Positions 1 to 64,000 of a DNA stretch of 64,000 nt are shown here, one piece after another. Numbering within the stretch: position 1 is the first letter of the stretch; every line of letters starts with the position of its first letter. Made by a program: the position numbers and the translations under genes. The notes beneath the pieces were generated by a model that was not told the origin of the DNA, did not search any database, and worked only from the letters and a program-made list of their open reading frames with translations. The stretch comes from a virus (Duplodnaviria > Caudoviricetes). Location of the stretch: IMG/VR virus record IMGVR_UViG_3300009148_000002, positions 10,993 to 74,992 of that record. The stretch is one strand, 5' to 3'.

Positions 1-5
1 TACCT

Positions 6-800
6 GTGAGCAACGTTGGCACCATCGTTTACATTCCTCCGCCACGTTACGGCCACGGTGAGGCGTTCCTGACAAATCTCAGGGCGTGGAAAACGAAATA
101 TCCACTTGTCACGTTCTCAGACCACGCCGAATGGACACCGGATCGCGTCATCCAAAGCCCTGATCTAATCAAAACCAAGCAGCGGCCTTGGGCTGTGAAC
201 AACTTCGTGTTTCTGATGGCGCTGTCGATTGCGGAAGACAGTGGATTCACGGATTTCCTATATCTTGAAGAAGATTGCCGCGTGCATGGCCACGAATGGG
301 ACGAGAGAATAATTGGTGAATATCGTCGCTGGCCGCAAGCCGTTGTGGGCGGCAGTCCGGTGTGCTGGAATTCTATGTCAGCCGGCCCCGTGATGCTCGC
401 TGGGTTTCAAATCTACGCGGCGAGTTACGTCAGGAAATGCAAACTACCTGTGCCGATATACGGCCTTCAAATTCCAAACCGACCGCGAGTGGAGCGGTTC
501 ACACTTTACCCAAACGGAGCGATTGCCGTTTACAACGTCGCGTTTTTGAGAGACTTGTTCAAACAAGGCAGCATGGCTAAGCAAGCTTTAGATCGTGGCG
601 CGTTTGATATGGAAGTGGGTTGGGAGTTGGTAAACAAATTCGGACTTGGGTTGTTTAACAAATGCGCGTGGCTGTCTTCGGCTTTTTCGGGCTATGGTGA
701 CAACGTGCTCAATTACAAACAGCGCTGCGCACGGCTGATTGACGGGACGTTTGCCGCCGTGCATCAGATTAAAACTGATGATACATTGCTGCCCGCATGA
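6..800 (+). CDS. putative glycosyltransferase (GT-A-like)
   Basis: Hydrophobic strand plus acidic motif DFLYLEEDC; first gene of a coupled GT/MTase operon; GTG start at the window edge is uncertain. Confidence 0.55.
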   Translation: MSNVGTIVYIPPPRYGHGEAFLTNLRAWKTKYPLVTFSDHAEWTPDRVIQSPDLIKTKQRPWAVNNFVFLMALSIAEDSGFTDFLYLEEDCRVHGHEWDERIIGEYRRWPQAVVGGSPVCWNSMSAGPVMLAGFQIYAASYVRKCKLPVPIYGLQIPNRPRVERFTLYPNGAIAVYNVAFLRDLFKQGSMAKQALDRGAFDMEVGWELVNKFGLGLFNKCAWLSSAFSGYGDNVLNYKQRCARLIDGTFAAVHQIKTDDTLLPA

Positions 801-1450
801 AAACCAAACTTCTAAACAACGGCATCATGGTTTTGGACGCTGACTCTCACATTAGTAAGTGGGTAGAGGAAACCGGCAAGTTGGACCACGACGAAGGTAT
901 AAAGAAAATCTGTTCGCTTATCAAGCCGGGAGACGTTGTGATTGATGTTGGAGCAAACATTGGTAGTCATACAACGGCCTATTTGAAGGCTGTGGGAGAT
1001 GGCTTAGTTTACGCAATTGAACCAAACAAAGACCCTCTGGCATGTCTGATTCATAATTGCCCACGGGCTGTAATTATTTCCGGCGCGGCGATGGATTTTT
1101 TCGGTCTGATTCGGCTTCAGAGGTCCGTTAATGTGGGAGCAACATGCTTAGATAGTCTGCCGGGTTATGACGCAATCTGCTTTCCGATTTCTGATGTTGT
1201 CCATGCCTCTAAAGTAGCCCTGATTAAATTTGACGTTGAGGGTTGCGAAAGGTTCGCCATCCGTGGGGCTTCTCGCATTATCAGTCGCGACCATCCAGTA
1301 ATGATCGTCGAGGTTGCGCCCGGACATTTGGCTAGGTATGGCGTAACTACTGAAGCCCTATTGAGGACCATCGAAGATTTAGGATACAAAACAGAACCGC
1401 TGCACGCTTTCGACCCACATCAATACGACCTGCTCTGCACACCAAAATGA
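797..1450 (+). CDS. FkbM-family SAM-dependent methyltransferase
   Basis: VIDVGANIGSHT motif I, AIEPN, IKFDVEGCE..I.GA; ATGA overlap with upstream gene. Confidence 0.85.
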   Translation: MKTKLLNNGIMVLDADSHISKWVEETGKLDHDEGIKKICSLIKPGDVVIDVGANIGSHTTAYLKAVGDGLVYAIEPNKDPLACLIHNCPRAVIISGAAMDFFGLIRLQRSVNVGATCLDSLPGYDAICFPISDVVHASKVALIKFDVEGCERFAIRGASRIISRDHPVMIVEVAPGHLARYGVTTEALLRTIEDLGYKTEPLHAFDPHQYDLLCTPK

Positions 1451-2184
1451 AAACCTCCATCCTGTGCGTTTCGTATCGCGGCGATTTCGACTGGCTGCCG
1501 TATTTGCTGAAGTCATATCGCCAATTCTGCTCAGGGTTTCACGAGTTTGTGATGTCCGTGCCGCAAGCCGATGAATCGCTGTTGAGGCAAATGGACCTAG
1601 CTGGCGTGCGCGTAGTTGTGCGCCATCCAAAGATGACTGGCTATTTCGACCAGCAACTAGAGAAGTGCTGCGCCGATCTCTTGTGTCCAGAGGCCGATTG
1701 CGTTTGCCATGTGGATTCCGATTGTGTATTTCTGCGTCCAACTACGCCGGATTCTTTATTCGTGGCCAACAAGCCGTTCTTGCTCATCACTCCATTCGCC
1801 GAGCTTGGAAGCGCCGTGCCGTGGAAACCAAGCACCGAACTGGCTCTTGGAATTCCGGTCGAGTTTGAAGGAATGCGTCGGCATGGGTTAACTTATTGGA
1901 GAGACACCTATCAATTGCTGAGAGAGAGAATCGAGACACTGCACGGCGTTGGATTGGACACGTATCTATCGACAAAGCGCAATTCGGCGGACCACACCAA
2001 GCTGTTCTCTGAGTTCAATTGCCTGACAGGGGCGGCGTTTGCGTGGCAGCACGACAAGTATCACTGGATCGACACAAGTAAAGAGACGTTTCCGCCGCCG
2101 ATTGTTCGGCAGTTCTGGTCGCACCATAGGGCCAGTCATCCAGACGTTCAAAAAGAGATCGCTGACATTTTGAAAACGGCATAA
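1447..2184 (+). CDS. putative glycosyltransferase (DxD)
   Basis: N-terminal ILCVSY strand, HVDSDCVF DxD motif, C-terminal QFWSH; ATGA overlap. Confidence 0.55.
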   Translation: MKTSILCVSYRGDFDWLPYLLKSYRQFCSGFHEFVMSVPQADESLLRQMDLAGVRVVVRHPKMTGYFDQQLEKCCADLLCPEADCVCHVDSDCVFLRPTTPDSLFVANKPFLLITPFAELGSAVPWKPSTELALGIPVEFEGMRRHGLTYWRDTYQLLRERIETLHGVGLDTYLSTKRNSADHTKLFSEFNCLTGAAFAWQHDKYHWIDTSKETFPPPIVRQFWSHHRASHPDVQKEIADILKTA

Positions 2185-2360
2185 TTTATGAACAAAAACC
2201 TAATACTGGTTGGAGTTCGGAAGTGGGCAGATGACGCAAGTTTGCCCAGCCCTGCAACGTGGGTGAGAAATCAAGACATTGCGCGAGTCGGCGGCGCTCG
2301 GCCAGCTTTGTCTTGAATAATGAATCGCCGGGCGTGCGTTGCCACGCCCGGCAAACCTTT

Positions 2361-2738
2361 ATGAGCGCGAACAACGGCAACAGCAAAGCACCAAACTTCC
2401 AAGCCCTGCAACATTTCGTCGGGCAGTTGGTCGAGCAGCAAAAGAAAAGTCAGTTTTCGCTTGGGCCGATTCAGCAGCCGAAGCCGCTCATCATTCGCAA
2501 GTGTTTGGTCTGCGGATCGGGCGACAAGCTTCGCCGAACGAAGACTCCGAACGGTTCTGTCTTTCTGTGTCCGGGTTGCCGGACGGATTTGGAATCTGGC
2601 GGCACAGCGTTCGTGTGTCGAGATGGCCGCTCGCTAATGGCCAAGTCCGGCGCTCCGATTAAGGACAGCATGATCGGCAAGATAGTCGAGGTTTCGGTGG
2701 CCACGATGGATGAGCTTGTAAAGAAAGCTGCAATATGA
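2361..2738 (+). CDS. hypothetical protein with CxxC/CxxC zinc ribbon
   Basis: ATG at 2361 preferred over 2259; CLVC...CPGC. Confidence 0.5.
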   Translation: MSANNGNSKAPNFQALQHFVGQLVEQQKKSQFSLGPIQQPKPLIIRKCLVCGSGDKLRRTKTPNGSVFLCPGCRTDLESGGTAFVCRDGRSLMAKSGAPIKDSMIGKIVEVSVATMDELVKKAAI

Positions 2739-3016
2739 AATCCGAGACACCTAGGACTGATTCAGAAACTCCGTGCTTTGGAGACACTCCGGTATCGAGA
2801 GACTTCGCACGGCAGTTGGAGCGAGAGTTGCACCACGCAAACCATCTTCTCGATTGGGCAGAGAGTATAATTTGTAACGGAATGCCGATGAAGCATTGCT
2901 CGCAATCAGATTGGGATGGATTTGTTCGTAAGTGGAGAGACGCAAAGCACGGCGTCATCACGCCATCGGCCTCACCAGATATTTCGGCTCCAGCTTCCGC
3001 CACTCCGACGTGCTAA
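2735..3016 (+). CDS. hypothetical phage protein
   Basis: ATGA overlap; 'SETPRTD...DFARQLEREL' is a common phage small-protein pattern. Confidence 0.55.
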   Translation: MKSETPRTDSETPCFGDTPVSRDFARQLERELHHANHLLDWAESIICNGMPMKHCSQSDWDGFVRKWRDAKHGVITPSASPDISAPASATPTC

Positions 3017-3710
3017 AGTGGCCGGTTAATCCAACGCGCTCCGCTACCCGCTTGTAATCATCCGGCGTGTTCATGTAGCGCCTCAGAAACCTAAACGGCT
3101 TGCCAGCCTCATGCGCCGTGATTTCGTTGAATAAGGTGTGCTTATCTTTCCACTGTTCTTGCATCAGTTTGGCTACTGATATTTCAACCAGTAGTTCGTG
3201 CCACTTGGTTGCCGTTTTCCAGCAGGTGTCGTAGAAGTTTTTGATGAACGAGGCTTCGATTCGTTGCGGCGCGAAGAACATTACGTCGGTCAGATAGGGA
3301 TAGTGCGCGAAGCCCTTGTGGCCTTTGATCTGAGCGGGCGGCACGCGGCCCGGCAGTGCGCAGAATATCTTCTCGCCGGCGAATATCTGCTCTGCCTTGG
3401 ATTTGATGTCTGGCGATAGGATCAAGAACCTCTGGCTGATTTTGATTGATATGTCCGCGCCGGTTTGCTGGCCGAATGTGATAGCGTTGACGATGGCCTG
3501 AACATCGCCGCCGAAGTGCCCGCGCCGCTCGCGTGATTGGTAGTATGAACAGCCGTGCGCAGCGGTTACGGCTTTGATCTTGGCCGACTCGTAGGATTTG
3601 TCATCACTGACGAGGATCGGGATGTTGCCGAAGACGGCCTTGAGCCAGCGTATGTTGAGATCGACGAAGTGCGGTAACGCATAGCTTCCAAGGCAGGCTG
3701 CGAATTTCAT
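2958..3710 (-). CDS. putative glycosyltransferase (GT2-like)
   Basis: ILVSDDxS motif; 250-aa ORF in GT island. Confidence 0.5.
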   Translation of the reverse strand: MKFAACLGSYALPHFVDLNIRWLKAVFGNIPILVSDDKSYESAKIKAVTAAHGCSYYQSRERRGHFGGDVQAIVNAITFGQQTGADISIKISQRFLILSPDIKSKAEQIFAGEKIFCALPGRVPPAQIKGHKGFAHYPYLTDVMFFAPQRIEASFIKNFYDTCWKTATKWHELLVEISVAKLMQEQWKDKHTLFNEITAHEAGKPFRFLRRYMNTPDDYKRVAERVGLTGHFSTSEWRKLEPKYLVRPMA

Positions 3711-3857
3711 TCAGGCGCATTGTCTTCAAAAATCATTGCCTGAGAAAAAATTGGCGGGGCGAATTCGGTGTCGCGAACAACACTCACACCACCGCACGGC
3801 CTCCATCCATCGGAGAGCAATCTATTAACTTCGTCTTCGAGCACAAGCGGTTCTGAT

Positions 3858-4148
3858 TCACTGAGGATTTTGTATTTCATCTGTCGCTCGTCTCTTTCGT
3901 TTTTTAGGATTCAGCAATGCGCGAGCGTCGTTGATCGTGCTCCAGTTTAAGTCCTGATGAACCGGGATGCGTGCTGCTGCGACCTCGGCCCATGCGATTG
4001 TTCTCTGCAACATGCTACGTAATTGCCGCTTGTCTTTAGCAAGCGATTTTATTTCGCAGCGGCAAGCAGGACACGCCAAGCAAACGCATTTGCCGTGTGA
4101 TATTTTCTCGAAGTGTTTTATTGGAGAATTTCTTGGTGCCGGTGTCAT
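3858..4148 (-). CDS. hypothetical protein
   Basis: ATGA-coupled to upstream minus-strand ORF; Cys cluster. Confidence 0.4.
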   Translation of the reverse strand: MTPAPRNSPIKHFEKISHGKCVCLACPACRCEIKSLAKDKRQLRSMLQRTIAWAEVAAARIPVHQDLNWSTINDARALLNPKKRKRRATDEIQNPQ

Positions 4149-4336
4149 AAAAGTTTCATTCCCTCTCTCATCGCCGCGAAGTCCTGTCGATATTCCGGCG
4201 TGACGTTCTCAACGTCCTCGATGCTGTCCGCTTCAAGATCGCGCTTCGTCGATTCGTCCACCCATCTCAACGCGGCATCGAGCGCGGATTTGAGAACCGC
4301 GTTCTGCGCACGAAGCTCTGAGTGGTCAGGATTCAT
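4145..4336 (-). CDS. hypothetical protein
   Basis: Coupled overlaps on both sides. Confidence 0.5.
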   Translation of the reverse strand: MNPDHSELRAQNAVLKSALDAALRWVDESTKRDLEADSIEDVENVTPEYRQDFAAMREGMKLL

Positions 4337-4629
4337 TTACACGGCACGATCATTACGTGGAACAATTCGCCCTGAATGCTGTTCGCAATGTGATGCCGCC
4401 GCAACTCCGTCAGCAATCGCGCTTCGCACATCGGCATAGACTCGGATGAGTCGATAGCGAACTCTGCCATGATGACCACTCGCCTTGAAGCCGGCTTGGC
4501 AAACCACGGGTCTGGCGTCGGCAGTGTCCAAGGTTGAGGTTGAGGCGTTGTGGAGCAGCCGCAGAGAAGCATGACCGACATGGCGATTAGGATTCGTTGC
4601 ACGTCATCTTTCCGAACTCGCGTCGCCAT
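4333..4629 (-). CDS. small putative lipoprotein
   Basis: Hydrophobic stretch ending LLCGC then Pro-rich segment; start uncertain. Confidence 0.45.
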   Translation of the reverse strand: MATRVRKDDVQRILIAMSVMLLCGCSTTPQPQPWTLPTPDPWFAKPASRRVVIMAEFAIDSSESMPMCEARLLTELRRHHIANSIQGELFHVMIVPCK

Positions 4630-5507
4630 TCGTCGGCAAACTCGCAGTTCTCGTAGCCCGGAATGTTAGGAGTCCCAAGAGTCATGTGTACAAGTTTAGG
4701 TCGCTCAATCTTCGGACTAACGCCAACGAGATAATTCCACTCCAACGGAAGCTCTCCGATTTCATCGTCCTTCAGCCACTTGAAAGCGTGCAGGTCGCGT
4801 CCCGGCCATGTGTTCAAGGCTTCGAGCGTGAGGTGCTGGTTGGCTGGGTGGGTAACATTCCACAAGACTACGCTGCTCCAATTCTTTCTGGAGTAGAAAG
4901 TCTGAAGCTGGTTATCCATCTTTTTGATCTCGTCTGGAAATACAGCCTTGCCTGTTTTCTCCACGGCTTGCGGGCCATGCTTCTCGCACTTGATTACCGA
5001 AGCTCCCGCGACGCTTTCCTTGATGAATTTGATCTTGCACCCGCATTTGAGCCAGCCCTCTACGTATCCATACTGGTCGCAATTGTGCTTAACCACTAAC
5101 ACGGCGTATTTGTCATCGGCGAGGGCGAACAAGTCGTTGACATCTGCCAAAAGTAAAACGTCGCAATCCACGAACAACGCCCACGCATCGGTCGTGAACG
5201 GCTGACGAAACTTGCTGCCGTCAACGCGACTGAATTCAATATCGTGCAGTTCCGGCTTGTGGATGAAAGGCACGCAGAATCGCGAGATGGCGAACTCAGT
5301 GGCCATTGGCGCTTGGCTTATCGGGCAGTACAGCCGCCCATCTTTCTTCTCAATCGGTCGGGTTAGGATTCCCGCATTGCGCACTTCATCGAGTTTCAGA
5401 GGGCGAATATCGACCGACCGACAGGCGCGAGCGCGAATCGAATACTCCGCCACGTCGTAAGCGACTTTCTCCCTAGGATCGTAGCCGATGTAGATGGTGT
5501 TGATCAT
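4587..5507 (-). CDS. GT8-like phage glycosyltransferase
   Basis: IYIGYDPRE, TEFAISRF, ALFVDCD (DxD), RKNWSSV, EWNYLVG, VHMTLGTP: motif series of the common phage GT8-like family. Confidence 0.8.
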   Translation of the reverse strand: MINTIYIGYDPREKVAYDVAEYSIRARACRSVDIRPLKLDEVRNAGILTRPIEKKDGRLYCPISQAPMATEFAISRFCVPFIHKPELHDIEFSRVDGSKFRQPFTTDAWALFVDCDVLLLADVNDLFALADDKYAVLVVKHNCDQYGYVEGWLKCGCKIKFIKESVAGASVIKCEKHGPQAVEKTGKAVFPDEIKKMDNQLQTFYSRKNWSSVVLWNVTHPANQHLTLEALNTWPGRDLHAFKWLKDDEIGELPLEWNYLVGVSPKIERPKLVHMTLGTPNIPGYENCEFADEWRREFGKMTCNES

Positions 5508-5700
5508 TTCCTCATGTAGTCGTGCGATGTCCTGACGATGTGAGATACCGCATTGGCGCTTAATCCGAGCTTGGCTCCGATCTCGCGATTAAGCTTGCCA
5601 GCATTTTTAAGCCTCCAAAGGAGCTTGAATTCCTTAGTCGTTAGTTTCTTCATTCCGGCTAACCTGACTCAACGCCAACCAAAGTCAAGCCGCAATTGTG

Positions 5701-7074
5701 TCAGGCTGGAGCCGTCTGCTTCACTGACGCAACCGCCTTGGCAACGACGGCCTTCTTCACCTTCTGCCGTGCCGCAACAATAACGTGAATCATCGGTGCT
5801 CTCACTATCATGGCATCGCTCGCCACGATGAAGTATTTCGAGAGTTCGGCCCTCCACCATTCGGCATCTTTCTGAATCAGGTGCGCGTTTCGCCCATCCG
5901 CTAGGAATTTCTTGGACGGAGCCATGTTGATGATGAAGTAGCCGACGCGCTTGACGCAGCGTTTCAAGTCGGACAGCACGTATTCGAGTTTGTCTGGCTC
6001 AATGTGTTCGAGCACGTCGCTGCAAACCACAAGATCGGCAGGGCGCGGCGGTTCTTCCTTGCCGGGGATACATGGGTCGAATTCCCAAATTGGCCAGGGT
6101 AATGCCTTAGCGAGCATTCCTTTTCCGCAACCAAAATCAAGGACACTTAACACCGGACACTCATCCGTCTTCAGCTTCTCAACGAGCTTGATAACCGTCT
6201 CCGCATGTCGCCCGCCGCCAATGCCGTAGCAAATGTCATCCGCGTGGAGCTTCTTGTTGAGTTCGCAATAGTCAGAGGAAATCAGCGTCGGCTTGCTGAA
6301 GCTCACGAAGCCTTTCTTGTCATTCTTGCGAACGTAGTTGCGGGCGAGATGTTGAACCAACCCTTCGCCGTAAAACTTCACCGTCACGTCCGGCATCATG
6401 TCCAGTTCGTGAAACGTGTTCTTGGCAGGCTCCAACATGGCGGGCGTGGTGATGTATTCCTTGCCGTCGTATTCGAGCTTGTAAGAATCCTTCGGCTGGT
6501 TCGGATGCTCGGCGGCGTGCTTACCGTATTTCTCACTCTGGTTGCCGTCCATGCCAAAGACATGCAGATCGGTGAATCCAAGGAAGCGGGCCATCGTCAG
6601 CGTGCGAACGCCTGCGCTACAGCCTCCAGTTAGCGCGTGCTCTCCGTGAGGCAACAAGCGCAACCCATCTTCACTTGTGTCGAAGATGTGCCAGAGCTTC
6701 ACGTTGTAACCAGACAGATGCTCGATGAGCTTGGGTGAGCACGTCGAGGCGATGAGATATTCGGTTTCCTTTTGCGGCTGCCCAATGAGCTTGATTTTGT
6801 GTTCTCGCGGGTCAACGTCGATGTGCCACGTCGGAATGATTCCACGATCCACAAGAAACTTGTGAGCACCGGAACAGGTCAGCACGTACTTGAACTTCTT
6901 GATTTCCTCCCAAGTGTCGTTGAGCGATGGCCCGAAGTTGACGAGCGCAATCGGATCGGTGCGTTTTTCCAAGTGCGGCGTGACGCGCTCTTTGACGCGG
7001 GCGGTGTTCGATTTTATCTGTAAATCACGAAAATCGTGGGACACGCAGTAACCGATCTTTAGCGGTTCTTCCAT
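5701..7074 (-). CDS. MptE/Maf (DUF115)-like domain fused to class I SAM methyltransferase
   Basis: N-half: NFGPSL, TCSGAH, IDVDPR, ASTCSP, GFTDLHVFGMD; C-half: VLDFGCGKG, DVLEHIE. ATG 7074 preferred; track extends to 7125. Confidence 0.72.
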   Translation of the reverse strand: MEEPLKIGYCVSHDFRDLQIKSNTARVKERVTPHLEKRTDPIALVNFGPSLNDTWEEIKKFKYVLTCSGAHKFLVDRGIIPTWHIDVDPREHKIKLIGQPQKETEYLIASTCSPKLIEHLSGYNVKLWHIFDTSEDGLRLLPHGEHALTGGCSAGVRTLTMARFLGFTDLHVFGMDGNQSEKYGKHAAEHPNQPKDSYKLEYDGKEYITTPAMLEPAKNTFHELDMMPDVTVKFYGEGLVQHLARNYVRKNDKKGFVSFSKPTLISSDYCELNKKLHADDICYGIGGGRHAETVIKLVEKLKTDECPVLSVLDFGCGKGMLAKALPWPIWEFDPCIPGKEEPPRPADLVVCSDVLEHIEPDKLEYVLSDLKRCVKRVGYFIINMAPSKKFLADGRNAHLIQKDAEWWRAELSKYFIVASDAMIVRAPMIHVIVAARQKVKKAVVAKAVASVKQTAPA

Positions 7075-7103
7075 CGTCAGCCGCTTATCTTTAGTTGTTT
7101 CGC

Positions 7104-8279
7104 TCACGATATTATGGTTCCCCAAGAACGGGCTTTGACGGGAACGGCTGCAACCTCAGCGAATTCCGCCTCAATCATAGTGCACATAAGGCTCTTGTCT
7201 GGATTGGCGTCCGTGGCGAAGCCGTAGCGAAAGCGGATGTTGTTGAAGTTGCCCGCGCCGGAAAGCGTCCACGCTCCGCCAGTCGGGGCGAGAGCGTAAT
7301 GCTTGCGCTTGTAAATGCCTGTCGTCGTTCCAGCCACGGCAGTCCCATCGTAAACAGTATCCACCGTGCCATTGTCGTTTAATTTGAAAATCTCATCGGA
7401 TGCGCCCGTGCCTGCGGCGAAGAATTCTGCTATCACTTCCACACCCCTAGGCGCAACAGTCGGCGTGCTGATGCCGGATGCCGGCCCGTACACGCACTCG
7501 ACGTAATCGGTGACGTTCGGCGGGGCCACGATCCGAATGTGATCGTCCGTGTCAGGCGTCGTATCATCGAGCGGAACTTCATCAACGAGTTGATAGGCTG
7601 TGGTGGTGGCATTGGTGATGTCCGTGGTGGTATCGCCTCGCCGGAAGTCCGCCGCGCTAGCCACATTGTGCGTGCCGTCGGATGTGGGCACGAAATGGTT
7701 CACGTAACCCGCGCCGATTGGATAGTCAGCGGCGGTGCCGGACAAAACAAAATCATCAATAAAATAATCCGCCGTTATGTTGTTGCACAAGAATGCCAGC
7801 GAGGCTGCCGCAATGCTAACTGAAGTCGTCTGCCCTAAATCCGTGCCATCAACTTTTGCATCGAATGCTTTTACACCGGCTGTCATATCGAACTTGAAAT
7901 CAATCCGATACCACACGCCGGTCGTAACGCTCACTCCTGACGCACCAAACGAAGCGGGGTTGCTACCAGTACCGCAGTAGAGTTTTGTATCCGATTGATT
8001 AAATGCCAACCCGCCAATGAGAGATTGACCGAACAAGTAAGTATTCGCGCTGGGGAGTGTGGCAAAGCGGATGTAAAACCGCCCAACTGAAACTGTCGGA
8101 ACAGTAATGTTAACATTTGCTGTTTTGGAAGAGCCGGAAGGATTGACACGCAGGGATCGGTTGCCCGTGCGAACGGTCGTCGTAGATATAGCGCAGTCAG
8201 TCGCCCAATGTTGGCCTACAGCCCCGCCAACCGAACCAAGCTGGCCGCATTCAAATCCGCAACACAGGACAGAATTCAC
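7104..8279 (-). CDS. virion structural protein, concanavalin/LamG-like beta-sandwich
   Basis: CGFECG start, TTGVWYRIDFKFD and YFIDDFVL beta-sandwich motifs, Thr/Gly-rich; GTG 8279 preferred start. Confidence 0.55.
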   Translation of the reverse strand: MNSVLCCGFECGQLGSVGGAVGQHWATDCAISTTTVRTGNRSLRVNPSGSSKTANVNITVPTVSVGRFYIRFATLPSANTYLFGQSLIGGLAFNQSDTKLYCGTGSNPASFGASGVSVTTGVWYRIDFKFDMTAGVKAFDAKVDGTDLGQTTSVSIAAASLAFLCNNITADYFIDDFVLSGTAADYPIGAGYVNHFVPTSDGTHNVASAADFRRGDTTTDITNATTTAYQLVDEVPLDDTTPDTDDHIRIVAPPNVTDYVECVYGPASGISTPTVAPRGVEVIAEFFAAGTGASDEIFKLNDNGTVDTVYDGTAVAGTTTGIYKRKHYALAPTGGAWTLSGAGNFNNIRFRYGFATDANPDKSLMCTMIEAEFAEVAAVPVKARSWGTIIS

Positions 8280-8319
8280 TTGACAATATGTCGCGTCATG
8301 GTTTAGGCTGTGATTCGTG

Positions 8320-8886
8320 ATGACGATACACGAACAACGAGAGGCGTGGCGCAAGGCCACAAAGGCTTATCGGCAAAGAAACAAAACAAATCCTGAATGG
8401 CTCGAAAGACGTAGAGCTAAATGGCGCACCGGAAAACCACTCGGAAGACCTCCGATTCCTCTCTCGGTGCGAATCTGGAAACATGTGCAAAAGACGGATG
8501 GTTGCTGGATTTGGACAGGTGCAATTGATCGAAACGGCTATGGGCAAACCTCCAGCGAAAGGCCGCGTAAAAGCTTGAAATCCCACCGAGCGATGTACGA
8601 ACTTTTGGTTGGCCCAATTCCAGACGGTCTTCAACTGGATCACATTTGCCACAACATTGACAAATCTTGCCAAGGCGGCTCTACATGCCTTCATCGCCGT
8701 TGCGTAAATCCGGCGCACTTGGAACCAGTAACAAGCCAAACCAATATTATTCGCGGCCTCGGTCCTAACATCTCCGGCCTCCGTAATGCAATTAAGACCC
8801 ACTGTCCTCATGGCCATCCGTACGATGCGATCAATACCCGCGTCGATAAGGTTGGCCGGCGTCATTGCAAGGCGTGCCACGGTTGA
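8320..8886 (+). CDS. HNH homing endonuclease (antisense to tail operon)
   Basis: CWIWTG..D.NGYG, HRAMY, QLDHIC, CVNPAHLEPVT..N, KTHCPHGH, CKAC. Confidence 0.9.
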   Translation: MTIHEQREAWRKATKAYRQRNKTNPEWLERRRAKWRTGKPLGRPPIPLSVRIWKHVQKTDGCWIWTGAIDRNGYGQTSSERPRKSLKSHRAMYELLVGPIPDGLQLDHICHNIDKSCQGGSTCLHRRCVNPAHLEPVTSQTNIIRGLGPNISGLRNAIKTHCPHGHPYDAINTRVDKVGRRHCKACHG

Positions 8887-8894
8887 GTAATTCA

Positions 8895-11183
8895 TCATTG
8901 CGTCCTCACCACATCCAGCGCAACCAACACACGGATGCAGCTTGCGTTGCTGTTTACGTTATAGGCCAGCACATCGCCAGCGGCCATGCCTCTCGTCCAA
9001 CCAGTCAGTGTGGTATCCGAATAAGTCTGCGCTGCGGTGAGTGAAAGCAGACGTGACGCGGTGATTGTGTCCGCAACCGTTGGCGGGAAATTCGCCGTGG
9101 TGTCCTTCCATAGATCAATAACCAGCGTGCCGCTTTGATCGGCGTAGAGATACGCGCCGACGATTGAGCAGGCGAACGGGATGCGAAGATGGCCCTTTTG
9201 GCCAGATGTGATAGCCGCACTGGTGCCGTCGTAAATGACGAACTCAATTCCAGCAGTCAGATGCGTGCTGATCCGGTTTGACAGAGCATCGACAACGCTT
9301 TGCAGGCCGTGAGTTGAGACGTTGCCGATGGAGCGAGATGAGATTGCGCTCAGTGCGGTGTTCACGCTCGTCACCCGGCTGTTGACACTCGTTGCGGCGG
9401 CGCTGGCTATCTGAACGAGCGAGCCTAATTCCGCGCTGATTGAAACCGCTCGCGCACTTACAGTATTCGCGTGCCCGTCTGCGGACGTAGCAGCGGCACT
9501 TGCGATTTGAACCAAAGATGCGAGTTCGGCGCTAATGCTGACTGCCCGTGCGCTCACCGTGTTCGCGTGGCCATCTGCGCTGGTTGCCGCTGCTGAGGCG
9601 ATTTGAACAAGTGACGCCAGTTCAGCGGAGATGCTAACAGCCCGCGCCGATACGGTGTTGGCATGTCCATCCGCTGATGTAGCCGCCGCACTCGCCGTCT
9701 GAACGGAAACGAGCCGGATGGATTGCTCGTTGGAAATCTGCGTGGAGAGCGTATTGACGACGCTCTGCAAGCCTTTGATCGACGTTGCGCCGCCAACCGA
9801 TGTTCTGGCGGAAACGTTGTTGACGAAGTTCAGGACGCTTGTTGCGGCAGCGCTGGCAGTATTGGCATGGCCATCGGCACTCGTGGCAGCCGCAGAAGCG
9901 ATCTGCACCAAGCTTCCTAATTCAGCGGATATGGAAACGGCTCTTGCTGAGACTGTATTTGCGTGGCCGTCTGCACTAGTCGCTGCGGCGCTCGCTATCT
10001 GCACCAAGGACGCCAATTCAGCACTGATCGACACAGCCCTCGCGCTCACCACGTTGATTGCGCTTGCGGCTTGTGCACTGATCGCTTGCGCTTCCGCACT
10101 CGTCACGCTTCCAGAACCACCTGTCACCGCCGAGATGCGGTTGCTCAACGCATTGATAATGCTCTGCATCCCGTGAGTCGAAACGTTACCCACCGAACGC
10201 GCCGACAAGCTGGCGAGCGTGGCTGAGATGGTGTCCACCCGCGCATCCACCACGACGACCGCCGCCGAAACGATGTCGATGAGCGACAACGTTTGTAGGC
10301 GGACAGACGTGACAGCATCGCTTAGAACGTAAATGGCAGAAGCGGCTTGGGCACTGACGGCTGAGAGTTCGTCACTGGTGACGCTGCCGGTGCCTCCAAC
10401 AACGGCTGAGATGCGGTTGGATAGCGCGTCGATGACGGACTGAAGACCATGCGTGGACACGTCACCGATTGATCGGGCGGAGAGTGCGCTCAGGGCAGCG
10501 TTGACGGAAGTAACTCGGCTGTTTACGGATGTCGCTGCGGCTGACGCGATCTGAACCAAACTGGCTAGTTCCGCTGAGATTGAAACTGCGCGGGCACTGA
10601 CGGCGTTGGCGTGTCCGTCTGCTGAGGTCGCAGCCGCGCTGGCTATTTGCACCAATGAGGCAAGCTCGGCAGAGATTGACACTGCACGGGCCGAAACCGT
10701 ATTCGCATGAGCATCGGCGGAAGTCGCCGCTGCGGATGCAATCTGCACCAGACTGCCAAGCTCGGCACTAATGCTGGCCGCTCTGGCTGACACGACGTTA
10801 ATCGCGCTGGCTGCCTGTGCGCTAATCGCCTGTGCTTCGGCACTGGTAACACTTCCGCTGCCGCCCGTAACCGTGGAAATCCGATTCGAGAGCGCGTTGA
10901 TAATGCTCTGCAATCCATGCGTTGAGACATCACCAACGGAACGAGCAGACAACGCGGACAGCGCCGCATTCACGCTCGTCACACGCGAATTGACACTGGT
11001 AGCGGCTGCCGAGGCAATTTGAACGAGCGATCCCAACTCAGCCGAAATGGACGCGGCCCGTGCCGAGACGACATTGACCGCCGACGCAGCCTGAGCCGAC
11101 ACGGCAGACAACTCCGTGCTCGTGACGCTCGCGGCGTTCGGATCAGTAACCAGCAACTCGCCTTTTTCGGTGAATAGTTTCAT
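8895..11183 (-). CDS. tail fibre-like protein with Ser/Ala-rich repeats
   Basis: Many copies of SARAxSISAELxSLVQIASAAATS and STHGLQSxxxALSNRIS; C-terminal domain GHLRIPFAC...ADQSGTLVIDLWKD..ANFPPTVADTITAS typical of phage fibre termini; ATG 11183 is ATGA-coupled. Confidence 0.7.
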   Translation of the reverse strand: MKLFTEKGELLVTDPNAASVTSTELSAVSAQAASAVNVVSARAASISAELGSLVQIASAAATSVNSRVTSVNAALSALSARSVGDVSTHGLQSIINALSNRISTVTGGSGSVTSAEAQAISAQAASAINVVSARAASISAELGSLVQIASAAATSADAHANTVSARAVSISAELASLVQIASAAATSADGHANAVSARAVSISAELASLVQIASAAATSVNSRVTSVNAALSALSARSIGDVSTHGLQSVIDALSNRISAVVGGTGSVTSDELSAVSAQAASAIYVLSDAVTSVRLQTLSLIDIVSAAVVVVDARVDTISATLASLSARSVGNVSTHGMQSIINALSNRISAVTGGSGSVTSAEAQAISAQAASAINVVSARAVSISAELASLVQIASAAATSADGHANTVSARAVSISAELGSLVQIASAAATSADGHANTASAAATSVLNFVNNVSARTSVGGATSIKGLQSVVNTLSTQISNEQSIRLVSVQTASAAATSADGHANTVSARAVSISAELASLVQIASAAATSADGHANTVSARAVSISAELASLVQIASAAATSADGHANTVSARAVSISAELGSLVQIASAAATSVNSRVTSVNTALSAISSRSIGNVSTHGLQSVVDALSNRISTHLTAGIEFVIYDGTSAAITSGQKGHLRIPFACSIVGAYLYADQSGTLVIDLWKDTTANFPPTVADTITASRLLSLTAAQTYSDTTLTGWTRGMAAGDVLAYNVNSNASCIRVLVALDVVRTQ
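9290..11110 (-). repeat. degenerate coding repeats of the fibre
   Basis: Near-identical amino-acid repeats with synonymously diverged DNA; same units recur at about 12050-12500. Confidence 0.85.
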
Positions 11184-11692
11184 GGGTAGCGCCACTGCTC
11201 AAACCATTTGCTGGTACCGCCACCAATCCAAATCAATTGCAACGTTTCACCGGCCACGACAGGCACCCAATCGGCGCTCAACTGTACATTGCCGGTATTT
11301 ACAAGCTTGGCCGCTCCGGTTCCCTCCAACATCACCTTTTTCTCAACAAAGAACTGTTGTCCATCTTGTAGTGTAAAAATGCGATTTGTTGGTGTGGCAT
11401 CGTCTGACTCAATCCTGCACAACCCGGTCGTTGGGCCAACAATCGTGTTGTTGGAATCAAGCAGGGTGTAACTGTTTTCTAAAACTATCGCAGAAGGCTT
11501 AATTATCCCAGCCACATAAATAGTTTCGTCAAATAATCCAGCGCCAGGGTTGACATCGTGAATGATCGAATCTACAAAAGTTGTAGCATTCTGTCGGATT
11601 GGCAGATAATTGTTTGTGGTGTTGATTGTCGTGCCGCCAGCGCCACTTGTTCTCGCCACCAACAACCGGCCTTGTTCGTCAAACATCTTCAT
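11180..11692 (-). CDS. putative virion protein
   Basis: Coupled within tail cluster; beta-rich. Confidence 0.55.
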   Translation of the reverse strand: MKMFDEQGRLLVARTSGAGGTTINTTNNYLPIRQNATTFVDSIIHDVNPGAGLFDETIYVAGIIKPSAIVLENSYTLLDSNNTIVGPTTGLCRIESDDATPTNRIFTLQDGQQFFVEKKVMLEGTGAAKLVNTGNVQLSADWVPVVAGETLQLIWIGGGTSKWFEQWRYP

Positions 11693-12003
11693 GGCCTGAT
11701 CGCTCCTGTGATGATGTAGTCCACCACCGTTGCGGCGTCGGCGTCGCCTTCGATTAGGTCGCCAACCTCAAGACAGATTGGATCGTCGAATTCAGCCTTG
11801 TAGCGCGTGGGCATTGATAAATTCTTAGGGCTGATTAGACGCGAAGTACCACTCGTGTTCAGGTAGAGGTTGCACAGCCGAGTCACCGTGTCCGTGTTCA
11901 CGAACGAAATCGTTTTGACGATTGTGATTTTCGCCGCCGTGTAGAGCGTGCCTTTCGAGTTAGGCAACTGCCCGTCTGCTAATACTGTTGGGTCTAATGC
12001 CAT
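11689..12003 (-). CDS. small virion/tail accessory protein
   Basis: TLYTAAK.TIVKTI..VNTD...LYL...LEVGDLIEG pattern common in tail clusters. Confidence 0.6.
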   Translation of the reverse strand: MALDPTVLADGQLPNSKGTLYTAAKITIVKTISFVNTDTVTRLCNLYLNTSGTSRLISPKNLSMPTRYKAEFDDPICLEVGDLIEGDADAATVVDYIITGAIRP

Positions 12004-12017
12004 AATTCATCTTTCGT

Positions 12018-13346
12018 TTACAAACCGAGCCACGCGACGACCAATGCCTCGCCGTCCGCGCTGACGGCCACGACTGAAATGCGGTTCGATAATGCGTTCA
12101 CCACACTCTGCAATCCATGAGTGGACACGTCGCCCACTGAACGCGCTGAGATCGCACTTAACGCAGCATTCACGGATGTCACTCGGCTATTCACACTCGT
12201 TGCCGCCGCACTGGCTATTTGCACAAGTGAGCCAAGTTCCGCGCTGATGCTGGCAGCACGGGCGCTCACAACGTTAATTGCTGACGCCGCCTGCGCACTT
12301 ATGATCGAAGCCTCATTGCTCGTGACACTGGCGAATCCGGCAATTGAGATTCGATTCGATAGCGCATCAATCACACTCTGCAATCCATGAACCGATGTGC
12401 CGCTTGAGAGCGCCGAAATTCCATCGAGCCTCGTTTCAAGACTGGCCAGTTCAGCCGATACGACATTGATGGCGGATGCGGCTTGGGCGCTCGTCACTGA
12501 AAGCTCCGTGCTGGTAACGCTGACGGTAGTTGCTCCGGTGTCACCCTTATCGCCCGCCGCACAGAACGAGATGAAAATGCGGTCACTATTCGCGAACGAA
12601 CCGGAACTTGTCACGTAAGCCACGCGGACTTTCGTGTAACCACCGGGATAGGAGTTGCCAGCTATAATGCTGAAGATGACAAACTGCGATGAATCGTCCG
12701 TCTTGCACAAACGCAATCGTCCGCGAATCGAATTCGTGGCATTGTTATCGAGCGCCTGAATCCAAGGAGTTTGATCGGTGCCATTCTCGTCAAAATCGCT
12801 GATGAGGATTTTAGTTACCGAACCGAGCGTGCCGTTATCAAACCTCAGCCTGGTTGCGCCCGGATCAGCGTCAACTGGCGTTGAGTCAAATATGTAGGCG
12901 AGTGAGTCACCGCCAAAGATGCCGTCTTGGCCAGTCGCTCCAGTCGCACCAGTGGGTCCAGTGCCTTTGATTGCTCCAGTGGAGTCCATCACGCGCCAGC
13001 CCTCACCGTCGTTGTATTGGAGCGTGTCCCCGGTCTGAAGCGTGACGACCGGCACGTCGCGAGCCGTGCCATTGTCGTCATACCGGCAATTCACCTCAGC
13101 CGGAAATGAGTCGTGGTTGTGAATCGCAAGGTGTTTAACATGCCGACGAAAGCCGGCAGCGGGAGCGGCCACCCACGTCACAGCCACCGTGTCTGACGTT
13201 GTGCCGTTGCTGCTGCCGGGATTGTAATTCAGCGAGACAGAATCGTTGTAGTCAACGTAGTGCGCAGTGAACGGCAGTTGCTGCGTCGTTACTGCGCCAC
13301 TCAGCAACACCTGCAACCGTCGATTGACTGTATCGAGAATTATCAC
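12018..13346 (-). CDS. tail fibre-like protein
   Basis: MIILDTVNRRLQVLL N-terminus, short Gly-X-Y run, DPGATRLRFDN domain, C-terminal copies of the Ser/Ala fibre repeat. Confidence 0.65.
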   Translation of the reverse strand: MIILDTVNRRLQVLLSGAVTTQQLPFTAHYVDYNDSVSLNYNPGSSNGTTSDTVAVTWVAAPAAGFRRHVKHLAIHNHDSFPAEVNCRYDDNGTARDVPVVTLQTGDTLQYNDGEGWRVMDSTGAIKGTGPTGATGATGQDGIFGGDSLAYIFDSTPVDADPGATRLRFDNGTLGSVTKILISDFDENGTDQTPWIQALDNNATNSIRGRLRLCKTDDSSQFVIFSIIAGNSYPGGYTKVRVAYVTSSGSFANSDRIFISFCAAGDKGDTGATTVSVTSTELSVTSAQAASAINVVSAELASLETRLDGISALSSGTSVHGLQSVIDALSNRISIAGFASVTSNEASIISAQAASAINVVSARAASISAELGSLVQIASAAATSVNSRVTSVNAALSAISARSVGDVSTHGLQSVVNALSNRISVVAVSADGEALVVAWLGL

Positions 13347-13564
13347 GCGAATTTCTGCCTTTTGCCTTTGTCCTTCTCAGCTTTCTCACCTTCCGCCAGA
13401 GCGGATTTGCGCGTGAGTTCAAGCAATTCCGTCAATCGGCTGTTCACCGCGAGATGCACTTCGTTGACCGCTTTGCCGACGGCGTTGGCTTTGAACAACG
13501 CAAAGGCCGACATGACAGTCGGCGGCACGCTGGTTATCAAAGCTGCAAGAATTGCGTCGCTCAT
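13343..13564 (-). CDS. small membrane protein (holin-like candidate)
   Basis: N-terminal hydrophobic helix, charged C-terminus. Confidence 0.45.
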   Translation of the reverse strand: MSDAILAALITSVPPTVMSAFALFKANAVGKAVNEVHLAVNSRLTELLELTRKSALAEGEKAEKDKGKRQKFA

Positions 13565-13593
13565 AAAGCAATGGGTTATATTAGCGAAACTGA

Positions 13594-13842
13594 TTAGCCA
13601 CGTAAAGAAATGCGTTTCATTATTTCCGCCATGAAAAGGTCGGCCCCGTCCCCTTTATCGCCCTTGTCCCCTTTCGGTCCAGTTATGGATGCTCCGGGAT
13701 CACCGACTGCTCCTGGTGGCCCCGGTATCAGGCTGGGTCCGGGGCCGGAAAGTGATTGCTCGACAAGCTCGGTGCCTGTACGCGGCGGCAGGCCGTGTCC
13801 GAGCCGGGCGATGTTCTTGCCTTTTTGTGTGAGTCGATCCAT
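13594..13842 (-). CDS. small collagen-like virion protein
   Basis: GPPGAVGDPG...GPKGDKGDKGD. Confidence 0.6.
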   Translation of the reverse strand: MDRLTQKGKNIARLGHGLPPRTGTELVEQSLSGPGPSLIPGPPGAVGDPGASITGPKGDKGDKGDGADLFMAEIMKRISLRG

Positions 13843-13882
13843 TGAAATACTAATTCGTCAGTGTTTAGTAGCTCGTTAGTAG

Positions 13883-16800
13883 TTAGGCGAAAATCCTTCT
13901 GCGCCGCCTGCGTCTGATCGTAGCGAGCCTGCTACCGCGCCGCAGCGACGAACGCGGGCGTATGCGCCGACTTCGACCGAGCAGGCTACGCCCACGCGAA
14001 AGAACGCGGATGCCGCCAGCGGCCACGCCTGAGCCAAGGCTGATCCTTTGCGATGGTCCTAGCGAAAGGCTTGGAAAGCTCGTGCCAGACGCGACGGGCG
14101 TTGCGCCTACGGAGGCCAGCGCCGTATTGCTGGCATTGCGATACGCCTGCTGGACAACTTTCCGCGCTTCCGCTTCAGGCAATCCAGACACATCGACGTT
14201 TTGCAATGCCGCCTTGAAAGCTTGCCCTCGCGCCACGACGTATTTCTCAAGTTCTTCCGGTTTCATTGGCCGGATCGTGCCGTTGAAATCGTAGCCTTTG
14301 TTTCGTCCCACTTCCGGCGTCGAGTAGTTCGCCATGAAGATTTGCTGATAGGCATGATTGGCTTTCAGATCGTCTTCTGAACCAAAACCTACACCGCCAG
14401 TCAACACCTGCAAAACCCGCGTGGCCGCATTCGGATTCACCAACGGATCACCGAGCGAATTAACGCGCTGATGCGGACTCCACGGATTTGGTGTGAGCAG
14501 TTCAAGCACCGTCGCAGTGCGCGTGTCCATGCTCGTGCCTAACATGCGCGAGACTTCCTGCCATGCCGGTATGCCGGGCAGATACGGCGCGGCGAGCGAG
14601 GCAACCGCCTTGTTCAGCTTGAAATCACCGTAATCAGAGAATGACTGAATCGCTCCCGTGGCCGTCCGACCGCCTGTGAACGCACCGTAGATGCCTTGGG
14701 CGATGACGCCAAGCATGTCACCCAACCCGACCGGCTTAACCTTTCCGGCGATTGTTCCTTTGCGCTTTGCCTCGGCGTCGAGTCGCGCCTGTTCGCGAGC
14801 TTGGTTGGAATAGAGGCGCTGAATCCCGCCAATCATGTAGAGCGGCGAGGCGACGAAGCTAAACGGCGACATCTGGATCGGATACGCAGCCCACTGCTTG
14901 CCGTCATCGGACAGAAACTCAACCGTGTTCAGCTTGTGACCACCCGCAATGAACTTTTCCTTTTCCTCTTTGTCCTTCGGATATTGCGTGTGAACGATCA
15001 GCTTGCCAGCCGCCGCTAGCGCAGTCAGGACGCCGATTGCCGCCAAGCCTTCGATAGCCTCGATGCGCCGCTGCCGGATATTGCGTTCGCCTTGATACCA
15101 CGGTGAGTCGCCGAAGCCCCAACCGCCGAACAGCCCGCCGCCCATAAACGTCAGCATCCGGTTGGTTGCCGTGCCCATTGCGTTACCGAACGAGAACAGT
15201 CCGCCAAGCGGCACGCCACGCTCCTGAGCCGCCTTGCGGATACCTCCAATAGTCGAAGCAATGATACCTCCGACACCACCTGTCTCTGGTAAATTCCAAC
15301 CGTAAAGCTCGCGCAACATCTGATTCTCAGCACGGAAATCCGTGGCGCTGCCGGTCGCCTTCTGCATTTGATCGTAAGTCGTGTTCAGCAGAATTGCCCA
15401 AGCATTCTTCTCAAGCTCTTTCTTGTCCGTTGGCAAGCCACGTTCCTCAGCACTGAGTCTGGCTTCTTCAATCGCCTGAGTCATGGCCACGCGAATGTTG
15501 CCGAAGATTTCGTCCTCTACCATTTTGATCTGCGCTGCGTTCTTGCCTTGCGCACGCAATTCCGTAACAAGTTGCTGGCGCATCTCCTGCCACTCCGCAC
15601 CGACGGCCTGTGCCACGTCCAGCGTAGCAGCCACGCGATAGCCAGCGCGAAGGATTGTAGCCGTTCGGATGGCTCGCGCTGCGGCCATGTTGCCTTTCGC
15701 CTCCAATTCATCCGCCTTGGCCAGCATTCTGTCGAAGATGCCGATGCTTTGTTTCATGCGGTCGAGTGTCTTTTGATCCGCCGCACCGTGGAGCGTTGCC
15801 TTCATTGCCCGCCACGTTTCCTTGAACGATTCGACGCTCGCCTTGGACATTTCCGTGAGAGATGCGTGTAAATCAGCCAGCGTTTGCCGGCTGAATCCAC
15901 CATCCGCCGCCGCTCTTTCGAGAACGTGAGCAAGCGCACGGTTGGCACGGTTCAACGGGATGGAAACAATCCCGGCGTCCATGAACTGACGGACAAGGAA
16001 ACCGAACTTGAAAAGCAGGTTCGCTGCCGCCACTTCATCGGCAGCCTTCGCGTTATTCTTGGCCACGGTCGGATTCGTCAACCATTGCGACCACTTGATC
16101 GGCATGGACCAGCGCGACCAATTGGCCTGAATCTTCTTGATAAGCTCTAAGCGTTGAGTTTGGGTTGCTGCCTCTGCCGCGCTGGTTGCCTTGGCCACAT
16201 CACCGCCCGCATCGGCGAGTTGACGTGGTGATGGTGTTCGCAGCCTGATTTCTTCCTCAGCCCAAGCTTTAAGTTGCGCCTTCTGCTCCGGCGTCGGCAC
16301 GGTCCACTTGTTCGCACGGGCGTTTTCTTCCAAGGCGCTCTCGGCGTCGAAATATCCCGCACGCACACCGCGCTCAATCGCCTGCCAGAGCGTCTTGCCT
16401 TTCTTGATCTCGCGCTTCTGCTGCGGGCCAAGCTCGGCCTTCACCTTATCCAGAGCTTTCGTCCGCGCCCTGAGCAGCGGCCCCGGAGATTCCTTGGTTC
16501 CTTCAAGTGATTTGTAGATGAGGTTCGCCAGTTCATCCGCTTGATCGCCGGTTAACCCAAGGCGCTTCACCAGTGCATCAGAAATGTCCTGTTTGATCTC
16601 GTTGAGATTGTAGCGCGGCGATTCCAGAATCGTGTTCATCAATTCCGTCATCGAAGGCAGGAGCTTTCGGATGGATGAATTCTCGGCAGCGCGTTGGAGT
16701 AGTTCTGGATCGCTCAGGCGAGGATCGTCGAGTAATCCGGCGTTAATCTTCTCACGCAAGGAACGCAGTTTGTCCGGGTCTGTGACGCTCGCGGCCCTCT

Positions 16801-19800
16801 CAGCGAACACAGCATCGCGAATGTCCTGCCGTCTGTTCGCCAGTTGTTCGCCGATTTGATCTCTCACCAATCTGTTAACCCGCTCAATCGTTTCCGGCGT
16901 GGCGTTCTTCAGGTTCATGTTCGCCGCCAAGTCGGCTGAGTAGGCGTCAAACACGCGCTGCACTTCCGAATCTGGAGACTTGGCAAGCTCGCGGAGATTG
17001 ATTCTCGTCTCGGCTGGCTTCGCGATTGGCTTGCCGAATTGCAAACCTTGAAAATCAGCGGCGAGCAATCGCTGAGTCAGCTTCAAAGTGATGGGTGAAT
17101 AACCGAGAGCGATGTCGTCTCGAATACGTTTCCAATGCGCGAACTCAGGCAAGAGCAAGCCGCGCTCAATTTGCTCCAAGGAAGGCTCAACATCGCCACG
17201 GCCAATCATCGCCTTGTCGTCTTCGCTAACTTGAGGATCAGCCAGCGCCACTTTTCGGCCAGCATTCAGTTCGGCTTCCTCAACCGCACGCGCAATCATG
17301 TCTGTCAGCCGCGCATCGGCACCCGGCGTCACCATGCGTAGCACCTTTTCTAAAGGCGTCATTTTATCAGATGGCTTCAGTGTCGGATTGCCCAACTCAG
17401 CAAGAATCTTGTTGAACGCTTCTTCGACATCGGCGGTGCGGCCAAGCTTCTCCAACGTCGGCTTAATCTTCGGCTTTAACGCCTGCTGAATCTTGCGGTA
17501 AAGCCGTCCACCTTGATCGCGCTCGTTCGCCTGAAGCAAACGCTGAACGGTTTCTTGAAGATGCAACGGATTCAGCGCCGTCTCGATTTCTTTGGCCGTG
17601 AAGAACTCTCGGAATGCGGTGACGATCTTTTGGAGAGTTTCCGAAATCACTTCGCCGCCTAGATTGTCATGCCAGATGCTTCGCAAGTGGATGTCCAGAT
17701 TCATCGCGATTTCTGACAGGCTGGCGCTGAACTGATTAAGCTCGCCTAGTTGTGTGCCGCGTCGGCTTGCTTCGCTCTGAGCGAGTCGGAACAGGCGGTA
17801 GCGAGTCGGTGTCGCCATGTCCACAAGTGCGCTGTTCGGATTCTTGAAGTTCTCGCGAATCGTGTTGAGCAACATGCCGACTGGCCTCTCCGTAGCAGTG
17901 CCTTGCTGCTTCAACTGCTGCTCAAAGGCATCGGCCAGACGGTTGCCTTCCGCCGTCATGTCGAAGCCCGTGCGCGGCAGAAAGTAAATGCTCTGCTGTT
18001 GCCCGCCTTCTTCCTTCGGCTTGGTGTAAGTCTCAAGCCTAATGTCTTTGAAGCCCGCAGCACGCAAGGCTTCATCTGCGTTCGAGATGTTCTGAGCGGT
18101 TCGCTCTGGCGTGATGCCTTCCTTGCTAGCGACTGTGAATACACTGTTAAGAACTTTGGTTTCGACACCCGGCTTCGCTGCTTCCACAACAGGCTCAGGC
18201 TCGGCAGGAGGCGGCGGAGGCGCGGCGGGTGGAACGGCAGCCGGTTGAGCCTCAGCCGTGGTGGGCAAAGCTGCTGTCGCGGGTGGTGGTGTTTCGGCTT
18301 GAGGTTTTGGTGCGAGAGTTATGTCGTCAGCGCCAGAGGCGTACTCAGTTCTCCCAAACTTAGTTTTAACCTCAAGCTCTCTTTGCCCCGTGCTCGGATT
18401 TAACTTATCACCAACAACGGTTCCGACGATTCTGTGTCTTATAGTGCCCGGTTCGGTAAATTCAATAACCGTTCCGACTGGCATAAGCTCAATCAGTTCG
18501 CGAACCTTCGGCGCAGCTTGGGAAGCGGGCGGTTCGACGGGCGTGCGCTCGCCTGAGATGCTTGCTTGAACTGACTCACCTTCAGCAAGGATGTTGTTTC
18601 CGGTGCGTCTCGCCTCTCGCTGAACTGCCAGATATTTGCGCCTGATCGAATCAGAAATCTTTTGCTTCAACGCGAAGTGCGCCGCATCGAAAGCGGCTTG
18701 TTTATCTCCACGTTGGGCAACCCATTCCTTCGCGCTGAAATCTTTCGAGCGTGCGGCATCCGCAAGCTGATTCACGCCAGTTGTCCATTTTGGTTCGTAG
18801 CCAGTCGTCTTCGCCTGCTCCGTCTTCCCAAGCTTCTCCAAGTCCGTGCCCAACCATTCGCGGAGCTTGGTTTCGTCGATTTTGTCGAAATCCTCAACGT
18901 TGCCGCGCAGATGTGCTATGACATTCGCAATAGCAGTCGATATTCCACGGCCTTTCAACAAGAGATCAATTCCGATTTGAAGTGCGCTGTTCCATGTGTC
19001 CGTCGCAATCGACTTGAAAATCTCCGGGTGCGGAAACGAATACGTCCCCGGCTTGTCATCCTTCTTCACCTTCCAGCTTTCCAGCTTGGCGATGAGTGAA
19101 TCAATTGTCCCTGACTGTTCAGTTAATGCACCAGCCGACCATCGCTCCCTTTCAGACGCAGACATTTCTTCAATGTTTCTTGCCTGCCGCTCTCCAACCA
19201 CGCCGACAGTTTCTTCTGGTGTTAAAAATTTGCCAGCTTTAGTCGCGAAACCGGATTCCAAATCGCGAGAGCCAGCGTTCGGGATTGTGTCCAAAACCAA
19301 ACCGTGAGTCGGCTGTCCGTACCAAACCTCTCCTGTTTTTTTATCCCTCATTGCAGCCGATGTCGGCGCTGTTTCTTTCTGCTCCGCCGCTGGATTTCGT
19401 AGGATGCCGCGACGCCCGACGCTACCGCGTTCTTCCGCCCCTTGGCCTTGAAGCTGTGTATCAGTTCCGCCGCGTTGGCGTTCCGTGCTTTGTTCGACGT
19501 TCCTTTGCTGAGTGGCATTGTATTGCTCCTGTGTGGGTATGGCTGGCAGTTTGAAGCCGAGAGATTCCAGCGTGTTGCCCGTGAGTGTCGAGTCCTTCGT
19601 GAACTTGTCCACGTCCTGAGTGAGATTGAACAACGGCAATGCTTTTCCATCCGCCGTCTCCTGATAGCCGATGAATTTCGCCGGAGCCTCTTGCCGGGCT
19701 TCGTACTGCTTCGCGCTGGAAATATCACTCGCCGCCCGTGTGGCCGAGCTGAAGAATGGCGAACTCACCGCCGCCATCACGCCCGCTTCCAACACTCGCG

Positions 19801-20728
19801 GCCAGTTCTTGCTGAACGTAGCGTCGTAGGTTTTGTCCGTGAACTTGTTCGCCGCGATGTCGAGGATTTCCTGAATCGCTTCCGTCGATCCTTCCCATCC
19901 CGCCGCCTTGGGCACTTCGCGAAACGCCCGTTTCACCACTTGGCCCCACACCAGCTTCTTCATCGGTGCTTCCGCCGCGTCCAACACGCTCCCGAATATC
20001 TTGAATCCAGACAGCGTATCCAGCGCCGCCTTGGCACCGCCAAACGCCAGCGCAGTCCACGGCGCATCTTGGCCGGTTTCTTCCTGAATGCCGCCGTATG
20101 TCTCGCCGACGTTCTGCGCTGCACCCGATGCCGACACCGTGCCGACGGTGAGCAGATTCGCCAGACGCGGCCCCCAACCAAGCGCCGTAGCGCCCACTCG
20201 CGCCGCCCCACCCGGCCCGATCATCGAAAGCATGTTCGGCACCTGTTGCGCCGTCCGCGTGGCCACGTAGTTCAGGAAGTTCGACGGCGACTCGACAGCT
20301 TCACCGAAGTTTTCCACCTTCTCATCCGGGATAGCCTTGGCGATGTCATCAAACTTCTGGCCTTGATCGTGCAGATATTTCTTGAATGAATCCAAGCCGG
20401 TGAGTGTCGCAGCAAGTTCGCCTGCCTTGAGCAGCGTCTTATCCAGATTCGCCGCCCCGCGCACGAACGAACGGCCAACTTCCGTGCTGGTAATCGCTCC
20501 AATAACCGGATTCTGCTGCGCTTGGAAGGATTGTATCTGTGCCTGACGCCGACGCTCGCGTTCCGCACGGCTGATGGTAGGAAAAAGCGGCGCATCGACT
20601 CTGGCCGGCTGCGGAAGCTCGGAAGAACTCAGTAGATTCGGCCCGCCATCGTCTCCGTCACCCTCAACACCAAACGCCGATGGCGGTTTCAACGCCAGCA
20701 ATTCGTCATCGGTTAAAGTCAAGGCCAC
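13883..20728 (-). CDS. giant (2281 aa) internal virion / DNA ejection protein
   Basis: Largest ORF, Ala/Glu/Lys-rich helical, follows smaller ejection-type genes as in podoviruses; Arg-rich C-terminal tail; GTG start. Confidence 0.65.
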   Translation of the reverse strand: MALTLTDDELLALKPPSAFGVEGDGDDGGPNLLSSSELPQPARVDAPLFPTISRAERERRRQAQIQSFQAQQNPVIGAITSTEVGRSFVRGAANLDKTLLKAGELAATLTGLDSFKKYLHDQGQKFDDIAKAIPDEKVENFGEAVESPSNFLNYVATRTAQQVPNMLSMIGPGGAARVGATALGWGPRLANLLTVGTVSASGAAQNVGETYGGIQEETGQDAPWTALAFGGAKAALDTLSGFKIFGSVLDAAEAPMKKLVWGQVVKRAFREVPKAAGWEGSTEAIQEILDIAANKFTDKTYDATFSKNWPRVLEAGVMAAVSSPFFSSATRAASDISSAKQYEARQEAPAKFIGYQETADGKALPLFNLTQDVDKFTKDSTLTGNTLESLGFKLPAIPTQEQYNATQQRNVEQSTERQRGGTDTQLQGQGAEERGSVGRRGILRNPAAEQKETAPTSAAMRDKKTGEVWYGQPTHGLVLDTIPNAGSRDLESGFATKAGKFLTPEETVGVVGERQARNIEEMSASERERWSAGALTEQSGTIDSLIAKLESWKVKKDDKPGTYSFPHPEIFKSIATDTWNSALQIGIDLLLKGRGISTAIANVIAHLRGNVEDFDKIDETKLREWLGTDLEKLGKTEQAKTTGYEPKWTTGVNQLADAARSKDFSAKEWVAQRGDKQAAFDAAHFALKQKISDSIRRKYLAVQREARRTGNNILAEGESVQASISGERTPVEPPASQAAPKVRELIELMPVGTVIEFTEPGTIRHRIVGTVVGDKLNPSTGQRELEVKTKFGRTEYASGADDITLAPKPQAETPPPATAALPTTAEAQPAAVPPAAPPPPPAEPEPVVEAAKPGVETKVLNSVFTVASKEGITPERTAQNISNADEALRAAGFKDIRLETYTKPKEEGGQQQSIYFLPRTGFDMTAEGNRLADAFEQQLKQQGTATERPVGMLLNTIRENFKNPNSALVDMATPTRYRLFRLAQSEASRRGTQLGELNQFSASLSEIAMNLDIHLRSIWHDNLGGEVISETLQKIVTAFREFFTAKEIETALNPLHLQETVQRLLQANERDQGGRLYRKIQQALKPKIKPTLEKLGRTADVEEAFNKILAELGNPTLKPSDKMTPLEKVLRMVTPGADARLTDMIARAVEEAELNAGRKVALADPQVSEDDKAMIGRGDVEPSLEQIERGLLLPEFAHWKRIRDDIALGYSPITLKLTQRLLAADFQGLQFGKPIAKPAETRINLRELAKSPDSEVQRVFDAYSADLAANMNLKNATPETIERVNRLVRDQIGEQLANRRQDIRDAVFAERAASVTDPDKLRSLREKINAGLLDDPRLSDPELLQRAAENSSIRKLLPSMTELMNTILESPRYNLNEIKQDISDALVKRLGLTGDQADELANLIYKSLEGTKESPGPLLRARTKALDKVKAELGPQQKREIKKGKTLWQAIERGVRAGYFDAESALEENARANKWTVPTPEQKAQLKAWAEEEIRLRTPSPRQLADAGGDVAKATSAAEAATQTQRLELIKKIQANWSRWSMPIKWSQWLTNPTVAKNNAKAADEVAAANLLFKFGFLVRQFMDAGIVSIPLNRANRALAHVLERAAADGGFSRQTLADLHASLTEMSKASVESFKETWRAMKATLHGAADQKTLDRMKQSIGIFDRMLAKADELEAKGNMAAARAIRTATILRAGYRVAATLDVAQAVGAEWQEMRQQLVTELRAQGKNAAQIKMVEDEIFGNIRVAMTQAIEEARLSAEERGLPTDKKELEKNAWAILLNTTYDQMQKATGSATDFRAENQMLRELYGWNLPETGGVGGIIASTIGGIRKAAQERGVPLGGLFSFGNAMGTATNRMLTFMGGGLFGGWGFGDSPWYQGERNIRQRRIEAIEGLAAIGVLTALAAAGKLIVHTQYPKDKEEKEKFIAGGHKLNTVEFLSDDGKQWAAYPIQMSPFSFVASPLYMIGGIQRLYSNQAREQARLDAEAKRKGTIAGKVKPVGLGDMLGVIAQGIYGAFTGGRTATGAIQSFSDYGDFKLNKAVASLAAPYLPGIPAWQEVSRMLGTSMDTRTATVLELLTPNPWSPHQRVNSLGDPLVNPNAATRVLQVLTGGVGFGSEDDLKANHAYQQIFMANYSTPEVGRNKGYDFNGTIRPMKPEELEKYVVARGQAFKAALQNVDVSGLPEAEARKVVQQAYRNASNTALASVGATPVASGTSFPSLSLGPSQRISLGSGVAAGGIRVLSRGRSLLGRSRRIRPRSSLRRGSRLATIRRRRRRRIFA

Positions 20729-20794
20729 GTAGGTATTATGTGGCCTAATGCAATAGATAAGTCAATAAAAGTGATGGCGCTGTGAAACTTTTTG

Positions 20795-20822
20795 TTGACA
20801 AGCAATCGTATGATGGTATGCT
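20795..20822 (+). promoter_or_regulatory. sigma70-like promoter
   Basis: TTGACA (20795)-16 nt-TGn TATGCT (20817); predicted start about 20829 is the first base of the structured RNA unit. Confidence 0.7.
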
Positions 20823-20828
20823 GCGCGA

Positions 20829-20960
20829 GTTCTTTGAGAGCGGGGGAGTCAATTGCTTGCATGAACGTGATGCAGGTCGGAGTGCAAGACGCCGACGGCA
20901 AAATTGTCACGGCTGCATTAAAAACAGCCAGCTTGAGTAACCGCCCCGCTCTCAGGGAAC
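20829..20960 (+). ncRNA. putative structured RNA unit D1
   Basis: 17-bp closing stem GTTCTTTGAGAGCGGGG / CCCCGCTCTCAGGGAAC (2 G.U) enclosing hairpins TGCAT/ATGCA, GTCGG/CCGAC, GGCTG/CAGCC. Confidence 0.6.
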
Positions 20961-20969
20961 ACCTGAGAT

Positions 20970-21060
20970 GTTCTTTGAGTGCTGGTGGCTAAGTTGCTAC
21001 TCCATCGCGGTAGGTTCGTCTCAATGCCTCCAACGCGATAGCCGCCAGCGCTCAGAGAAT
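20970..21060 (+). ncRNA. putative structured RNA unit D2
   Basis: 22-bp closing stem GTTCTTTGAGTGCTGGTGGCTA / TAGCCGCCAGCGCTCAGAGAAT (4 G.U) with inner ATCGCG/CGCGAT stem. Confidence 0.6.
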
Positions 21061-21062
21061 AA

Positions 21063-21257
21063 ATGAAAACATTTGAAATCATCGCGGCTAACGGCAACCG
21101 CTACAAAATTGTTGCCGACCACTATGTTGTTGGAGGCAGTAAAGAATTCGTCACAAATCGTGACACAATTTATTTCTACGCGGAGGACGGCACCGTTGCG
21201 GCCACGGCTGTCACAAGGAATGTTGTGCTTATAGCACCACTCGGCGAAATAACATGA
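21063..21257 (+). CDS. hypothetical protein
   Basis: First ORF after D2; coupled to next ORF. Confidence 0.55.
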   Translation: MKTFEIIAANGNRYKIVADHYVVGGSKEFVTNRDTIYFYAEDGTVAATAVTRNVVLIAPLGEIT

Positions 21258-21448
21258 ACTCCTACCGCTGCAACGTGTGCAAGAAAGTCGTGAAGCGAGA
21301 TAGCACCAAGCTGTGGATTAAATCGGTGTGCGCTAGCGGCGGCACATGCGGGTGGTCGAGGCTCTACCGGCTCGCGCCCAATGCCGCGAGACTATGGAAA
21401 AGGAATGATGCCGCGATAGCCAAAAAGTTTAACGCGGTCGCTTTTTGA
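21254..21448 (+). CDS. hypothetical Cys-containing protein
   Basis: ATGA overlap; CNVC...C...C. Confidence 0.5.
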   Translation: MNSYRCNVCKKVVKRDSTKLWIKSVCASGGTCGWSRLYRLAPNAARLWKRNDAAIAKKFNAVAF

Positions 21449-21449
21449 A

Positions 21450-21788
21450 ATGAAGAAGCACAACTTAAAAAATCTCGCGCCGAAGATCGCCACAAATATC
21501 AAGCAGTGCGGAAACGTTACCGCCTGCTCACCAAATCAGCCAAGCGCGGCGATACTGGCAAATGTGTTTGGCATTAACTGGAAGAAGATGAACGAGGCGA
21601 ACGCAAGGCGTCGAAAAAGGCGACCTATCGGCGCACTTGGGTTGTATGATTTTCTGACATGGAGTGGGCGTTGTGAAGATGTGAAGAAAGCTATGAAGGC
21701 TCTCAGGCAATTCAAGAAACCGACAGCGGAAATCCACTTCGACAAAGACGTCTATCCCGACGGCGTGATCTGCCGGTGGAAGTATTGA
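21450..21788 (+). CDS. hypothetical protein
   Basis: Tightly packed plus-strand cassette. Confidence 0.5.
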   Translation: MKKHNLKNLAPKIATNIKQCGNVTACSPNQPSAAILANVFGINWKKMNEANARRRKRRPIGALGLYDFLTWSGRCEDVKKAMKALRQFKKPTAEIHFDKDVYPDGVICRWKY

Positions 21789-21789
21789 A

Positions 21790-21990
21790 ATGAACATCCG
21801 AATCCAACACGAATACGCCATGTACTTGGTTCGTGAATTAAACTACGGAATGAACTGGAAGTTTCAACCGAGTTATTACGCGAAGCTAAATGCGAGACGC
21901 GAGCGCCGCAATCCAAACCGTCGCCAGCCGTGGTTTGGCGACAAGCGCAACGCCGCGTGGAAGTCGCGATTCTATTTCAAATACGCTTGA
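21790..21990 (+). CDS. hypothetical basic protein
   Basis: Tightly packed plus-strand cassette. Confidence 0.45.
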   Translation: MNIRIQHEYAMYLVRELNYGMNWKFQPSYYAKLNARRERRNPNRRQPWFGDKRNAAWKSRFYFKYA

Positions 21991-22037
21991 CGGATGTGCC
22001 GGTTTTGAGCAAGACAAAGCAACAGTAAGGCTGAATA

Positions 22038-22559
22038 ATGAGAAGTGAAAGAGTCAGACTGGCTATCGTAGCAGCCATTGAAGACGGATTAAAATACAAG
22101 GATGGAAAGGTTATTTCTCCATTTGGCAGGGTGCTTTCACCGTATCTAATGCGTAATGGTTATTACGGCATTAACATCTGTTCCCGTCTTGTAAAGGTGC
22201 GTATTCCATTTGGAAGACTTGTGTGTTGGTTGGTTCACGGGCCTCCGCCTTCTGATAAGCACGATGTCGATCACATTGACAGGAACAGTGCGAATAATGC
22301 GCCTTCAAATCTCCGATGGTTACTTCACCGAGACAACCTTGAGAATATGCGAAACAAAGATGCTCACAGGGAAGCTATGCGCCATGTCGGTGAGAAAAAT
22401 CACAGCGCCAAACTGACCGATGTATCTGTGTTGGCTATTCGCACGTCCTTCAACAAAGGCGATAGAATTAAGGACTTAGCCATCGCGCATAATGCGTCAC
22501 CGCAAGCCATCATCGGTGTCGTTTATGGACGCGCATGGAAGCATGTGGTGAGCGCATGA
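22038..22559 (+). CDS. HNH endonuclease with C-terminal HTH-like domain
   Basis: RLVCWLVHGPPP...DVDHIDRNSANN..SNLRW....N; NHSAKLT...V.AIR tail. Confidence 0.88.
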   Translation: MRSERVRLAIVAAIEDGLKYKDGKVISPFGRVLSPYLMRNGYYGINICSRLVKVRIPFGRLVCWLVHGPPPSDKHDVDHIDRNSANNAPSNLRWLLHRDNLENMRNKDAHREAMRHVGEKNHSAKLTDVSVLAIRTSFNKGDRIKDLAIAHNASPQAIIGVVYGRAWKHVVSA

Positions 22560-22603
22560 CGACGATTGCGGTGCTGTTTGGACACTGACTCGCGAGGTTG
22601 GAA

Positions 22604-23446
22604 CTACCTCCACAAACCCGGAAAACCAGCACCGCCTTGGAACTGAGCTTTCCAGATGTCGAATATTGTCGGGCCGGCTTGTTGTAGATTTGGCTGGACG
22701 GCAGATGTGGGCGGCAGCACTGGTGCGTCAGAATACAGGTCGTTTGACTTCAAAGCAGCCGGACCGGAAAGTATTGGAGGTAAACCTATCTGATTTTGTG
22801 GTGTGGTCGCAGTGACGCCTGTGGCCGGCGTGGTAACTGCACCAGAAGCAGGAGGCATCTGATTCTTCAACGGATTGAACTCAATGCCAAAATTCTTCGC
22901 CGCTTTATCCAATGCGTCCAGCTTGGCTTTCTTTTCCGCAAAAGCTTCCGACAACGCGTACCATTTCTTGTTCAAAACCGGGTCTGCATTTATCCGAGCG
23001 CGTCCAGTTGTGGTCTGAGAAAGTGCAGCGATTGGCGTCAATTCTCGACGGATTACATCAAGCTCACCTTCAAGGATCGGTTTCTGAATGTGATACTGAT
23101 TGTTGAAATCCTCGCGCTGGCTCATCCAAGTGAGATTGTCCACGTCACGCGCCGTCGGCCTCTCAGCCTGCTTTCTCAAGATGTCCAGTTGCGTGTCGCG
23201 CTGCCGGTTCTCAACCACGGCCTGAGCCTGCCGATCCGCCCTGTCGCGTTCAGACAGCGATAGCTGCGTCATCAGGCGTTGGTTCTCAGCATCGAGGCGC
23301 TGTTTCTCAAGGCGATTACGCGCCAGCAAGCTAAGGAATTGCTGTTCCGATTGGCTTCTTGCGTCACGAGCAGCCCGCGTGCGTTCCGCGTCAGAATTGA
23401 CGAGCGGAATCGAACCACCGTTCGGGCCTGTGTAAAAGTAATCCAT
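22604..23446 (-). CDS. putative internal virion (ejection) protein
   Basis: Gln/Arg coiled coil; position upstream of the giant gene. Confidence 0.5.
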   Translation of the reverse strand: MDYFYTGPNGGSIPLVNSDAERTRAARDARSQSEQQFLSLLARNRLEKQRLDAENQRLMTQLSLSERDRADRQAQAVVENRQRDTQLDILRKQAERPTARDVDNLTWMSQREDFNNQYHIQKPILEGELDVIRRELTPIAALSQTTTGRARINADPVLNKKWYALSEAFAEKKAKLDALDKAAKNFGIEFNPLKNQMPPASGAVTTPATGVTATTPQNQIGLPPILSGPAALKSNDLYSDAPVLPPTSAVQPNLQQAGPTIFDIWKAQFQGGAGFPGLWR

Positions 23447-23448
23447 GC

Positions 23449-24429
23449 TTAGAATACGGGCGTTGAATTAGCCCACGGATAGGATGCCGGAGCGCCGCCA
23501 CCACCATTGTTCCGAGAAAGCATCGCCGCGAGCATCTGCATTAGTTGTGCGTTGTTCCCTCCGCCTCCTGCACCTCCGCCTCCGCCCATGCCGCCGAGCA
23601 GGCTACCGATTCCTCCACCTCCACCGCCTCCACCACCCATCATTCCATAAAGACTCATCCCTGTGTCCACGGCGGAATTTAGGCTGGTATCCACCGCCTT
23701 GAGCGCACCCGACCACCGCTCGCCAGCACCCTTCGGTTGCACCCAACTGAGCAGGTTGTTTTTGTTGACGTTCACAATTCTGTCGAGGTTCGCCAACTTG
23801 TTCGCCAAGCTTTGATCCGTGACTTGCATCGGCATCAGAGTTCTGCCGGCCAACGCATTCAGGATTTCTGTCGGCTGGCCGATAGTGGATTTCTTCAACA
23901 GCAAGTCGGATAGCCGGTTGGCCTGCCCTGTGCCGTAGGAAGTGTTGATGGCGTTCGTCAGGTAAGGCGCAAGCTCACTGGAAAGCCGGTTGGCAGCATT
24001 GCCTTCAAGGATCGTCTCGTAACTGCCAGGAGGCGCTGCCGGTATGCCTAGGTTGGCGTAGGAGATTTTGCGAGCGCGTTCGCGTGCGGCGGCTGCCGGG
24101 CCTTGGATGTCCGTCGAAAACAGATTGCGCCAAAGCTCGATGTTCTTTCCGAGTTCAGCCGTGGGATCGTAGCCCGCATTGCGCAGGCTTGTCAGCCAGC
24201 TAATGTCCGATTGCGCCAGATCGCCAGCTTGGCCAGCCGTGTTTCCGATGGCTGAACGGTACGCGCCAAGATCAGCCGTCCGTTGCGCTAGCTCATCGCG
24301 GAAAGTCGGGTGAATCTGTCGAAGCGTGTCGCTGGCCAGCGGATCAATCCAATGGCGAATCGGGTCTTTCTCGCCCGGCCTGTCCACCAGCGATCCGATT
24401 ACCTCGCCAAGATTGAAAATCTGTGACAT
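23449..24429 (-). CDS. putative DNA pilot/ejection protein
   Basis: Ala/Asn/Leu-rich with poly-Gly C-terminal region; position. Confidence 0.55.
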   Translation of the reverse strand: MSQIFNLGEVIGSLVDRPGEKDPIRHWIDPLASDTLRQIHPTFRDELAQRTADLGAYRSAIGNTAGQAGDLAQSDISWLTSLRNAGYDPTAELGKNIELWRNLFSTDIQGPAAAARERARKISYANLGIPAAPPGSYETILEGNAANRLSSELAPYLTNAINTSYGTGQANRLSDLLLKKSTIGQPTEILNALAGRTLMPMQVTDQSLANKLANLDRIVNVNKNNLLSWVQPKGAGERWSGALKAVDTSLNSAVDTGMSLYGMMGGGGGGGGGIGSLLGGMGGGGGAGGGGNNAQLMQMLAAMLSRNNGGGGAPASYPWANSTPVF

Positions 24430-24440
24430 ATCAGATCATC

Positions 24441-24668
24441 TTATGACCTTCCTTCGCGCAATGCAAGCAACCATTGTTGCAACAATTCCTGCGTGTTATC
24501 GCGCACTCGTTTCTGTTCGGCGTTGAATTCGTCCACGGTTTGTTGCAGTCCAGCAAAGCGATCCGTCATGGAACGCGGAAATTTTAGGATCGGCGCTGGC
24601 GGCAGGTTGAACTCGCGCAAGTTTTCCTTGCTCACCGTTAGCCGCCGCATGTTGAGTGGGAGAGGCAT
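24441..24668 (-). CDS. hypothetical virion-associated protein
   Basis: Directly upstream of ejection genes. Confidence 0.5.
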   Translation of the reverse strand: MPLPLNMRRLTVSKENLREFNLPPAPILKFPRSMTDRFAGLQQTVDEFNAEQKRVRDNTQELLQQWLLALREGRS

Positions 24669-24670
24669 AG

Positions 24671-24937
24671 TTAGCAGGTGCCTGAGTCATCTTTGTGCAC
24701 TGCGTATATTTCTTTGAACAAGCTGCGAATTTCTTCCTCAGTAAATTCGTATCTCGAAACTGTAAAGCCAGAAGCGGAGTCCCATCCAACAATTGGGTCT
24801 GATTCGTTGGAGTACAAAACCTCGTAAACCCAATGATTCCATTTGATTGGTTTAACATGGTTCGCCGCAAACACACCGCCAACGGCAGCCGCAGCGCCTC
24901 CGAACAGTTTGGTGAAGAAGTTACGACGGGTTAGCAT
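24671..24937 (-). CDS. small protein with twin-arginine signal-like N-terminus
   Basis: MLTRRNFFTKLFGGAAAAVGG matches (S/T)RRxFLK plus hydrophobic core. Confidence 0.6.
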   Translation of the reverse strand: MLTRRNFFTKLFGGAAAAVGGVFAANHVKPIKWNHWVYEVLYSNESDPIVGWDSASGFTVSRYEFTEEEIRSLFKEIYAVHKDDSGTC

Positions 24938-25173
24938 TTGTCTCTTTCAGCCACAAGGCGATTAAATCTAATACGCAAATACTCCTGAGCTACTCGGTTC
25001 ATAGCCATGTCAAACCTAGCAAGTGGTGAAGCTCCGCAAGCCCACACATTTGCATCAGGCCGGTAAACCGGAACGGCTTGAGCAACAGGCGCGGCATCCG
25101 GCCACGCAATCGGCAGAGTTACAACGGACGCAGCAGCAACGGCTGACTTTTTGATGAATGCTCGGCGGTTCAT
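24931..25173 (-). CDS. small protein with twin-arginine signal-like N-terminus
   Basis: MNRRAFIKKSAVAAASVVTLPIAW. Confidence 0.6.
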   Translation of the reverse strand: MNRRAFIKKSAVAAASVVTLPIAWPDAAPVAQAVPVYRPDANVWACGASPLARFDMAMNRVAQEYLRIRFNRLVAERDKC

Positions 25174-25487
25174 TTCCTCTCCATTGTCACCTTGTAAGCA
25201 AGGTCGAGCAATTCATCACTATCGAGTTTCGGCTCAACCGGCTCCACGGCGAACGAATTGGGGTCGTGCGTGTTGCTTATTTCTATGGGAGGCATTTCAA
25301 ACATTCCGCCCATTGCAAGATGCCGGCACAGCTTGTCGAAATCTTCGCCTATTCGAGTGCACGCCTCTCTCTGTATTCGTTCGCCTATCACATGATCCGT
25401 GGAACTAAACGCCCGACCTTTGCCCGTCTCAAATTCCGCAATGAGCCGCCTCGCTTTGTCGAGTTGAGCCTGTAGGCCGTCTTTCAT
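25170..25487 (-). CDS. hypothetical protein
   Basis: Coupled overlap in accessory cassette. Confidence 0.55.
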   Translation of the reverse strand: MKDGLQAQLDKARRLIAEFETGKGRAFSSTDHVIGERIQREACTRIGEDFDKLCRHLAMGGMFEMPPIEISNTHDPNSFAVEPVEPKLDSDELLDLAYKVTMERK

Positions 25488-25488
25488 T

Positions 25489-25773
25489 TTAGCGCGGGAT
25501 GAAAATAACAGCGCTGTCGTGATCCTGCATCACCACAACAAGCGCAACCCACTCTCCGTAGGTAAGGTGCTTTGGATTGTCTGTTTGCTTACACCAAGCC
25601 GCATATCCAGCCCTTAGATTCGCATTGTATTCCTCCGTGAAAGAGTGAAACAGGTAGAAGAAAACACAGACCATCACAACCAGTCCGGCTACAACGATGA
25701 CCTCAATCTCCTTCCCACGCCACCAGCTTCTTTTATCTCGCAAGCGATTGAATAATATGTCTTGATAAGTCAT
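25489..25773 (-). CDS. membrane protein
   Basis: Clear TM helix VIVVAGLVVMVCVFFYLF; TTGACA at 25807-25802 upstream. Confidence 0.6.
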   Translation of the reverse strand: MTYQDILFNRLRDKRSWWRGKEIEVIVVAGLVVMVCVFFYLFHSFTEEYNANLRAGYAAWCKQTDNPKHLTYGEWVALVVVMQDHDSAVIFIPR

Positions 25774-25803
25774 AGCGCAATTAAGAGCCTGCTGTAGTTG
25801 TTG

Positions 25804-26256
25804 TCAAGTCCATTCTCCCTGCGCTCGCCTCGCGTTAATCACCATCTTAGACAAGCACGCATTCCCGCCCGTGATTTCAGACTGGCCTTCTACGGTGTCG
25901 ATCCAGATTCGGACAGCCAAATACCGCCCGCGATAGAATGTGTTGTAACGCGCCGTCAGATTTGGGCGCGTGTTGTTCGCTGCGTGTTCGGCGGCGGATT
26001 GCTCGGTCAGGCACGTCAACTCCTGTTCGCCAATGTCCTTCCATGTAACGCAGCGCGGTTGTGCGCCGTAAGCCATCTGAGCGAGCAACCGATTCGGCGT
26101 GGTTTGTTCCGCCGCCTCGAAATCCACCAGCACTTTGTTGATCGTCTTCTCAACATTCGTGCCGTAATCGTTCATATCTTGCTGAATCATCGACGAATAA
26201 CCGTCGAGCACGTAACGAGCACCATCCGGCCCGCGTGTCCAGTCTGTGCAGATCAT
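25804..26256 (-). CDS. C-terminal-domain-like fragment of the tail stabilisation protein
   Basis: KTINKVLVDF...FYRGRYLAVRI resembles the C-terminus of P22 gp10-like proteins; ATG 26256 (ATGA overlap, GGAGG upstream). Confidence 0.55.
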   Translation of the reverse strand: MICTDWTRGPDGARYVLDGYSSMIQQDMNDYGTNVEKTINKVLVDFEAAEQTTPNRLLAQMAYGAQPRCVTWKDIGEQELTCLTEQSAAEHAANNTRPNLTARYNTFYRGRYLAVRIWIDTVEGQSEITGGNACLSKMVINARRAQGEWT

Positions 26257-27533
26257 ACGGCCCTCCATTGCGTTGCGGTCGCGCTCTCGCGCAGATAAAG
26301 CGTAGTGCTGGTGCCGCCGCTGGTATTCAGGTAGCTGGTTCCAACCGGCGCTGAGACTACACCATCCGGTGAGCCAGCCCCGCGCATCGGTGAACCATCA
26401 ATGTGTGTTATCGCTCCGGTTGTTGGATTTGTTTTCTTGCCGTCGTAAGCGCATCCCTTCACGTCAACCAATCCTCCAACTTGGCTTGTTTTGATGTCGT
26501 AACCACTCGACACAACTCGCGTTATCTTGCATCCATCCAACGTGAGCTTGCCAGACTCGCCGTGACAGATTCCGTCAATGGTGCCACCAAAGTAATTGTG
26601 AATCCGCGCTCCGCGAACCGTGAGGTTGGTTGTGCCGGAAACAACCGTGCAGTCGTCGGAGCCATGAATCTCTTTGTAATCCAGAAACATTCGATCTGAA
26701 GCGCCCGACAACCATACCGTCCATCCCCATGAATCCATGAAGTCGCCTGTCAGGTGCAATGTGCTGGAAGAATTAACCGTTCCGAAAAGCGCCGAAATGC
26801 CGTTGGCTCCTGTGTAACTCTGGTACAGCCTTCCGATCCTTCCGCGCAAGCTCCCACCGTCGAATTCAACGGCTGGATTGTTGTCATCTTCGGACCAGCA
26901 TTCATCAATATCCACTGTCACGGTTGCGCCGGAATCGACGTAGAGCGCGATATGTCCAACAGACCAGCAGCGTGCAATCTTCAGAGTGGCTGTCGCATTC
27001 ACTATCGAGATGGCCTCTCCAGACGTTGACCACGCCGTTTGCGATTCCCATTTGAGATTACTGCTCGCGTTTTGAAGATAAATAACTTTGGCGTCTCCTA
27101 TGAACCTCCATCCCGGCGCGATTATCGTGTTAGCTGAAGCAACATTGTTGTCACGGAAGATTGCAAGTGTCTGCGCTCCACTCTGGCGCACGATTCCGTA
27201 GCCGATGAAATCGAAATTGACACCCGTCTTCAAAATCATCGGAGCCTCAGTGTAATCACCCGGAGCAACTGTAACAGTGTCTCCTGAAGTGGCGGCAGCC
27301 TGTGCGGCCTCAACGGTGAGAAACGGCTTGTCGATATGTTCGCGTGCGCCGGTGGAATCATTTCCGTCTTTGGAAACAAAGACTCGATTCCCGCCGTGCT
27401 TGATTAGCGCGAGCAGCGTGGCCGAGGAAAGCTTGCTGGTGGTAAACACGCCGGGAGATGTCTCGTTGTAAATGAGAACCCAATGATCCAAATTGGCCGT
27501 GGTGATTGTCGGATAGTCGATTGCTCTTGGCAT
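26253..27533 (-). CDS. tail spike/fibre with right-handed beta-helix
   Basis: VFVSKDGNDSTG...KPFLTVEAA..AA.SGDTVTVAPGDY (pectate-lyase-fold start); C-terminal RGAGSPDGVVSAPVGTSYLNTSGG module. Confidence 0.75.
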   Translation of the reverse strand: MPRAIDYPTITTANLDHWVLIYNETSPGVFTTSKLSSATLLALIKHGGNRVFVSKDGNDSTGAREHIDKPFLTVEAAQAAATSGDTVTVAPGDYTEAPMILKTGVNFDFIGYGIVRQSGAQTLAIFRDNNVASANTIIAPGWRFIGDAKVIYLQNASSNLKWESQTAWSTSGEAISIVNATATLKIARCWSVGHIALYVDSGATVTVDIDECWSEDDNNPAVEFDGGSLRGRIGRLYQSYTGANGISALFGTVNSSSTLHLTGDFMDSWGWTVWLSGASDRMFLDYKEIHGSDDCTVVSGTTNLTVRGARIHNYFGGTIDGICHGESGKLTLDGCKITRVVSSGYDIKTSQVGGLVDVKGCAYDGKKTNPTTGAITHIDGSPMRGAGSPDGVVSAPVGTSYLNTSGGTSTTLYLRESATATQWRAV

Positions 27534-27535
27534 AT

Positions 27536-30052
27536 TTATTCCGTTTCTATTGGCAGATTGTTTTCGTCGTTGGTCGTTTCGTTATTCTCGTCCTGAAGTA
27601 AATTCGCTGAGGCGCAATAATCCCGCCAGAGAGTCCAATCACCGGCAAATCCAACCACCACATCGCCAGTCGGATCATTCGGCGTGCAGACGCCACTTCC
27701 CCATTTGGCTTGCATCGACTTCATAAATCGAGACGTGCTGGTGTACACCCAATAAAACTGGCTGCTGTGCGACACGAAAAGTCCGCTTGTGGCGTTGGTG
27801 AATTCGATCTCAGCCGTGGCGATGTGGCAGGCAATTTGATCGGCGGTCAACACTTCGTTCGGATTCACGTCCTCCGATAGCCCCCACACGTAGGCGCTTT
27901 CAAATGAGTAGAGCGTTCCGGTGTCACAACTTCCCGTCCACGGGCTTTGATCCGGCCCCGGCCCCGGTGGAATCGGAGCCGGCCCTGATCCTTCCGGGTC
28001 TTGGAACGTCGGCAGTGTCGCGCCAGTTTCTTCTTCAAATTCTTCCTGACACTCTTGCAAGAATTCTTCCTCGGTCACGTAACGCTCGCGATAAAACTGA
28101 TCGGGTGTGAATTGCTTCAGCGTGTAGTCCAACGCGCTGGCCATAACGAACACTTGGCCGGTGTCGCACGTCTCGCAGATGTCGCGGATGGTCAAGTCGC
28201 CGAGTTGAGCGCAGAGTGACTGCGGATGATGCGGCAGGTTCGGGTCTTCTTCTTCGTTGAATAAGTACAGTGGCGGGTTATCAAACTCGTCGTCGTAAGC
28301 GGCGTAAGGGATGCCCTCCTTGACGAAACTATCCGTGAAGAAATCGAAGTGGCAGACTTGGTGTTCGTGCAGGAAGTCGCGCACGTTTGGCCGCGTGTCG
28401 GATACGTAATTCGTGAACGCCGTAAACCCGTGATCCACCAGATGAGCCGAGGAATAGTAGAGGTTGTAAACCAGCGACATATTCGGGCACACGTTGTCGT
28501 CCGTAGGCCACGAGAACCAAAGCTCTTTGGTCAAATCATTAAATCCGCCGATGACTTGGTTGCAGTGGTTTTTGTTGACTGGTCCGAACGGATCAAGATG
28601 TGGAAAGTCGGAAAGGTGTTCTGATCCGATGCCTTTGAAGATTGCGGCGCTGGAGCGGTGCATCCATTCGAGACGTTGCGGCCTTGAATCGGTTAGCGTC
28701 ATGCTAAAGCAGCCTGCCTCGCTTAGATAGGCGTGCGCCTCACCCAAGTTCACCAAACTGTATTTGTATTTTAAGGCGTCTGATCCCGTGTAAAGCGTCA
28801 GTGAAGTGAAAAGCTTTGGATCGTCAACGAAGGATAGCTGGATAATTGAGCGGTTTGTGTAAATAAACAGATAGTCGCCCATCACTTCCAGCCTGAGAAT
28901 GTGTTGGCCTGATCCGAAATCTTGAAATCCTGCGGCGCTATTGTCTGCCGGAATCCACGACAACGGCCTATTGAAATCGCTCCACACCAACCTGTCGTTG
29001 TGCAGCTTCCCATCCTGCCACACCGATCCCATCCAAATAATACCCTTCCACTCCACAATGCACCCGGCGCGGTCGATGTTCAGCGCGGCCAGTTCAGGAA
29101 TCGGATTCGCAGCCCATAGATTGCAGCCTGTGTTCGGGCCGTCGAACTGCCAGAACAAAGGCCGGTCGAAATCGTTTACGAACAGGATGTAGTTGCCGAT
29201 GACTGCCGATGAAAACCGCGTGTCGGAACATTCGCATTTGCTGGTGGTCGAGCAGGCTGTGTCCGCAACCTCTCCGCCAAGTCCGTCGGCCAGCAATCGC
29301 CAGTTGCCGGTACGTTCGTTCAGCGCATAGATGCGAGTGGCTGTAGCCGCAATGAGCTTGCGAGCGCCTTGAAAGTTTTTGAACTCGCGCAGATGCGTGA
29401 TGGCTTCCCGGCATCCGCTGCGCGTGTATGGATACGTGCCGCAGTACAGATAGTCGTAGGAAAAATAGTCGGCGTGTTCCGGCACGGCATCGCCGTAAGG
29501 ATAGCCCTCGTCGATGACATCCGGTGCGTGGAACAGCGTGGCCACAGTGTAATGCGATCCGGGATAGTAGAATGGATAGCCAGTACCACATTCGTCGTCG
29601 TAATCAGGATCGCCAAACGCCCACGGATAACCCACATCAAAACTTGAGAAGTACGAATCCTCGCCAATCGTGACATCATTGATGTAGCCGCAGTGCTCCG
29701 TCTCGTCATTCGTGATGTAATCGTATCCCGGTGTCAGCCGATCCGGCACGAAGAACGGATACGAAAGCCCGGTCACTTCACCGCCGCCTGTGATGTTTTC
29801 CTCGAAGCTTTGGTAGTAAGTCTGGTAGCAAAGAAGCTGGTCGTGCAGGTCTTGGTTTTGGAAGCCATAGATGCTATCTGAGAAAAGCTTCTTCCAACCT
29901 CCAAACCGGCAGCGTTTGCCAGCCTCGTTCATGGACAGATTGAGAACGATTCGGAAGTTCTGATAACCGACTTGGCCGTTGATGGATCGAAGATCGAATA
30001 CCCCGCTTAGAGGCTCGATGTCGATGTCTTTGAAGCAGCCAAGTTTCTTCAA
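27536..30052 (-). CDS. tail stabilisation / nozzle protein (P22 gp10-like beta-propeller)
   Basis: N-term FRIVLN...RFGGW; RLVWSD...SW; DYLFIYTNRSI; ELWFSWP...LVYN. Confidence 0.7.
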   Translation of the reverse strand: MKKLGCFKDIDIEPLSGVFDLRSINGQVGYQNFRIVLNLSMNEAGKRCRFGGWKKLFSDSIYGFQNQDLHDQLLCYQTYYQSFEENITGGGEVTGLSYPFFVPDRLTPGYDYITNDETEHCGYINDVTIGEDSYFSSFDVGYPWAFGDPDYDDECGTGYPFYYPGSHYTVATLFHAPDVIDEGYPYGDAVPEHADYFSYDYLYCGTYPYTRSGCREAITHLREFKNFQGARKLIAATATRIYALNERTGNWRLLADGLGGEVADTACSTTSKCECSDTRFSSAVIGNYILFVNDFDRPLFWQFDGPNTGCNLWAANPIPELAALNIDRAGCIVEWKGIIWMGSVWQDGKLHNDRLVWSDFNRPLSWIPADNSAAGFQDFGSGQHILRLEVMGDYLFIYTNRSIIQLSFVDDPKLFTSLTLYTGSDALKYKYSLVNLGEAHAYLSEAGCFSMTLTDSRPQRLEWMHRSSAAIFKGIGSEHLSDFPHLDPFGPVNKNHCNQVIGGFNDLTKELWFSWPTDDNVCPNMSLVYNLYYSSAHLVDHGFTAFTNYVSDTRPNVRDFLHEHQVCHFDFFTDSFVKEGIPYAAYDDEFDNPPLYLFNEEEDPNLPHHPQSLCAQLGDLTIRDICETCDTGQVFVMASALDYTLKQFTPDQFYRERYVTEEEFLQECQEEFEEETGATLPTFQDPEGSGPAPIPPGPGPDQSPWTGSCDTGTLYSFESAYVWGLSEDVNPNEVLTADQIACHIATAEIEFTNATSGLFVSHSSQFYWVYTSTSRFMKSMQAKWGSGVCTPNDPTGDVVVGFAGDWTLWRDYCASANLLQDENNETTNDENNLPIETE

Positions 30053-30059
30053 TCGTTAA

Positions 30060-30677
30060 TCAGTTTGTGGTCACGGTTGCGCCCCGACCTTCGAGTGTGG
30101 CAACGTCAACGATGCCTTGGCCGGATGGTCCAGAGCTTGTTCCTCCTTGGATGTTAAGTGTCGATCCAGCACCCCATCCGCTTGAGACTAAATCAGACAA
30201 AATCTGATTTACGTGCGTCACCCCCAACGCAAGCCCCGACAAATTTATTGAAGGACAGGTCTGGAGTTTTGGAAGCCGCAATTTTATTAGGGCCGGCGCG
30301 TTGACTATTTGCAACGTGCCAGAGACGCTCGAAAGTTCTGGAAATTGAACATCGACAAGGAAATCGCTGTTTTTAACAACAATATCACTTGCGTCTTGAA
30401 GCCGCTGAAATGAAACAGATTGCAGTGCGTCGCCAATCACCGACACATAATTGTCTCCCGTCACACCAAGAAGGTTTGGCGCTGAGAACTTGATAAGTGT
30501 GCTGTTAATGTTGACATCCAGACCACCCTCGTCTTCCAAGAACACCAACTCAGTAAACTGAGCCGGCACATCGCCGTTGTAGAGCGCATACGTGACACAC
30601 GCCCGAAGCGTTGGCTCATCCGGCAAGCCGGACGCAATGTTTGGAATAATCGGATAACCGACAAATACTGGTTTCAT
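30060..30677 (-). CDS. tail-associated protein with L-domain/LRR-like repeats
   Basis: FPELSSVSGTLQI.NAPAL..L.LPKLQ repeats. Confidence 0.55.
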   Translation of the reverse strand: MKPVFVGYPIIPNIASGLPDEPTLRACVTYALYNGDVPAQFTELVFLEDEGGLDVNINSTLIKFSAPNLLGVTGDNYVSVIGDALQSVSFQRLQDASDIVVKNSDFLVDVQFPELSSVSGTLQIVNAPALIKLRLPKLQTCPSINLSGLALGVTHVNQILSDLVSSGWGAGSTLNIQGGTSSGPSGQGIVDVATLEGRGATVTTN

Positions 30678-30689
30678 ATAGTTCTTTCG

Positions 30690-31343
30690 TTATAGTGCTT
30701 TGATAAGCCATAATCCGCTCTTAAACGGCGGCATGTTGTTGTGCGGCTCGTCGCCACCGGCGCTGCCGATTGCAAGCGAACCATACAAAGGACCGCTTCC
30801 AAGAGTTCCGCCGTACAGCGTCGGCCCAGCCACGTCACCGCTGCCAGTGTCTTCGATCTTTTCCGGCGTTGGTGTGTGGGTGTGACTGGCCAACTGCGCT
30901 GCCGTCAGTGTGACGTTTTCCTCGCCGTCAGCCTCACCGACCGGATGCCCGGCGCTCGATCCAAGCAGGAATCGTCCTTGCAAATCTGGCACGTTGAACG
31001 TCGTGGTTCCGTTGCCCGACCCGAACGTAGTGCCGTACACGGAAAACAGCGATGCGTATGTCGTCCGGCTGACAGTTTGCCCGTTCGCAATCAGCCATCC
31101 GGTTGGCACGCTCGACACCGGACGCCATTCGATGTTGCCGACTGGAGTGCCGATGCCAGCACTGGTTAGAAAAGCGATGAACTCCGCGCTTGGGTTTCCG
31201 TTTGGATCGGCGAACCAGTTGCGGAATGCGCAGAATGCTTTCTGGCTGGCGTTTTGAGCGGCAAGAGTCTCACACACTTGTCCCGTGCCGCCTTCTGGTG
31301 GAAGCGTGTCACAAACGTTTAGAAATGATTCAGGGAGCGCCAT
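30690..31343 (-). CDS. phage tail collar domain protein
   Basis: PVG.I.W....VPTGWLIANGQTVSRTTYASLF.VYGTTFG.GNGTTTFNVPDLQGRF. Confidence 0.9.
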   Translation of the reverse strand: MALPESFLNVCDTLPPEGGTGQVCETLAAQNASQKAFCAFRNWFADPNGNPSAEFIAFLTSAGIGTPVGNIEWRPVSSVPTGWLIANGQTVSRTTYASLFSVYGTTFGSGNGTTTFNVPDLQGRFLLGSSAGHPVGEADGEENVTLTAAQLASHTHTPTPEKIEDTGSGDVAGPTLYGGTLGSGPLYGSLAIGSAGGDEPHNNMPPFKSGLWLIKAL

Positions 31344-31344
31344 A

Positions 31345-31869
31345 TCAAGATGCTTTCAGTTGTTGAACAAACGGGCACAGGTGATGGACGAAAGCCGTCT
31401 CAGTGTCTTTGACCTGCTGGTTTAGTTTTTGACTGAGGCGCGAGTTTGAAATCGCGTAGCGAATTGACCGAGCCAGAATATCCGGCACCATCAACTGCCG
31501 CTTGTCCAGAAAGTCAATCGCACCGGCTTTCAGCGCCCTTTCCTCGTCGCCCGACTCGATCAGTCCAGTGAACACTATGAATGGCCCGCCGTGTCCACGC
31601 TCAATGGCTCGCTGCACTAGCTCGATTCCGTCTCCGGGCTTTAACCGCACGTCCACGAGGTACACGTCATGGACTTTTTTCATAATGCGATCCAATCGGA
31701 AGTCTGGCTGCCATTCCATCTCGGCATTAAACTCCGCTTCCTGCAATCGGTCGCGCATCAAGACGCAATCGTTCTCGTCATCGTCCACAACTAGGGCACG
31801 CACGAACGACGGGTAACGAAAGAATGAAGCTCTCGTCACCTGATTCGCCATTTTGCAAAAGTCGTTCAT
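31345..31869 (-). CDS. stand-alone response regulator receiver (CheY-like)
   Basis: ALVVDDD acidic pocket, YLVD phosphoacceptor, LKPGDG, IVFTG, KAGAIDFLDK. Confidence 0.9.
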   Translation of the reverse strand: MNDFCKMANQVTRASFFRYPSFVRALVVDDDENDCVLMRDRLQEAEFNAEMEWQPDFRLDRIMKKVHDVYLVDVRLKPGDGIELVQRAIERGHGGPFIVFTGLIESGDEERALKAGAIDFLDKRQLMVPDILARSIRYAISNSRLSQKLNQQVKDTETAFVHHLCPFVQQLKAS

Positions 31870-32213
31870 TATTTGCCTTGACGATAGTTCAGCCAGAACT
31901 GGATTAAGTATCCGATGACGGTGATCCCGCCAATGATACCCGCGAGCTTCATGTTGAAATTCCCAAGGTGATTGGCGTTGGAGTCTGTTTTTTCAGAAAC
32001 GCGGGTCAATCGCTCCATGAATTCGCTGCGCATGTTATCCACCTGAGCGCGGAACAAATCCATTTCGCGCTTCATCTGACGATGTTGCTCGAAGAAGCCT
32101 GGCTCGTCAGGTTTTGAGTTGTCTCCCATGAGAGCTTTCCAAACGTCCTTCATCGAACTGGTCATCTGATTCAGTTCTTCCTCGATGCGTTGCTTTTCCT
32201 TGTCTGTGCCCAT
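31869..32213 (-). CDS. coiled-coil protein with C-terminal TM helix (holin/XhlA-like candidate)
   Basis: Coiled coil then LAGIIGGITVIGYLIQFWL; ATG 32213 preferred. Confidence 0.55.
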   Translation of the reverse strand: MGTDKEKQRIEEELNQMTSSMKDVWKALMGDNSKPDEPGFFEQHRQMKREMDLFRAQVDNMRSEFMERLTRVSEKTDSNANHLGNFNMKLAGIIGGITVIGYLIQFWLNYRQGK

Positions 32214-32215
32214 AA

Positions 32216-32989
32216 TTAACAAGTGAAACAGGGTTGAGGACGCGGCATCCGAAGCTCTCGCTCCGCCAGCCACATCATGTCCGCCACTTTGATTTGATAG
32301 AGTCCAGGATTGTTCATGCTCTCGTTGTAAAACTTCTCAGCTTTTTCCTTGTCGCAATCCTCGCGCAACGCAGCCATGCCGATCAGGTAATACTCAACGG
32401 CCTGCTGCACGCTCCTGTCATCCGTGACTATATCGGTATCGGAATACTCACGCTTGATGCCGTCCCATTCCACAAAGAGCGATTCATCGGATTGCAAATG
32501 CGGCACAACCCAAAATTGCTGTCGGTGCAGCGTCACGCTACCAGAGTCCGCTCGGCAGGTTTTGTCGATGGTCGCGTCGGGCGTTTCGTCGCAGTAGCCG
32601 AGATCGGAATAGGCGTAGTATTCATCTCCGTAAAAGTAAGTGCCAGTCGGATGCTCGATGTCGCACTGCTCTATCTCCTGCAACTGACAGTCGATTTCGT
32701 CCTTGGTGACAGGATCGTAGTAAACCTTCGCGCAACAGGCGTCAGAGGTTTCCGTCCAGATGCGTTGGATGAAACCGCGTGGTGCTGTGAACAGACTCGC
32801 GCCGCAGTGGAAATGGCTCTCGCTCGCCGGCATCGAATCCAAGTGATTGACCTGAAGGTTTTTCACCTTCATCTGCAAATCAATCAGCGCGTCCACCACG
32901 AAGTTTCGATGGTTGGCCAATAGGTTCTCGGCTTCACCATCTGGAAAAGCGGCGCGTCGGACGTTGGATAGAAAGGCGGCGAATGTCAC
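32216..32989 (-). CDS. head-tail adaptor / tail tubular protein A-like
   Basis: Position between capsid and tail genes; MTFAAF...V start and AVEYYLIGMA helix typical of adaptors. Confidence 0.55.
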   Translation of the reverse strand: MTFAAFLSNVRRAAFPDGEAENLLANHRNFVVDALIDLQMKVKNLQVNHLDSMPASESHFHCGASLFTAPRGFIQRIWTETSDACCAKVYYDPVTKDEIDCQLQEIEQCDIEHPTGTYFYGDEYYAYSDLGYCDETPDATIDKTCRADSGSVTLHRQQFWVVPHLQSDESLFVEWDGIKREYSDTDIVTDDRSVQQAVEYYLIGMAALREDCDKEKAEKFYNESMNNPGLYQIKVADMMWLAERELRMPRPQPCFTC

Positions 32990-33165
32990 GCGGGCTTCAC
33001 TTGCTGAAGCTGGCGAATCGCAGCTTCAATGTTGTCGGCCTCTTTAGTTATCTGTGGCGTCTTGGGATAATCCTCTTTGCCAACGATGTCGAAATAGCGG
33101 CGTTTGAGGGATTGAATCACGATGTCGTCGCCAACTGGAAAGCTAGATGGAGTGGTTGCGTTCAT
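32986..33165 (-). CDS. hypothetical 59-aa protein (below track cutoff)
   Basis: MNATTPSSFPVGDDIV...QLQQVKPA; ATGA and GTGA overlaps with both neighbours. Confidence 0.55.
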   Translation of the reverse strand: MNATTPSSFPVGDDIVIQSLKRRYFDIVGKEDYPKTPQITKEADNIEAAIRQLQQVKPA

Positions 33166-33617
33166 TTAGATACAGGCGTGGGTGAACCGAGCTTGGGAAA
33201 CCGGCTGACAACTTCGATGGGATCAGGACGCGGAACTGCGGTGATCTGGCCGGACGGCGATTTGAGCAGGACTTTATTTCCATCCGCCGCAACAGCCCCC
33301 GCCGATTGCGAAGGGTGATTTCGCAGCATTCCGAGCGTTTGTGCGCTCAGATTCTCTCGACCGTTGGATGAGTGTGGCTGCGACTGCCACTCTTTTTTTT
33401 TAGCCTGAAACTCGGTGTACTCAGCTTCGTTTGACACACGCACGCCGCCGACACGCCGACGAATGGCGTTCTCGCACTGCTCTATAATGAAGGCGTCCTC
33501 AGTCTTGATGAATCCGAAATCATTCGGATCGGTCATCTCAAAAACCAATGCTTTGCCGTTGGGAAGATTGAGACGGTTGTTCGGAATTTCTTTCTTGTAA
33601 TAACGGGCTTCTGACAT
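33162..33617 (-). CDS. hypothetical capsid-adjacent protein
   Basis: 151 aa with own promoter. Confidence 0.6.
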   Translation of the reverse strand: MSEARYYKKEIPNNRLNLPNGKALVFEMTDPNDFGFIKTEDAFIIEQCENAIRRRVGGVRVSNEAEYTEFQAKKKEWQSQPHSSNGRENLSAQTLGMLRNHPSQSAGAVAADGNKVLLKSPSGQITAVPRPDPIEVVSRFPKLGSPTPVSK

Positions 33618-33623
33618 TGGGCA

Positions 33624-33652
33624 AGATTAACTTGCCTAATGTTAGGTATCAA
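33624..33652 (-). promoter_or_regulatory. leaderless sigma70-like promoter with palindromic spacer element
   Basis: TTGATA-17-TAATCT-6 nt-ATG; spacer contains CCTAACATTAGGCAA. Confidence 0.6.
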
Positions 33653-34113
33653 GAAGTTTTACTGTCTGGAACGCGGTGCCCAATGTTAAACAAAACGATT
33701 GACTTGAGCGGGTCGTCCATCTCTGGACTAACGCAAAGAATGCACTGCCCTGTAAACGGAGAAAATTGAGATGTCACGCAATCAGACGAACGGGCAGTGA
33801 TTACTAGAGCGCCATCTCCCATCGGAACGTGGTATTTATCGAACCCGCATAGGTAGAACGGATCGGATGGCTGGACTGGCTTTAAGTCGAGCAACGCTCC
33901 AAACGTGTGTTTGTAATACTCGATCATGCCATCGGCGAAAAGCGGCTTGAACTCTGGCGACATAATCAATTCAACTGGCAGATTGTCACTGCGAAGCCTT
34001 TGAATTCTCCAAAGCTCCGGCAGGAAATAATCGAGGTTGAGCGTGTTTCCACGTAGGTCAAAAACTCTGCCAGCCTTCTCCAGAACATCGGAAGCGTATT
34101 TGAGTAGGCTCAT
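33649..34113 (-). CDS. diverged partial paralog of the major capsid C-terminal region
   Basis: EKAGRVFDLRGNTLNL vs capsid AECGRVFDLQGNTLNL, plus further collinear similarity; ATG 34113 lies downstream of the capsid terminator. Confidence 0.65.
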   Translation of the reverse strand: MSLLKYASDVLEKAGRVFDLRGNTLNLDYFLPELWRIQRLRSDNLPVELIMSPEFKPLFADGMIEYYKHTFGALLDLKPVQPSDPFYLCGFDKYHVPMGDGALVITARSSDCVTSQFSPFTGQCILCVSPEMDDPLKSIVLFNIGHRVPDSKTS

Positions 34114-34146
34114 TGCCAATTCATAGTTGACACCGAACTCAATGTC

Positions 34147-34185
34147 AAAAAGAAAACCGCCAGCCCTATGACAAGCTGGCGGTTT
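34147..34185 (-). terminator. intrinsic terminator after major capsid gene
   Basis: AAACCGCCAGC/GCTGGCGGTTT stem then TTTTCTTTTT on minus strand. Confidence 0.85.
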
Positions 34186-34207
34186 CGCGAGAGGACTGGC
34201 AGGAAAA

Positions 34208-35881
34208 TTAGACTGCCGTGTAGTAATCGTCGTAGCTGCCGGATTTGCCGGTGTGGTCCGGCACTTCATCATTGAAGCCTTCCAAGATGACGGAGTTGGC
34301 CGGGCATTCCACTATGGCCGTCCACGTCACCGAGTTCATCTGGACGGTTTGAATCGCATTCTTCATCACGCACGCCCATCCGGTGCTGATCTTCGACAGG
34401 TCTTTGATGTCGCCCGTTCGGCTCTCCACGCGGTTGGAGTCAATCAGCCCAAGATACATCGTGTTGAAGTCGAGGAACCACAGGACGTTGCCGGCTCGGT
34501 CCACGCCGCCCGCCTGCGCGGTCGCCTTCATGTCGTCGAAGAAGTGATGAGTGACGACGTTGAGCGTCACACCAGCCGGATTGATGAGATGATAGCGGTC
34601 GTAGGTGAATCCGAGATCGCCCTTGAGGGCGAATTCGGTGTTCATCCGCATTGTGTCGATGGATTCGTTCTTGAAGTAAGCGATGAACGCCCGCTGCAAG
34701 TTCGCCCGCGTGGTGCGGTCGGTGAACACGTCGATGGTTTCGCCATTGCCGCCGTTGTCCGAACGCGACCGGCTCAGTGAGTAGATCAGTTCAAACAATT
34801 CGTGCAGGTTGAGCGTGTTGCCTTGCAGGTCGAATACGCGACCGCATTCGGCCAACTGCTCGTACCAGCCGATTGCGTTGGCGCGTTTGCCAACGCAGCG
34901 GCCTTCGTTCGGCAGATACAAGTCGCCGGACGACGCCGTTTCGATGTTGTCGAGCGAACGATACAGATTGAGGGTTTGATTGCTGGAAATCCGCTTGTTC
35001 CAGAACAACGCTTCCATCTGAGTGCGCTGGAAATCTGTGTAGATTTGCGCGTTGAGCTTGGCGAGCGGGATGTCGCCGAACTTGGCAAAGAACGCATTGC
35101 TCTTTTGCAGGTCGGCGAAGTATCCGCCATAAAACTCATCCCAACAGGTCGTGTAGCGGCTGGTTTGAATGTAGAACGGAACGGATTTAAGTCCGTTCAA
35201 TCCCGGAATCTGTTCGCAGAACGAGTCAAAATCACTGACGTTGTTCGCGCCGCGAGTCATAAACCCTTCCGTCGGGTTTTCCACCTTGGCCGCAGCCGTG
35301 AAGCTGCTGTTCATGGCAGCCAGCGAGAGCCGGACGCGAGCGCCCACAACCTCTGCTCCAAGCACACGATACATCGTGCGCGTCACGCTACCACCAGAAC
35401 TCACGCCGTTCGCAAACACGACCGTCTTGGTGTTGAACCAGCGGATGTCAAGCGGAATGCCCTGATTCGAGTAAGCGTCAACCTGCCAATCGGGCGTGCC
35501 GCCCGGATCAGACCCATTATCGAACAGCCAATAGTTCGTGTTGATGACGGATTGCTGGTCGGCCATGATGAACGGCTCCACGTTGAACTTCGTCTGGAAA
35601 TCGTCCATCGGCAGCTTGCGCAAGCTCTTGGTCTTGACGCGGCTGTTGGCCATGAGGAATTCCCACAGGCCGTTGACGCGCGTACCGCACGCCTTCAACT
35701 CGAATTGCGAAACGAGCAACGACTGCATGTTGCGAAAATCGCCGTCATCGTTGGTGAAGATGTCGGCGAGCGTGTCCGCTGTTGCCGTTGCGATGTTACA
35801 GGCTGTGACGGTGCCACAGCGCTTGATGTCAGTCCCGATTGCCGGGACGCACTTCTCAAATAGGTTGGTTGCAATTGCCAT
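34208..35881 (-). CDS. major capsid protein
   Basis: 557 aa after portal and scaffold, followed by a strong terminator; ALFWNKR and GWYEQL motifs fit HK97-fold capsids (assignment mainly positional). Confidence 0.75.
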   Translation of the reverse strand: MAIATNLFEKCVPAIGTDIKRCGTVTACNIATATADTLADIFTNDDGDFRNMQSLLVSQFELKACGTRVNGLWEFLMANSRVKTKSLRKLPMDDFQTKFNVEPFIMADQQSVINTNYWLFDNGSDPGGTPDWQVDAYSNQGIPLDIRWFNTKTVVFANGVSSGGSVTRTMYRVLGAEVVGARVRLSLAAMNSSFTAAAKVENPTEGFMTRGANNVSDFDSFCEQIPGLNGLKSVPFYIQTSRYTTCWDEFYGGYFADLQKSNAFFAKFGDIPLAKLNAQIYTDFQRTQMEALFWNKRISSNQTLNLYRSLDNIETASSGDLYLPNEGRCVGKRANAIGWYEQLAECGRVFDLQGNTLNLHELFELIYSLSRSRSDNGGNGETIDVFTDRTTRANLQRAFIAYFKNESIDTMRMNTEFALKGDLGFTYDRYHLINPAGVTLNVVTHHFFDDMKATAQAGGVDRAGNVLWFLDFNTMYLGLIDSNRVESRTGDIKDLSKISTGWACVMKNAIQTVQMNSVTWTAIVECPANSVILEGFNDEVPDHTGKSGSYDDYYTAV

Positions 35882-35936
35882 AATGTTGTTCGTGCGCGGC
35901 TGACTTCATATCAGCTTTTCTAATGAACAACATTAT
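35880..35936 (-). promoter_or_regulatory. stem joining scaffold stop to capsid start
   Basis: Perfect 12-bp inverted repeat ATAATGTTGTTC / GAACAACATTAT plus inner GCTGA/TCAGC hairpin. Confidence 0.6.
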
Positions 35937-37396
35937 CTACCCTGCATTCTCGTTTGAAAGACGTCTTCCCAAGTTTTTGCTTTTTCGGTGTTCGGCTTTT
36001 GAAGTGCGTCGATCTGCGTTCTTCCTGTAACCGGAGAAGGCGACTGCTGCCTTGCTGGCGCTGGCGTTTCTTTATGTTCGCCGTTTCCGTTCTGCGTCGT
36101 TTGTGTCGCAGGTTTCTTTTCCCATCCTCGCGCTTTTGCCATTGACTCGATCTGTTTCTCGGTTTCCGACACGTAATCCTTCAGATTGTTGGCGAGTTTT
36201 TCAGGAATGGCGTCGAGCAGTTTGTCGCGATCCAAGAACCAGTATTTCGCCTTGTTCGCAGGATTTTCACCCATCAGCCTGTGGTATTCTTCCCATGTCG
36301 CGAACCTTCTGCCAGCGTTGTCGAGTTGCTGTTCGGCGGGCAAAGACTTGAGTTGACTCTCAATGTCGGCGACTTGTTTTTGAAACTGTTGAAACGACTC
36401 GGATTTAACATCAGCGTGGCCTTCAAAAACCTTGATGATTTCCTGAGCCATCTGGCCGGCAAATTTGCTTGTGGCTATTTTCAACCCGACGATTACCGGG
36501 TCGGCGGCGTGCTTCTCGCGCACTTTGGCCTCATCGGCAGCGACCTCGAATAACTCAGGGTCAATTAGATTTAGGGTTTTAGCAGCGGCATTATTTGCGG
36601 CCTCTTTCAGTGCTGGCTCCAATTCGGCGCGTGTTGATTTCTTCTTGAGTTCGTCAACATCCGCCAGCTTCGCCCTGGTTTCTTCCAACTCTTTTTTGAG
36701 TGGCTTTTCGCGTAGCGCGGCGCGGGCGTCATCGTAATCGTCATCGTCGTAACGAGGCTCGATGCTGTCGAAAAATTCAGCGTGTTCGTCGGCATCTGGA
36801 TCGTACGTCTTTCCAGGATTCTCTTTGACCCATTGCTTGCGGTGAGTCTCCGCTTCCTTCACGGCGTCGAGATACTTGGCGGACAGCCCGGCGTTGCGCT
36901 GCGGAGAAAGAGCTTCCATCTCTTTGAAGATGTCGAAGCGTCGGCGTTGCGCGGACGTGAGCGAGTCTTCCGGCTTTGGCGCATCGGCGGTTTTCTTCTC
37001 GTCGGCCTTCGTCGTTCGGTCGGTGATCGCGGCAGCGGTTTCGGCGGCGACGCGAGAGGCGATTCCTTCAACGTCAATCTCAGGTTTCTTCTTGGCTTTC
37101 GCGGCAGGCTTGGCCGGTTCATCTGGCTTTTTCTCAGGCTCGGCTTCCGCCTTTGTTTCCAGTTTTTCCGCCTCAGCCTTCTCTGGCTCAACCTTCGCCT
37201 TTTCCGGCTCCGCCTTCTCTTTCTTGGATGGCCGCTTGCCGGCAATCATCGCCAGCAGGTTTTCCGTCACTTCCTTGGAAATCTCCTGTGGCGCGAGCTT
37301 CTTTTCAGGCTCTTTAACGGTAGCGGTAGCATCCGTTTTTGCGGGCACGGCGGCTGTTTGTGTCTTGGCTAGTTCTTTCTCGATAACGGCGGGCAT
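35933..37396 (-). CDS. capsid scaffolding protein
   Basis: Glu/Lys/Ala/Pro-rich, low hydrophobicity, immediately before capsid gene. Confidence 0.7.
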   Translation of the reverse strand: MPAVIEKELAKTQTAAVPAKTDATATVKEPEKKLAPQEISKEVTENLLAMIAGKRPSKKEKAEPEKAKVEPEKAEAEKLETKAEAEPEKKPDEPAKPAAKAKKKPEIDVEGIASRVAAETAAAITDRTTKADEKKTADAPKPEDSLTSAQRRRFDIFKEMEALSPQRNAGLSAKYLDAVKEAETHRKQWVKENPGKTYDPDADEHAEFFDSIEPRYDDDDYDDARAALREKPLKKELEETRAKLADVDELKKKSTRAELEPALKEAANNAAAKTLNLIDPELFEVAADEAKVREKHAADPVIVGLKIATSKFAGQMAQEIIKVFEGHADVKSESFQQFQKQVADIESQLKSLPAEQQLDNAGRRFATWEEYHRLMGENPANKAKYWFLDRDKLLDAIPEKLANNLKDYVSETEKQIESMAKARGWEKKPATQTTQNGNGEHKETPAPARQQSPSPVTGRTQIDALQKPNTEKAKTWEDVFQTRMQGR

Positions 37397-37415
37397 AGGT
37401 TGGTTGTTTGATGGT

Positions 37416-37721
37416 TTAACTGGTCACGGACACGGAAGTTGTCTGAATCTTTATCGTTCCAGCCGTCATCTCACTCAGCACCTCAAGGCAGATTTTGAGA
37501 CGGGATGACGCGATGAGTTTTTGTGCCGAAGATGTCGGAATATTCTGCTCTTGCAGCGTCTTGATCGGATCGGTCAACGCTAGATGAGACGCCTCGTGGT
37601 TTAGGCGCACGATTTCCGACTCCAACACAGCCACAAGCTCGGCTTTTGATGGATGATTGAGCCATTGGTTGAGTGCAATGGCCCGACCGCTATCCAACGG
37701 TTCTGAGGTGACGGAAATCAT
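37416..37721 (-). CDS. hypothetical protein
   Basis: Between portal and scaffold; ATG 37721 preferred. Confidence 0.55.
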   Translation of the reverse strand: MISVTSEPLDSGRAIALNQWLNHPSKAELVAVLESEIVRLNHEASHLALTDPIKTLQEQNIPTSSAQKLIASSRLKICLEVLSEMTAGTIKIQTTSVSVTS

Positions 37722-37916
37722 CAATTGTGAAGCGCCGGGCCGAAGCATTTCCAACCCACAAGTGCGAGCAGTATGAACAGGAACAATCCGTGGCCTCCCC
37801 ACATCACTCTTGGATTTGGGTTGTTACGGATCACGATTCCAAATACTAACCAAAGCAGCATGAGAATCCAAAAAGCTAATCCAGTTGACATAATTTACCT
37901 TTCTATTTTGTTGTTT

Positions 37917-38300
37917 TCACTTGAAACGGTTTCTGAGTTCGGCACGTTCTTTCATTATGCCTTCGATCCACTGCGGCAAGGTGTCGATTGTTTGTCGCGG
38001 AGCGTCGATGGCGTCACTAACCGGCTGGCCGCTTACGTTTTGAATGGAGCGCAGGATATTAAACATCTCCGCGATTTGGTTATTGAGAAACCCATTCGCC
38101 TTCACCTGATCGGCCAGCTTGTCCTTCAACGAGGTGATTTCAACCGACTCTTGAATCGTAGTCGTGTGCGGCGGTGGTAACGGAGATGGACCGCCAGCGA
38201 TCAACTGCTCCTGCTTGCTCTTGATCCACACAGATATTTTCGGCAGCAAGTCCAGTGAGGTTTGAAGCAGCTCCATTTCTTCGTGTTGGGTCATTTTCAT
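37917..38300 (-). CDS. hypothetical protein
   Basis: Directly after portal. Confidence 0.55.
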   Translation of the reverse strand: MKMTQHEEMELLQTSLDLLPKISVWIKSKQEQLIAGGPSPLPPPHTTTIQESVEITSLKDKLADQVKANGFLNNQIAEMFNILRSIQNVSGQPVSDAIDAPRQTIDTLPQWIEGIMKERAELRNRFK

Positions 38301-38305
38301 ACGGA

Positions 38306-40771
38306 TTAAGCGATTGGTTGTGCGGCAGCAAGCTCAGTCGGCGCAATCGCTCCCTGCATTCCCACAATGTTTGGAATCTGCGGCTGCGGCGCGATCATGC
38401 CCGCCAGAATCTCACGGATAGCCAACACAGCCGCCTCGGTTTGCTGGCCCTTCTGCGCCAGTGCTTGCTGGCCTTCCGCAATCTGGGTCTGGCTGGTGAC
38501 AATATTATCAATCACAGGCCCAACTTGCGCCTGTCCTTCGGCGAGTTGTTGCTGGCCTTGGCCAAGCTGCTGAATCGCCTGCTGCATTGGCCCAAACACC
38601 TGCTCCTTCAGCGTGGTCGCCATCGCCGTCAGATTCTTGTCCACGATCTGCTGCGAGATTTGAGCGATCTGTTTCGCGGACTCTTGCGCCTGTTCGTCCG
38701 GCGTGGCGTTGTTGACCACCGTGACTTTCTGATCGCGTGGCACGCCGGCAAACTCAGCAATCGTATTCCACCAATCGACGATCTGCTTCACACCGATAGC
38801 CGAGCGCACTTCCGGCAGCGCGAGCATCGACTGAGTGATCTGCGCCATCGCAGCGGCGATCTGAGGATTATTGATGCGATCCTTGTTATCGCGTGTGCTG
38901 GCGATGCCTTCCACCGTCAGCGATGCCTTTTTACCGCGCACGCCAGCGTGTGATTCGCCGGCCACAGGTTCTTCCTCGATTTTGAAGCCGAGTTCTTCCA
39001 GCGCCTTTTTGCTGACATCGTTCAGATTCGCCACTTGCGCAAACATCTCGTCGTCGGAGTACGCCATGATGCCGTCGTAAAGCTGGCGCTTCCACGCATA
39101 CAAACCGTCGTCGATAAAGCCAGCCGTCAACGCGAGTCGCGTGCTGACGTTCTGAGCAACGACTTGGGTTTCTGTGGCGGACTGCTCGTGCGATGCCGCC
39201 TGACCGACTTCCTGTGGCGACACGCCAAGAGTGCGCTCCATGATGTCGATGAGCATTTTGATGGCGTTGGCCATCTGCGACGTGTCCTGCTCTGGGAAGT
39301 TAACTGGCCAGAAGGCTTGCTTCTGCGCGTCCGGTTGTTGCGCCCAACCGCGCTCTTTCATCGAAAACGGAATGAACGCCGTGTCCGTAATCATCTTGTC
39401 GCCAAGGTTCTGAATCTTGTCGATTTCCGTCTGCGTGAGCGGGCCGTCAGAATTCCAGAACACCGCACTGCGAAGGTTCTTTTTAACCGTGTAGAGATAC
39501 TGCGTGAGATAATTCCACAGCATGTCTTGCGTGGGCAGAATCTCCATGCCCATGCCAGCGTTCAGGGAACGATTGCCGTCCGCGTCGTAGCCGTAGTAGA
39601 TACCGGGCGTGTAGGCGTACGGCTTGCAATAAAGCACGGTGCGCTCGTTGCCCATTACGAAGTGGAACCACACCGGGTACTCGTAGTCGCCCAAGTCATA
39701 GTCCTTCGGAATGAGGCGGGCGAATTGATTCGTCACCATGACGGCCTGTTGGTCGGCCTCTTTGGTGTTGTATCGGTAAATGGACTTTTCTCGGTCGAGA
39801 TCGCCGCTCCCGGTTCCGACGGTTTCTACTGTTGGGAAATTTGCCGTGCATGGGAATAACTGCCGATAGGCGTCGTAGGCTGATCCGGTTGCCGCCGTGC
39901 CGAGCCAATCACTTCCGAATGTTATCTCGTCGAGATTCCAGAAATCCTTGTTCGCCCGGAGTTCACGCGCCCGCACGATGTTCCAGTAACCATAGTAATT
40001 ACAGCCGGTGTCCGAATTGATCGTATCGGGCCGGTGCGCCATGTCGTAGAACGTCTTCGACGGGTGAGGAATGAAATAGCGGATGCCTTCCTTGGTGATG
40101 ACTGTCTTGCCGCCAACATCCTTCTGCTTCTCGGTGTACCAATCTTCCATCGGGAATTGAAGGCAAATGCCGTAGAGCAGATTGTCGAAGATCACCTTGC
40201 GCTTGATTTCGCGATAGCCCATCTGCGCACTCACCTTCTGCCCGCGATCCGTGAGGATTTCACAGCGCAATCGCTCCTTGGTGGTGAGCTTCAGCGGTTC
40301 AAACTTAAAGACGGGATACAGGTCGCGGTCGTCAAAGATTTTCGCCCAGCGAATCTTCACATATGACATCACGAGAGGATAAAAAATCTGCGTGAACACC
40401 GGAACATCAAGCAGCTTTTGCTTCTTGGGATGCTTGCAATCGCTGTCGCCACAAGTGCACGGAATATCGGTCAGCATGTGGGTCAACCCAAGGTTGTTGA
40501 CCATGCTCAACACTTTTTCAGTGGAAAACTTTTTATCCACCAACCCGCGCATCATCGTGGCGCTGGTCTGATAGAACGGAACATCGTAAGCGCGGTCAAC
40601 GGCCCAATAAACGCGAGCGTTATCCCATGTGAACTGAACGCCATCCTGCGTATTGCTGCTAAGTCGATTGAGTAGGGCTTCGATCTTCTCGCTCTTTTTC
40701 TCAGCCGTGAACTTCGCCTTATATTTCTCCGGCGTCATCCCGGCATTCTCGAATACTTTCGGATCAATCAT
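38306..40771 (-). CDS. portal protein
   Basis: 821 aa, head-operon position, LGVSPQEVGQ..S..QSATE motif and Gln-rich C-terminal barrel typical of P22-like portals. Confidence 0.8.
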   Translation of the reverse strand: MIDPKVFENAGMTPEKYKAKFTAEKKSEKIEALLNRLSSNTQDGVQFTWDNARVYWAVDRAYDVPFYQTSATMMRGLVDKKFSTEKVLSMVNNLGLTHMLTDIPCTCGDSDCKHPKKQKLLDVPVFTQIFYPLVMSYVKIRWAKIFDDRDLYPVFKFEPLKLTTKERLRCEILTDRGQKVSAQMGYREIKRKVIFDNLLYGICLQFPMEDWYTEKQKDVGGKTVITKEGIRYFIPHPSKTFYDMAHRPDTINSDTGCNYYGYWNIVRARELRANKDFWNLDEITFGSDWLGTAATGSAYDAYRQLFPCTANFPTVETVGTGSGDLDREKSIYRYNTKEADQQAVMVTNQFARLIPKDYDLGDYEYPVWFHFVMGNERTVLYCKPYAYTPGIYYGYDADGNRSLNAGMGMEILPTQDMLWNYLTQYLYTVKKNLRSAVFWNSDGPLTQTEIDKIQNLGDKMITDTAFIPFSMKERGWAQQPDAQKQAFWPVNFPEQDTSQMANAIKMLIDIMERTLGVSPQEVGQAASHEQSATETQVVAQNVSTRLALTAGFIDDGLYAWKRQLYDGIMAYSDDEMFAQVANLNDVSKKALEELGFKIEEEPVAGESHAGVRGKKASLTVEGIASTRDNKDRINNPQIAAAMAQITQSMLALPEVRSAIGVKQIVDWWNTIAEFAGVPRDQKVTVVNNATPDEQAQESAKQIAQISQQIVDKNLTAMATTLKEQVFGPMQQAIQQLGQGQQQLAEGQAQVGPVIDNIVTSQTQIAEGQQALAQKGQQTEAAVLAIREILAGMIAPQPQIPNIVGMQGAIAPTELAAAQPIA

Positions 40772-41064
40772 AGCAGGATTGGTGATCCAGCCCGCGCAGC
40801 CGCGAGCGCCTGAGCCTTGCGCACACGTTTGAAGACCGATTGAGGAATTTTAATGTAGGCTTTCAACACAACCTTTGGTTTTAACGGCACGCCAAAGCAG
40901 TCGATGGTTTGTGGAAGCTCGCGTTCGTAGTCCAAAAGATGATACACGCGGCCATTGGGCGATGGGCGGCGAACCACTGGACCGATTCTCGCGTATAGGT
41001 AAAACTGGCCATCGCATTCCTCGATTCTGACTATTTTTGGTCTGGCCTTTTGGATTGCCGCCAT
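40768..41064 (-). CDS. hypothetical protein
   Basis: Coupled to portal. Confidence 0.55.
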   Translation of the reverse strand: MAAIQKARPKIVRIEECDGQFYLYARIGPVVRRPSPNGRVYHLLDYERELPQTIDCFGVPLKPKVVLKAYIKIPQSVFKRVRKAQALAAARAGSPILL

Positions 41065-41315
41065 TACTTCTTCGCGCCTACCACAATCATCAGCCCTTTC
41101 GGCATCTTGCCCTTGCCGCCGTATTCCTTTTCCTCGGCTTCCGGTTCCTCGTCGGATGTCTCGTCGTATTCTGCGGAATTCACCGTGCCGCTTATCGTTC
41201 CGCCCTCGTGTGAATCGGTGGTGACGCGGACAATTATTTCGTCACCCGGCTTGCACTCCGCAAGGAACGCCTGCACGTCAGGATCGCTCGTATCGAGAGA
41301 GAGTTCGCTTTTCAT
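41064..41315 (-). CDS. small acidic protein
   Basis: First gene of head operon; leaderless promoter upstream. Confidence 0.6.
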   Translation of the reverse strand: MKSELSLDTSDPDVQAFLAECKPGDEIIVRVTTDSHEGGTISGTVNSAEYDETSDEEPEAEEKEYGGKGKMPKGLMIVVGAKK

Positions 41316-41322
41316 GCAGGTT

Positions 41323-41358
41323 AGTTTAACTTGACCAAGACATAACGCAATCTAATAG
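41323..41358. promoter_or_regulatory. overlapping divergent promoters (head operon / terminase)
   Basis: Minus: TTGCGT-16-TAAACT-7 nt-ATG; plus: TTGACC (41331)-16-TAATAG. Confidence 0.5.
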
Positions 41359-41370
41359 TTAACCTCAAAT

Positions 41371-42879
41371 ATGCCCCTGCATCCCGACGGCTACTGGATA
41401 CCCAATCTCTCACCCAAGCAGATAGCCATTCAAAACAACCGAGCGCGTTATCAGTTGGTTTCTGGCCCGCGTTTGAGCGGCAAGTCGTGGGGTGTTGAGC
41501 ACGCCGTCGTGAAGCACCTGTGGATTACGAAGAATGCTCGCATGGGCGCGTTCGCTCGCACGATCAAGAGTGCAAAAGTGGGTGGTTCTTACGACGATCT
41601 AACAAAGCTCATCATTCCAGAGTGGCTATCTGCGAATTTAACCGGCGTGAACGCGAGCATCCGCTTCGAGTACTCGATTCCACCAAAACAGATGGGTGAT
41701 ACGCGGACGAACTACTTCAAAATACGCAATTATTGGGGCGGCGAATCTGAGTTCTACCTTTTCTCGTTGGATTACGACGACGACATTGAAGAAAAGGTGA
41801 AAAACACGCGGTTCTCCGGCTTCTGGTTTATCGAGCTAACGAACTTCGACAAGCGGGAAGTGTTTTCCGCAACCGTCCAGCAGTTGCGTATGCCTGGATT
41901 GCCGTGGAAAGAGCACCTGTGGATAGCGGACACGAATCCCGACTACATACTCGGAGAGGATAGCTGGATTTACAAGCTGTTCTACGAAAAACAGGGCTAC
42001 GATCCGGTGGTGGACAAAGAGGAAATCGAAAATCTGAGCGTCATCGAAGTGATGATTGACGATAACCCGTTCCTTGAGCCACAGGCCATCAGGAGCCTCA
42101 AGGCTAACTACGCGTACAGCCCGGAAAAGACGGCGGCTTACATCTTTGGCAAGTGGGTTAAGGGAATGCGCGATGGACATTTCTCAGATGTGCTCTTGCC
42201 GAACATCCATTTTCAAGGTGACGTGAGCAGCAACGATTCAGCGAAGTGGCAAATCATCGTGCCCACAGAGCAGACTATGGAACTAATGACAGGTTGGGAC
42301 TTGGGCGATGTCAACCACTCGGCACACATCGCTCAGAAGCGCCCGATTGATAACGACGAATACGCTTACGATTTCATCGACGAACTGTTCTGCATTGATC
42401 GGCAAGTCAGCATTCGAGAATTCACCGAGGCGTTCTTGGAGCGCATGGATCATTGGGAAAAATTCATGCGCGAGGCGTTTGGGCGAACAGTGTTTCGATG
42501 GCGGCACTGGTCTGACACGTCGGCGTTCAGCTACAAAAGCGCGGTTGGCGGCGATGAAGAAAAGATCGTGCGCAATGTTTCAAAAGGGCGGATCACTCTG
42601 TTGGGAATCGACAAGCGAAGTGTCACTGGCCGCGTGGATCAAGTGAGACGGCTGCTACACGAGCAGCGCATATTTGTGTCTGCCAACCTAACGCACACAA
42701 CCGTCATGCTGAAGACTCTCTACAAAGGCAAAAGCAAGTTGGACTTTATTCTGCCGGCCACGCTGAAGCATTCGTTTGACTCGTTCAGCTACCTGCTTCG
42801 CGGCGAGGAACCTCACGATCTTGAGCGCGGCCTTCCTCAGACGGAGCAGCCGGCGAGGTTGGTGCTGGTGCCGGCGTAA
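41371..42879 (+). CDS. terL: terminase large subunit
   Basis: PNLSPKQ, Walker A SGPRLSGKS, Walker B FWFIE, DTNP coupling motif, GKW, RNase H-like GWDLG ... HSFDSFSYL. Confidence 0.92.
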   Translation: MPLHPDGYWIPNLSPKQIAIQNNRARYQLVSGPRLSGKSWGVEHAVVKHLWITKNARMGAFARTIKSAKVGGSYDDLTKLIIPEWLSANLTGVNASIRFEYSIPPKQMGDTRTNYFKIRNYWGGESEFYLFSLDYDDDIEEKVKNTRFSGFWFIELTNFDKREVFSATVQQLRMPGLPWKEHLWIADTNPDYILGEDSWIYKLFYEKQGYDPVVDKEEIENLSVIEVMIDDNPFLEPQAIRSLKANYAYSPEKTAAYIFGKWVKGMRDGHFSDVLLPNIHFQGDVSSNDSAKWQIIVPTEQTMELMTGWDLGDVNHSAHIAQKRPIDNDEYAYDFIDELFCIDRQVSIREFTEAFLERMDHWEKFMREAFGRTVFRWRHWSDTSAFSYKSAVGGDEEKIVRNVSKGRITLLGIDKRSVTGRVDQVRRLLHEQRIFVSANLTHTTVMLKTLYKGKSKLDFILPATLKHSFDSFSYLLRGEEPHDLERGLPQTEQPARLVLVPA

Positions 42880-42885
42880 ACAGCA

Positions 42886-42917
42886 AACCCGCCGCACGGT
42901 GATTCGCACGACGGGTT
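42886..42917. terminator. hairpin between convergent genes
   Basis: 13-bp stem with G.U pairs on minus strand (AACCCGTCGTGCG/CGTGCGGCGGGTT); short U-tract. Confidence 0.5.
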
Positions 42918-42936
42918 AAATGTTCAACCGAGCGGG

Positions 42937-43296
42937 TTACGCCGGAGTTGTCGGATTCGGATTCGGAACGATGTCGGCCAAAGCTTGCGCGTCCACGCCC
43001 AATGCTTTGAGATCGGCCTCAAACGTTTCATCCGTCACTGACGGGTCAACGTTCGCCTCGATGAGATCGGCAATCTGCTTTTGCAGGTCGGCGATTCGAG
43101 TTCCAAGCTCACCAAATGCCTCGCGGTTATTCTTCGCAGCCAAGGCTACGGCTGCTTTGATTTCAGATACTTTTACCATGATGTTGTTCTCCATTTCTTC
43201 CATCCTTTTAAGGACGGATTTGTTGTTTGTGTTTTCACTTAACCCGTGCACGGCACGGGCTAGGGATGAAATTGCTGCAATAAGTTCTCGGAACAT
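42937..43296 (-). CDS. coiled-coil hypothetical protein
   Basis: Heptad pattern. Confidence 0.6.
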   Translation of the reverse strand: MFRELIAAISSLARAVHGLSENTNNKSVLKRMEEMENNIMVKVSEIKAAVALAAKNNREAFGELGTRIADLQKQIADLIEANVDPSVTDETFEADLKALGVDAQALADIVPNPNPTTPA

Positions 43297-43497
43297 AGTT
43301 GCCTTGCGCCCTAGCTGGCGGGATTGGTTTCTGTGGCCATTGCAATAAGCAAATACGCCGAATAGGTGTAGGCCATCAAAATGACGACGGTTATCAAGAT
43401 TCTAAACATAATTGTCGCTTTTACGACGACTCACACTAGTTTCTCCTTACTGCACCAACAATGGGTAGTTTACCCCACGGCACCAGTCACCGCTCAT

Positions 43498-43707
43498 TTA
43501 TGGCAGAACCAAAACGGCCTTCCGAACATCCATGAGCATGTGCCGCGCATTGTGCCCTGAGTATTCGACAAACACCGGAGTCATTCTTTGCTTTATTAGG
43601 TCGATTTCCTCTTTTGTCAGAAAGTCGGTGTCCAGAAACACTACCACACCTCCACTCACCGACACGGCTTGAGGGTGCTTACGAAACAGATTGCGAAGCC
43701 AGTTCAC
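43498..43707 (-). CDS. hypothetical protein
   Basis: ATGA-coupled to HTH gene. Confidence 0.55.
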   Translation of the reverse strand: MNWLRNLFRKHPQAVSVSGGVVVFLDTDFLTKEEIDLIKQRMTPVFVEYSGHNARHMLMDVRKAVLVLP

Positions 43708-44177
43708 GCCTTGCCATTCTTTCGATATTTGATTCCCGCCCGATCCAGATACTTCTTCAGTTGCCAGTCGGATAGCCGCATACGCACTTGGCGTCGGATT
43801 TGGTCAAGGCTCTGGCCGCTTAGTTCGGCTTTCATCTTCCTGAACCTATCCGTCATCTTGGTCGTCTTCACCGGCCTGTGGAAGTTCACCGATTGCGGTT
43901 TGCCCATCGCCTCTCGAATCTGCCCGGCACGCTCGCGTGAAACGCCGAGTTGCTTGCCAATGTCCGCATCGTTCCGCCTCAGCCAATCCACGTCCGCCCA
44001 CTTCTGCTTCGACACCTTCCAGCACGAGCGCCCGCGTCCGTCCGTGAATTTGTAGCCAGCCTCGCGCAAAATTGGCCTTCCTTCACGATAACCCACTCCG
44101 AGCGCAAACAGAGCGTCTCCAATCAGCTTCCCCGGAGGCAATGCCTTGGCTTTTTCCAGCAACTCAGATTTTTGCAT
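43704..44177 (-). CDS. HTH DNA-binding protein
   Basis: NDADIGKQLGVSRERAGQIR helix-turn-helix; ATG 44177 preferred. Confidence 0.7.
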   Translation of the reverse strand: MQKSELLEKAKALPPGKLIGDALFALGVGYREGRPILREAGYKFTDGRGRSCWKVSKQKWADVDWLRRNDADIGKQLGVSRERAGQIREAMGKPQSVNFHRPVKTTKMTDRFRKMKAELSGQSLDQIRRQVRMRLSDWQLKKYLDRAGIKYRKNGKA

Positions 44178-44184
44178 TGACGTT

Positions 44185-44212
44185 AGTTTGCCTAATGTTA
44201 GGCTTGCGTCAA
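44185..44212 (-). promoter_or_regulatory. leaderless promoter with palindromic spacer element
   Basis: TTGACG-16-CAAACT-7 nt-ATG; contains the same CCTAACATTAGGCAA as 33632-33646. Confidence 0.55.
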
Positions 44213-44758
44213 GTGAAATTCTCAAGAACATGGGCAATGCCGAACGGTGACACCTTCAGCGTGCCTCCAATCAATGACTTCGTGCAGTCGTATCTGACCA
44301 ACTCGAAAGTCTCAATAGACCCGTTCGCACGAAACAAGCGATGGGCAACGCACACCAACGACCTGAATCCCGCGACGGAAGCCGAGCACCATATGGATGC
44401 CGAAAAGTTCCTGCTGATGCTAGGTTCACAAGGCGTGAAAGCCGACCTGATAATCTTCGACCCGCCATACAGCCCGCGCCAGATCAGCGAGTGCTATAAA
44501 AGCATCGGTATGGAGGTTGGCATGAAGGAAACACAATCTGCGCTGCTATATCAGCGCGTTCGCGACGCAATCGTGCCAGTGGCAACCGAAGACGCAATCG
44601 TTTTGTCATTTGGATGGAACACGGTCGGTATGGGTAAGCGCCACGCATTTGAACAAATCGAAATAATGCTCTGCTGTCATGGCGGTGCACACAATGACAC
44701 GATCTGCCTCGCGGAGCGAAGACTGCCGCAACTCCAATCGGCGATTGATTTGCCTTAG
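44213..44758 (+). CDS. orphan amino (N6A/N4C) DNA methyltransferase
   Basis: GTG start KFSRTWAMPN, IDPFA motif I, IIFDPPYS motif IV, HGGAHNDTI. Confidence 0.85.
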   Translation: MKFSRTWAMPNGDTFSVPPINDFVQSYLTNSKVSIDPFARNKRWATHTNDLNPATEAEHHMDAEKFLLMLGSQGVKADLIIFDPPYSPRQISECYKSIGMEVGMKETQSALLYQRVRDAIVPVATEDAIVLSFGWNTVGMGKRHAFEQIEIMLCCHGGAHNDTICLAERRLPQLQSAIDLP

Positions 44759-44761
44759 TCA

Positions 44762-45925
44762 ATGCCTAAGCACCAACCAACCAGCCGAGTCACCACATTC
44801 ACATCCGACGGCTGCCGGGAACTCTGGCTCATCAACGGCGAGGACTACTGCCTGCCGGTGTATGCCACGCCGATGAAGATGCCCGGATTCGAGCAACGTT
44901 ACGCATGGGTTCAATCCGCCTCCAGCACGCTCTCACCCATGCAGCACATGAAGATTCTGGCCACATTCGCGCCGCACAAGCAAAACTCGGAACCAGAATT
45001 CCACTACCTGTTTTGGGACAAGCTCGAAAAGCTCTGCGTCAAGGCACCCGGCGTCGAGCCGGATTACTACAAACGCTGGCCGAACGACGCACCACAACTG
45101 GCGGACAAACCGATTGATGTCGCGCTGGACGGCGAAGTGATCCCAACCGACGCGGCCAACTGGATCAAGTTCATGGCATCGCGCACGTCCATCGCCGATT
45201 ACTCAACGCTCAAAGCCTTCTGGAAAGAACAGAATCGTTGTGCATTAGAGTATCTAATAAACGAGCAAAAGCCTTTGCACCTTGGGTTTTGTCAGATATT
45301 CCAGATGCCGTATCGCAACAACTGGCTGGCGATCCTCACCGCTCGGTTTTCCAGCCTTGCGGCCAATCTGGACAAAGTTAAGCGTGAGTTGATTGATCCT
45401 TACCTGATCGAGAACGGATTCACTCAGGAATTGAACAAGACTTGGTTTGCTGCCATCGACCGAAAGAAGCATTTCATCTACTGGTCGCTGTGCATCCTGC
45501 CGGCGAAAGCGTGGTATTATCACAGCATCACAACGGAACAGCGGCGCAGGGCGTCAATGAGCGCGTCCAAGTACTGCGAACGATGGATGGGTTATGTTAA
45601 GCGCAACTACAAATACATTCTGGCGGCGTTTCGGCACTATGGCAATGAAGCGAGCAGGCCGGGCGCTCGCATTGGCGAAAGCCAGGATGGTCGTCTGCCG
45701 GTGCTTATTCCAGATATACGGCGTGGCCGAGTTATGCCGTACTGCCCTAAAGGTTATGACGTTGAAGTTTGCATCGAAGGCGAACCGAGCGAGCCGCCGC
45801 TTATGGTTCCGTCGGTTGAAGACGTGCCGCAGTTGCCAGATGTTCCATGTGGAACATTGGACGTGCGGGAAGCCGGGCGACTTGGCGATGGACCCGGAGA
45901 CGAACAAACCGTTTCTCAATCCTGA
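44762..45925 (+). CDS. hypothetical protein (387 aa)
   Basis: Long clean ORF; no recognised motif. Confidence 0.65.
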   Translation: MPKHQPTSRVTTFTSDGCRELWLINGEDYCLPVYATPMKMPGFEQRYAWVQSASSTLSPMQHMKILATFAPHKQNSEPEFHYLFWDKLEKLCVKAPGVEPDYYKRWPNDAPQLADKPIDVALDGEVIPTDAANWIKFMASRTSIADYSTLKAFWKEQNRCALEYLINEQKPLHLGFCQIFQMPYRNNWLAILTARFSSLAANLDKVKRELIDPYLIENGFTQELNKTWFAAIDRKKHFIYWSLCILPAKAWYYHSITTEQRRRASMSASKYCERWMGYVKRNYKYILAAFRHYGNEASRPGARIGESQDGRLPVLIPDIRRGRVMPYCPKGYDVEVCIEGEPSEPPLMVPSVEDVPQLPDVPCGTLDVREAGRLGDGPGDEQTVSQS

Positions 45926-46054
45926 GACTGGTCGGCCAATGTCGCTTGGGTGCTGGTGTCCGGTTTACGAGAAGGCGCGTTACAAGCGGGCGCAGTGTTG
46001 GGCGCGTGAAAATGGACTTGACTTTGGGTGGGTGGAATAATAGTCTGATCTGCC

Positions 46055-46534
46055 GTGACCGACGCCATCGAAATCTCAACCTCGCAGCCGGTGTTCAAAA
46101 CCGACCGCGAGGCGCGTGCGGTGTGTCGCAAGCTTGGGCTTGGGTTCTTCAAGGCTGAGAATGCGAAGTCGCTCAAGCGATACGGTGAATATTTGGACTC
46201 ATTGGGAGCGGCCCACGTTGGTCGCGGCATTGTGTTCCTGACTCTGGATCAAGCTCACCAGCTTCGTAAGAGGATCGAAGAAGAAGACTTTGATTCCATG
46301 CCGGCTGGCAGTGAAATTCGCATGGTCGCCGCCAAACATTGCATCGACCTTCTGAAGCTTCAGTCGGAACTCGCCAACCAACTCGCCGAACGCACGCCTG
46401 CGCCCAAGCCTAACGACGGCAAGATGCCGGTGCCGTCCTTCGCTCCCGGCACCACCATCACGCCGATCTCAGGCAACCAGCAAGTCAACCTCATCGTCCA
46501 AGGCCAGCAACCCGAAACAAAGGCAATCCAATGA
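46055..46534 (+). CDS. hypothetical protein
   Basis: GTG start, coupled to next gene. Confidence 0.6.
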   Translation: MTDAIEISTSQPVFKTDREARAVCRKLGLGFFKAENAKSLKRYGEYLDSLGAAHVGRGIVFLTLDQAHQLRKRIEEEDFDSMPAGSEIRMVAAKHCIDLLKLQSELANQLAERTPAPKPNDGKMPVPSFAPGTTITPISGNQQVNLIVQGQQPETKAIQ

Positions 46535-46743
46535 CAACATTTGAAATCTACAAAGACCGAAAGAAGGAGTGGCGCTGGAGGGCCAAGCGCAAAGGCAGGA
46601 TCGTGGCAGATAGCGGCGAAGGATATAAACGTCGAAACGCCTGCGTGACCGCGCTTCGCCATCTCGCGGTTGACATCTTGAATGGCAATCAGAGCGTGAT
46701 TATTGGTGGAGTTCGTCAAGGAGACGATTTCCTCTACGAATGA
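46531..46743 (+). CDS. YegP/DUF1508-family protein
   Basis: FEIYKD...EWRWR....G.IVADSGEGYKRR..C... Confidence 0.85.
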   Translation: MTTFEIYKDRKKEWRWRAKRKGRIVADSGEGYKRRNACVTALRHLAVDILNGNQSVIIGGVRQGDDFLYE

Positions 46744-47300
46744 AATCACTGTCATTAGCACTTCTAATCCTTCTCTGCGGCTGCCTCGGCGGCGTCCAAG
46801 AGCGCTCTGGCGGAACATCGGTTGCTGCCGCTGAAAAGCTGGCATCGCAAAACAATGCCCTGTTAAATCGCACCATTGACGGACAGAAGACGCCGCCCGC
46901 GCCGAACGTCACTGTGACAGGTTCGAGCAATTCAATCGCCGTGGCGGTCAATCCGCAGCCAACGAACACGTATCGGGAAACCATCACGCTCAACACCGCG
47001 TCGAATCAGTCCGCCTCTCAGGAATTGGAAAGCGCGTCGTTCTTCAAAAAGAAGCTGCCGATGTCCGTTGCGCTGGTCCTGTTCGGTGTTGGGTTTCTGA
47101 TCCTGTTCGTAGTGATTTGGCTCTGGAGACGAAGCAGCGTTGCCGTCAACGAAGCCTACAAACTGGCGGATGAAACCTTTGCGTCAATCATACGAGAGCG
47201 GCGTAATCGCGCTATGGTGTCCACAGACGCGGCTGAGATGTCTCGGCTGAATGCCGACGTGGCAGAGCTTGAATCGCATCGCGGAAGGCTGGCCCGCTAA
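46740..47300 (+). CDS. lipoprotein with C-terminal TM helix (unimolecular spanin-like topology)
   Basis: MKSLSLALLILLCGC lipobox-like; TM VALVLFGVGFLILFVVIWLW. Confidence 0.6.
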   Translation: MKSLSLALLILLCGCLGGVQERSGGTSVAAAEKLASQNNALLNRTIDGQKTPPAPNVTVTGSSNSIAVAVNPQPTNTYRETITLNTASNQSASQELESASFFKKKLPMSVALVLFGVGFLILFVVIWLWRRSSVAVNEAYKLADETFASIIRERRNRAMVSTDAAEMSRLNADVAELESHRGRLAR

Positions 47301-47500
47301 TGTACACCGTCACCGTAAATTACGACAAGAACTGCACCAGATGTGGCGATGTCGGCGCAACGGCAAGCGGACTGTGTTTGCGGTGCGTTACTGACAGCTT
47401 GACGAAGAAAGGCTTCTCTCGCCCTCTGCCAGTCGAAACCACAACCAAGAAAGTCCTCTCACATGAGCTACCTCCAAAAGAAAGCCGTACTGGTAACTGA
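47300..47500 (+). CDS. small CxxC protein
   Basis: CTRC...CLRC. Confidence 0.45.
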   Translation: MYTVTVNYDKNCTRCGDVGATASGLCLRCVTDSLTKKGFSRPLPVETTTKKVLSHELPPKESRTGN

Positions 47501-47858
47501 CATGGTTGGATTCGGGCGTCGCATCCGCGCGCACGGCCCGCTGAAAACCAAGCAACACATTCACAACCTGCGTTGGAAGATCGGGCCAATCATCCGTCGC
47601 AACGGCGGGCGGGTCGTGAAATACGACGGTGACGATTCGTTCAGCGTGTTTGACCGCATTGGCGACGCCTACGCTGCCGCGCTCGAATTGCGCGATCAAC
47701 TCGGCCCTATCTCTATCGGCATCGGCTACGGCAAGCTGCTCGTTTTGAAGCGCGACGCATGGGGTTACGAACTCAACCTTGCATCGAAGCTTGGCGAGGA
47801 CAAGGCCGGCCCGAACGACATCCTACTCACCGTCGCTGCAAAAAAGGCGATGAGGTAA
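47463..47858 (+). CDS. stand-alone class III nucleotidyl (adenylate-type) cyclase domain
   Basis: VTDMVGF, VKYDGDD, ISIGIGYG, RDAWG..LNLASKL. Confidence 0.85.
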   Translation: MSYLQKKAVLVTDMVGFGRRIRAHGPLKTKQHIHNLRWKIGPIIRRNGGRVVKYDGDDSFSVFDRIGDAYAAALELRDQLGPISIGIGYGKLLVLKRDAWGYELNLASKLGEDKAGPNDILLTVAAKKAMR

Positions 47859-47942
47859 TTTCCGCCGCCGTGTTCTCGTTCGACTCCGCTGGTTTTTCTG
47901 ATTGAGCCAGTGACGTGAATTAGACGCTGGCGGCGGACTTTT

Positions 47943-48125
47943 ATGAACTCTCTTGAGCGGTTTATCCAAGCAGCCGAATCCGATGAGTGTGAGGCTATGA
48001 ACTGGCTTCAGTCGAATGGAGTAATTAGCGACAACTGCGTTACTGCGAAAGATGTTTGCGAATCCGACTGTCGGAAGGCCATTGAAGCGCTAACCCAAGG
48101 CGATCAAAAAACACTGATCCTGTAA
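47943..48125 (+). CDS. hypothetical protein
   Basis: 60-aa ORF. Confidence 0.45.
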   Translation: MNSLERFIQAAESDECEAMNWLQSNGVISDNCVTAKDVCESDCRKAIEALTQGDQKTLIL

Positions 48126-48361
48126 AACTCGCGTGCGTCAATCATAGGAACCTCCACGCCTTTGTCATACTTCTCGCCGTAGTAAATCTTCCACGTTATT
48201 TTATACCAAGTCACCAAGTCGGTCGAGCCTTCCAAAAGATACACGCGGTTGATCTTGATGTTGGACGGCCTGATAACGTTCGCGTCGCCAGCGCGGATGA
48301 TTTCAATGCGCGGCGGGCCGACCGGAGCCGCCAGCAACATCGCGATGATAAAAACAGGCAT
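48104..48361 (-). CDS. small secreted protein
   Basis: Signal-like N-terminus; YLLEGSTDLVTW motif typical of PVC-type secreted domains. Confidence 0.5.
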   Translation of the reverse strand: MPVFIIAMLLAAPVGPPRIEIIRAGDANVIRPSNIKINRVYLLEGSTDLVTWYKITWKIYYGEKYDKGVEVPMIDAREFYRISVF

Positions 48362-48430
48362 CGGTTTTATATGCAGACAGTTACAGAGAGTTCTTTTTCA
48401 TTTTTACGGGCTGTTGGTGGGCTTGTCGTT

Positions 48431-48667
48431 CTACAGCACCCGCTCGCTGTGTTTGATTTCGACGCATCGGATTTTGGGTTTTTCCAGCCAGTCCTTAAAG
48501 AACCATCTGGCATATTCAAGTGCCTGCGATTGGTTGTCGCGCTGCCCGACGAGGCATTCCCATTTGGCGTTCGGTTTCTGCCACTCGACCGCGTATGCTG
48601 TAGAACACTTCATGGAGCGAACGGCGACCCGCGCCGTTCGAGAGTTGGTCTTGGATTTCTTGCTCAT
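48431..48667 (-). CDS. hypothetical basic protein
   Basis: C-terminal 78 aa of track ORF 48431-49189; preceded by a coupled 15-codon leader ORF at 48711. Confidence 0.5.
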   Translation of the reverse strand: MSKKSKTNSRTARVAVRSMKCSTAYAVEWQKPNAKWECLVGQRDNQSQALEYARWFFKDWLEKPKIRCVEIKHSERVL

Positions 48668-48717
48668 ACATTTTTCTCGCCGTCGCTCATGGCGGCGTTG
48701 TAAAACTTCATTGACAA

Positions 48718-48801
48718 AGGCTATCACCGTCGGCGGCGGAGTCAAACATTTTTCGCGCAAATGATTTTGTTGCTTGACAATCACTGCGGCGTTGATACCT
48801 T
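48718..48801. promoter_or_regulatory. divergent leaderless promoters
   Basis: Minus: TTGACT-16-TAGCCT-6 nt-ATG 48711; plus: TTGACA (48774)-16-TGn TACCTT-7 nt-ATG 48809. Confidence 0.6.
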
Positions 48802-48808
48802 CGCGTGA

Positions 48809-49096
48809 ATGACAGCAGCCGAAAAGAGAATCGAGATCGCAGAGTTGGATGAATGGGTCAGAGGTTCTGTTGACTCTGTGTGGTGGTCGAAGCTCTGGAA
48901 AGACAGTCTCAGTTACACTCACGCAACGCAGCACGATCTTCCAGACTACCTCAACTCCCGCGACGCGATTGTGCCGGTGCTTGAGAAGCAGCCATTGGGC
49001 ATCCGCTTGTGGTTTATCGAGAACACGGACATTTTCACAACGCCCGAAGAACTGTGCGACGCGCTGATTCGTGAAACCGGCAAGTGGAAAGACTAA
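48809..49096 (+). CDS. hypothetical phage protein
   Basis: LPDYLNSRDAI.PVLEK pattern common in phage small proteins. Confidence 0.65.
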   Translation: MTAAEKRIEIAELDEWVRGSVDSVWWSKLWKDSLSYTHATQHDLPDYLNSRDAIVPVLEKQPLGIRLWFIENTDIFTTPEELCDALIRETGKWKD

Positions 49097-49107
49097 CAAA
49101 ATGAGAT

Positions 49108-49303
49108 GTTCTTTGAATGTGAATCGGACGGAGTATTCAACGGCCAGAAATGGCGGTAAACTTTTCCGTGAGTTTGTCACGGACAACAACGGGCTTGCTA
49201 GCTACCTGCCCGTTTGGACAAAGCCAACAAGTTGCGCTGATTCGATTTCAGCGGGGCGGAATTGCTCAGAGGTACGACGAACTCCGATTCACATTCAGCG
49301 AAC
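49108..49303 (+). ncRNA. putative structured RNA unit D3
   Basis: 21-position stem GTTCTTTGAATGTGAATCGGA / TCCGATTCACATTCAGCGAAC enclosing GCCA-GAAA-TGGC, TCCGTGA/TCACGGA, AACGGGC/GCCCGTT, TTGG/CCAA, CGCTGA/TCAGCG. Confidence 0.65.
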
Positions 49304-49365
49304 ACCAAACAAAATGGTTGACTCCAAAATCAGGTTGGGTATGTTGGTTGCGTTCGGATGCTGGA

Positions 49366-49600
49366 GTGAAAACCAGCTAACTGTAAGTCTCGAACGTAAG
49401 ACCACTTTTGGCCGTTCAGTCATGCGAAGCCGCGAGGCTCGCACCGCAGTTAGCGGTTTTTCACGACTGAGCGGCCTTTCCATTTTTAAGGCACCGAACC
49501 GTGAAACGGCTTCATGCCATACGGTCGCCGGAACATGCGCGGCTCCTTCGCGAAGGATGCTGCGGCTAGGGCACGCGAGGAAACAAACATCTCACCGGCC
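49366..49600 (+). ncRNA. putative structured RNA with pseudoknot/switch topology
   Basis: Stems 49366-83/49447-64 and 49410-21/49465-76 cross; GNRA hairpins (GCGA, GAAA) and TCCTT/AAGGA hairpin follow. Confidence 0.55.
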
Positions 49601-49620
49601 AACGTGGAAGGAAAACGACA

Positions 49621-49826
49621 GTGCTTTGAACTGCTGGGCCTCGTGGTGCAATGTAAAGACACGGGCTAGTGTAAAGATACGGGTGTCGGCGTGCTGCTGC
49701 CCCGGCTTGCGGACATTTCGCCGCAAGACTCATCGTTGTGATGAGGTTTCCAGCCTGCCAAACGGGACACAACACCGATGCGGCTTGCGAGTTCAAATCC
49801 CGCCGAAGGCCGCCAGTTCAGAGCAT
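49621..49826 (+). ncRNA. unit D4: tRNA-like shell with large insert inside a boxA-like stem
   Basis: 13-bp stem GTGCTTTGAACTG/CAGTTCAGAGCAT; GGCCTCG...D-arm-like; GCGAG-TTCAAAT-CCCGC T-arm; CGAAGGCC-G-CCA. Confidence 0.5.
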
Positions 49827-49922
49827 TGCGGTTTTCCTTTGCTCTCTGACTTCTTTCGATACCCCTACTCTAAGGGGTTGGGGTTTCTTTCTTCTCTCGT
49901 TTCGTTTTAATTATTATCCAGC

Positions 49923-50351
49923 ATGAAGCGCCTGACAAACAAACAACCTATGAAATCCATATACCTAAACGTAAAGAAACAACACATCGACGAGTCAACT
50001 AAAAAGGACTCGAAACACTGCATGATCGCCGACGCCATTCGTTCGCGATTTGAACAGGCGAAGTACATCAAAGTGGACACGCAATCCATTCGGTTCACTG
50101 ACTTAAAAACCGGCAAGCGTTATCAGTTCTTCACTCCGACGAAAGCACAGGCTGCGATTCTGGCGTTTGATCGCGGCGACGCAGTTAAGCCGTTCCACTT
50201 TCAACTTGTGGACGGCACACAGAGGCCGATGGGTTGGCAGGCAACGCACCCAAATTGTAATCGCAAAGGCAAGAAATACCGCAAGACAGGATTGAAGCGA
50301 ATCGTGGCGAAACGCGAACGCGAGTTTGGGCTTAGAATGCTAACCGCGTGA
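49923..50351 (+). CDS. hypothetical basic protein
   Basis: CMIADAIR...VDTQSIRFTD pattern; clean ORF. Confidence 0.65.
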   Translation: MKRLTNKQPMKSIYLNVKKQHIDESTKKDSKHCMIADAIRSRFEQAKYIKVDTQSIRFTDLKTGKRYQFFTPTKAQAAILAFDRGDAVKPFHFQLVDGTQRPMGWQATHPNCNRKGKKYRKTGLKRIVAKREREFGLRMLTA

Positions 50352-50435
50352 TCCACCCATTCTCTTTGGGCGGTAAGGTGCTGTTTCGTTTCCGTGTCCT
50401 TACCGTCCGACAATGATGAAAAGCATTAAGACTGT

Positions 50436-50681
50436 ATGAAATTAAACGCAGAGCAGATCAATAGAGTTTCACACATTCCTACAACGGAGGTTGAATCTGA
50501 CTTATTGGACGCAAAGATTGAGTTGCGCGGCTATCAAATAGAAAAAGAAGCCATTGAAAGTGTTGGAATAAACCCAACAAACAAGGTTCGTCATTATATG
50601 CTTTCCGCCAAATGCGACAAGGGCACTGAGTTTATTGACGAACTAAATCAAATTCTTGAAGCTAGAAAGTTGCTTGTATGA
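50436..50681 (+). CDS. hypothetical protein
   Basis: Coupled chain. Confidence 0.55.
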   Translation: MKLNAEQINRVSHIPTTEVESDLLDAKIELRGYQIEKEAIESVGINPTNKVRHYMLSAKCDKGTEFIDELNQILEARKLLV

Positions 50682-50893
50682 CAACACCAAGTCCAATACA
50701 CATCCTCTCACTTGGCGCTCATTCGATGCAAGGGCTGCTTAGGGCGATCTGGTGTCGCCTTCGCCATAAAAGCCATTGGCATGAACAAGTCTATACGGAC
50801 AGGGTGCGATACACACAACGGACTGAGTGCTGGAAATGCGGATCGGTCCAATCGCCATACCGAGTTTGTAATGACCAGAATAATCCGCCATAA
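50678..50893 (+). CDS. hypothetical protein
   Basis: C.LRH...CWKC. Confidence 0.45.
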   Translation: MTTPSPIHILSLGAHSMQGLLRAIWCRLRHKSHWHEQVYTDRVRYTQRTECWKCGSVQSPYRVCNDQNNPP

Positions 50894-50899
50894 CAAAGT

Positions 50900-51244
50900 A
50901 TGACAACCACTCTCCAATCCAATGATAGTGGCCGAGTCGAGCAGCGCAAACACAGCCAATGGCTCAACCGACAACCTTTTATTCTGTCCGCTGAAACGCA
51001 CCAAGGCTTCAAGAACATCAAGAAGTTGCTCAACTGCAAACTGTGCGGGCACATTCTACAGGTAGGCGACAAAGCTCGCTGGGTTTACGCGAATGGCACA
51101 CCGGGTATGGTCACAGGAAATTTCTTCGTGTGCGGCGACTGTGACGACGAAGATGCCGCCGTGCTCGCCAAAGCAAAGGATCAATTCACAACGGCTGTAA
51201 CACTCGCAAAACGATGGGGAATCTATGGACCAGATTGGCAATAA
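50900..51244 (+). CDS. zinc-finger hypothetical protein
   Basis: CKLC...CGDC. Confidence 0.55.
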   Translation: MTTTLQSNDSGRVEQRKHSQWLNRQPFILSAETHQGFKNIKKLLNCKLCGHILQVGDKARWVYANGTPGMVTGNFFVCGDCDDEDAAVLAKAKDQFTTAVTLAKRWGIYGPDWQ

Positions 51245-51449
51245 CGACCTTTTACCGTGTCCATTCTGCGGCGGCAAGCCAGAGATGATTTTCAAAGGCA
51301 ATGACAGGACAGCAAAACGATCCGTAATAATCAAATGTCCTGATTGCCGATGCCAGCGCACGGATGCGGGAATACTCTCGCCGCTAACTACGCTAGCGCG
51401 TGGAGCGGTCGAACTGTGGAATAAGCGAGTCTCAGACACGCCTCACTAA
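51225..51449 (+). CDS. Lar-family restriction alleviation protein
   Basis: LLPCPFCGG...CPDC...AVELWNKR. Confidence 0.8.
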   Translation: MDQIGNNDLLPCPFCGGKPEMIFKGNDRTAKRSVIIKCPDCRCQRTDAGILSPLTTLARGAVELWNKRVSDTPH

Positions 51450-51465
51450 ACGTTAAAATAAGATT

Positions 51466-51765
51466 ATGGCAACACAAAACAAAACGATGCTGTGGCCGCC
51501 GCGCAATTTCCAATGGCGTGCCGAGTTTGAATGGAAGATCCAAGACTTCTGGGTTGGGGCATTCTGGAAACGCCAAGGGCACTGTATAGACCTGTGGGTC
51601 TGCCTGATTCCCTGTGTGCCTCTGCATATCTCATGGTGGTGGACTCGTGAACCGATGATGCGGTCGGACTTCCTGAAGCTCCCAATGCACCAGCGCAGGA
51701 AGATTCTCGAAAGCTGCTGCACTGAGGAAATGGTGAAGCATTACGAGGGAGGCGATGATGTCTAA
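51466..51765 (+). CDS. Trp-rich hypothetical protein
   Basis: QDFWVGAFWK...LWVCLIPCVP pattern seen in phage small proteins. Confidence 0.6.
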   Translation: MATQNKTMLWPPRNFQWRAEFEWKIQDFWVGAFWKRQGHCIDLWVCLIPCVPLHISWWWTREPMMRSDFLKLPMHQRRKILESCCTEEMVKHYEGGDDV

Positions 51766-51946
51766 CGTGCGGGTCATCGACGAACTGCGAGTGTGGCTCA
51801 AAATCGAAATCCTAGAAGATGAAGGCGCGATGATAAACGCTCGCGACCACGGTGAATGGGACAGATACCACCGACTCGACGGCCACAGGAGCGCACTCGT
51901 ACAGGTGATTCACCACTTACGCTCCATACGCCAGAACGATAAATAG
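51755..51946 (+). CDS. hypothetical protein
   Basis: GGAGG upstream; coupled. Confidence 0.55.
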   Translation: MMSNVRVIDELRVWLKIEILEDEGAMINARDHGEWDRYHRLDGHRSALVQVIHHLRSIRQNDK

Positions 51947-51954
51947 GAGACAAC

Positions 51955-52194
51955 ATGGGAATAATAACACATGAAGTAATAGCGGTGGTGAAAAACACCG
52001 GACGAGGAATGGAAATCGAGACATATCAAAGCCCACTGGCATTGGTAAAGTCGATTATGAACAGCGGTTCTCTCGGCGGCGGATGCTGCTACGGTGACGA
52101 GCAGCACGAGGCAGCCTTGGACACAATTGAAAAGCATCTGGCCTATGTGCGCAGAATGATCGAGCAACACAACGCAGCGGGAGGTGTAGAGTGA
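51955..52194 (+). CDS. hypothetical protein
   Basis: AGGAG upstream; coupled. Confidence 0.55.
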   Translation: MGIITHEVIAVVKNTGRGMEIETYQSPLALVKSIMNSGSLGGGCCYGDEQHEAALDTIEKHLAYVRRMIEQHNAAGGVE

Positions 52195-52772
52195 CACCAA
52201 AGGAAGCAATCAATTGGGTGAACTCACTGGAGTGCCAAGAAATCCACTTCAAGCACGTTTATCATGGAGTGGCCAATGTGATCCTAAATCTCGAAGACGT
52301 GCGAATAGCTGCTCTCGCCGAGGTCGCTCGCATTACTGAGGCAATTCAAGATGACTCTCCGCTTTGCAAACATGCGCTGCGCGCTCACCGAATACTTGCT
52401 TGCTCCAAGACGAGTGGGGAGAACGATGCGCCTACAATCAACTCTATTAAAACCCAAGATCGAGCCATGAGTGAAAGAATACCAAGGACCGGAAAATGTC
52501 CGCACGCGCTACCTTATGAGGAATGCGACGAATGCCGGTCGCCAAGCTCATTGTCTGAACCGACTGGCTCGGCTCATTACGCAATTGTTCTTAGGACGGG
52601 TAAAGTTCCAATTAAGAAAAGATTACAACGCAACGCTGCCGAACAAGTGCCAATGCTATCGGAACTCCGCACTCTGTATCCTGATGGTCTGCTGGCCTTG
52701 GTGGATGCGTGCGGCGGTGAGATAGCAGTTTGGCATCCAAAGGACGTGGAAGCGATGGTGGCGGCAGGATGA
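52191..52772 (+). CDS. hypothetical protein
   Basis: GTGA overlap; may be a composite of two small domains. Confidence 0.5.
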   Translation: MTPKEAINWVNSLECQEIHFKHVYHGVANVILNLEDVRIAALAEVARITEAIQDDSPLCKHALRAHRILACSKTSGENDAPTINSIKTQDRAMSERIPRTGKCPHALPYEECDECRSPSSLSEPTGSAHYAIVLRTGKVPIKKRLQRNAAEQVPMLSELRTLYPDGLLALVDACGGEIAVWHPKDVEAMVAAG

Positions 52773-53182
52773 CCACAAACATGACAAACATATCTGACAA
52801 ACTAAAAGCACTCCACGCCGAATGGTGTCGGATCACCGGACAGAATCCAGCCGACTTGAAATATCAAGCCGTCGAAAGATACCTGTGGGATTTCTTCAAC
52901 AACGGATTTGTGCAAGATGATCTTAGGTGCGTGTTGGTATTCATCATTCACCAGAACTCGAAGCGCAAACCAGAATTCAGGCAGCGGCTTAACATTCACA
53001 ATTTGCTTTCGGACATGGGCCGACTGGCGTCGTTTCTCGGCGAGGCGCGGGCGCACGAACGAAACCGAATCCGCGTGACCGAGAAGCAAAAAGCACTGGC
53101 CGGGTTTCGATCTATCTCGCCAGATGTTGAGCCGGAGGGCAAACCACGCCACATATCCGAAATCTTCAAGAACATAAAATGA
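52769..53182 (+). CDS. hypothetical protein
   Basis: ATG 52769 (ATGA overlap). Confidence 0.6.
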   Translation: MTTNMTNISDKLKALHAEWCRITGQNPADLKYQAVERYLWDFFNNGFVQDDLRCVLVFIIHQNSKRKPEFRQRLNIHNLLSDMGRLASFLGEARAHERNRIRVTEKQKALAGFRSISPDVEPEGKPRHISEIFKNIK

Positions 53183-53260
53183 ACGCAACACACGTCAATC
53201 TCGAAGGCGTGCCGGATTACAGAACGCGATGATACTTATGGGAGAACTGAACTTTAAGGC

Positions 53261-53473
53261 ATGAAGCGTCTGACAAACAAGCAGCTAATGAACCTCGCAA
53301 AAATAGTCTCTGAAAATACTCACGAGCATTACGGGTGCTTGGCCCACAATCGAAATCAAATCTTCACAGCACTGAAATACGTGCGCGATTGGAAATTCCG
53401 CTCCATCTCACCGGACGTTGAGCCGGAGGGAAAGACGAGACATATCAGTGAAATCTTCAAGGCGATAAAATAA
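53261..53473 (+). CDS. chimeric small protein
   Basis: N-term matches 49923 ORF, C-term matches 52769 ORF. Confidence 0.6.
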   Translation: MKRLTNKQLMNLAKIVSENTHEHYGCLAHNRNQIFTALKYVRDWKFRSISPDVEPEGKTRHISEIFKAIK

Positions 53474-53594
53474 CCCTATGACTATCGACATTCTTTTTGC
53501 ATTCCTTGCCGGCTTCTTAACCGCCGTCCTGTGTTTTGTAATATTGGGCCGCGTCGGGAAAAATTTAGAGTTCGATTAGCGCGAAACTTTTCAG

Positions 53595-53622
53595 TTGACA
53601 ACGACTAAAACAGGCGTATCGT
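53595..53622 (+). promoter_or_regulatory. leaderless sigma70-like promoter for the operon ending in the Cas7-like gene and array
   Basis: TTGACA-16-TATCGT-7 nt-ATG 53630. Confidence 0.65.
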
Positions 53623-53629
53623 CGCGCAC

Positions 53630-53863
53630 ATGAAACCAATTTTCAGCGAGCCTAATGTTCGGCACGAAACCGATATTGACGCTCGGCTTCTGGAGTGGAG
53701 AAAAGAAAAGTTCGCTGTGGAGGTTAAGCTTGAAAGGCATCCTCTGGAAGATGGTCAAGTGTGTCTGAGCGTAACCAGCAACGGCACGCAATGGACTTCA
53801 ATAAGCCTGTTGAAAAGTGAAGTGAAAAAGGTAATCGAAGCGCTAAAAGCAAAACTCAAATGA
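53630..53863 (+). CDS. hypothetical protein
   Basis: First gene after promoter. Confidence 0.6.
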   Translation: MKPIFSEPNVRHETDIDARLLEWRKEKFAVEVKLERHPLEDGQVCLSVTSNGTQWTSISLLKSEVKKVIEALKAKLK

Positions 53864-54189
53864 AAGATCAAATCAAACTCGGACAAATAATCGAAGGCGA
53901 GGCGCATAGGGATGCAGTTCATGTGGCCATAGCGCCAGTGATGGCTGGATGCACACTTTCTCCCGGAGAGCGTGTAGGATTTATTGAAAACGGAGTTGTT
54001 GGGTGTGTGTTGCCACATGTCGGCGTCGTCGATCCGTTCTTACCAAAGCCAGTTTGGTTTGGAGAGACGTGCTGGCTATTTTTATTTCCGAACACAGTCA
54101 CCGATCTGCGGCATTCTTGGAGCCATCCTGCGTTCAAAGAGCAGGCTCCTGTTAAGGATGAAGGCGATTACGAAGATTGCGCCTGCTAA
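53860..54189 (+). CDS. conserved phage hypothetical protein
   Basis: RDAVHVAIAPV...PG..VG...VGVVDPFL...WLFLFPNT..DLRH.WSHPAF pattern. Confidence 0.7.
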   Translation: MKDQIKLGQIIEGEAHRDAVHVAIAPVMAGCTLSPGERVGFIENGVVGCVLPHVGVVDPFLPKPVWFGETCWLFLFPNTVTDLRHSWSHPAFKEQAPVKDEGDYEDCAC

Positions 54190-54190
54190 A

Positions 54191-54628
54191 ATGAAACACG
54201 GCGAGTTCATCGAGAAGAATGGAAATGGGGATGCTTCATCAGGTGCAACGCCTTGTTCGGCCAAATACGTGGACTGCCAATGCGTCGCCTGCGGATGGAT
54301 GGACGGCTTCAAGTCGGAAGCAATCACGCATGGGATGGTCGGCGGCTGGTGCGATACGTGTGGCCGTGAGACGGTTTTCCGAGTCTCGAAGCCAGAGGAA
54401 AACAAATACGCCTCGATGCAAGACCTCGCGGTGTCCTCATTCATAAACGCAGCCCGCATGTCCGAAGCAGGGCATCTAAAACAGGCATACATGGAAGCTG
54501 AATCAGGACAACGCCTACTAAAGTCGGCGATAGATGCAATTTCGACGAACGAGAAACCACGATACTGCCACAAATGCAAAGCTTGGCACTCGCCGACCGA
54601 TGCTGGTTGGAAGGCCGGATGCGAATGA
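54191..54628 (+). CDS. Cys-rich hypothetical protein
   Basis: ATG 54191; CVAC...CDTC, CHKC. Confidence 0.55.
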   Translation: MKHGEFIEKNGNGDASSGATPCSAKYVDCQCVACGWMDGFKSEAITHGMVGGWCDTCGRETVFRVSKPEENKYASMQDLAVSSFINAARMSEAGHLKQAYMEAESGQRLLKSAIDAISTNEKPRYCHKCKAWHSPTDAGWKAGCE

Positions 54629-54927
54629 AACCGATTGCCTGCAATCCTCCTGTCGTTGAAAGCGGAATTCCGATTCCTTCGCGCAAGGTGCCGGGAAGCC
54701 GTGGGTGCGTGCTGTATGAAACGCTGCGCTCGATGTTTGCCGATCAGAGTTTTACGTGGCCAACGAATCGCCAAGTTTCTCAGATAGCTAAAGAGATGGG
54801 AATTAAGGTTGAGACGCGGAAGATAAACGGCGACGGCTACCGAATTTGGCACAAAGGCACTCTCGACGCCGAACCGCCTCCAGTCTGGCAACCGCGTTGC
54901 GCCAACGAGCCGAGATGGCCAATGTGA
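54625..54927 (+). CDS. putative small DNA-binding protein
   Basis: VESGIPIP...M..DQSF...G..V.TRK...GYRIW pattern; ATG 54625. Confidence 0.6.
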   Translation: MKPIACNPPVVESGIPIPSRKVPGSRGCVLYETLRSMFADQSFTWPTNRQVSQIAKEMGIKVETRKINGDGYRIWHKGTLDAEPPPVWQPRCANEPRWPM

Positions 54928-55109
54928 TCTGCATGAAACCAACCACTCAGAGGATCGTTAAGAAAAGCGTCGTGTTTTCAAGTCACGGGAAGCGCAGTGG
55001 CCGCAACATCACCGCCATGCTGTTTGACCGGCTTCACGCCAAGACTCAACGGAAACAGCAGTGGTTTGGAAGCGTGAGAGAATTGATGAAGGCGAAAGGG
55101 CTGAGATGA
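54915..55109 (+). CDS. small basic protein
   Basis: Coupled chain; start uncertain. Confidence 0.45.
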   Translation: MANVICMKPTTQRIVKKSVVFSSHGKRSGRNITAMLFDRLHAKTQRKQQWFGSVRELMKAKGLR

Positions 55110-55513
55110 GTGACGAATACGGTTCGGAGCACGAGGCGTTCAAGCAGTGGTGTAGCTCAATTGATGGCTTGGCCATTACGCCAACATGGAACAGATCGCA
55201 AATCCGGCAAGTCTCGGAAACTGAGATTACAGAAGGCTGTTGGGAAATCAATGGAAGGCAGACGGTGCTGAACAATATTATCAACCTGGAATTGGAAGCT
55301 GCATGGAAAGCGTGGAAGGCCAGCGCGAAAAGGCTTGAGGGTCGTATTGTTAAGGCCAACGACCCGAACAAAGAGCAGTTCCAAAAGGCACTTAACGGCA
55401 CCGGAATTCAGATGTTGCCAAATGGCTACGCGCTGCTCAATCCAACAAAGACAGAACTGAAGATCGTCGAGCTTTACGCCCATGTGCTTTCGCGAATCGA
55501 GCCTGCGGACTGA
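55106..55513 (+). CDS. hypothetical protein
   Basis: ATG 55106 (ATGA overlap). Confidence 0.55.
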   Translation: MSDEYGSEHEAFKQWCSSIDGLAITPTWNRSQIRQVSETEITEGCWEINGRQTVLNNIINLELEAAWKAWKASAKRLEGRIVKANDPNKEQFQKALNGTGIQMLPNGYALLNPTKTELKIVELYAHVLSRIEPAD

Positions 55514-55539
55514 TAGATTTTCCGAAACACAGTAAACCT

Positions 55540-56223
55540 ATGACAAAAACAGAAATCAAAATCGCGGTGACATTCACCGAATCGGTGCTCGGCTCTCTGC
55601 CGGGCAATCCACAACTCATGGAAGATTACATCGTCACTAAGATGGCGAAGGATAAAGGCAAGACGCCTGACATCGTGAAGAAAAACTCAGCCGAAAAAAT
55701 TGCGGCGGTTTCCGATCCTGACACGGCGGACGAGCGTATTGAGAAGGCGACCACGGTTTTCGCTCGCGACGAGAAAGGGCTGTTCTGTTGGGACTACACC
55801 TGGAGAGGATTCTTGAAGGAGTCTATTTCCGTGCTGATCGAACTCGGTGAGGCGTCCGTGAAGAAGCTCTCCAAGTGGTCGTGCAAGCGGTCGGTGGATT
55901 CTCTGGTGTTCGTTGCGCCGCGACGGATTTATTTCCGTGACGACAAGGACAGGCCGATCATGCAACCGGAGTCGATTTGTGAAAGGCCGTTGCGAGCGTC
56001 AACGATGCAGGGAGATAGGATCGCACTGGCGCGGTCGGAACTGCTTCCGGCTGGCACAAACTGTCAGTTCACGATCACGCTGCTGGAAGGCACAAACGCG
56101 AAGTCGAATCTGGCCGTGCTGACGAAGGACTCGATCATCGAGGCATTGGAGTACGGAGCAATGAAGGGTTATGGCCAGTGGCGCGGAGGGTCATTTGGAC
56201 GTTTCAGCTACAAAGAACTGTAA
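55540..56223 (+). CDS. solo Cas7/RAMP-superfamily-like RNA-binding protein
   Basis: N-terminal strand IKIAVTFTESVLGS, helix DYTWRGFLKE (cf. RAMP 'ipGSsiKGalR'), RPLRA..MQGDRIALARSELLPAGT thumb-like segment, Gly-rich terminal loop YGAMKGYGQWRGGSFGRF plus last strand. No other cas gene in window. Confidence 0.8.
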   Translation: MTKTEIKIAVTFTESVLGSLPGNPQLMEDYIVTKMAKDKGKTPDIVKKNSAEKIAAVSDPDTADERIEKATTVFARDEKGLFCWDYTWRGFLKESISVLIELGEASVKKLSKWSCKRSVDSLVFVAPRRIYFRDDKDRPIMQPESICERPLRASTMQGDRIALARSELLPAGTNCQFTITLLEGTNAKSNLAVLTKDSIIEALEYGAMKGYGQWRGGSFGRFSYKEL

Positions 56224-56235
56224 AAGCAAGTCGCC

Positions 56236-56298
56236 ATGTTGGGATTCACCATCGGAATAATATTCGGACTGCTGTGGTGCTATGTCTATGAAGATTGA
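56236..56298 (+). CDS. 20-aa hydrophobic micro-ORF
   Basis: MLGFTIGIIFGLLWCYVYED; overlaps next ORF. Confidence 0.3.
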   Translation: MLGFTIGIIFGLLWCYVYED

Positions 56299-56482
56299 CG
56301 AGAATGGTTTGGACTACGTTGGGCCTTGCAAAATAGACTGCGAGCAAAAGTGCGATGTGCCGGACGGCGTTACGCTGTATCCAGTGCCTCGCCCGCGACA
56401 CAACTGGACAGACTGCCTGCACTGCCCGAACTGCGAGCGGTCATTCATGGTGATGAAACGCAGTAGTCCGAACAGTGAATAA
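56282..56482 (+). CDS. small Cys-rich (zinc-binding) protein
   Basis: C...C...C and CLHCPNC; lies between Cas7-like gene and array. Confidence 0.55.
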   Translation: MSMKIDENGLDYVGPCKIDCEQKCDVPDGVTLYPVPRPRHNWTDCLHCPNCERSFMVMKRSSPNSE

Positions 56483-56970
56483 AGCAATGTTTCAGCAAAG
56501 CGTAGAGTAGATCAGTGGAGGCATGGCACAGCAACGTGGAGACAAGCCTAGGAAAAGCAGAGAACCGACGGGCATAGGCAAAGCGGCGAAACGCTATGCG
56601 GCGGATTAGCAATGAATGGACAAGTAACGCGACGGGCAAGGCCAAGCGCGAAAGGGCAAAGGCAAGGCAAGGGAGTAGCAGAGTAAGGATCAGCAGTGGC
56701 ATAGCTGGGTCTGGCTTGGGATATGAGAAGCGAAGACAAGTGATGCTCAGGCATGGCAGAGGACAGCAACGCTGAGGCACGGTTAGGGTAAGCAACGCGA
56801 AGGCATGGCAGCGCGAGGACACGCTTGGGAATAGTCCAGCAACGTCCGGTAAAGGCAATGCGTCGTAGTGTCAGAACTGCGTTGGTGAAGTGAAGCGGTG
56901 ATTCGCGATGCGACGGCATGGTGAAGCACTGGACAGCAGTGGCATGGCGCGGTCGTGAGAAGCCGGGTTA
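56483..56970 (+). repeat. pentamer-periodic non-coding array (nG-N-NN units, often RGC-NN); putative guide RNA locus
   Basis: About 95 units by hand parse, G at position 2 in all but one, e.g. agcaa agcgt agagt agatc agtgg a ggcat ggcac agcaa cgtgg agaca agcct; no credible ORF; ends at a terminator. Confidence 0.85.
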
Positions 56971-57002
56971 GGCGCTGGTGGGAAACCGCCAGCGCTTTTT
57001 CT
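56970..57002 (+). terminator. intrinsic terminator closing the array
   Basis: GCGCTGGTGG-GAAA-CCGCCAGCGC followed by TTTTT. Confidence 0.9.
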
Positions 57003-57378
57003 ATGGCCGGAGAGGTTTCAATTCTGGAATGCACCGCTCGCACTCGTCTCGAATAGACCAAAATTGAGAGATCATGTCAGTGTCGCTGTTTACCTTTGGC
57101 CTAGCTGAGTGGTAGTGCATCGCCGCAATGGACGCCCTCAATACTCCAGCCTCCGCATTCGCCTTTTCAAGCGCCTGAAACAAGTCGTGCTCCACTTTGG
57201 TTGCCGGCCTCGACTTTCCACCTGGCCATGTGATGATCGTGTGCGGCCAAGGACCACCGATAACAACACCGTCCGGCAACGGAACTGTAGAGTGAAGGGC
57301 CGGATTAACTTCACCCACCCACTGCGTCACTGGGATTTCAGGCTCGTCCGTTCCGGGCTGTAGTCTGTTGTCGATCAT
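57001..57378 (-). CDS. hypothetical protein
   Basis: Leaderless promoter upstream; convergent with array. Confidence 0.6.
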   Translation of the reverse strand: MIDNRLQPGTDEPEIPVTQWVGEVNPALHSTVPLPDGVVIGGPWPHTIITWPGGKSRPATKVEHDLFQALEKANAEAGVLRASIAAMHYHSARPKVNSDTDMISQFWSIRDECERCIPELKPLRP

Positions 57379-57384
57379 TCAGGC

Positions 57385-57413
57385 ATCGTGCGCCAGACCA
57401 CACTCTTTGTCAA
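57385..57413 (-). promoter_or_regulatory. leaderless sigma70-like promoter
   Basis: TTGACA-17-CACGAT-6 nt-ATG 57378. Confidence 0.6.
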
Positions 57414-57444
57414 TGCAAAGTTGACAAAAGAATTGACGATGGGA

Positions 57445-58182
57445 TTAGGGCTGGGCGTCCGGCTTGACCGCCATAACCACCAAACGGCTGTTTCTGCTTT
57501 CGATGCGCTTGATGGCTTTACGAGCATCCGCAATCGCCTCTTTCTGGTTCGGCAGCAATGTCGGAGTGCATTCGATGCCTTGAAGAACGCCGGATACGAT
57601 CCCGATGTCCCAAGAATTGTCGGCGAGTTCCTGCGTTGAGACACGCGCCTCTGGTGTCGTGCTCTCACGTTCACGGATGTAACGCAGCGCCGTTTCGTGA
57701 CGAGTCTCGCCTTCGTATATTCTGGCCACGGCAAAAAGCAGTTCGTTGTAGAGTCCACGAAAGCGCTCGGATTCTCTGTACGGAATGTAAACAACCGACT
57801 GCGCAGAGCCGTCCTGGAGCACGTTTCTCTGGAAGTCGCCAGCGGCGATTGCCTGCCGGATTGCCTCCGCGAGTTGCTGTTCGGTCAGGTTTTCGACCGC
57901 CAGTTGGTGCTTGCGAACGAAGTCGTTGAATAGGTTATTCGGCTCACCTACCACTTGCCGCTTCCCCACGTCAGCAGCCAGCGCAGAAAAAGCAGCGCGA
58001 GCACGATCCCGGCAAGCAGCAGGATCGCCGTCAGCCACCCCGGAATTGTCAGCGTCAGCGATTTGTTTAGTGATGTCAGCAATGCGTGCATTGAGTTGTT
58101 CCAATCGTGCGGTCGCTTCTGGTGTCTCGGCTTTCTCGGCGACCATGTGCGAGAAGGCTTCGATTTCTTCGGGTGTTGGCAT
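57445..58182 (-). CDS. hypothetical phage protein
   Basis: ATG 58182 preferred; YNELLFAVA...GETRHETALRYIRERE is a recurrent phage motif. Confidence 0.6.
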   Translation of the reverse strand: MPTPEEIEAFSHMVAEKAETPEATARLEQLNARIADITKQIADADNSGVADGDPAACRDRARAAFSALAADVGKRQVVGEPNNLFNDFVRKHQLAVENLTEQQLAEAIRQAIAAGDFQRNVLQDGSAQSVVYIPYRESERFRGLYNELLFAVARIYEGETRHETALRYIRERESTTPEARVSTQELADNSWDIGIVSGVLQGIECTPTLLPNQKEAIADARKAIKRIESRNSRLVVMAVKPDAQP

Positions 58183-58377
58183 TTGGTCCTTCAAAAGTAA
58201 CAGCCGATGGCCAGTGCGGCAAACAGAAATAAATCCATTGACAAGGTATAAGGTTTGGTTATCTTGCGCATCACTTGGCTGGATAGCACCGGCCCGCATG
58301 TGGATAAAGCCGTACTTTGACCAGCCCTTGATGCGGGGGCGTGCTATTTCAGGTCGAGGTACGGTTTTATCCTTTTT

Positions 58378-58815
58378 ATGGAGAACGAATGGAAGAAGCG
58401 AGTTCCGCGCTACGTGATGTTTCGACAAATGAGCATCAAGACCCGCGCCCTGTTCGCTGCCAAAGGCACGGCACGCGCCACCGCCACATGGGCAGTAGAA
58501 AAGCCCGTCCGTTGCCTCTCCGCTTCCCACCATCTGCGCTGGATGCGTAAGATGACCGATCCAAAAGAAGCCAGACAGAAGCTCGAAGAATTGGGCTTTG
58601 ACTGGCATTGGATGAAACCCACTTTTGTTCGCGACCGAGACGACCACCAGAGCACCGTTGCCGCAGGAATCCGACAACCGACCACTAACGGAGTGGTTCC
58701 GCCTTACGGCGGGAGTATTCACGCCTCGACGTGTGATAGGAATAGAGGTTCAGCCCTCTTGCCCCCGAAAACCCACGCTCTGGTCGCAACCGTTACCAAC
58801 CAGTCGCAAACTTAG
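58378..58815 (+). CDS. possible hypothetical protein
   Basis: N-half looks protein-like; competing ORFs on other frames. Confidence 0.3.
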   Translation: MENEWKKRVPRYVMFRQMSIKTRALFAAKGTARATATWAVEKPVRCLSASHHLRWMRKMTDPKEARQKLEELGFDWHWMKPTFVRDRDDHQSTVAAGIRQPTTNGVVPPYGGSIHASTCDRNRGSALLPPKTHALVATVTNQSQT

Positions 58816-59593
58816 AGCGCTCTACGTGGCGGGCAATGCAATACCCCGCCAGTTGCCAGTTAGACTCGCTCAAAGCCGAAAGGCTGTTCCTACCTATTGT
58901 GGGTGTCTTGTGTACACCTGCAAAACAAAGCTCAAATCCACGCCACAAGGAAAACACGCTTCCACACACCGACAGAACTGAATCACGAACCATCGAAACC
59001 CAACCAATCCCACAAACCTATATCACCCATAACGCATATAGGCACAAGTCAATATGAGGAAATGAGCCTGAGTCGCGCAGGACCTCCTACGTATCTCCAC
59101 GCGTACGCAACTCAAACCCCACGCCCCGGTGGCCTGTTTGTGGTGGTTTTGCACGCTCGCTTGTGGTCACGCCAGTCTCGCAACACCACAAGTTGTGCCT
59201 CACTGTATGCAACACGTTGATAACACGTTGCTTACCAACGGTGTGACGGACTCCAGGTGAGAGTAAATCCATACATAAGTAACTCACTTAGGTTACTCAA
59301 GTATAGAGATTGTGAAAAGTTTCACAAGCGAGCAGTGATTAAACGAACGCAACCACTAGGCAAATTCTGCCTATCGGCAATTCTTTCCTAGGGGAAACCA
59401 GTACGATGTTGTGCCTAGCGGTTGGCTTGGCTGTCCTGGCAGGTTCCTTGTCTCGCTACGGTAGGCGGAAATCGCTCCACGTTGACGCAGGGCGAGCTTT
59501 TCTGGTGTTGGTGCTACCTTGGACGGTGGAAACGGTCTGGTGCGCTGTACGCAAAAACGCCGCAGTGTGCTGCGGCTGGTGGTGAAACGGTGG

Positions 59594-59857
59594 TTATTTG
59601 CTATCGTTGGGACGCCATTCAATAACCTCGAATTCACACGGCTTAACGCCGAGCCTTCTGCCGTTGGCGGCCTGCACGGAGATTGCGCCCCACTGATTGC
59701 TATTGCACTCGTATTCTCCCGGTTCAACGGACACCGAATCAAATATAGAGTCTCCTGATACTCGTAACGGTAGAGACACCTTGGCTGGTACGTATTGCGG
59801 GCGAGTGTGCAATACAATTGACTTGTAGTAGTTCAGGGCTTTGTCGGTGTCGTTCAT
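59594..59857 (-). CDS. hypothetical protein
   Basis: ATGA-coupled; RLGVKPCEFEVIEW pattern. Confidence 0.6.
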   Translation of the reverse strand: MNDTDKALNYYKSIVLHTRPQYVPAKVSLPLRVSGDSIFDSVSVEPGEYECNSNQWGAISVQAANGRRLGVKPCEFEVIEWRPNDSK

Positions 59858-60321
59858 ACGCCGAAACCGTTTGTTCCGTTAACAGCCGCAGCGCGGAACG
59901 CCTTGTTGGCGCGTTCAAAATCTAGGTACCTTACAACGTTCTGCGGATCGTCATTAGTCCACACTTCGTAAGCGTACGGGCCGAATTCGGCGGCGGTAAT
60001 TGGATTGCTGACAAGCTTGCGAATCAGTTCACATTTGCGCGTGCCGTCAAGGTTCACGCAAAAGTCAATTACCGCGCATGGCGTAGAGTTAAAAATCTTT
60101 TCTTCGCGCAGACGCTTAAAGTAAGCAGCGTGGGCCATTCTTCCGACAACTGTACGATTGCCGGTTGTCTCATCCGTTTCAATTGTCGATCCATCGGCGA
60201 AACATTCGCGGATCGTGGCGAACTTTTGGCAATGTTCAAGACTGCCAGCGGCAAGCGTAACGCCAGCTTCAGTCAGTAAAAACCAGTCTGGTTTATCAGG
60301 GTGCGGGGTGATTGTTTTCAT
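59854..60321 (-). CDS. hypothetical protein
   Basis: ATG 60321 preferred. Confidence 0.55.
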   Translation of the reverse strand: MKTITPHPDKPDWFLLTEAGVTLAAGSLEHCQKFATIRECFADGSTIETDETTGNRTVVGRMAHAAYFKRLREEKIFNSTPCAVIDFCVNLDGTRKCELIRKLVSNPITAAEFGPYAYEVWTNDDPQNVVRYLDFERANKAFRAAAVNGTNGFGV

Positions 60322-60356
60322 TGATCGTTGTTGAATGTTGTTGTTACCGTTGCGCA

Positions 60357-60384
60357 ATCCTAAACGGTGCTCAGTCATTGTCAA
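60357..60384 (-). promoter_or_regulatory. sigma70-like promoter
   Basis: TTGACA-16-TAGGAT. Confidence 0.6.
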
Positions 60385-60573
60385 CACAAATTTTCTGAGT
60401 GCCATCAAGCTTGCCCTGTGCCACTTGTCCAGCCGTTCGACGTTTGTAGTTTGGCTAATGGTAGGGATAAGTTTCCTGAGTACTTCACTTGCTTGCGTAA
60501 TTCTGAGTTGACTTGCGCTTTGTCTGAATTTACCGTCCGCGTGTAACGGTAAACATTAACTAAAACGATCAAC

Positions 60574-61041
60574 ATGAAAACCTATAGCATCAAATTCACG
60601 GGCCGAAAGCTTGGCGCAATCGGCAAGTTTTACTCTATCACGGCGGAAGTATTCGCCGACAATCCACAAGCGGCAAGCGCGGCGCTTTATGACCGCTTTG
60701 AATTCGGGCACGCTGGACCGCCAGACGTTAAGGAGATCAAGTCTCCGTTCAACGGAGACGACTTGGTTGGGCGTGTGCAGAACACCAAAGAAGAATTTGA
60801 CCGCGTGCGGGCATGCGTGACGCTGTTACGTTCCGTCATGGATCAAACTTGCAAAGGCGCGTCAAAAGATAACGCCGACTGGCACGATGATCCAGACGCA
60901 CCGGATCACGCGCTTTATCACGCGACTGCCGAGCAGCAATTCCCAAGGACAGAACGCGACAGGGCAATATTGGAGCTTGTCTCGCGACACTTGGAAACGT
61001 TGAACGAAAATGAAGCGGCGGAAGGGAAGGTGGCAGCGTGA
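60574..61041 (+). CDS. early hypothetical protein
   Basis: MKTYSIKFTGRKLGAIG start; first of coupled plus-strand chain. Confidence 0.65.
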   Translation: MKTYSIKFTGRKLGAIGKFYSITAEVFADNPQAASAALYDRFEFGHAGPPDVKEIKSPFNGDDLVGRVQNTKEEFDRVRACVTLLRSVMDQTCKGASKDNADWHDDPDAPDHALYHATAEQQFPRTERDRAILELVSRHLETLNENEAAEGKVAA

Positions 61042-61961
61042 ACGCAGAAACCTTCACAAACGATATTCCAACCGACATTGCGCGGGCTGCTTATGCTGGC
61101 ATCAGTTTCACACCAGACAAACGCGCCGAGCAAGTCCGCGACGGTTACGCCGAGCAAATGGCGCAAGACTTCGCAGAATTGTCAAAGCTCACCGTCGGCA
61201 AGGATGGCATGGCCGAAACCCTACGGGCTGAGTTTGCGCGTTACCGTGACGGCTACCAGGCAAGGTATCTTGCCAAGCTGCGGAGTGATTCGCGTTGCAT
61301 GTCCGTTATGATAACCGGGCCGTCAAACTTTCCGACGCGCCGAAACGAAAAGCGAAACAACATTGCCCACAAGCGGCTTGAAGAATTGCTGGAATTCAGA
61401 AACCGAGCACTGGCAGCAATCCGCAAAACACTTTGCCCTGAGTTACGGCCAATTATGGCGGGCGATTCAGACGCAACGGAACGGTTGAAAACCAAGATCG
61501 CCGATGCTGAAAAGCTACAGGAGCGAATGAAGGCGGCAAATGTGATCGTCCGTAAGTTCAAGAATGACGTTTCCAATGGGCGATTAGCACTTGAACAAGC
61601 CGGTTTCCCGGCTGGTGTTGCAAAAGCTCTTTTCGAGCCTGATTTTTGCGGTCGCCTTGGTTTTCCAAGTTATGAACTAACCAACAACAACGCCAATATT
61701 CAACGGATGAAAGGCCGGCTTGTGGTTATCGCCCGCAATCAGGATACGCCGGCAAGCGAGGCACAGGGAAGCAACGCGACGTTGGAAGATTGCCCAGCAG
61801 AAAACCGAGTTCGCCTTACGTTTCCAGGCAAGCCATCCGTTGATGTTCGCACTCAACTAAAATCTTCCGGCTTTCGGTGGACACCTTCTCTTGGCGTATG
61901 GCAGGCATATCGAAACGAGCGCAACGTTTCAACGGCGAAACAACTTGCAGGAATCCAATAA
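61038..61961 (+). CDS. DUF3560-like / polyvalent-protein-associated domain protein
   Basis: MITGPSNFPTRRNEK; LTNNNANI.R...RL; NRVRLTFPGKP...R.QLKSSGFRW.PS.G.WQ. Confidence 0.7.
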   Translation: MNAETFTNDIPTDIARAAYAGISFTPDKRAEQVRDGYAEQMAQDFAELSKLTVGKDGMAETLRAEFARYRDGYQARYLAKLRSDSRCMSVMITGPSNFPTRRNEKRNNIAHKRLEELLEFRNRALAAIRKTLCPELRPIMAGDSDATERLKTKIADAEKLQERMKAANVIVRKFKNDVSNGRLALEQAGFPAGVAKALFEPDFCGRLGFPSYELTNNNANIQRMKGRLVVIARNQDTPASEAQGSNATLEDCPAENRVRLTFPGKPSVDVRTQLKSSGFRWTPSLGVWQAYRNERNVSTAKQLAGIQ

Positions 61962-62043
61962 CTCAAGAGCCGCCAGACTGCGGGCGGATAGTTCCCGCCC
62001 GCGAATCTGGTTGCAATCACGCACCGGAAAACAAAACGATCAA

Positions 62044-62421
62044 ATGAAACCTGTAACTGAAATCAGAAACCTACAGCACGACGTGGACGCCTTCACGCTC
62101 GCATACATCGAAGCAATGTTCTTCACGGAAGCGGGGCCGGATAGTGAAGAAATGAGCGAAAAAACTTGGCTGGACCTGGCACCGGAAGCCTTGGAACAGA
62201 TAGTGAATGACTGCGCCAAGTTCCAAGCGTCCAACCGGCTTGACGGCTACCCTCCCAAGCAAGCTGGACACGACTTTTGGTTGACGCGCAACGGCCACGG
62301 AGCCGGATTTTGGGAAAACGATTTTGGCACGCCGGAGCAGTGCGAGTTTCTTACGGCTTCCGCAAAATCGTTCGGCGAATGCAATCTTTATGTTTCCGAC
62401 GATGGAAAGCTGCGATTATGA
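62044..62421 (+). CDS. conserved early phage protein
   Basis: FTLAYIEAM...QAGHDFWLTRNGHGAGFW pattern; ATG 62044. Confidence 0.7.
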   Translation: MKPVTEIRNLQHDVDAFTLAYIEAMFFTEAGPDSEEMSEKTWLDLAPEALEQIVNDCAKFQASNRLDGYPPKQAGHDFWLTRNGHGAGFWENDFGTPEQCEFLTASAKSFGECNLYVSDDGKLRL

Positions 62422-62840
62422 AAACCTCAAGGCGATCTGATAAACGGCTTGCGGCGCTATTGCCGAATGGAGTGCCGAAGTATGTCCGCTGTTATGATAA
62501 CGGCGGGCCGGAAGTTGGCGGTTCAGGCGACCGTTATACAGTCTGCTTTACCGGACGGGCAGGAGTAGAGCGCGGACGGGACAGGCAATCTGATCCTGAG
62601 TATTCATATCGGGCCATGTCTAGTGACCCATTTCACCCGCAAGGGATCGGTATGTGGGGCAGCACGAAATGGCATCATTGCGACGTGAACAAGTCGGGAT
62701 TTGCGCCGGCTATTGGCCGCAAGTGCCACTTGGGGCGACGCATTCGGTTTCAAGACTTGCCGCCAGATTGCAAGAATCTCGTAATGTCCGATTACCGAGA
62801 GATTTGGAAACTTGAAACCCGAAAGGCGCAACTGAAATGA
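62418..62840 (+). CDS. conserved early phage protein
   Basis: RCYDNGG...DRYTV...HPQGIG...HLG.RI.F.DLP pattern; ATG 62418. Confidence 0.7.
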   Translation: MKTSRRSDKRLAALLPNGVPKYVRCYDNGGPEVGGSGDRYTVCFTGRAGVERGRDRQSDPEYSYRAMSSDPFHPQGIGMWGSTKWHHCDVNKSGFAPAIGRKCHLGRRIRFQDLPPDCKNLVMSDYREIWKLETRKAQLK

Positions 62841-63115
62841 AAACACCATTACCCGAAGTCTGCTACGGCTTGCTGGATATTGAAATGGCCGATCCATCGG
62901 TGAAAGAAGTCACCCCGATCATCATTAAGCGTGGAGAAACAGGCTATTACAAAACCGATTGGACGTGGCAGAAGGAATACGCCAAAGAGTGCCTAGACAA
63001 GAAAAACAAATCCTTGGGCGTTGGCCCTGAAACCGCCGAGCTAATGCAAGGGTATTCGATGTTTGGCTGGCCAGCGGATGACCGGATGATTACGCAAAAC
63101 AACTCGTGCTTATGA
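62837..63115 (+). CDS. hypothetical protein
   Basis: IKRGETGYY...M...SMFGW pattern; coupled. Confidence 0.65.
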   Translation: MKTPLPEVCYGLLDIEMADPSVKEVTPIIIKRGETGYYKTDWTWQKEYAKECLDKKNKSLGVGPETAELMQGYSMFGWPADDRMITQNNSCL

Positions 63116-63396
63116 CCAAACTCTCAACCAAGCCAATCAGGCGTTGCGTTCACGCGCAAGTCCCGCACGGCTGTAAAAGCGAAATCGTCGTCACGATTTA
63201 CCCAAATAATTTGATTGGCTTTCGCGAGTCGGGCAGAGCGCTGCGCACCGAACAAACATGCAAGATCGGCGAGCTTTATGTGACGCTACTCGACAACGCG
63301 ACTCGCGACGCCGAAAGGCTGCGCAAGAAACTCATCAAGGAAGGCGTGGACAGAAAACAAGCGCGGAAACGCGCAAGGAAAGAATGCGGACTATGA
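63106..63396 (+). CDS. hypothetical basic protein
   Basis: Coupled chain. Confidence 0.55.
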   Translation: MLMTKLSTKPIRRCVHAQVPHGCKSEIVVTIYPNNLIGFRESGRALRTEQTCKIGELYVTLLDNATRDAERLRKKLIKEGVDRKQARKRARKECGL

Positions 63397-63417
63397 CAAC
63401 CAACCAAAGGAAAACAA

Positions 63418-64000
63418 ATGTGCGATTTTAATAGCACTGCTTGGCGCATGATCGGCCAAGACATGCAGTGCGCTCACCTGCCATCAAACTCGCATTCGGA
63501 AGCAATCAAAGCTGCCGGATGGCGAGACAACGAACCGAATCGAAAGACAATCATCTTTGAGGCCGAATGGGATGGCCAAGGCGACATGCCTTCCAGTGAA
63601 AAACTGATCCGTAACTGCGCCGAGTGTCCCGAACGCTTGGTTAAGCGCATTCGGTCGCACTACTCCAAGCTGCAAGAGGCTATCACTTCCGGCAAATATT
63701 TGGACACGTATTTTTCCGACACCGAAAAGTGGCACGATGTCTGGACTGCCGCGATGAAAAATGACGTGACGCCAGACTTTTCATACGTCACTAGCTTTGC
63801 TGGCTACATCTACGTGAGGGAAAACGCCACGCTCACGGCTCCGGCTCTAGTGAAGGCTGGCAACATCGACGTGATGAAAAACGCCACGCTCACGGCTCCG
63901 GCTCTAGTGAAGGCTGGCAACATCTACGTGAGGGAAAACGCCACGCTCACGGCTCCGGCTCTAGCTGAAGTGGCTGGCTACATCTACGTGATGGAAAACG
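63418..64000 (+). CDS. partial ORF with L-domain/LRR-like solenoid repeats (runs off window)
   Basis: ATG 63418 open to the end: MCDFNSTAWR...AGYIYVRENATLTAPALVKAGNIDVMKNATLTAPAL... Confidence 0.75.
   Translation, partial: MCDFNSTAWRMIGQDMQCAHLPSNSHSEAIKAAGWRDNEPNRKTIIFEAEWDGQGDMPSSEKLIRNCAECPERLVKRIRSHYSKLQEAITSGKYLDTYFSDTEKWHDVWTAAMKNDVTPDFSYVTSFAGYIYVRENATLTAPALVKAGNIDVMKNATLTAPALVKAGNIYVRENATLTAPALAEVAGYIYVMEN
63799..64000 (+). repeat. 57-60 nt tandem coding repeats
   Basis: Units start 63799, 63856, 63913, 63973; near-identical except a few non-synonymous sites. Confidence 0.9.

Follow-up and report, generated by a model that had tools for sequence, protein, structure and literature searches.

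Stem-clamped units in a soil phage genome

The window analyzed here, a 64,000-nt stretch of viral DNA, carries four structured units, D1 to D4, together with flanking elements (Table 1). It belongs to the 75-kb genome of an uncultured soil phage. An earlier note had described all four units, each closed by a long stem that opens with a boxA-like motif, and they were found at the positions it gave. The clamps of D1 (17 bp) and D2 (22 bp) could be re-read from the sequence, as could that of D3 at 49108–49303, where 21 positions contain a single U×C mismatch and one extra outer pair is present besides. For D4, the reported 13 bp (GUGCUUUGAACUG/CAGUUCAGAGCAU) stood, but the stem proved longer: outward of the clamp, the internal loop is followed by a 9–10-bp stem (AAGGAAAAC/GUUUUCCUU), and the full arms lie at 49608–49643 and 49804–49839. 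D4 encloses a 180-nt cargo with a T-arm-like GCGAGUUCAAAUCCCGC, while the D3 core contains an invariant loop, UUGCUAGCUACC. The 15-mer TGAGATGTTCTTTGA, noted earlier as common to the surroundings of D2 and D3, is exact at 20964 and 49102. GTKCTTTGA occurs five times in the window versus 1.6 expected, four of the copies being the units themselves; because at least five copies also appeared in 4 of 100 shuffles, the count alone is just mildly unusual and the significance lies in the stems.

Table 1 Features of the phage window
Feature	Position	Strand	Description
Sigma-70-like promoter	20795–20822	+	TTGACA, 16 nt, TGnTATGCT; 10 of 12 consensus matches, with TG
D1	20829–20960	+	132 nt; clamp GUUCUUUGAGAGCGGGG/CCCCGCUCUCAGGGAAC; multibranch cargo
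Alternative hairpin	20950–20968	+	7 bp, then UGUUCUUU; takes the D1 clamp 3′ strand
D2	20970–21060	+	91 nt; clamp includes four G·U pairs
Open frame	49068–49910	+	ATG 49101, GTG 49071; spans D3, M1, M, D4 and tail
D3	49107–49304	+	196-nt unit, 22-position clamp, conserved multibranch RNA core
M1	49350–49485	+	Stem-enclosed modules; 18-nt arms 49366–49383/49447–49464; 12-bp hairpin
M	49492–49607	+	Conserved three-hairpin RNA element immediately 5′ of the D4 stalk
D4 with full stalk	49608–49839	+	Outer stem, 2×2 loop and clamp 49621–49826
Tail after D4	49840–49900	+	Pyrimidine-rich; terminator-like hairpin (CCCCUACUCUAAGGGGUUGGGG and U-rich run); next gene ATG 49923
D5 candidate	58302–58372	+	21-bp stem with GUACUUUGA/UCGAGGUAC; outer GGAUAAAGCC/GGUUUUAUCC; then UUUUU

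D1 begins at about +1, because the putative promoter identified by consensus scan ends at 20822, in agreement with the transcription start predicted there before; in a related locus (L258), the D3 homolog is preceded by a similar TTGACA-N11-GATGGTAT. At the other end of D1, the alternative hairpin looks like a terminator but is absent from the MFE structure of D1 and D2 folded together. The 3′ strand of the D2 clamp adjoins the ATG (21063) of the first early gene, and a 32-codon ORF (20968–21066) has its AUG 2 bases 5′ of this clamp and, at its end, overlaps the next gene by ATGA. Searching the D4 tail against Rfam gave weak, partial hits in which a terminator-like hairpin is aligned; in relatives, the conserved tail after the D4-type stalk is longer. 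The D5 candidate folds better on the plus strand (z = −8.3) than on the minus strand (z = −4.3), and no coding signal was found at the locus for the overlapping minus-strand ORF. It may simply be a terminator.

These arrangements would also suit stems that serve as attenuators, terminators or ribosome-binding-site sequestrators of downstream genes rather than as processing sites. The D2 clamp stops only 2 nt short of a start codon, the alternative hairpin with its U-run overlaps the D1 3′ strand, and GGUUUU(A)(U)CCUUU runs close both the D4 stalk and D5 opposite an A-rich 5′ arm, like bidirectional terminators. Such switches, however, have no need of 50–180 nt of cargo with its own covarying structure (see below), no match to ligand- or protein-sensing families was obtained, and the D1 clamp is much stronger than the alternative hairpin. 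We consider regulation of this kind unlikely.

On the plus strand, the units fold more stably than shuffled sequences, as expected from the earlier proposal of structured RNAs: D1 reaches −60.4 kcal/mol (z = −6.0), D2 −47.4 kcal/mol (z = −8.0) and D3 −81.5 kcal/mol (z = −6.6). D4 (−80.3 kcal/mol) has its clamp in the MFE structure, but its z-score of just −1.9 is marginal. Against shuffles, the whole 804-nt tract from D3 to D4 scores z = −4.6, and D1 and D2 folded jointly score −7.9. The minus strand folds more poorly (z = −4.6 for D1 and −3.7 for D2). The argument that nearly all non-Watson–Crick pairs are G·U and, hence, favor plus-strand RNA was borne out by nine G·U and no A·C pairs in the D1–D4 clamps; over the first 20 positions of 15 units including homologs, the ratio is 39 to 11. 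Shuffle z-scores, the excess of G·U over A·C and compensatory changes in homologs together support selection on the units as RNA structures of the plus strand.

The same strand bias bears on the idea that the inverted repeats act as DNA-level sites, such as integron attC-like elements or transposon ends. A candidate integron integrase and attC-like sites were flagged elsewhere in the genome on first reading, the ends are conserved around a variable interior as in attC sites, and cargo has been exchanged between phages. In attC sites, RYYYAAC lies at the 5′ side and GTTRRRY at the 3′ side. The phage units show the opposite layout, with GTT at the start and AAC at the end as outermost pairs; this, the better folding and G·U excess of the plus strand and the conserved RNA structure in the cargo make a DNA-level function very improbable.

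Homologs, exchangeable cargo and an open frame

A spurious 279-aa ORF spanning D3 to D4 served as the entry for homolog searches, which retrieved about ten homologous contigs from phages. D1 and D2 are backed by thermodynamics and paralog comparison, because the search found no homologs of either. D3 has homologs in L258 (83% identity), L263 and L264. In its clamp and core, 16 of 46 pairs changed on both sides, a number reached by none of 500 shuffles, and a control with the partner slid gave at most four. Between D3 and D4, M1 is 75% identical to positions 3048–3178 of L257, with an L267 match also spanning it, while M occurs in more than ten loci at 73–87% identity. M covaries as well (12 of 31 pairs changed on both sides in alignment A1; 0 of 500 shuffles equal) and belongs to no Rfam family. 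Compensatory changes in homologs are present in the clamp, the D3 core (16 pairs) and M (12 pairs). The units themselves had no Rfam match at gathering or permissive thresholds.

The first nine clamp pairs join 5′ G-K-N-C-Y-U-U-G-A to 3′ U-C-A-R-N-G-N-M-Y. Among 15 units, position 1 is G-C, G·U or A-U, position 2 U-A or G-C, position 3 U-A, G-C or C-G, position 5 U-A, C-G or U·G and position 6 U·G (12 times) or U-A (three times), with positions 4, 7 and 8 nearly invariant.

Three points go beyond the first reading: exchangeable cargo, tRNA-like cargo and an open frame across D3–D4. Orthologous D4-type stalks enclose other cargo in L257, L259, L260, L261, L265, L267, L268 and L270, L263 places a D3-type core inside a D4-type stalk, and L257 has an additional 90-nt unit between M1 and M. 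To judge from sequence, the cargo is exchangeable between phages while the stalk is retained. The stalk also appears dispensable for the cargo, because the D3 core of L264 does without the motif and instead has a 9-bp stem flanked by two terminator-like hairpins. Cargo in three loci is tRNA-like. That of L257 has an acceptor stem GGGCAUG/CAUGUCC and T arm GCUGGUUCGAAUCCAGU; L268 repeats this layout, followed by U-CCA; and L260 features A-CCA, an anticodon loop CUCAUAA and a weak Rfam tRNA match (18.2 bits). The 75-kb phage genome has no tRNA genes.

The frame at 49068–49910 holds only its terminal stop; the two remaining forward frames have 11 and 16. Here and in eight homologous loci (9/9), one frame is open over 576–843 nt in constant phase relative to M, while the other frames contain 4–17 stops; three of the nine loci were found by DNA pattern and, thus, carry no ORF bias. 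It is, therefore, conceivable that D3–D4 is a translated gene or carrier ORF, with the units as palindromic cassettes, inserted and exchanged in frame, whose folding would either be a by-product or put a brake on translation. In line with this, the frame closes at, or close to, the start codon that follows, the lengths of eight D4-type units whose cargo is unrelated are consistently 2 mod 3, and L257 accommodates the extra 90 nt. The sequence itself, however, does not evolve like a gene: third-codon-position excess is absent (19/19/15 variable columns), nonsynonymous changes exceed synonymous ones, and the codon score of −0.087 resembles non-coding frames rather than real genes (0.09–0.27). 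Its product, rich in Arg, Ser and Cys, has no Pfam family, the L264 frame passes through both terminator-like hairpins, and neither target-site duplications nor a transposase were seen. Strong covariation and conserved loops are typical for RNA. A coding or carrier origin, thus, seems doubtful to us; nevertheless, with the frame conserved, ribosomes probably cross the helices, which a simple processing model does not predict.

Comparison with rRNA operons and boxA

PMC10250234, PMC13753749 and PMC3177189 describe boxA as nucleating both the rrn antitermination complex and the leader–trailer helix. In two rrn operons from Bacillota and three from the Chitinophagaceae family, GTTCTTTGA is the core of the 16S–23S spacer boxA; GTTCTTTGAAAA occurs in Sporosarcina and Clostridium 16S–23S spacers, and GTTCTTTGACAT lies 37–51 nt 5′ of 23S in three Chitinophagaceae-family genomes. 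The proposed likeness to rRNA operons, with boxA inside a long processing stem, holds in all seven operons tested (four phyla), where a boxA-type motif forms part of the 5′ strand of a helix with the 23S trailer. In a Verrucomicrobiota genome, too, the motif (GCUCUUUGA/UCAGAGAGC) forms the 5′ strand of the 23S leader–trailer helix; there, GGCUCUUUGAAAACUGCACAC is perfectly paired with GUGUGCAGUUUUCAGAGAGCC, and the position of a U·G wobble is shared with the phage.

The further claim that the phage mimics rRNA leader–trailer architecture is partly supported, by the helix and the boxA core but not by the D4-type motifs. Natural boxA variation covers U or C in position 5 as well as a G in position 8 (PMC3177189), whereas D4 and all orthologs (GUGC, GUCC, GGGC, AUCC and GGGCUUUUA) are off the boxA consensus at positions read by NusB (PMC3177189). 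These changes are matched by compensation on the 3′ strand, which argues for selection on the helix and not on single-stranded boxA. D4-type stalks, having drifted from boxA, probably retain the helix function only.

A reading in which the motif is mainly boxA, the GUUCUUUGA RNA being a candidate NusB/NusE loader for early-operon antitermination or a Nus sink and the stem secondary, has to be weighed against this pattern. G-U-U-C-(U/C)-U-U-G-A in D1–D3, L258, L257a, L263 and the unrelated L321 equals the Bacillota and Chitinophagaceae-family spacer core, and its positions 5 and 8 stay within the natural variation mentioned above. D1 sits at promoter +1, and the 5′ clamp strand is steadier than the 3′ strand, keeping G1, U5 and U6 while partners vary. 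D3 reads AUGUUCUUUGAAU where B. subtilis NusB binds AUGAUCUUUGAAA (PMC13753749). Yet all D4-type stalks alter positions 2–3 (GUG, GUC, GGG or AUC, compensated opposite), which contact NusB base-specifically (PMC3177189) and correspond to GYT in the consensus GYTCTTTAANA (PMC5725501), a gamma-proteobacterial sequence from which the boxA of the host may differ. Moreover, the UUGA part is lost in L268 and L260, where the encoded CCA sits opposite, and a translatable locus would by itself prevent Rho polarity. As the primary function, boxA activity is, thus, possible but rather improbable; Nus loading is plausible in D1–D3 alone, given that the motifs of D4-type stalks diverge from boxA.

Proposed processing stalks around cargo RNAs

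We favor, at a probability of about 0.5, the explanation that the units work as processing stalks of the rRNA type, from which cargo RNAs are released. The closest known counterpart is the RNase III stalk of pre-23S rRNA, likewise a long-range helix formed from the flanks of a structured RNA, with G[CU]UC[UC]UUGA in the basal part of the 5′ strand in the seven operons tested, UCAGAG.. on the 3′ strand and, in the Verrucomicrobiota operon, the U·G wobble placed as in the phage. It differs in enclosing 2.9 kb rather than 50–180 nt. The phage, by contrast, has several stalks, located in mRNA leaders and between genes, with exchangeable cargo, D4-type bases off boxA and a tract open for translation, while rRNA is untranslated.

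Other systems share individual traits. As in lambda nut (boxA–boxB) and rrn antitermination complexes, D1 places a boxA-type sequence just 3′ of an early promoter, and the motif precedes long, poorly translated RNA; unlike at nut, it is embedded in a 17–36-bp helix and lacks an adjoining boxB-like small hairpin, and no N-like protein was identified in the phage. The T7 early region (R0.3–R1.3) and the lambda N leader contain RNase III hairpins between promoter, early genes and cistrons. The phage hairpins are similarly placed, and cutting by host RNase III could shape mRNA ends. T7 sites are simple irregular hairpins, and we know of none with a large conserved cargo or a boxA-like base. The large phage-associated RNAs GOLLD and ROOL and the bacterial Y RNA YrlA resemble the units as structured non-coding RNAs in phages but differ in that the units lack Rfam matches. 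In YrlA, a long stem is joined to a tRNA-like module. The phage stalk instead continues the acceptor stem, and neither an Rsr/TROVE nor an RtcB gene was found in the phage.

In the processing-stalk model, each unit consists of a folded cargo RNA of ~50–180 nt inside a plus-strand leader–trailer helix whose first nine pairs would copy the base of the bacterial 23S rRNA stalk. The long helix (17 to ~36 bp) would close behind each cargo during early transcription. The 5′ strand of D1–D3 matches the widespread spacer boxA core exactly, so that NusB/NusE could load onto this motif as it emerges, shield poorly translated RNA from Rho and tether the strand close to RNA polymerase until the pairing strand emerges, as proposed for rrn operons. 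No RNase III gene was found in the phage genome; host RNase III would cut the helix, leaving cargo RNA with short duplex ends and severing the flanking mRNA. For tRNA-like cargo, the acceptor stem would stack on the stalk with CCA at the junction, and RNase P and 3′ trimming could complete maturation. One guess is that the released cargo RNAs act as tRNA decoys or mimics.

Stem-closed RNA units and their setting

Sequence inspection upheld the four dispersed units D1 to D4 proposed in the earlier note, plus-strand RNAs that are each closed by a long stem (the clamp, or stalk) opening with a boxA-like motif. Stems span 17 to about 36 bp. The prediction that the units fold better than dinucleotide shuffles held for D1, D2 and D3 and more weakly for D4, while the minus strand folded worse in D1 (z -4.6) and D2 (z -3.7). 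The D4 stem proved longer than first reported, with an outer part, AAGGAAAAC/GUUUUCCUU, beyond a 2x2 internal loop, so that its full arms form the longest inverted repeat of the window. BoxA-like motifs occur five times against 1.6 expected; this count alone is only mildly unusual, and significance is carried by the stems.

Coordinates of features in the window, with folding z scores against dinucleotide shuffles
Feature	Coordinates	Strand	Energy (kcal/mol)	z
Promoter-like site	20795			
D1, unit	20829-20960	+	-60.4	-6.0
D2, unit	20970-21060	+	-47.4	-8.0
D1 and D2 folded jointly				-7.9
HNH_3 ORF	22038-22559	+		
Inverted repeat	48428-48443/48591-48606			
279-codon ORF	49071-49910			
804-nt tract	49097-49900			-4.6
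D3, unit	49108-49303	+	-81.5	-6.6
D3 core loop	49196-49208			
M1, stem modules	49350-49485			
M, three-hairpin element	49492-49607			
D4, unit	49621-49826	+	-80.3	-1.9
D4, full stem arms	49608-49643/49804-49839			
Tail after D4	49840-49900			
ORF overlapping D5	57445-58722	-		
D5, candidate unit	58302-58372	+		-8.3

Across the four clamps, nine pairs are G.U and none is A.C, which bears out the proposal that wobble asymmetry favours a plus-strand RNA. A role of the inverted repeats as DNA-level sites is scarcely credible given this asymmetry. Integron attC sites have the core order 5' RYYYAAC ... GTTRRRY 3' and fold as bottom-strand DNA; this identity was considered and rejected, as the units start with GTT and end with AAC as outermost pairs and the wobble asymmetry points to plus-strand RNA. 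One further inverted repeat (GTTCTACAGCACCCGC / GCGTATGCTGTAGAAC) also starts with GTTC and ends with GAAC, and none of its mismatches is a plus-strand G.U pair. The candidate D5 comprises a 21-bp stem (GGAUAAAGCCGUACUUUGACC/GGUCGAGGUACGGUUUUAUCC) followed by UUUUU, with a GUACUUUGA motif and an outer stem resembling that of D4, and folds less well on the minus strand (z -4.3). The minus-strand ORF that overlaps it has no coding signal in 58120-58722. D5 might be another unit, the fifth, or else terminate the plus-strand operon.

The source record (74,992 bp), of which the window covers bases 10993-74992, was rated complete by CheckV, and near-identical DNA is present in rhizosphere and soil metagenomes. 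Contigs from four sequencing runs were identical or nearly so and thus provided neither usable variation nor ends. Among GenBank phages, no match was found to the terminase and a 487-aa protein or by blastn and tblastn, and the N-terminus of a 2281-aa protein retrieved only itself among 5.8 billion proteins. The window contains no tRNA gene according to ARAGORN, and no gene for RNase III, TROVE/Rsr or RtcB was found in the phage; the latter two absences led us to reject a Y-RNA reading. A sigma-70-type promoter-like site (TTGACA-N11-GATGGTAT), of a form also present in the homologous locus L258, ends 7 nt upstream of D1. Start codons across the window (for example, 35933-37396, 41371, 49923 and 60574) have A-rich leaders and almost no Shine-Dalgarno sequences, so that hints on the host conflict. 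Past D1-D2, the early operon includes an ORF of the HNH_3 homing-endonuclease type, and HNH_3 genes also occur near the RNA loci of L257 and L264.

The clamp helix and its rRNA counterpart

Pairing in the clamp was compared across 15 units, with positions counted from the 5' end of the boxA-like motif.

Base pairs observed at each clamp position
Position	Pairs
1	G-C 4, G.U 10, A-U 1
2	U-A 11, G-C 4
3	U-A 6, G-C 7, C-G 2; A-U in D5 candidate
4	C-G 15
5	U-A 11, C-G 2, U.G 1, U x C 1
6	U.G 12, U-A 3
7	U-A 14
8	G-C 13
9	A-U 12

The core, C-Y-U-U-G-A over U-C-A-R-N-G, includes a wobble pair that is conserved, and variation is slightly lower on the 5' strand than on the 3' strand. Compensatory changes occur at positions 1, 2, 3, 5 and beyond, and past position 9 the sequence varies freely with pairing kept. 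Since clamp pairs vary yet stay paired, the helix is selected as a helix. As in a leader-trailer-type helix, the flanks of a structured RNA are paired, with covariation.

BoxA is the NusB-NusE antitermination signal of rRNA (rrn) operons, and its consensus G[CU]UC[UC]UU[AG]A is matched by D1, D2 and D3, all of which read GUUCUUUGA. This string is identical to the spacer boxA core of two Bacillota and three Chitinophagaceae-family rrn operons. D4, reading GUGCUUUGA, departs from the consensus at position 3; its orthologs read GUGC, GUCC, GGGC, AUCC and GGGCUUUUA, with changes compensated by the 3' strand. D3-type orthologs keep GUUC(U/C)UUGA except for L264, which lacks the motif. Across orthologs, boxA is therefore not conserved as a sequence.

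In the rrn operons examined, Sporosarcina and Clostridium carry GTTCTTTGAAAA in the spacer between 16S and 23S, GTTCTTTGACAT lies 37-51 nt upstream of 23S in three genomes from the family of a Chitinophaga MAG, and the motif before 23S is GCUCUUUGA in a Verrucomicrobiota and GCUCCUUGA in an Acidobacteriota genome. In all seven operons, from four phyla, the motif forms the 5' strand of a helix with sequence following 23S, the layout also seen in the phage units. The Verrucomicrobiota helix is a perfect 21-bp duplex (GGCUCUUUGAAAACUGCACAC/GUGUGCAGUUUUCAGAGAGCC) that shares the U.G wobble position and the UCAGAG 3' strand with them. Published boxA sequences agree, namely the gamma-proteobacterial consensus GYTCTTTAANA (PMC5725501) and AUGAUCUUUGAAA of B. 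subtilis, for which NusB binding was shown (PMC13753749). The proposed architectural analogy to rRNA leader and trailer stems is sound, because the motif occupies the 5' strand of the helix in every rrn operon examined and the published consensus concurs.

In a 12-nt boxA, nucleotides 1-8 are contacted base-specifically by NusB-NusE, which tolerates C/U at the base matching clamp position 5 and G/A at that of position 8 (PMC3177189). This variation covers the motifs of D1-D3, L258, L257a, L263 and L321. All D4-type stalks, in contrast, are changed at positions 2-3 (GUG, GUC, GGG, AUC) with compensation opposite, and L268 and L260 lost UUGA altogether. To judge from these sequences, the conserved entity in the D4-type half of the family is the helix. 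Nus loading, hypothetical throughout the family, is plausible on D1-D3. Antitermination, or titration of Nus factors, centred on boxA would fit the D1-D3 motifs; with the D4-type changes, we consider it an unlikely account of the units. A brief literature search on such stalks in phages found no paper, and a search by sequence strings returned primers only. New here would be the reuse of rRNA leader-trailer/boxA architecture for small phage RNAs.

Homologous loci, covariation and exchangeable cargo

The translation of the 279-codon ORF spanning D3 to D4 was searched against 1.84 billion proteins and matched 18 metagenome 'proteins' in short stretches (40-74% identity), whose contigs yielded loci L257-L267. 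A DNA pattern from element M added L268 (the 71-kb IMG/VR contig) and L269-L273 (metagenomes); by this exact degenerate pattern, M-bearing loci are rare, IMG/VR having a single one and JGI/ENA metagenome contigs five. According to blastn, D3 matches L258 (83%), L263 and L264, the 135 nt upstream of D4 that contain M are common to all other loci (73-87% identity), and the 3' strand of the D4 stalk is common to several. At the DNA level, the phage and the 71-kb contig have in common only M and a 95-nt stretch with 94.7% identity (G000 5423-5516, 5.5 kb before the window start, versus G011 4775-4869).

The earlier note had named covariation in homologs as a check, and it was found. Both-sided changes affect 12 of 31 pairs of M (seven sequences; slid partners give 0-3 such pairs) and 16 of 46 pairs of the D3-type RNA (only four sequences; slid controls ≤4), levels that were each reached in 0 of 500 shuffles. 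Seven of the 16 changed D3-type pairs lie in the clamp itself. Judged by these substitutions, the D3 and M loci evolve as RNA. Loops of the D3-type RNA do not vary, notably UUGCUAGCUACC with its palindrome GCUAGC. The 13-nt loop of the core (UUGCUAGCUACCU in the window) has 11 of 13 columns identical in four phages, being kept in L258, L263 and L264; it contains the self-complementary GCUAGC, through which kissing-loop dimerisation could occur. D1 and D2 lack comparative support because the ORF shadowing D1 has no homolog.

Other searches added one locus. Related-locus searches from two single proteins and an IMG/VR scan with a D3-core pattern gave no match, and homologs of the downstream 142-aa gene led to only one unrelated locus with DNA examined, which lacks the motif. 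Scanning IMG/VR for TGAGATGTTCTTTGA returned chance matches only; its matches in GTDB genomes were rejected as rRNA, most being the MutS coding motif GDFYEMFFDDA. GTTCYTTGA-N60-90-TCARRGAAY, describing canonical D2-size units, matched IMG/VR almost entirely by chance, leaving three weaker candidates and one clear unit, L321 (IMGVR_UViG_3300030103_005256, 1782-1873, minus strand of the locus). This 92-nt unit (AGAU|GUUCUUUGAG...CUCAGGGAAU) has a 21-pair clamp, starts with AGAUGUUCUUUGAG as the phage units do and is situated between a terminase-like ORF and the next large one in an unrelated AT-rich phage.

The D4-type stalk, comprising outer stem, 2x2 loop and clamp, is orthologous in the window and in L257, L259, L260, L261, L265, L267, L268 and L270, and the 71-206 nt enclosed are unrelated among these nine loci. 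L263 carries a D3-type core inside a D4-type stalk; between M1 and M, L257 has an additional unit of 90 nt (GUUCCUUGA, 21 pairs, z -6.0); and in L264 the D3 core, with a 9-bp stem only and no motif, sits between two terminator-like hairpins. By sequence comparison, the D4-type stalk is a holder for exchangeable cargo. Downstream of it, before the next gene, a conserved tail (UUAGGAGCG...CAAGGGAGUGCUCCA...UUGGGGGGAUUCCUUUGUUUUC...) is present in L257 (3570-3765), L265, L267, L268 and L270 and shortened in the window.

Three cargoes resemble tRNA. L257 has an acceptor (GGGCAUG/CAUGUCC) and a T arm, L268 shares this layout and continues with U-CCA, and L260 has UGGCGCA/UGCGUCA-A-CCA with an anticodon loop CUCAUAA. 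Their acceptor stems are stacked straight onto the clamp, with the UGA part of the motif opposite discriminator and CCA. We call them tRNA-like only, since acceptor, T-arm and CCA features are present but ARAGORN called no tRNA in 11 loci including them, and the best Rfam match found, L260 to RF00005, scored 18.2 bits, short of the 29 set as gathering score. The D4 cargo has a T-arm-like GCGAGUUCAAAUCCCGC, with no clean acceptor stem that could be drawn. A tmRNA as D4-type cargo was rejected (no ARAGORN call, no plausible tag). The 64-kb window gave no gathering-threshold match to Rfam families (GOLLD, ROOL, Y RNA, tmRNA, riboswitches or ribozymes), and at E up to 10 both regions and the homologous loci gave chance-level matches only.

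An open frame across the RNA chain and the proposed processing route

One frame only is stop-free over 576-843 nt of the RNA chain in the window and eight homologous loci (9/9), keeping a constant phase to M and ending at or near the start of the next gene; other forward frames contain 4-17 stops. Three of the eight loci came from the DNA pattern and carry no ORF bias. Eight D4-type units with unrelated cargo measure 206, 146, 134, 149, 134, 71, 131 and 164 nt, all equal to 2 modulo 3. These properties would suit a carrier gene that is translated and holds palindromic cassettes in frame. This account is quite improbable: substitutions, codon usage and protein family provide no coding signature for the 279-aa product, with a codon score of -0.087 (0.09-0.27 for real genes), no Pfam match, variable columns of M at 19/19/15 by codon position (no third-position excess) and more nonsynonymous than synonymous changes. 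A 32-codon ORF over D2, which starts at an AUG in GAGAUGUUC and overlaps the first early gene at ATGA, could at its length be due to chance. It is unusual for a covarying RNA locus to stay free of stops in one frame, and this property could be the categorically new part. We would guess that passage of ribosomes has been retained because it prevents Rho polarity or provides translational coupling to downstream genes without Shine-Dalgarno sequences.

We favour, at about even odds (roughly 0.5), a reading of the units as processing stalks, because the helices have RNase III length, the enclosed RNAs have conserved folds of their own, CCA-ended tRNA-like cargo sits at the junction and the structure of the rRNA stalk is copied. 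To our knowledge, the latter is the one cellular structure known to work as a processing stalk. Regulatory hairpins are a very unlikely explanation for stalks around such folded RNAs. In the processing reading, RNase III, which the phage does not encode, would cut the stalk helices. What the analysis demonstrates is that the structures exist and are conserved, that cargo is exchanged and that rrn operons offer a parallel; cleavage, Nus loading and any function of the cargo are inferred.

More tentatively, and with considerable doubt, we envisage a soil-phage family with a dual-use locus, in which an rRNA-style stalk chain holding exchangeable structured RNAs would be threaded by a carrier frame constrained only to stay open. 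Cassettes would be swapped in frame, and ribosome transit, instead of or besides boxA/Nus, would keep Rho from acting on the RNA operon and link this operon with Shine-Dalgarno-less downstream genes before cargo excision. From the open frame one may learn how an operon shields RNA that looks untranslatable. Should the proposed processing be real, phages would have copied the cell's route of rRNA transcription, folding and excision to deliver small RNAs of their own, with a conserved holder that accepts any structured RNA. The family would then provide a natural test bed for boxA-bound Nus complexes as chaperones of long-range RNA helices and a route to phage non-coding RNAs, including tRNA-like molecules as possible decoys for host tRNA-targeting defences.

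Follow-up and report, generated by a model that had tools for sequence, protein, structure and literature searches.

Large structured RNAs of bacteria and phages

Large, conserved and intricately folded RNAs are rare in bacteria and their phages, and the few classes described, such as GOLLD, ROOL and OLE, have remarkable architectures. GOLLD is not known to keep an open frame. Bacterial Y RNA (YrlA), which occurs on mobile elements, carries a tRNA-like domain at the end of a long stem. It was shown that tRNAs are sometimes covalently embedded in the linker of GOLLD, and that ROOL is a multi-pseudoknotted RNA of ~0.6 kb, encoded by phages and prophages, without a known protein partner (PMC12286853). 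For the DRT2 system, assembly of a de novo gene from an RNA template has been reported (PMC12483538).

The locus described here lies in a window of 64,000 nt, which is the whole stretch of phage DNA analysed, and had been proposed from its sequence to hold a large structured phage ncRNA of a possibly new class, with a search of Rfam and a covariation analysis named as checks. Both were run and on these points the proposal stood: no family was matched in Rfam 15, and the structure was found to be conserved and covarying among relatives. With cmscan at the gathering score, nothing was matched in the whole window or in seven related loci. At E up to 10 the segment 48600-50000 returned chance matches to NsiR1 and NPPA-AS1_3 alone, and at E up to 5 six further loci returned only a 17-nt tmRNA T-arm (in locus L017) and a chance match to bicoid_3. 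OLE, HEARO and all remaining Rfam 15 families also gave no covariance-model match. These results support the conclusion that the tract is a structured RNA, not protein-like, of a class that has no Rfam 15 entry. We consider it probable, at roughly 0.65, that the tract encodes one representative of a family of phage RNAs, not described before, that are predicted to be large (~0.5-0.7 kb), modular and highly structured, together with an orphan copy of one module; the family is, on the best reading, loosely comparable to GOLLD and ROOL. It would form an additional class of large structured RNA that is experimentally tractable, and a practical consequence is that gene callers label these RNAs as hypothetical proteins of 150-290 aa.

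Like GOLLD (RF01998), the RNA is a large and ornate phage or prophage element with conserved and variable parts, but it differs in giving no covariance-model match up to E of 10, in having no tRNA genes beside any of the loci, in the small size of its conserved part (only ~150-170 nt) and in bearing its tRNA-like element at a defined helix tip. With ROOL (RF03087) it has in common its size, multiple pseudoknots, phage origin and the lack of a known protein partner; however, the ROOL model was not matched, and the present family is not near tRNA islands and is set apart by its modular tip and its open frame. ARAGORN called 0 tRNA genes, and no tmRNA, in the window, the whole 75-kb genome and all related loci. 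The earlier remark that large phage ncRNAs often stand beside tRNA-like elements needs adapting for this locus: it has no tRNA genes in its vicinity, and its tRNA-like element is embedded within the RNA's own helix.

The resemblance to tmRNA consists in a tRNA-like shell (acceptor stem, T-arm and NCCA) in which a large insert replaces the anticodon arm, in pseudoknots close by and, in two modules, in G3.U70 and A73. The shell of the present RNA is, in contrast, internal, capped onto a helix (P5) and missing in several members. No tmRNA-type tag frame with a resume codon was found to be conserved among the members, and a short ORF at 49514-49669 is not conserved, L016 having AAG and a stop at the site. 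YrlA also has a long stem ending in a tRNA-like domain; the present RNA, however, has no Rfam match, its helix runs on as the acceptor-like stem, and its conserved pseudoknotted core is situated on the 5' side of that helix. The gene for Ro/TROVE (PF05731) is absent from the genome. The DRT2 ncRNA and Neo offer a parallel for a structured non-coding RNA that conceals a conserved stop-free frame (PMC12483538), but the frame described here covers the whole RNA and ends in its tail, and the element belongs to a phage and not to a host defence system. No reverse transcriptase (PF00078) was found in five carrier viral records.

Fold, strand and extent of the RNA gene

The tract 49097-49900 (804 nt) has a predicted folding energy of -317.7 kcal/mol, whereas dinucleotide shuffles of it average -274 +/- 9 (z = -4.63), and its minus strand folded comparably (z = -4.77); the segment 49201-49500 was third lowest of 107 segments of 300 nt in a fold scan across the whole window. 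Hairpins that had been picked out by their letters were present, namely GCCA-GAAA-TGGC (49143-49154), AGCC-GCGA-GGCT (~49427-49438) and CCGT-GAAA-CGG (49499-49509), as were two long-range stems, one of 22 nt with 91% complementarity (49107-49128/49283-49304) and one of 36 nt with 78% (49608-49643/49804-49839). The third of these hairpins is not the simple GNRA hairpin that was envisaged, since covariation places it in an H-type pseudoknot. Selection acts on the structure at the RNA level and on the plus strand, as the invariant G.U pair of hairpin P3, several G.U pairs of helix P5 and the UUCG and GNRA loops are compatible with plus-strand RNA alone. All features given below are on the plus strand. 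The original prediction of one RNA of ~720 nt has to be redrawn, because the gene common to the relatives begins near 49350 and extends beyond 49826 to ~49905; that of an ncRNA cluster holds only in the sense that an orphan module (49107-49304) stands ahead of a separate, promoter-driven RNA gene (~49350-49910).

A sigma70-like promoter of the RNA gene (TTGACT-16 nt-TATGTT) was located by consensus scan at 49318-49345, inside the tract, whereas the strong promoter that had been assumed before ORF 48809 was not among the sites that the scan listed. A TTGAC(A/G) box lies 170-265 nt upstream of the core in 13 members, most of which, as read from the sequences, have an xAxxxT hexamer 16-18 nt after the box and then GCGTTC(A/G)G. 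The promoter is followed by a 5' domain, which varies among members and is here of type A (49350-49487; repeat I3), with a homologue at L002:3048-3178 (75% identity). Its helices A (49366-49383/49447-49464) and B (49410-49421/49465-49476) interleave to form a pseudoknot, and a reading of the L002 sequence indicates that both are still paired there through double changes. The domain also holds a GNRA hairpin (49423-49443), and a U-rich, terminator-like tract comes after helix B. Most members have a GC-rich hairpin and U tract immediately 5' of the core. This terminator-like hairpin upstream of the core could give rise to two transcripts instead of one; a terminator scan of the window passed no site.

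The most conserved sequence of the family is the core pseudoknot (49497-49530), drawn from alignments A3 and A6, with stems S1 (49497-49502/49521-49526) and S2 (49507-49510/49527-49530). S2 is 100% paired, three of its four pairs being altered on both sides, and S1 is 76-82% paired with three covarying pairs. Locus L037 has nevertheless lost the pseudoknot domain, though it is the most conserved part of the family. Hairpin P3 (49538-49564) has 11 pairs, eight of them with double changes, is 96% paired and is closed mostly by UUCG-type tetraloops. P4 (49570-49600) is a long irregular hairpin, GGGCACGCGAG...CUCACCGGCC, that is 95% paired with double changes in four pairs, and longer versions of it in L014 and L019 still pair. 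Taken over 16 sequences, 92.2% of cells in the core (49497-49600) are paired and 18 of the 30 pairs show double changes, while controls in which the model was slid were 28-49% paired; covariation was 0.35 against 0.14 in shuffles, a value matched by 0 of 500. Another model of the core, in which GCCGG pairs with CCGGC around an inner GGC/GCC hairpin, was dropped because its pairs are broken in L014, L022 and L023, whereas S2 (CGGC/GCCG) and the long P4 covary.

Helix P5 joins 49608-49630 to 49817-49839. It has 21 pairs, is 95% paired and shows double changes in eight pairs, which was equalled by 0 of 500 shuffles; P5 and P6 together are 95.4% paired with double changes in 10 of 25 pairs, and the P6 hairpin covaries within the subgroup that carries it. 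The CU-rich 3' tail (49840-49910) is conserved across members and ends in the conserved GTTTTAAT. It contains a hairpin of CCCCU (49862-49866) with AGGGG (49873-49877) or, alternatively, with a second G run (49880-49884). A conserved small tail peptide, proposed from an SD-like AAGGGAG and an AUG in L004 and L002, was rejected, the AUG being missing elsewhere and the G run occurring in all three phases.

The tip of P5 carries an exchangeable module of the 'beta' type (49631-49816) whose sequence reads as a tRNA-shaped shell. An acceptor-like stem (49637-49643/49804-49811), a T-arm (49787-49803) with the loop TTCAAAT and a GCCA (49812-49815) are present, and the position of the anticodon arm is taken by ~100 nt of hairpins. 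A related module was found in L014, and module length across members ranges from 12 to 195 nt. ARAGORN at default settings reported no tRNA in the beta module; once introns were allowed, default thresholds yielded a call for 1 of 14 modules and 85% thresholds for 6 of 14. The six shells obtained at these relaxed thresholds have inserts of 33-54 nt (6 nt in one) and unreliable anticodons. Since it is seen in only about half of the modules, tRNA shape is not the essential feature. We also considered a T-box-like contact between the CAU loops of some modules and a conserved AACAUG, and rejected it because other modules have no such loop.

Members, carriers and exchange of modules

Translated searches and DNA patterns gave 16 distinct members in phage and metagenome contigs, five of which (the window, L010, L037, L038 and L039) were found by DNA alone. 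The order of 5' domain, core, P5 and tail is fixed in all of them. L003 and L005 have flanks that are 97% identical and unrelated modules, L016 corresponds to L018 minus most of the module, and L021 and L039 bear only a loop at the P5 tip. The P5 tip is thereby shown to be an insertion point for unrelated, stem-enclosed modules, several of them tRNA-shaped, at which near-identical phages differ, and it provides a natural module-swap experiment that includes members without any module.

A comparison of the neighbourhoods within 4.5 kb revealed no neighbour gene shared between loci and no recurring partner protein, and a homologue of the window's terminase was found in none of four other carrier records. 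These comparisons showed the RNA gene to be the sole element common to otherwise unrelated phage regions. Searches of IMG/VR with two neighbouring proteins and the terminase retrieved no relatives, and blastn of the phage collection gave no matches. An 18-mer scan of IMG/VR returned seven loci, six being chance matches within coding genes. When 185,579 species genomes were scanned with two patterns, one returned 0 matches and the other 12, all 12 of which were judged chance by nhmmer, so that no prophage copy was found. Genes for RNA ligase and for reverse transcriptase are absent from the genome.

The stop-free frame

A stop-free frame of 279 codons (49071-49910) spans the orphan module and the entire RNA gene. 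It has 0 stop triplets in 809 nt, the other two frames having 15 and 10. Twelve of 13 members keep it open for 180-294 codons, and in L014 it is open across the core and module; among members found by DNA, L037 and L038 keep the family frame open and L039 a different one. When the variable parts of 10 independent members were counted, L014 being left out, the frame had 0 stops and the two others ~41 and ~49, and over 1529 codons 0 in-frame stop triplets were counted against 65 and 73. Landmark distances and segment lengths vary among members by multiples of 3, and single indels are mostly of 1-2 nt. Ascertainment by gene calling can explain the multiple-of-3 pattern among members found through their ORF. 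As the cause of the open frame itself it was rejected, because it cannot account for the open frames of members found by DNA. A search for shorter proteins returned nothing, and no truncated versions of the ORF were found.

Variability was nevertheless even across the three codon positions in two comparisons (0.58/0.54/0.56 and 0.43/0.41/0.33), the synonymous fraction was 0.30-0.36 against a neutral expectation of 0.26, and codon usage in the frame was non-coding-like (-0.06, where genes score +0.15). In the tail and in the alpha module (window against L003), the frame in which homologous bases are read differs between members. Neither a start nor a ribosome-binding site was found to be conserved among the members; L006 is without an in-frame ATG, and at type-B loci a conserved ATG falls within the promoter spacer. 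AlphaFold2 returned a pLDDT of 47.8 and a pTM of 0.20 for the frame product, with almost no secondary structure, so that the product is not predicted to fold, and searches of Pfam and PHROG with it gave no family. It seems that no protein is conserved from the frame. In the original prediction the 279-aa ORF looked like a shadow translation, and codon-type conservation was named as something that would speak for it. Codon-type conservation is lacking, but the ORF is more than a mere shadow, an open frame being retained by 15 of the 16 members. An open frame along a whole RNA is unusual for a pure ncRNA and hints at translation. A stop-free frame with no detectable selection at the protein level bears on how RNA genes relate to translation and Rho-dependent termination in phage operons, and also on whether 'non-coding' RNAs conceal translated frames.

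Proposed role and alternative explanations

We infer that this RNA functions in trans through its fold. Its working part would be the core, either binding a conserved host or phage factor or self-assembling like GOLLD and ROOL. The one hint of a homo-oligomeric cage like theirs is the self-complementary loop of the orphan module and L003 described below. P5 would display interchangeable modules, and those shaped like a tRNA probably interact with host factors that bind tRNA, for example processing enzymes or the nucleases of tRNA-directed defence. Keeping one frame free of stops may let ribosomes traverse the element inside longer operon transcripts, the peptide itself being unimportant, and such run-through would avoid Rho-type polarity on co-oriented downstream genes. 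A bolder version of this, which we regard as rather improbable, has the swapped P5 tip presenting changing tRNA mimics or baits to host tRNA-directed defences, while the whole RNA stays readable by ribosomes in one frame, either as an anti-polarity device or as a hidden translated product like DRT2 Neo. Tips would then be swapped between phages, possibly from silent orphan copies such as that at 49107-49304, by recombination at the short CUUUGAA/UUCAGAG flanks.

The frame also invites the view that the locus is first of all a protein-coding gene, fast-evolving, basic, largely disordered and with a hydrophobic C-terminus, whose mRNA happens to be structured. The open frame in nearly all members, including L037 and L038, the 0 in-frame stops against many in the other frames, the multiple-of-3 landmark distances and the want of truncated ORFs all agree with it, as do the hydrophobic C-termini, which the CU-rich tail yields whatever the frame. 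We think it unlikely, however, as codon periodicity is absent, the synonymous fraction is near neutral, codon usage is non-coding and indels of 1-2 nt predominate; homologous bases are read in differing frames (tail, L039, alpha module), no start or ribosome-binding site is conserved, the pLDDT is 47.8 with no Pfam or PHROG family, and amino-acid identity is overridden by compensatory stem changes. The possession of its own promoter, the GC-rich hairpin and U tract directly 5' of the core in most members, the second hairpin and U/C-rich tail at the end, and same-strand genes close behind in every locus could instead mark a long cis-acting leader (attenuator or antitermination) for the co-oriented downstream genes, with terminator-like hairpins as its expression platform. 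That role appears distinctly unlikely, since downstream genes are unrelated between loci, which is unusual for a cis-regulator, since no site in the window passed the terminator scan, and since its length of 0.5-0.7 kb, its pseudoknotted core and its swappable modules put it far beyond known leaders in complexity.

Whether there is one large RNA at all may be asked, given that stem-enclosed modules shuffle among loci, that the 5' domain and the core have a terminator-like hairpin between them, that the orphan module lies outside the gene, and that NCCA-bearing tRNA-like shells could be excised by RNase P together with 3' processing. That the locus is a cluster of several small RNAs (5' domain, core, excised tRNA-like element and orphan module) is highly doubtful, though, with one promoter per locus and none between 5' domain and core, an order of parts that is invariant in all members, and a conserved P5 of 21 pairs that encloses the module and ties the core to the tail. 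Extremely improbable is an element acting at the DNA level, such as a replication origin, a palindromic mobile element or an attachment site that includes the 3' end of a tRNA, on which the folds would be incidental. Good folding on both strands, the likeness of T-arm, acceptor 3' strand and CCA to tRNA-derived attP cores, and the element being the only sequence shared between unrelated phages would suit it; but the invariant or frequent G.U pairs would turn into A.C mismatches if the opposite strand folded or a duplex cruciform formed, the UUCG and GNRA loops occur on the plus strand alone, and compensatory changes preserve the pseudoknot. Moreover, the modules carry both acceptor strands and not merely the 3' half, and two patterns found no copies in 185,579 species genomes.

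Upstream gene and orphan module

The large modular RNA favoured here is preceded by a 95-aa gene (48809-49096 in the ORF list) of normal codon usage, its coding log-likelihood per codon being +0.21, where the genes of this phage have +0.15 +/- 0.06. A PHROG search with its product gave no match, and in the neighbour comparison among loci no homologue of it was found beside the RNA in other carriers. Between this gene and the promoter lies the orphan module of the 'alpha' type (49107-49304), bounded by inverted repeat I2 (the 22-nt long-range stem given above). It is stem-enclosed and multi-hairpin, with a T-loop-like hairpin and GNRA loops, and its flanks, CTTTGAATG...CATTCAG, are the motif that flanks modules at the P5 helix tip; CTTTGAA...TTCAG[AC]G occurs twice in the 75-kb genome, both times in this tract. 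By blastn the orphan module is homologous to the module in P5 of L003 (L003:3413-3604, 73% identity), and a consensus fold of the two sequences has 47 pairs, 22 of them compensatory and 0 broken. A self-complementary loop, GCUAGC (49197-49202), is also conserved between the orphan module and L003.

Results and Discussion

The hairpins and long-range stems named in the original prediction for 49108-49826 are present in the sequence, and the dense structure that it ascribed to this tract was borne out: the folding energy of 49097-49900 (804 nt) is -317.7 kcal/mol, whereas dinucleotide-shuffled versions give -274 +/- 9 (z = -4.63). The reverse strand folds comparably (z = -4.77), and 49201-49500 was the third most structured among 107 segments of 300 nt across the window. 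A cmscan search against Rfam 15 returned zero matches at gathering score and only two chance matches at E up to 10, and ARAGORN found no tRNA or tmRNA in the window. The most structured 300-nt segment of the whole 64 kb, 34801-35100 (z about -5.5, 12 shuffles), falls within a 557-aa ORF on the minus strand (34208-35881).

No relatives were found via neighbouring proteins or the terminase. When the translated 279-aa ORF that spans the tract (49071-49910, plus strand) was used as the query, five metagenome "proteins" each matched a portion of it. Their contigs share DNA with the window as a mosaic, in which a ~135-nt block (49492-49630) has 80-87% identity in all five, a second common block of ~35 nt lies at 49811-49852, and the stretch between them varies by locus. 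HMMER with the translated core gave seven further clusters, and DNA patterns yielded loci L010, L014, L015 and L037-L039, which brings the family to 16 distinct sequences. When 185,579 species genomes were scanned with two patterns, no real copy emerged. Because gene callers annotate the RNA genes as proteins, they stand in public protein collections as hypothetical entries of 148-292 aa (P0001-P0014), and the family is hidden in protein databases.

The core, on the plus strand, comprises an H-type pseudoknot (S1, 49497-49502/49521-49526; S2, 49507-49510/49527-49530), hairpin P3 (49538-49564) and the long, irregular hairpin P4 (49570-49600), with highly conserved single-stranded joints (GAACAUG, UAGGG, CAACAG). 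It is followed by the 21-pair helix P5 (49608-49630 with 49817-49839) and by a 3' region of CU-rich tail, hairpin and G run that ends in GTTTTAAT, at about 49905-49910. Standard pairs occupy 92.2% of cells in the 16 aligned cores versus 80.4% in column shuffles and 28-49% with slid partners, and 18 of 30 core pairs have changed on both sides (9.0 +/- 1.4 in shuffles, 0/500 of which reach the observed value); a 13-sequence alignment gave the same picture. Covariation was seen in 8 of 11 pairs of P3, in three of four pairs of S2, which is 100% paired, and in 10 of 25 pairs of P5 and the tail hairpin P6 (95.4% paired). The invariant G.U of P3, the frequent G.U pairs of P5 and the C(UUCG)G or GNRA loops fit only a plus-strand RNA, which excludes a DNA-level or minus-strand reading. 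The proposal that the tract is a new large phage ncRNA is supported in substance by the covariation and the lack of an Rfam family, with its anatomy refined. One relative (L037:9835-9990) is without the 45-nt pseudoknot, the family's most conserved part, a deletion that is a multiple of three, and has kept P3, P4, P5 and the open frame.

Most members carry a TTGAC(A/G) box followed 16-18 nt on by an xAxxxT hexamer; this promoter, TTGACT-16-TATGTT in the window (49318-49345, plus strand), lies 170-265 nt before the core and is continued by GCGTTC(A/G)G. At least two unrelated types of 5' domain follow, ending in most members with a GC-rich hairpin and a U-rich tract. Type A, common to the window and L002, has two interleaved plus-strand helices (49366-83/49447-64 and 49410-21/49465-76), both of which stay paired in L002 via double changes.

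The tip of P5 bears an exchangeable module of 12 to 195 nt. L003 and L005 are 97% identical in the flanks, yet their modules (186 and 123 nt) are unrelated, L016 equals L018 minus most of its module, and in L021 and L039 the tip is a mere loop. Several modules (window, L014, L002, L004, L018, L005) are tRNA-shaped: an acceptor-like stem stacks on P5 and is accompanied by a D-like arm and by a T-arm whose 7-nt loop is of the TTCRANY type. NCCA is often present as well, and G3.U70 plus A73 occur in the modules of L018 and L002. All have a large insert in place of the anticodon arm; ARAGORN calls them only with introns allowed and relaxed thresholds, and Rfam matched one T-arm and nothing else of them. 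Plain branched rods make up other modules. An orphan module at 49107-49304 (plus strand) is an extra copy of the type found in P5 of L003, with 61% identity and 47 common pairs, 22 compensatory and none broken. It is flanked by CTTTGAATG...CATTCAG, as are the modules in P5, a flank pair found nowhere else in the genome, and a similar orphan lies between 5' domain and core in L002. The 13-nt loop UUGCUAGCUACCU of the window orphan is conserved in L003 and holds the self-complementary GCUAGC (49197-49202), through which a kissing-loop dimer could form.

The original prediction regarded the 279-aa ORF as a shadow translation. Its codon usage is non-coding-like (-0.06 per codon versus +0.15 +/- 0.06 for the genes of this phage), its GC by codon position is atypical, it has no counterpart in Pfam or PHROG, and AlphaFold2 (13-row alignment) gave pLDDT 47.8, pTM 0.20 and nearly no secondary structure. 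The three codon positions are equally variable, the synonymous fraction is 0.30-0.36 versus 0.26 expected without selection, and single indels are mostly 1-2 nt. There is no conserved start, the in-frame ATG being absent from L006 and the ATG kept in type-B loci falling inside the promoter spacer, and members differ in the phase in which the tail is read, with all three in use. By these signs the ORF looks non-coding, yet the frame is kept stop-free in nearly all members: in 12 of 13, no stop interrupts it between roughly the -35 box and a point well beyond P5. Stops in the window number 0 versus 15 and 10 in the other frames; over 1529 codons 0 versus 65 and 73; and 0 versus about 41 and 49 when the count covers the variable parts of 10 independent members, L014 being left out. 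The spacing of landmarks varies in multiples of three. Finding members through called genes biases this picture, a bias that leaves those found by DNA alone unaffected: the family frame is open in the window, L010, L037 (218 codons) and L038 (226 codons), core and module are open in L014, and in L039 another frame is open for 201 codons, likewise beginning at the promoter.

The conserved open frame is interesting, and the selected feature seems to be the lack of stops, not a protein sequence. Ribosome read-through may be tolerated or needed when the element sits in longer operon transcripts; real translation of a sequence-insensitive product is possible. In L003 and L005 (2992-3001 in each) the frame is in phase with an upstream gene of 487/559 aa (LPD29 domain in L005), whose stop codon is the sole separation, a phasing not seen in other loci.

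GOLLD and ROOL, large ornate phage and prophage RNAs of unknown function, are nearest in kind; GOLLD has one conserved and one variable half, sometimes with tRNAs within its linker (PMC12286853). The present family does not belong to either, because it matches neither covariance model and no tRNA genes adjoin it, and membership of tmRNA, tRNA and Y RNA is likewise rejected. The hidden open frame is reminiscent of DRT2 template RNAs (PMC12483538), although no reverse transcriptase accompanies the RNA.

The source record (IMG/VR, 74,992 bp, rated 100% complete; window, bases 10993-74992) encodes mostly unannotatable genes, and no Ro/TROVE, RNA ligase (including PF09414) or reverse transcriptase was found in it. 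Small genes on the plus strand surround the tract, the nearest being those for 95 aa (48809-49096) and 142 aa (49923-50351). Within 4.5 kb either side, the loci have no "proteins" in common other than ORFs that overlap the RNA, and homologs of the window terminase (41371-42879) are absent from four other carrier viral records, of which one is complete at 39.9 kb. The genes near the RNA are of early-region or anti-defence type and differ in kind, as with ERF and YqaJ in L019. RecT (1799-2914) precedes and an RNA ligase (PF09414, 3609-4547) follows the RNA in L006; directly upstream of it in L023 lies an Acb2/Tad1-hairpin family gene (2501-2818; anti-CBASS/anti-Thoeris sponge), itself preceded by a 3150-aa gene. 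In the window, a 74-aa Lar-like restriction alleviation protein (51225-51449; phrog_599, E 7e-10) is encoded 1.3 kb downstream of the RNA, and 5701-7125 (minus strand) encodes a 474-aa protein in which an MptE-like domain (6-hydroxymethylpterin diphosphokinase-like) is joined to a methyltransferase domain.

Follow-up and report, generated by a model that had tools for sequence, protein, structure and literature searches.

The locus at positions 55540-57002 of the 64-kb stretch of phage DNA analyzed here (the window, positions 10993-74992 of a 74,992-bp IMG/VR virus record) is very probably a VIPR system of a clade outside type II, encoded by a complete 75-kb phage, in which the protein Vipr would act on a plus-strand RNA array and silence the DNA of competitors. 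VIPR (Viral Interference Programmable Repeat) was described in two preprints of April 2026 as a CRISPR-related system for RNA-guided DNA silencing that consists of a lone RAMP protein, Vipr, and of vrRNAs built from GGY/NN pentamers (bioRxiv 10.64898/2026.04.26.720920; 10.64898/2026.04.26.720927). It was shown that one Vipr protomer binds per pentamer and sequesters the GGY, that the NN pairs with double-stranded DNA with one target base skipped per step, and that transcription in rival phages and satellites is silenced as a result; seven types are distinguished (bioRxiv 10.64898/2026.04.26.720920; 10.64898/2026.04.26.720927). Two preprints of October 2026 extend this work, including non-canonical anchors. 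A sequence-only reading of the window had proposed a lone Cas7-like protein with a pentamer-coded array and had likened them to 'VIPR'-type systems. This comparison agrees with the two April preprints, and the proposal is supported by the Cas7 fold, the profile homology to the Vipr of Escherichia phage SUSP1 and the pairing of gene and array in related loci; a VIPR system is recoverable from reading the sequence alone. The locus belongs to a kind already described and leaves the picture of VIPR unchanged; what it contributes is a complete phage in which the least characterized array layout is cleanly represented.

The phage record has a CheckV completeness of 100% and encodes a large terminase subunit and virion genes. 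Small overlapping plus-strand genes (53630-55513) run co-directionally into vipr (55540-56223, +), the 227-aa ORF in which all motifs quoted by the sequence-only reading are present. Ahead of the small-gene run lies a promoter-like site (53595-53622, +; TTGACA, 16 nt, TATCGT) with 10 of 12 consensus matches, which had been taken as the promoter of the operon; the site exists, but the region contains no excess of such sites over shuffles (four found, 2.8 expected), and it is a weak candidate for the promoter of the unit. The array was correctly placed ~260 nt 3' of vipr, but the gap is not empty: it contains a plus-strand ORF (56282-56482) of 66 aa with six Cys, for which the sole Pfam match is Zn_ribbon_20 (E 0.14) and a PHROGs search gave no match. 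This ORF is possibly a zinc ribbon and could be either an accessory gene or an insert without relation to the system; since no homolog is found beside vipr in the 83 other loci examined, it does not belong to the conserved parts. A hydrophobic mini-ORF of 20 codons (MLGFTIGIIFGLLWCYVYED; 56237-56299, +) overlaps its start, and both are predicted frames. The vipr transcription unit also contains a 109-aa ORF (53860-54189, +) matching PHROG 11912 (E 2e-26) and PHROG 17232 (E 8e-22), both phage families of unknown function, which is not kept beside vipr elsewhere; a neighboring ORF of 135 aa received neither a Pfam nor a PHROG assignment. The array itself (56488-56969, +) ends, as had been read, at a strong intrinsic terminator (56970-57002, +) closing its transcript, with a stem-loop at 56970-56997 (12-bp stem with 8 GC pairs, 4-nt loop) followed by TTTTCT. 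The array of one relative (L001) likewise ends in a hairpin and a T-run.

Searches of the 227-aa protein against Pfam and PHROGs gave no match. An AlphaFold model computed from 23 homologs (pLDDT 86) predicts a Cas7 fold, and in the comparison with known structures that had been suggested the top Foldseek matches are Cas7 backbone subunits, i.e., type VII Cas7 (E 2e-7), Csm3, a type IV-B chain (7jhy) and Cas7-11. The model comprises one RRM core, a beta-hairpin resembling a thumb (residues ~145-169) and a G-loop G210-Y-G-Q213-W214-R215...G220-R-F222; this G-loop, GYGQWRGGSFGRF, is the most conserved segment of the family. The family encompasses 1366 clusters at 50% identity (E <=0.001) and at least 559 loci in IMG/VR, and the RAMP family profile has a single match in the whole phage genome. 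The structure of SUSP1 Vipr (PDB 36pp; YP_009199429) is absent from the fold-search matches, the fold library ending on 8 April 2026.

The link to the experimentally characterized Vipr was established at the level of profiles. The SUSP1 locus in NC_028808 contains vipr (28474-29061), vap1 and GGYNN arrays on one strand. SUSP1 was not among the matches when the phage collection was searched by tblastn with the window protein, a 23-sequence profile (A1) matched nothing in the SUSP1 genome even with an E limit of 10, and against the single SUSP1 protein the same profile aligned only over the G-loop with a probability of 24%. In the comparison of a 59-member profile (A3) with a 26-member profile of the SUSP1 clade (A2), hhalign aligned 186 columns end to end with a probability of 95.1% and E 3.3e-8. 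As the direct searches fail, the link to a tested Vipr rests on this one profile-profile comparison together with the shared fold and the logic of the locus. The G-loops correspond residue by residue, with G174-x-G-D177-W178-R179...G183-R-F185 of SUSP1 mapping to G210-Y-G-Q213-W214-R215...G220-R-F222. For SUSP1 Vipr it was shown by cryo-EM that W178 stacks on G2, that R179 holds Y3 and that D177 and H17 read G1. The Trp and Arg contacting G2 and Y3 are invariant or nearly so in the family, while D177 is replaced by Gln and H17 has no counterpart. In a comparison of just these two clades, the exchange of D177 and the loss of H17 would fit an array with a purine-biased position 1, a near-invariant G2 and a mostly-C Y3.

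Such an array follows vipr. The tract at 56488-56969 is G/A-rich and non-coding and has a lag-5 autocorrelation of 0.41 compared to 0.28 in 2000 shuffles (z 6.4), so the 5-nt period claimed for it is real; it is not a plain period of 5, as lag 26 exceeds lag 5 (0.44, z 8.2, 2000 shuffles) and lag 25 is at background. Autocorrelation peaks lie at lags 5, 10, 15/16, 20/21 and, strongest, 26, and TRF reports a period of 26; the blocks are laid out as 5+5+5+5+6 nt. Every other 485-nt tile of the window has a lag-5 autocorrelation of at most 0.32, and the tract is the sole period-5 tract within the 64 kb. Written in rows of 26 nt, seven consecutive rows have G in 7/7 at five anchor columns (spacing 5, 5, 5, 5 and 6 nt), and G precedes the first anchor in 6/7. 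Viterbi segmentation, which together with autocorrelation, TRF and sequence logos defines the array, resolves ~93 units N-G-Y-N-N in ~20 back-to-back blocks of 5n+1 nt, among them nine of 26 nt, five of 31 nt and one of 21 nt, the stretch at 56634-56671 being degenerate. After every fifth or sixth unit, which is longer by one base, a GG opens the next block; this pattern is equivalent to the grammar G(YNNNG)n. Within the unit, position 2 is a near-invariant G, position 3 is mostly C, and position 1 is purine-biased (67% A+G), with G in 90% of the block-opening units. The array RNA folds no better than shuffles (z +0.98), and an Rfam search of this stretch matched no family. Minus-strand coding across the array (ORFs 56445-56858 and 56548-56919) was rejected, as the 5/26-nt period is incompatible with codons; these ORFs are artefacts of base composition. 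In one relative (L002, 3799-4584, -) a stop-free frame over the array had been called as a 261-aa gene by the gene caller of the source, and arrays of the vrRNA type are easily masked by spurious ORFs.

As the sequence-only reading had suggested, the association of protein and array was checked in homologs, in 84 loci in all: besides the window, these were three metagenomic contigs and 80 loci of IMG/VR. In 82 of the 84 (the window counted) the vipr homolog has, on its own strand and no more than 300 nt away, a G-rich tract of period 5; the tract is located downstream in 58 loci, upstream in 16 and on both sides in eight. In the latter, arrays on the strand of the gene flank vipr, e.g., at 9026-9976 and 10576-11276 in L016; L032, L034, L035, L037, L039 and L041 are further relatives with two arrays. 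The ORFs neighboring vipr in the window are not conserved beside it in any of the 83 other loci, so the conserved unit consists of the protein and the array. In nearly all homolog arrays lags 21, 26, 31 and 36 exceed lags 24 and 25, which makes blocks of 5n+1 nt a property of the clade, and block sizes in the clade peak at 5-6 units. Conservation within the blocks, assessed on 766 unique ones, is highest at the two ends, in the opening unit (GGCa.) and the closing unit (.GCAA.); the closing unit is less fixed in the window array and in those of the three nearest relatives. The motif at the block boundary, ...GCAA-N / GGCA..., is semi-conserved over 112 arrays and recalls a miniature repeat between variable 'spacer' steps.

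Divergence between related arrays differs by position within the unit. Position 2 differs at 1.5-2.1% of sites, vipr codon positions 1 and 2 at 2.0%, position 3 at 5-5.6%, positions 1, 4 and 5 at 6.7-9.5% and the extra base at 13%. Counted on alignable array segments only, a comparison outside of which the turnover of whole blocks falls, the NN positions, at 7-9%, diverge less than third codon positions in the vipr genes of those pairs, at 17%.

Three of the features by which VIPR systems are recognized are found at this locus: homology to an experimentally characterized Vipr in the hhalign comparison of A3 with A2, an adjacent pentanucleotide array with fixed anchors and variable NN (consensus N-G-Y-N-N, i.e., YNNNG), and a viral setting in which searches for Cas1, with the RAMP profile and, within the window, for repeat-spacer arrays point to neither a CRISPR array nor a cas operon. 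The claim that CRISPR repeats are missing stood, since no CRISPR-like repeat-spacer array was found in the 64-kb window. The further claim that cas genes are missing held within the searches for Cas1, which was not found in the 75-kb phage, and with the RAMP profile, which gave one match. The repeat-spacer array and further cas genes of a class 1 CRISPR-Cas effector are not seen here in these searches. The protein shares 7-17% sequence identity with class 1 Cas7 backbones (type VII Cas7, Csm3, Csf2 and Cas7-11), from which the locus further differs by a step of 5 nt instead of 6 and by having neither CRISPR array, Cas1 nor a second RAMP-family match.

With the type II system of SUSP1 the locus shares homology over the full length of the protein, the G-loop G-x-G-[DQ]-W-R...G-R-F and the arrangement of gene and array on one strand. 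SUSP1 possesses strict GGYNN units with 9-16 repeats per guide, four vrRNAs of ~100 nt each, a structured 3' tail on every guide and the accessory gene vap1. In contrast, the locus described here has a degenerate first G, a Gln in place of Asp177, no equivalent of His17 and ~20 short tail-less blocks per transcript, and no recognizable homolog of vap1. It is not type II, given the degenerate first G, the exchange of the G-loop Asp for Gln, and the absence of a 3' tail and of a conserved accessory gene; strict GGY and guides of 9-16 repeats with structured 3' tail, which together with vap1 characterize type II (the SUSP1/P. fulva clade), are missing. No accessory vap gene is recognizable by Pfam, PHROGs or conservation of neighbors.

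A closer counterpart is offered by the alternative repeats YNNNG/NNNNG and the 'staggered' arrays with 1-nt overlap that are named in the methods and in the legends of figs S17/S18 of one preprint (bioRxiv 10.64898/2026.04.26.720920). These repeats also accommodate the 'more degenerate NGN triplet' that had been remarked upon from the sequence. As far as these parts of the preprint describe them, both have a lone small RAMP protein of phage origin next to G-anchored pentamers, guides arranged back to back with a one-base offset, and neither cas genes nor a CRISPR array. In the grammar G(YNNNG)n a guide of 5n+2 nt shares one G with the next guide, giving a period of 5n+1 as in staggered arrays, and going by the wording of the legends we infer that the array is of the staggered type. 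The locus differs in having no recognizable accessory gene. The preprint does not count staggered arrays with the layouts for which small-RNA sequencing gave confirmation (bioRxiv 10.64898/2026.04.26.720920).

By analogy with the published systems, RNA binding, processing, DNA targeting and silencing would proceed at this locus as follows. A plus-strand transcript would extend over vipr and the array up to the terminator, and Vipr protomers would polymerize on the array RNA with one protomer per pentamer, as suggested by the homology with SUSP1 Vipr. The conserved Trp of the G-loop and the thumb would grip the near-invariant G at position 2, and the conserved G-loop Arg of the neighboring protomer would bind the pyrimidine that follows. 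N4 and N5 would stay available for pairing with a competitor's double-stranded DNA, one target base being passed over at each step, and binding to this DNA would silence its transcription. This is in essence the gapped guide coated pentamer by pentamer that had been proposed from the sequence, a reading supported by homology, with a mechanism that would be carried over from SUSP1. The array would most likely yield ~20 short, tail-less guides of 4-6 pentamers, each with a full GG start and offset by one base, instead of guides of ~100 nt with tails. By the two-base rule of the preprints, 4-6 pentamers per block amount to just 8-12 specified bases, which looks too short for unique targeting.

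A tentative idea, for which the odds are against us, is that the 5n+1 'punctuated' array represents an uncharacterized guide architecture of ~20 tail-less mini-guides with 4-6 steps, opened by GG and bounded by semi-conserved units, possibly with three bases read per step or with joint action of several guides on one target; if so, the processing route and the targeting rule would differ from those of the published type II. A VIPR system with another code, in which three variable bases per step (N4, N5 and the next N1) specify 15-19 target bases per block, contiguous or differently gapped, is unlikely in our judgment. It would account for position 1 varying as fast as N4 and N5 and for the loss of the first-G contacts in the clade, and triplets that read as stops in antisense (TTA, CTA and TCA) number 140 among the 3883 internal triplets of 823 unique blocks, fewer than the 170 expected (z -3.1). 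The sense-stop triplets, however, are not depleted (z -1.1), and the purine bias of position 1 (67% A+G, with G in 90% of block openers) is what would be expected if this base still sat in the first-G pocket.

It is more doubtful that a single long filament forms on an uncut transcript of ~480 nt, the extra G per 5-6 steps bulging out to restore the register, perhaps at each helical turn, so that long targets are read across blocks. Such a filament would agree with the lack of a ribozyme, tail or hairpin between blocks, and blocks peaking at 5-6 units recall the six subunits per turn reported for the SUSP1 filament in the cryo-EM paper; yet the first and last units of the blocks, GGCa. and.GCAA., are the most conserved and look like handles or punctuation, not like guide letters. 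That the protein is a Cas7 mimic, serving as decoy or anti-CRISPR, and that the tract is an unrelated element acting as DNA (iterons, an origin or a packaging site, for example) is highly improbable. Only the Cas7 fold and the phage setting speak for this alternative, whose decoy or anti-CRISPR part the sequence-only reading had entertained and which found no support: gene and tract occur together and co-oriented in the 82 loci across 35-50% protein identity, the tract is strand-asymmetric with the strand of the gene being G-rich and has a terminator at its end, no part of the protein is better conserved than the G-loop that contacts RNA, and the homologous SUSP1 Vipr binds exactly such RNA. 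For the preferred reading as a VIPR system with short, tail-less guides, the numbers obtained for the clade, i.e., the pairing of gene and tract, the 5n+1 blocks, the constancy of the anchor G and the exchange of Asp for Gln, form the basis for testing the production and the specificity of short tail-less vrRNAs.

Targets were searched with gapped guides against shuffled controls, as the sequence-only reading had suggested, and none was found. As the blocks specify 8-12 bases, these searches have little power, and the null result says nothing against targeting. In the own 75-kb genome no guide decoded as NN with skips of 0-3 scored above shuffled guides under either boundary rule. When 112 arrays (9748 units) were compared with related phage loci amounting to 2.9 Mb over both strands, NN with skips of 0-2 gave nothing above seed level, and among clusters of single-block matches in these loci skip 1 was no better than other skips; apparent targets at skip 3 and for three bases with skip 2 turned out to be array-to-array homology. 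Six scans of IMG/VR were made under several rules. An exact scan with a 13-unit block of L032 gave eight matches, none of which extended, and units 44-51 and 6-13 of the window array under the NNx rule gave 10 and six matches, none of which extended under either boundary rule. Three-base decoding of the blocks at 56884 and 56719 returned five and 11 matches in unrelated genes, and the other blocks showed no enrichment over shuffled guides.

Two further kinds of repeats were noted. C-rich tracts of ~275 nt with periods of 10, 30 and 60 instead of 5 lie ~7 kb upstream of vipr in many IMG/VR phages of sample 3300045988, e.g., at 2751-3026 in L024, 2826-3126 in L026 and 3301-3551 in L038, and in ~30 similar loci; these may be a coding repeat. 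At the end of the window a 57-nt tandem repeat (63799-64000) with at least 3.5 copies of 90-93% identity runs past the last position and is probably a repeated coding module.
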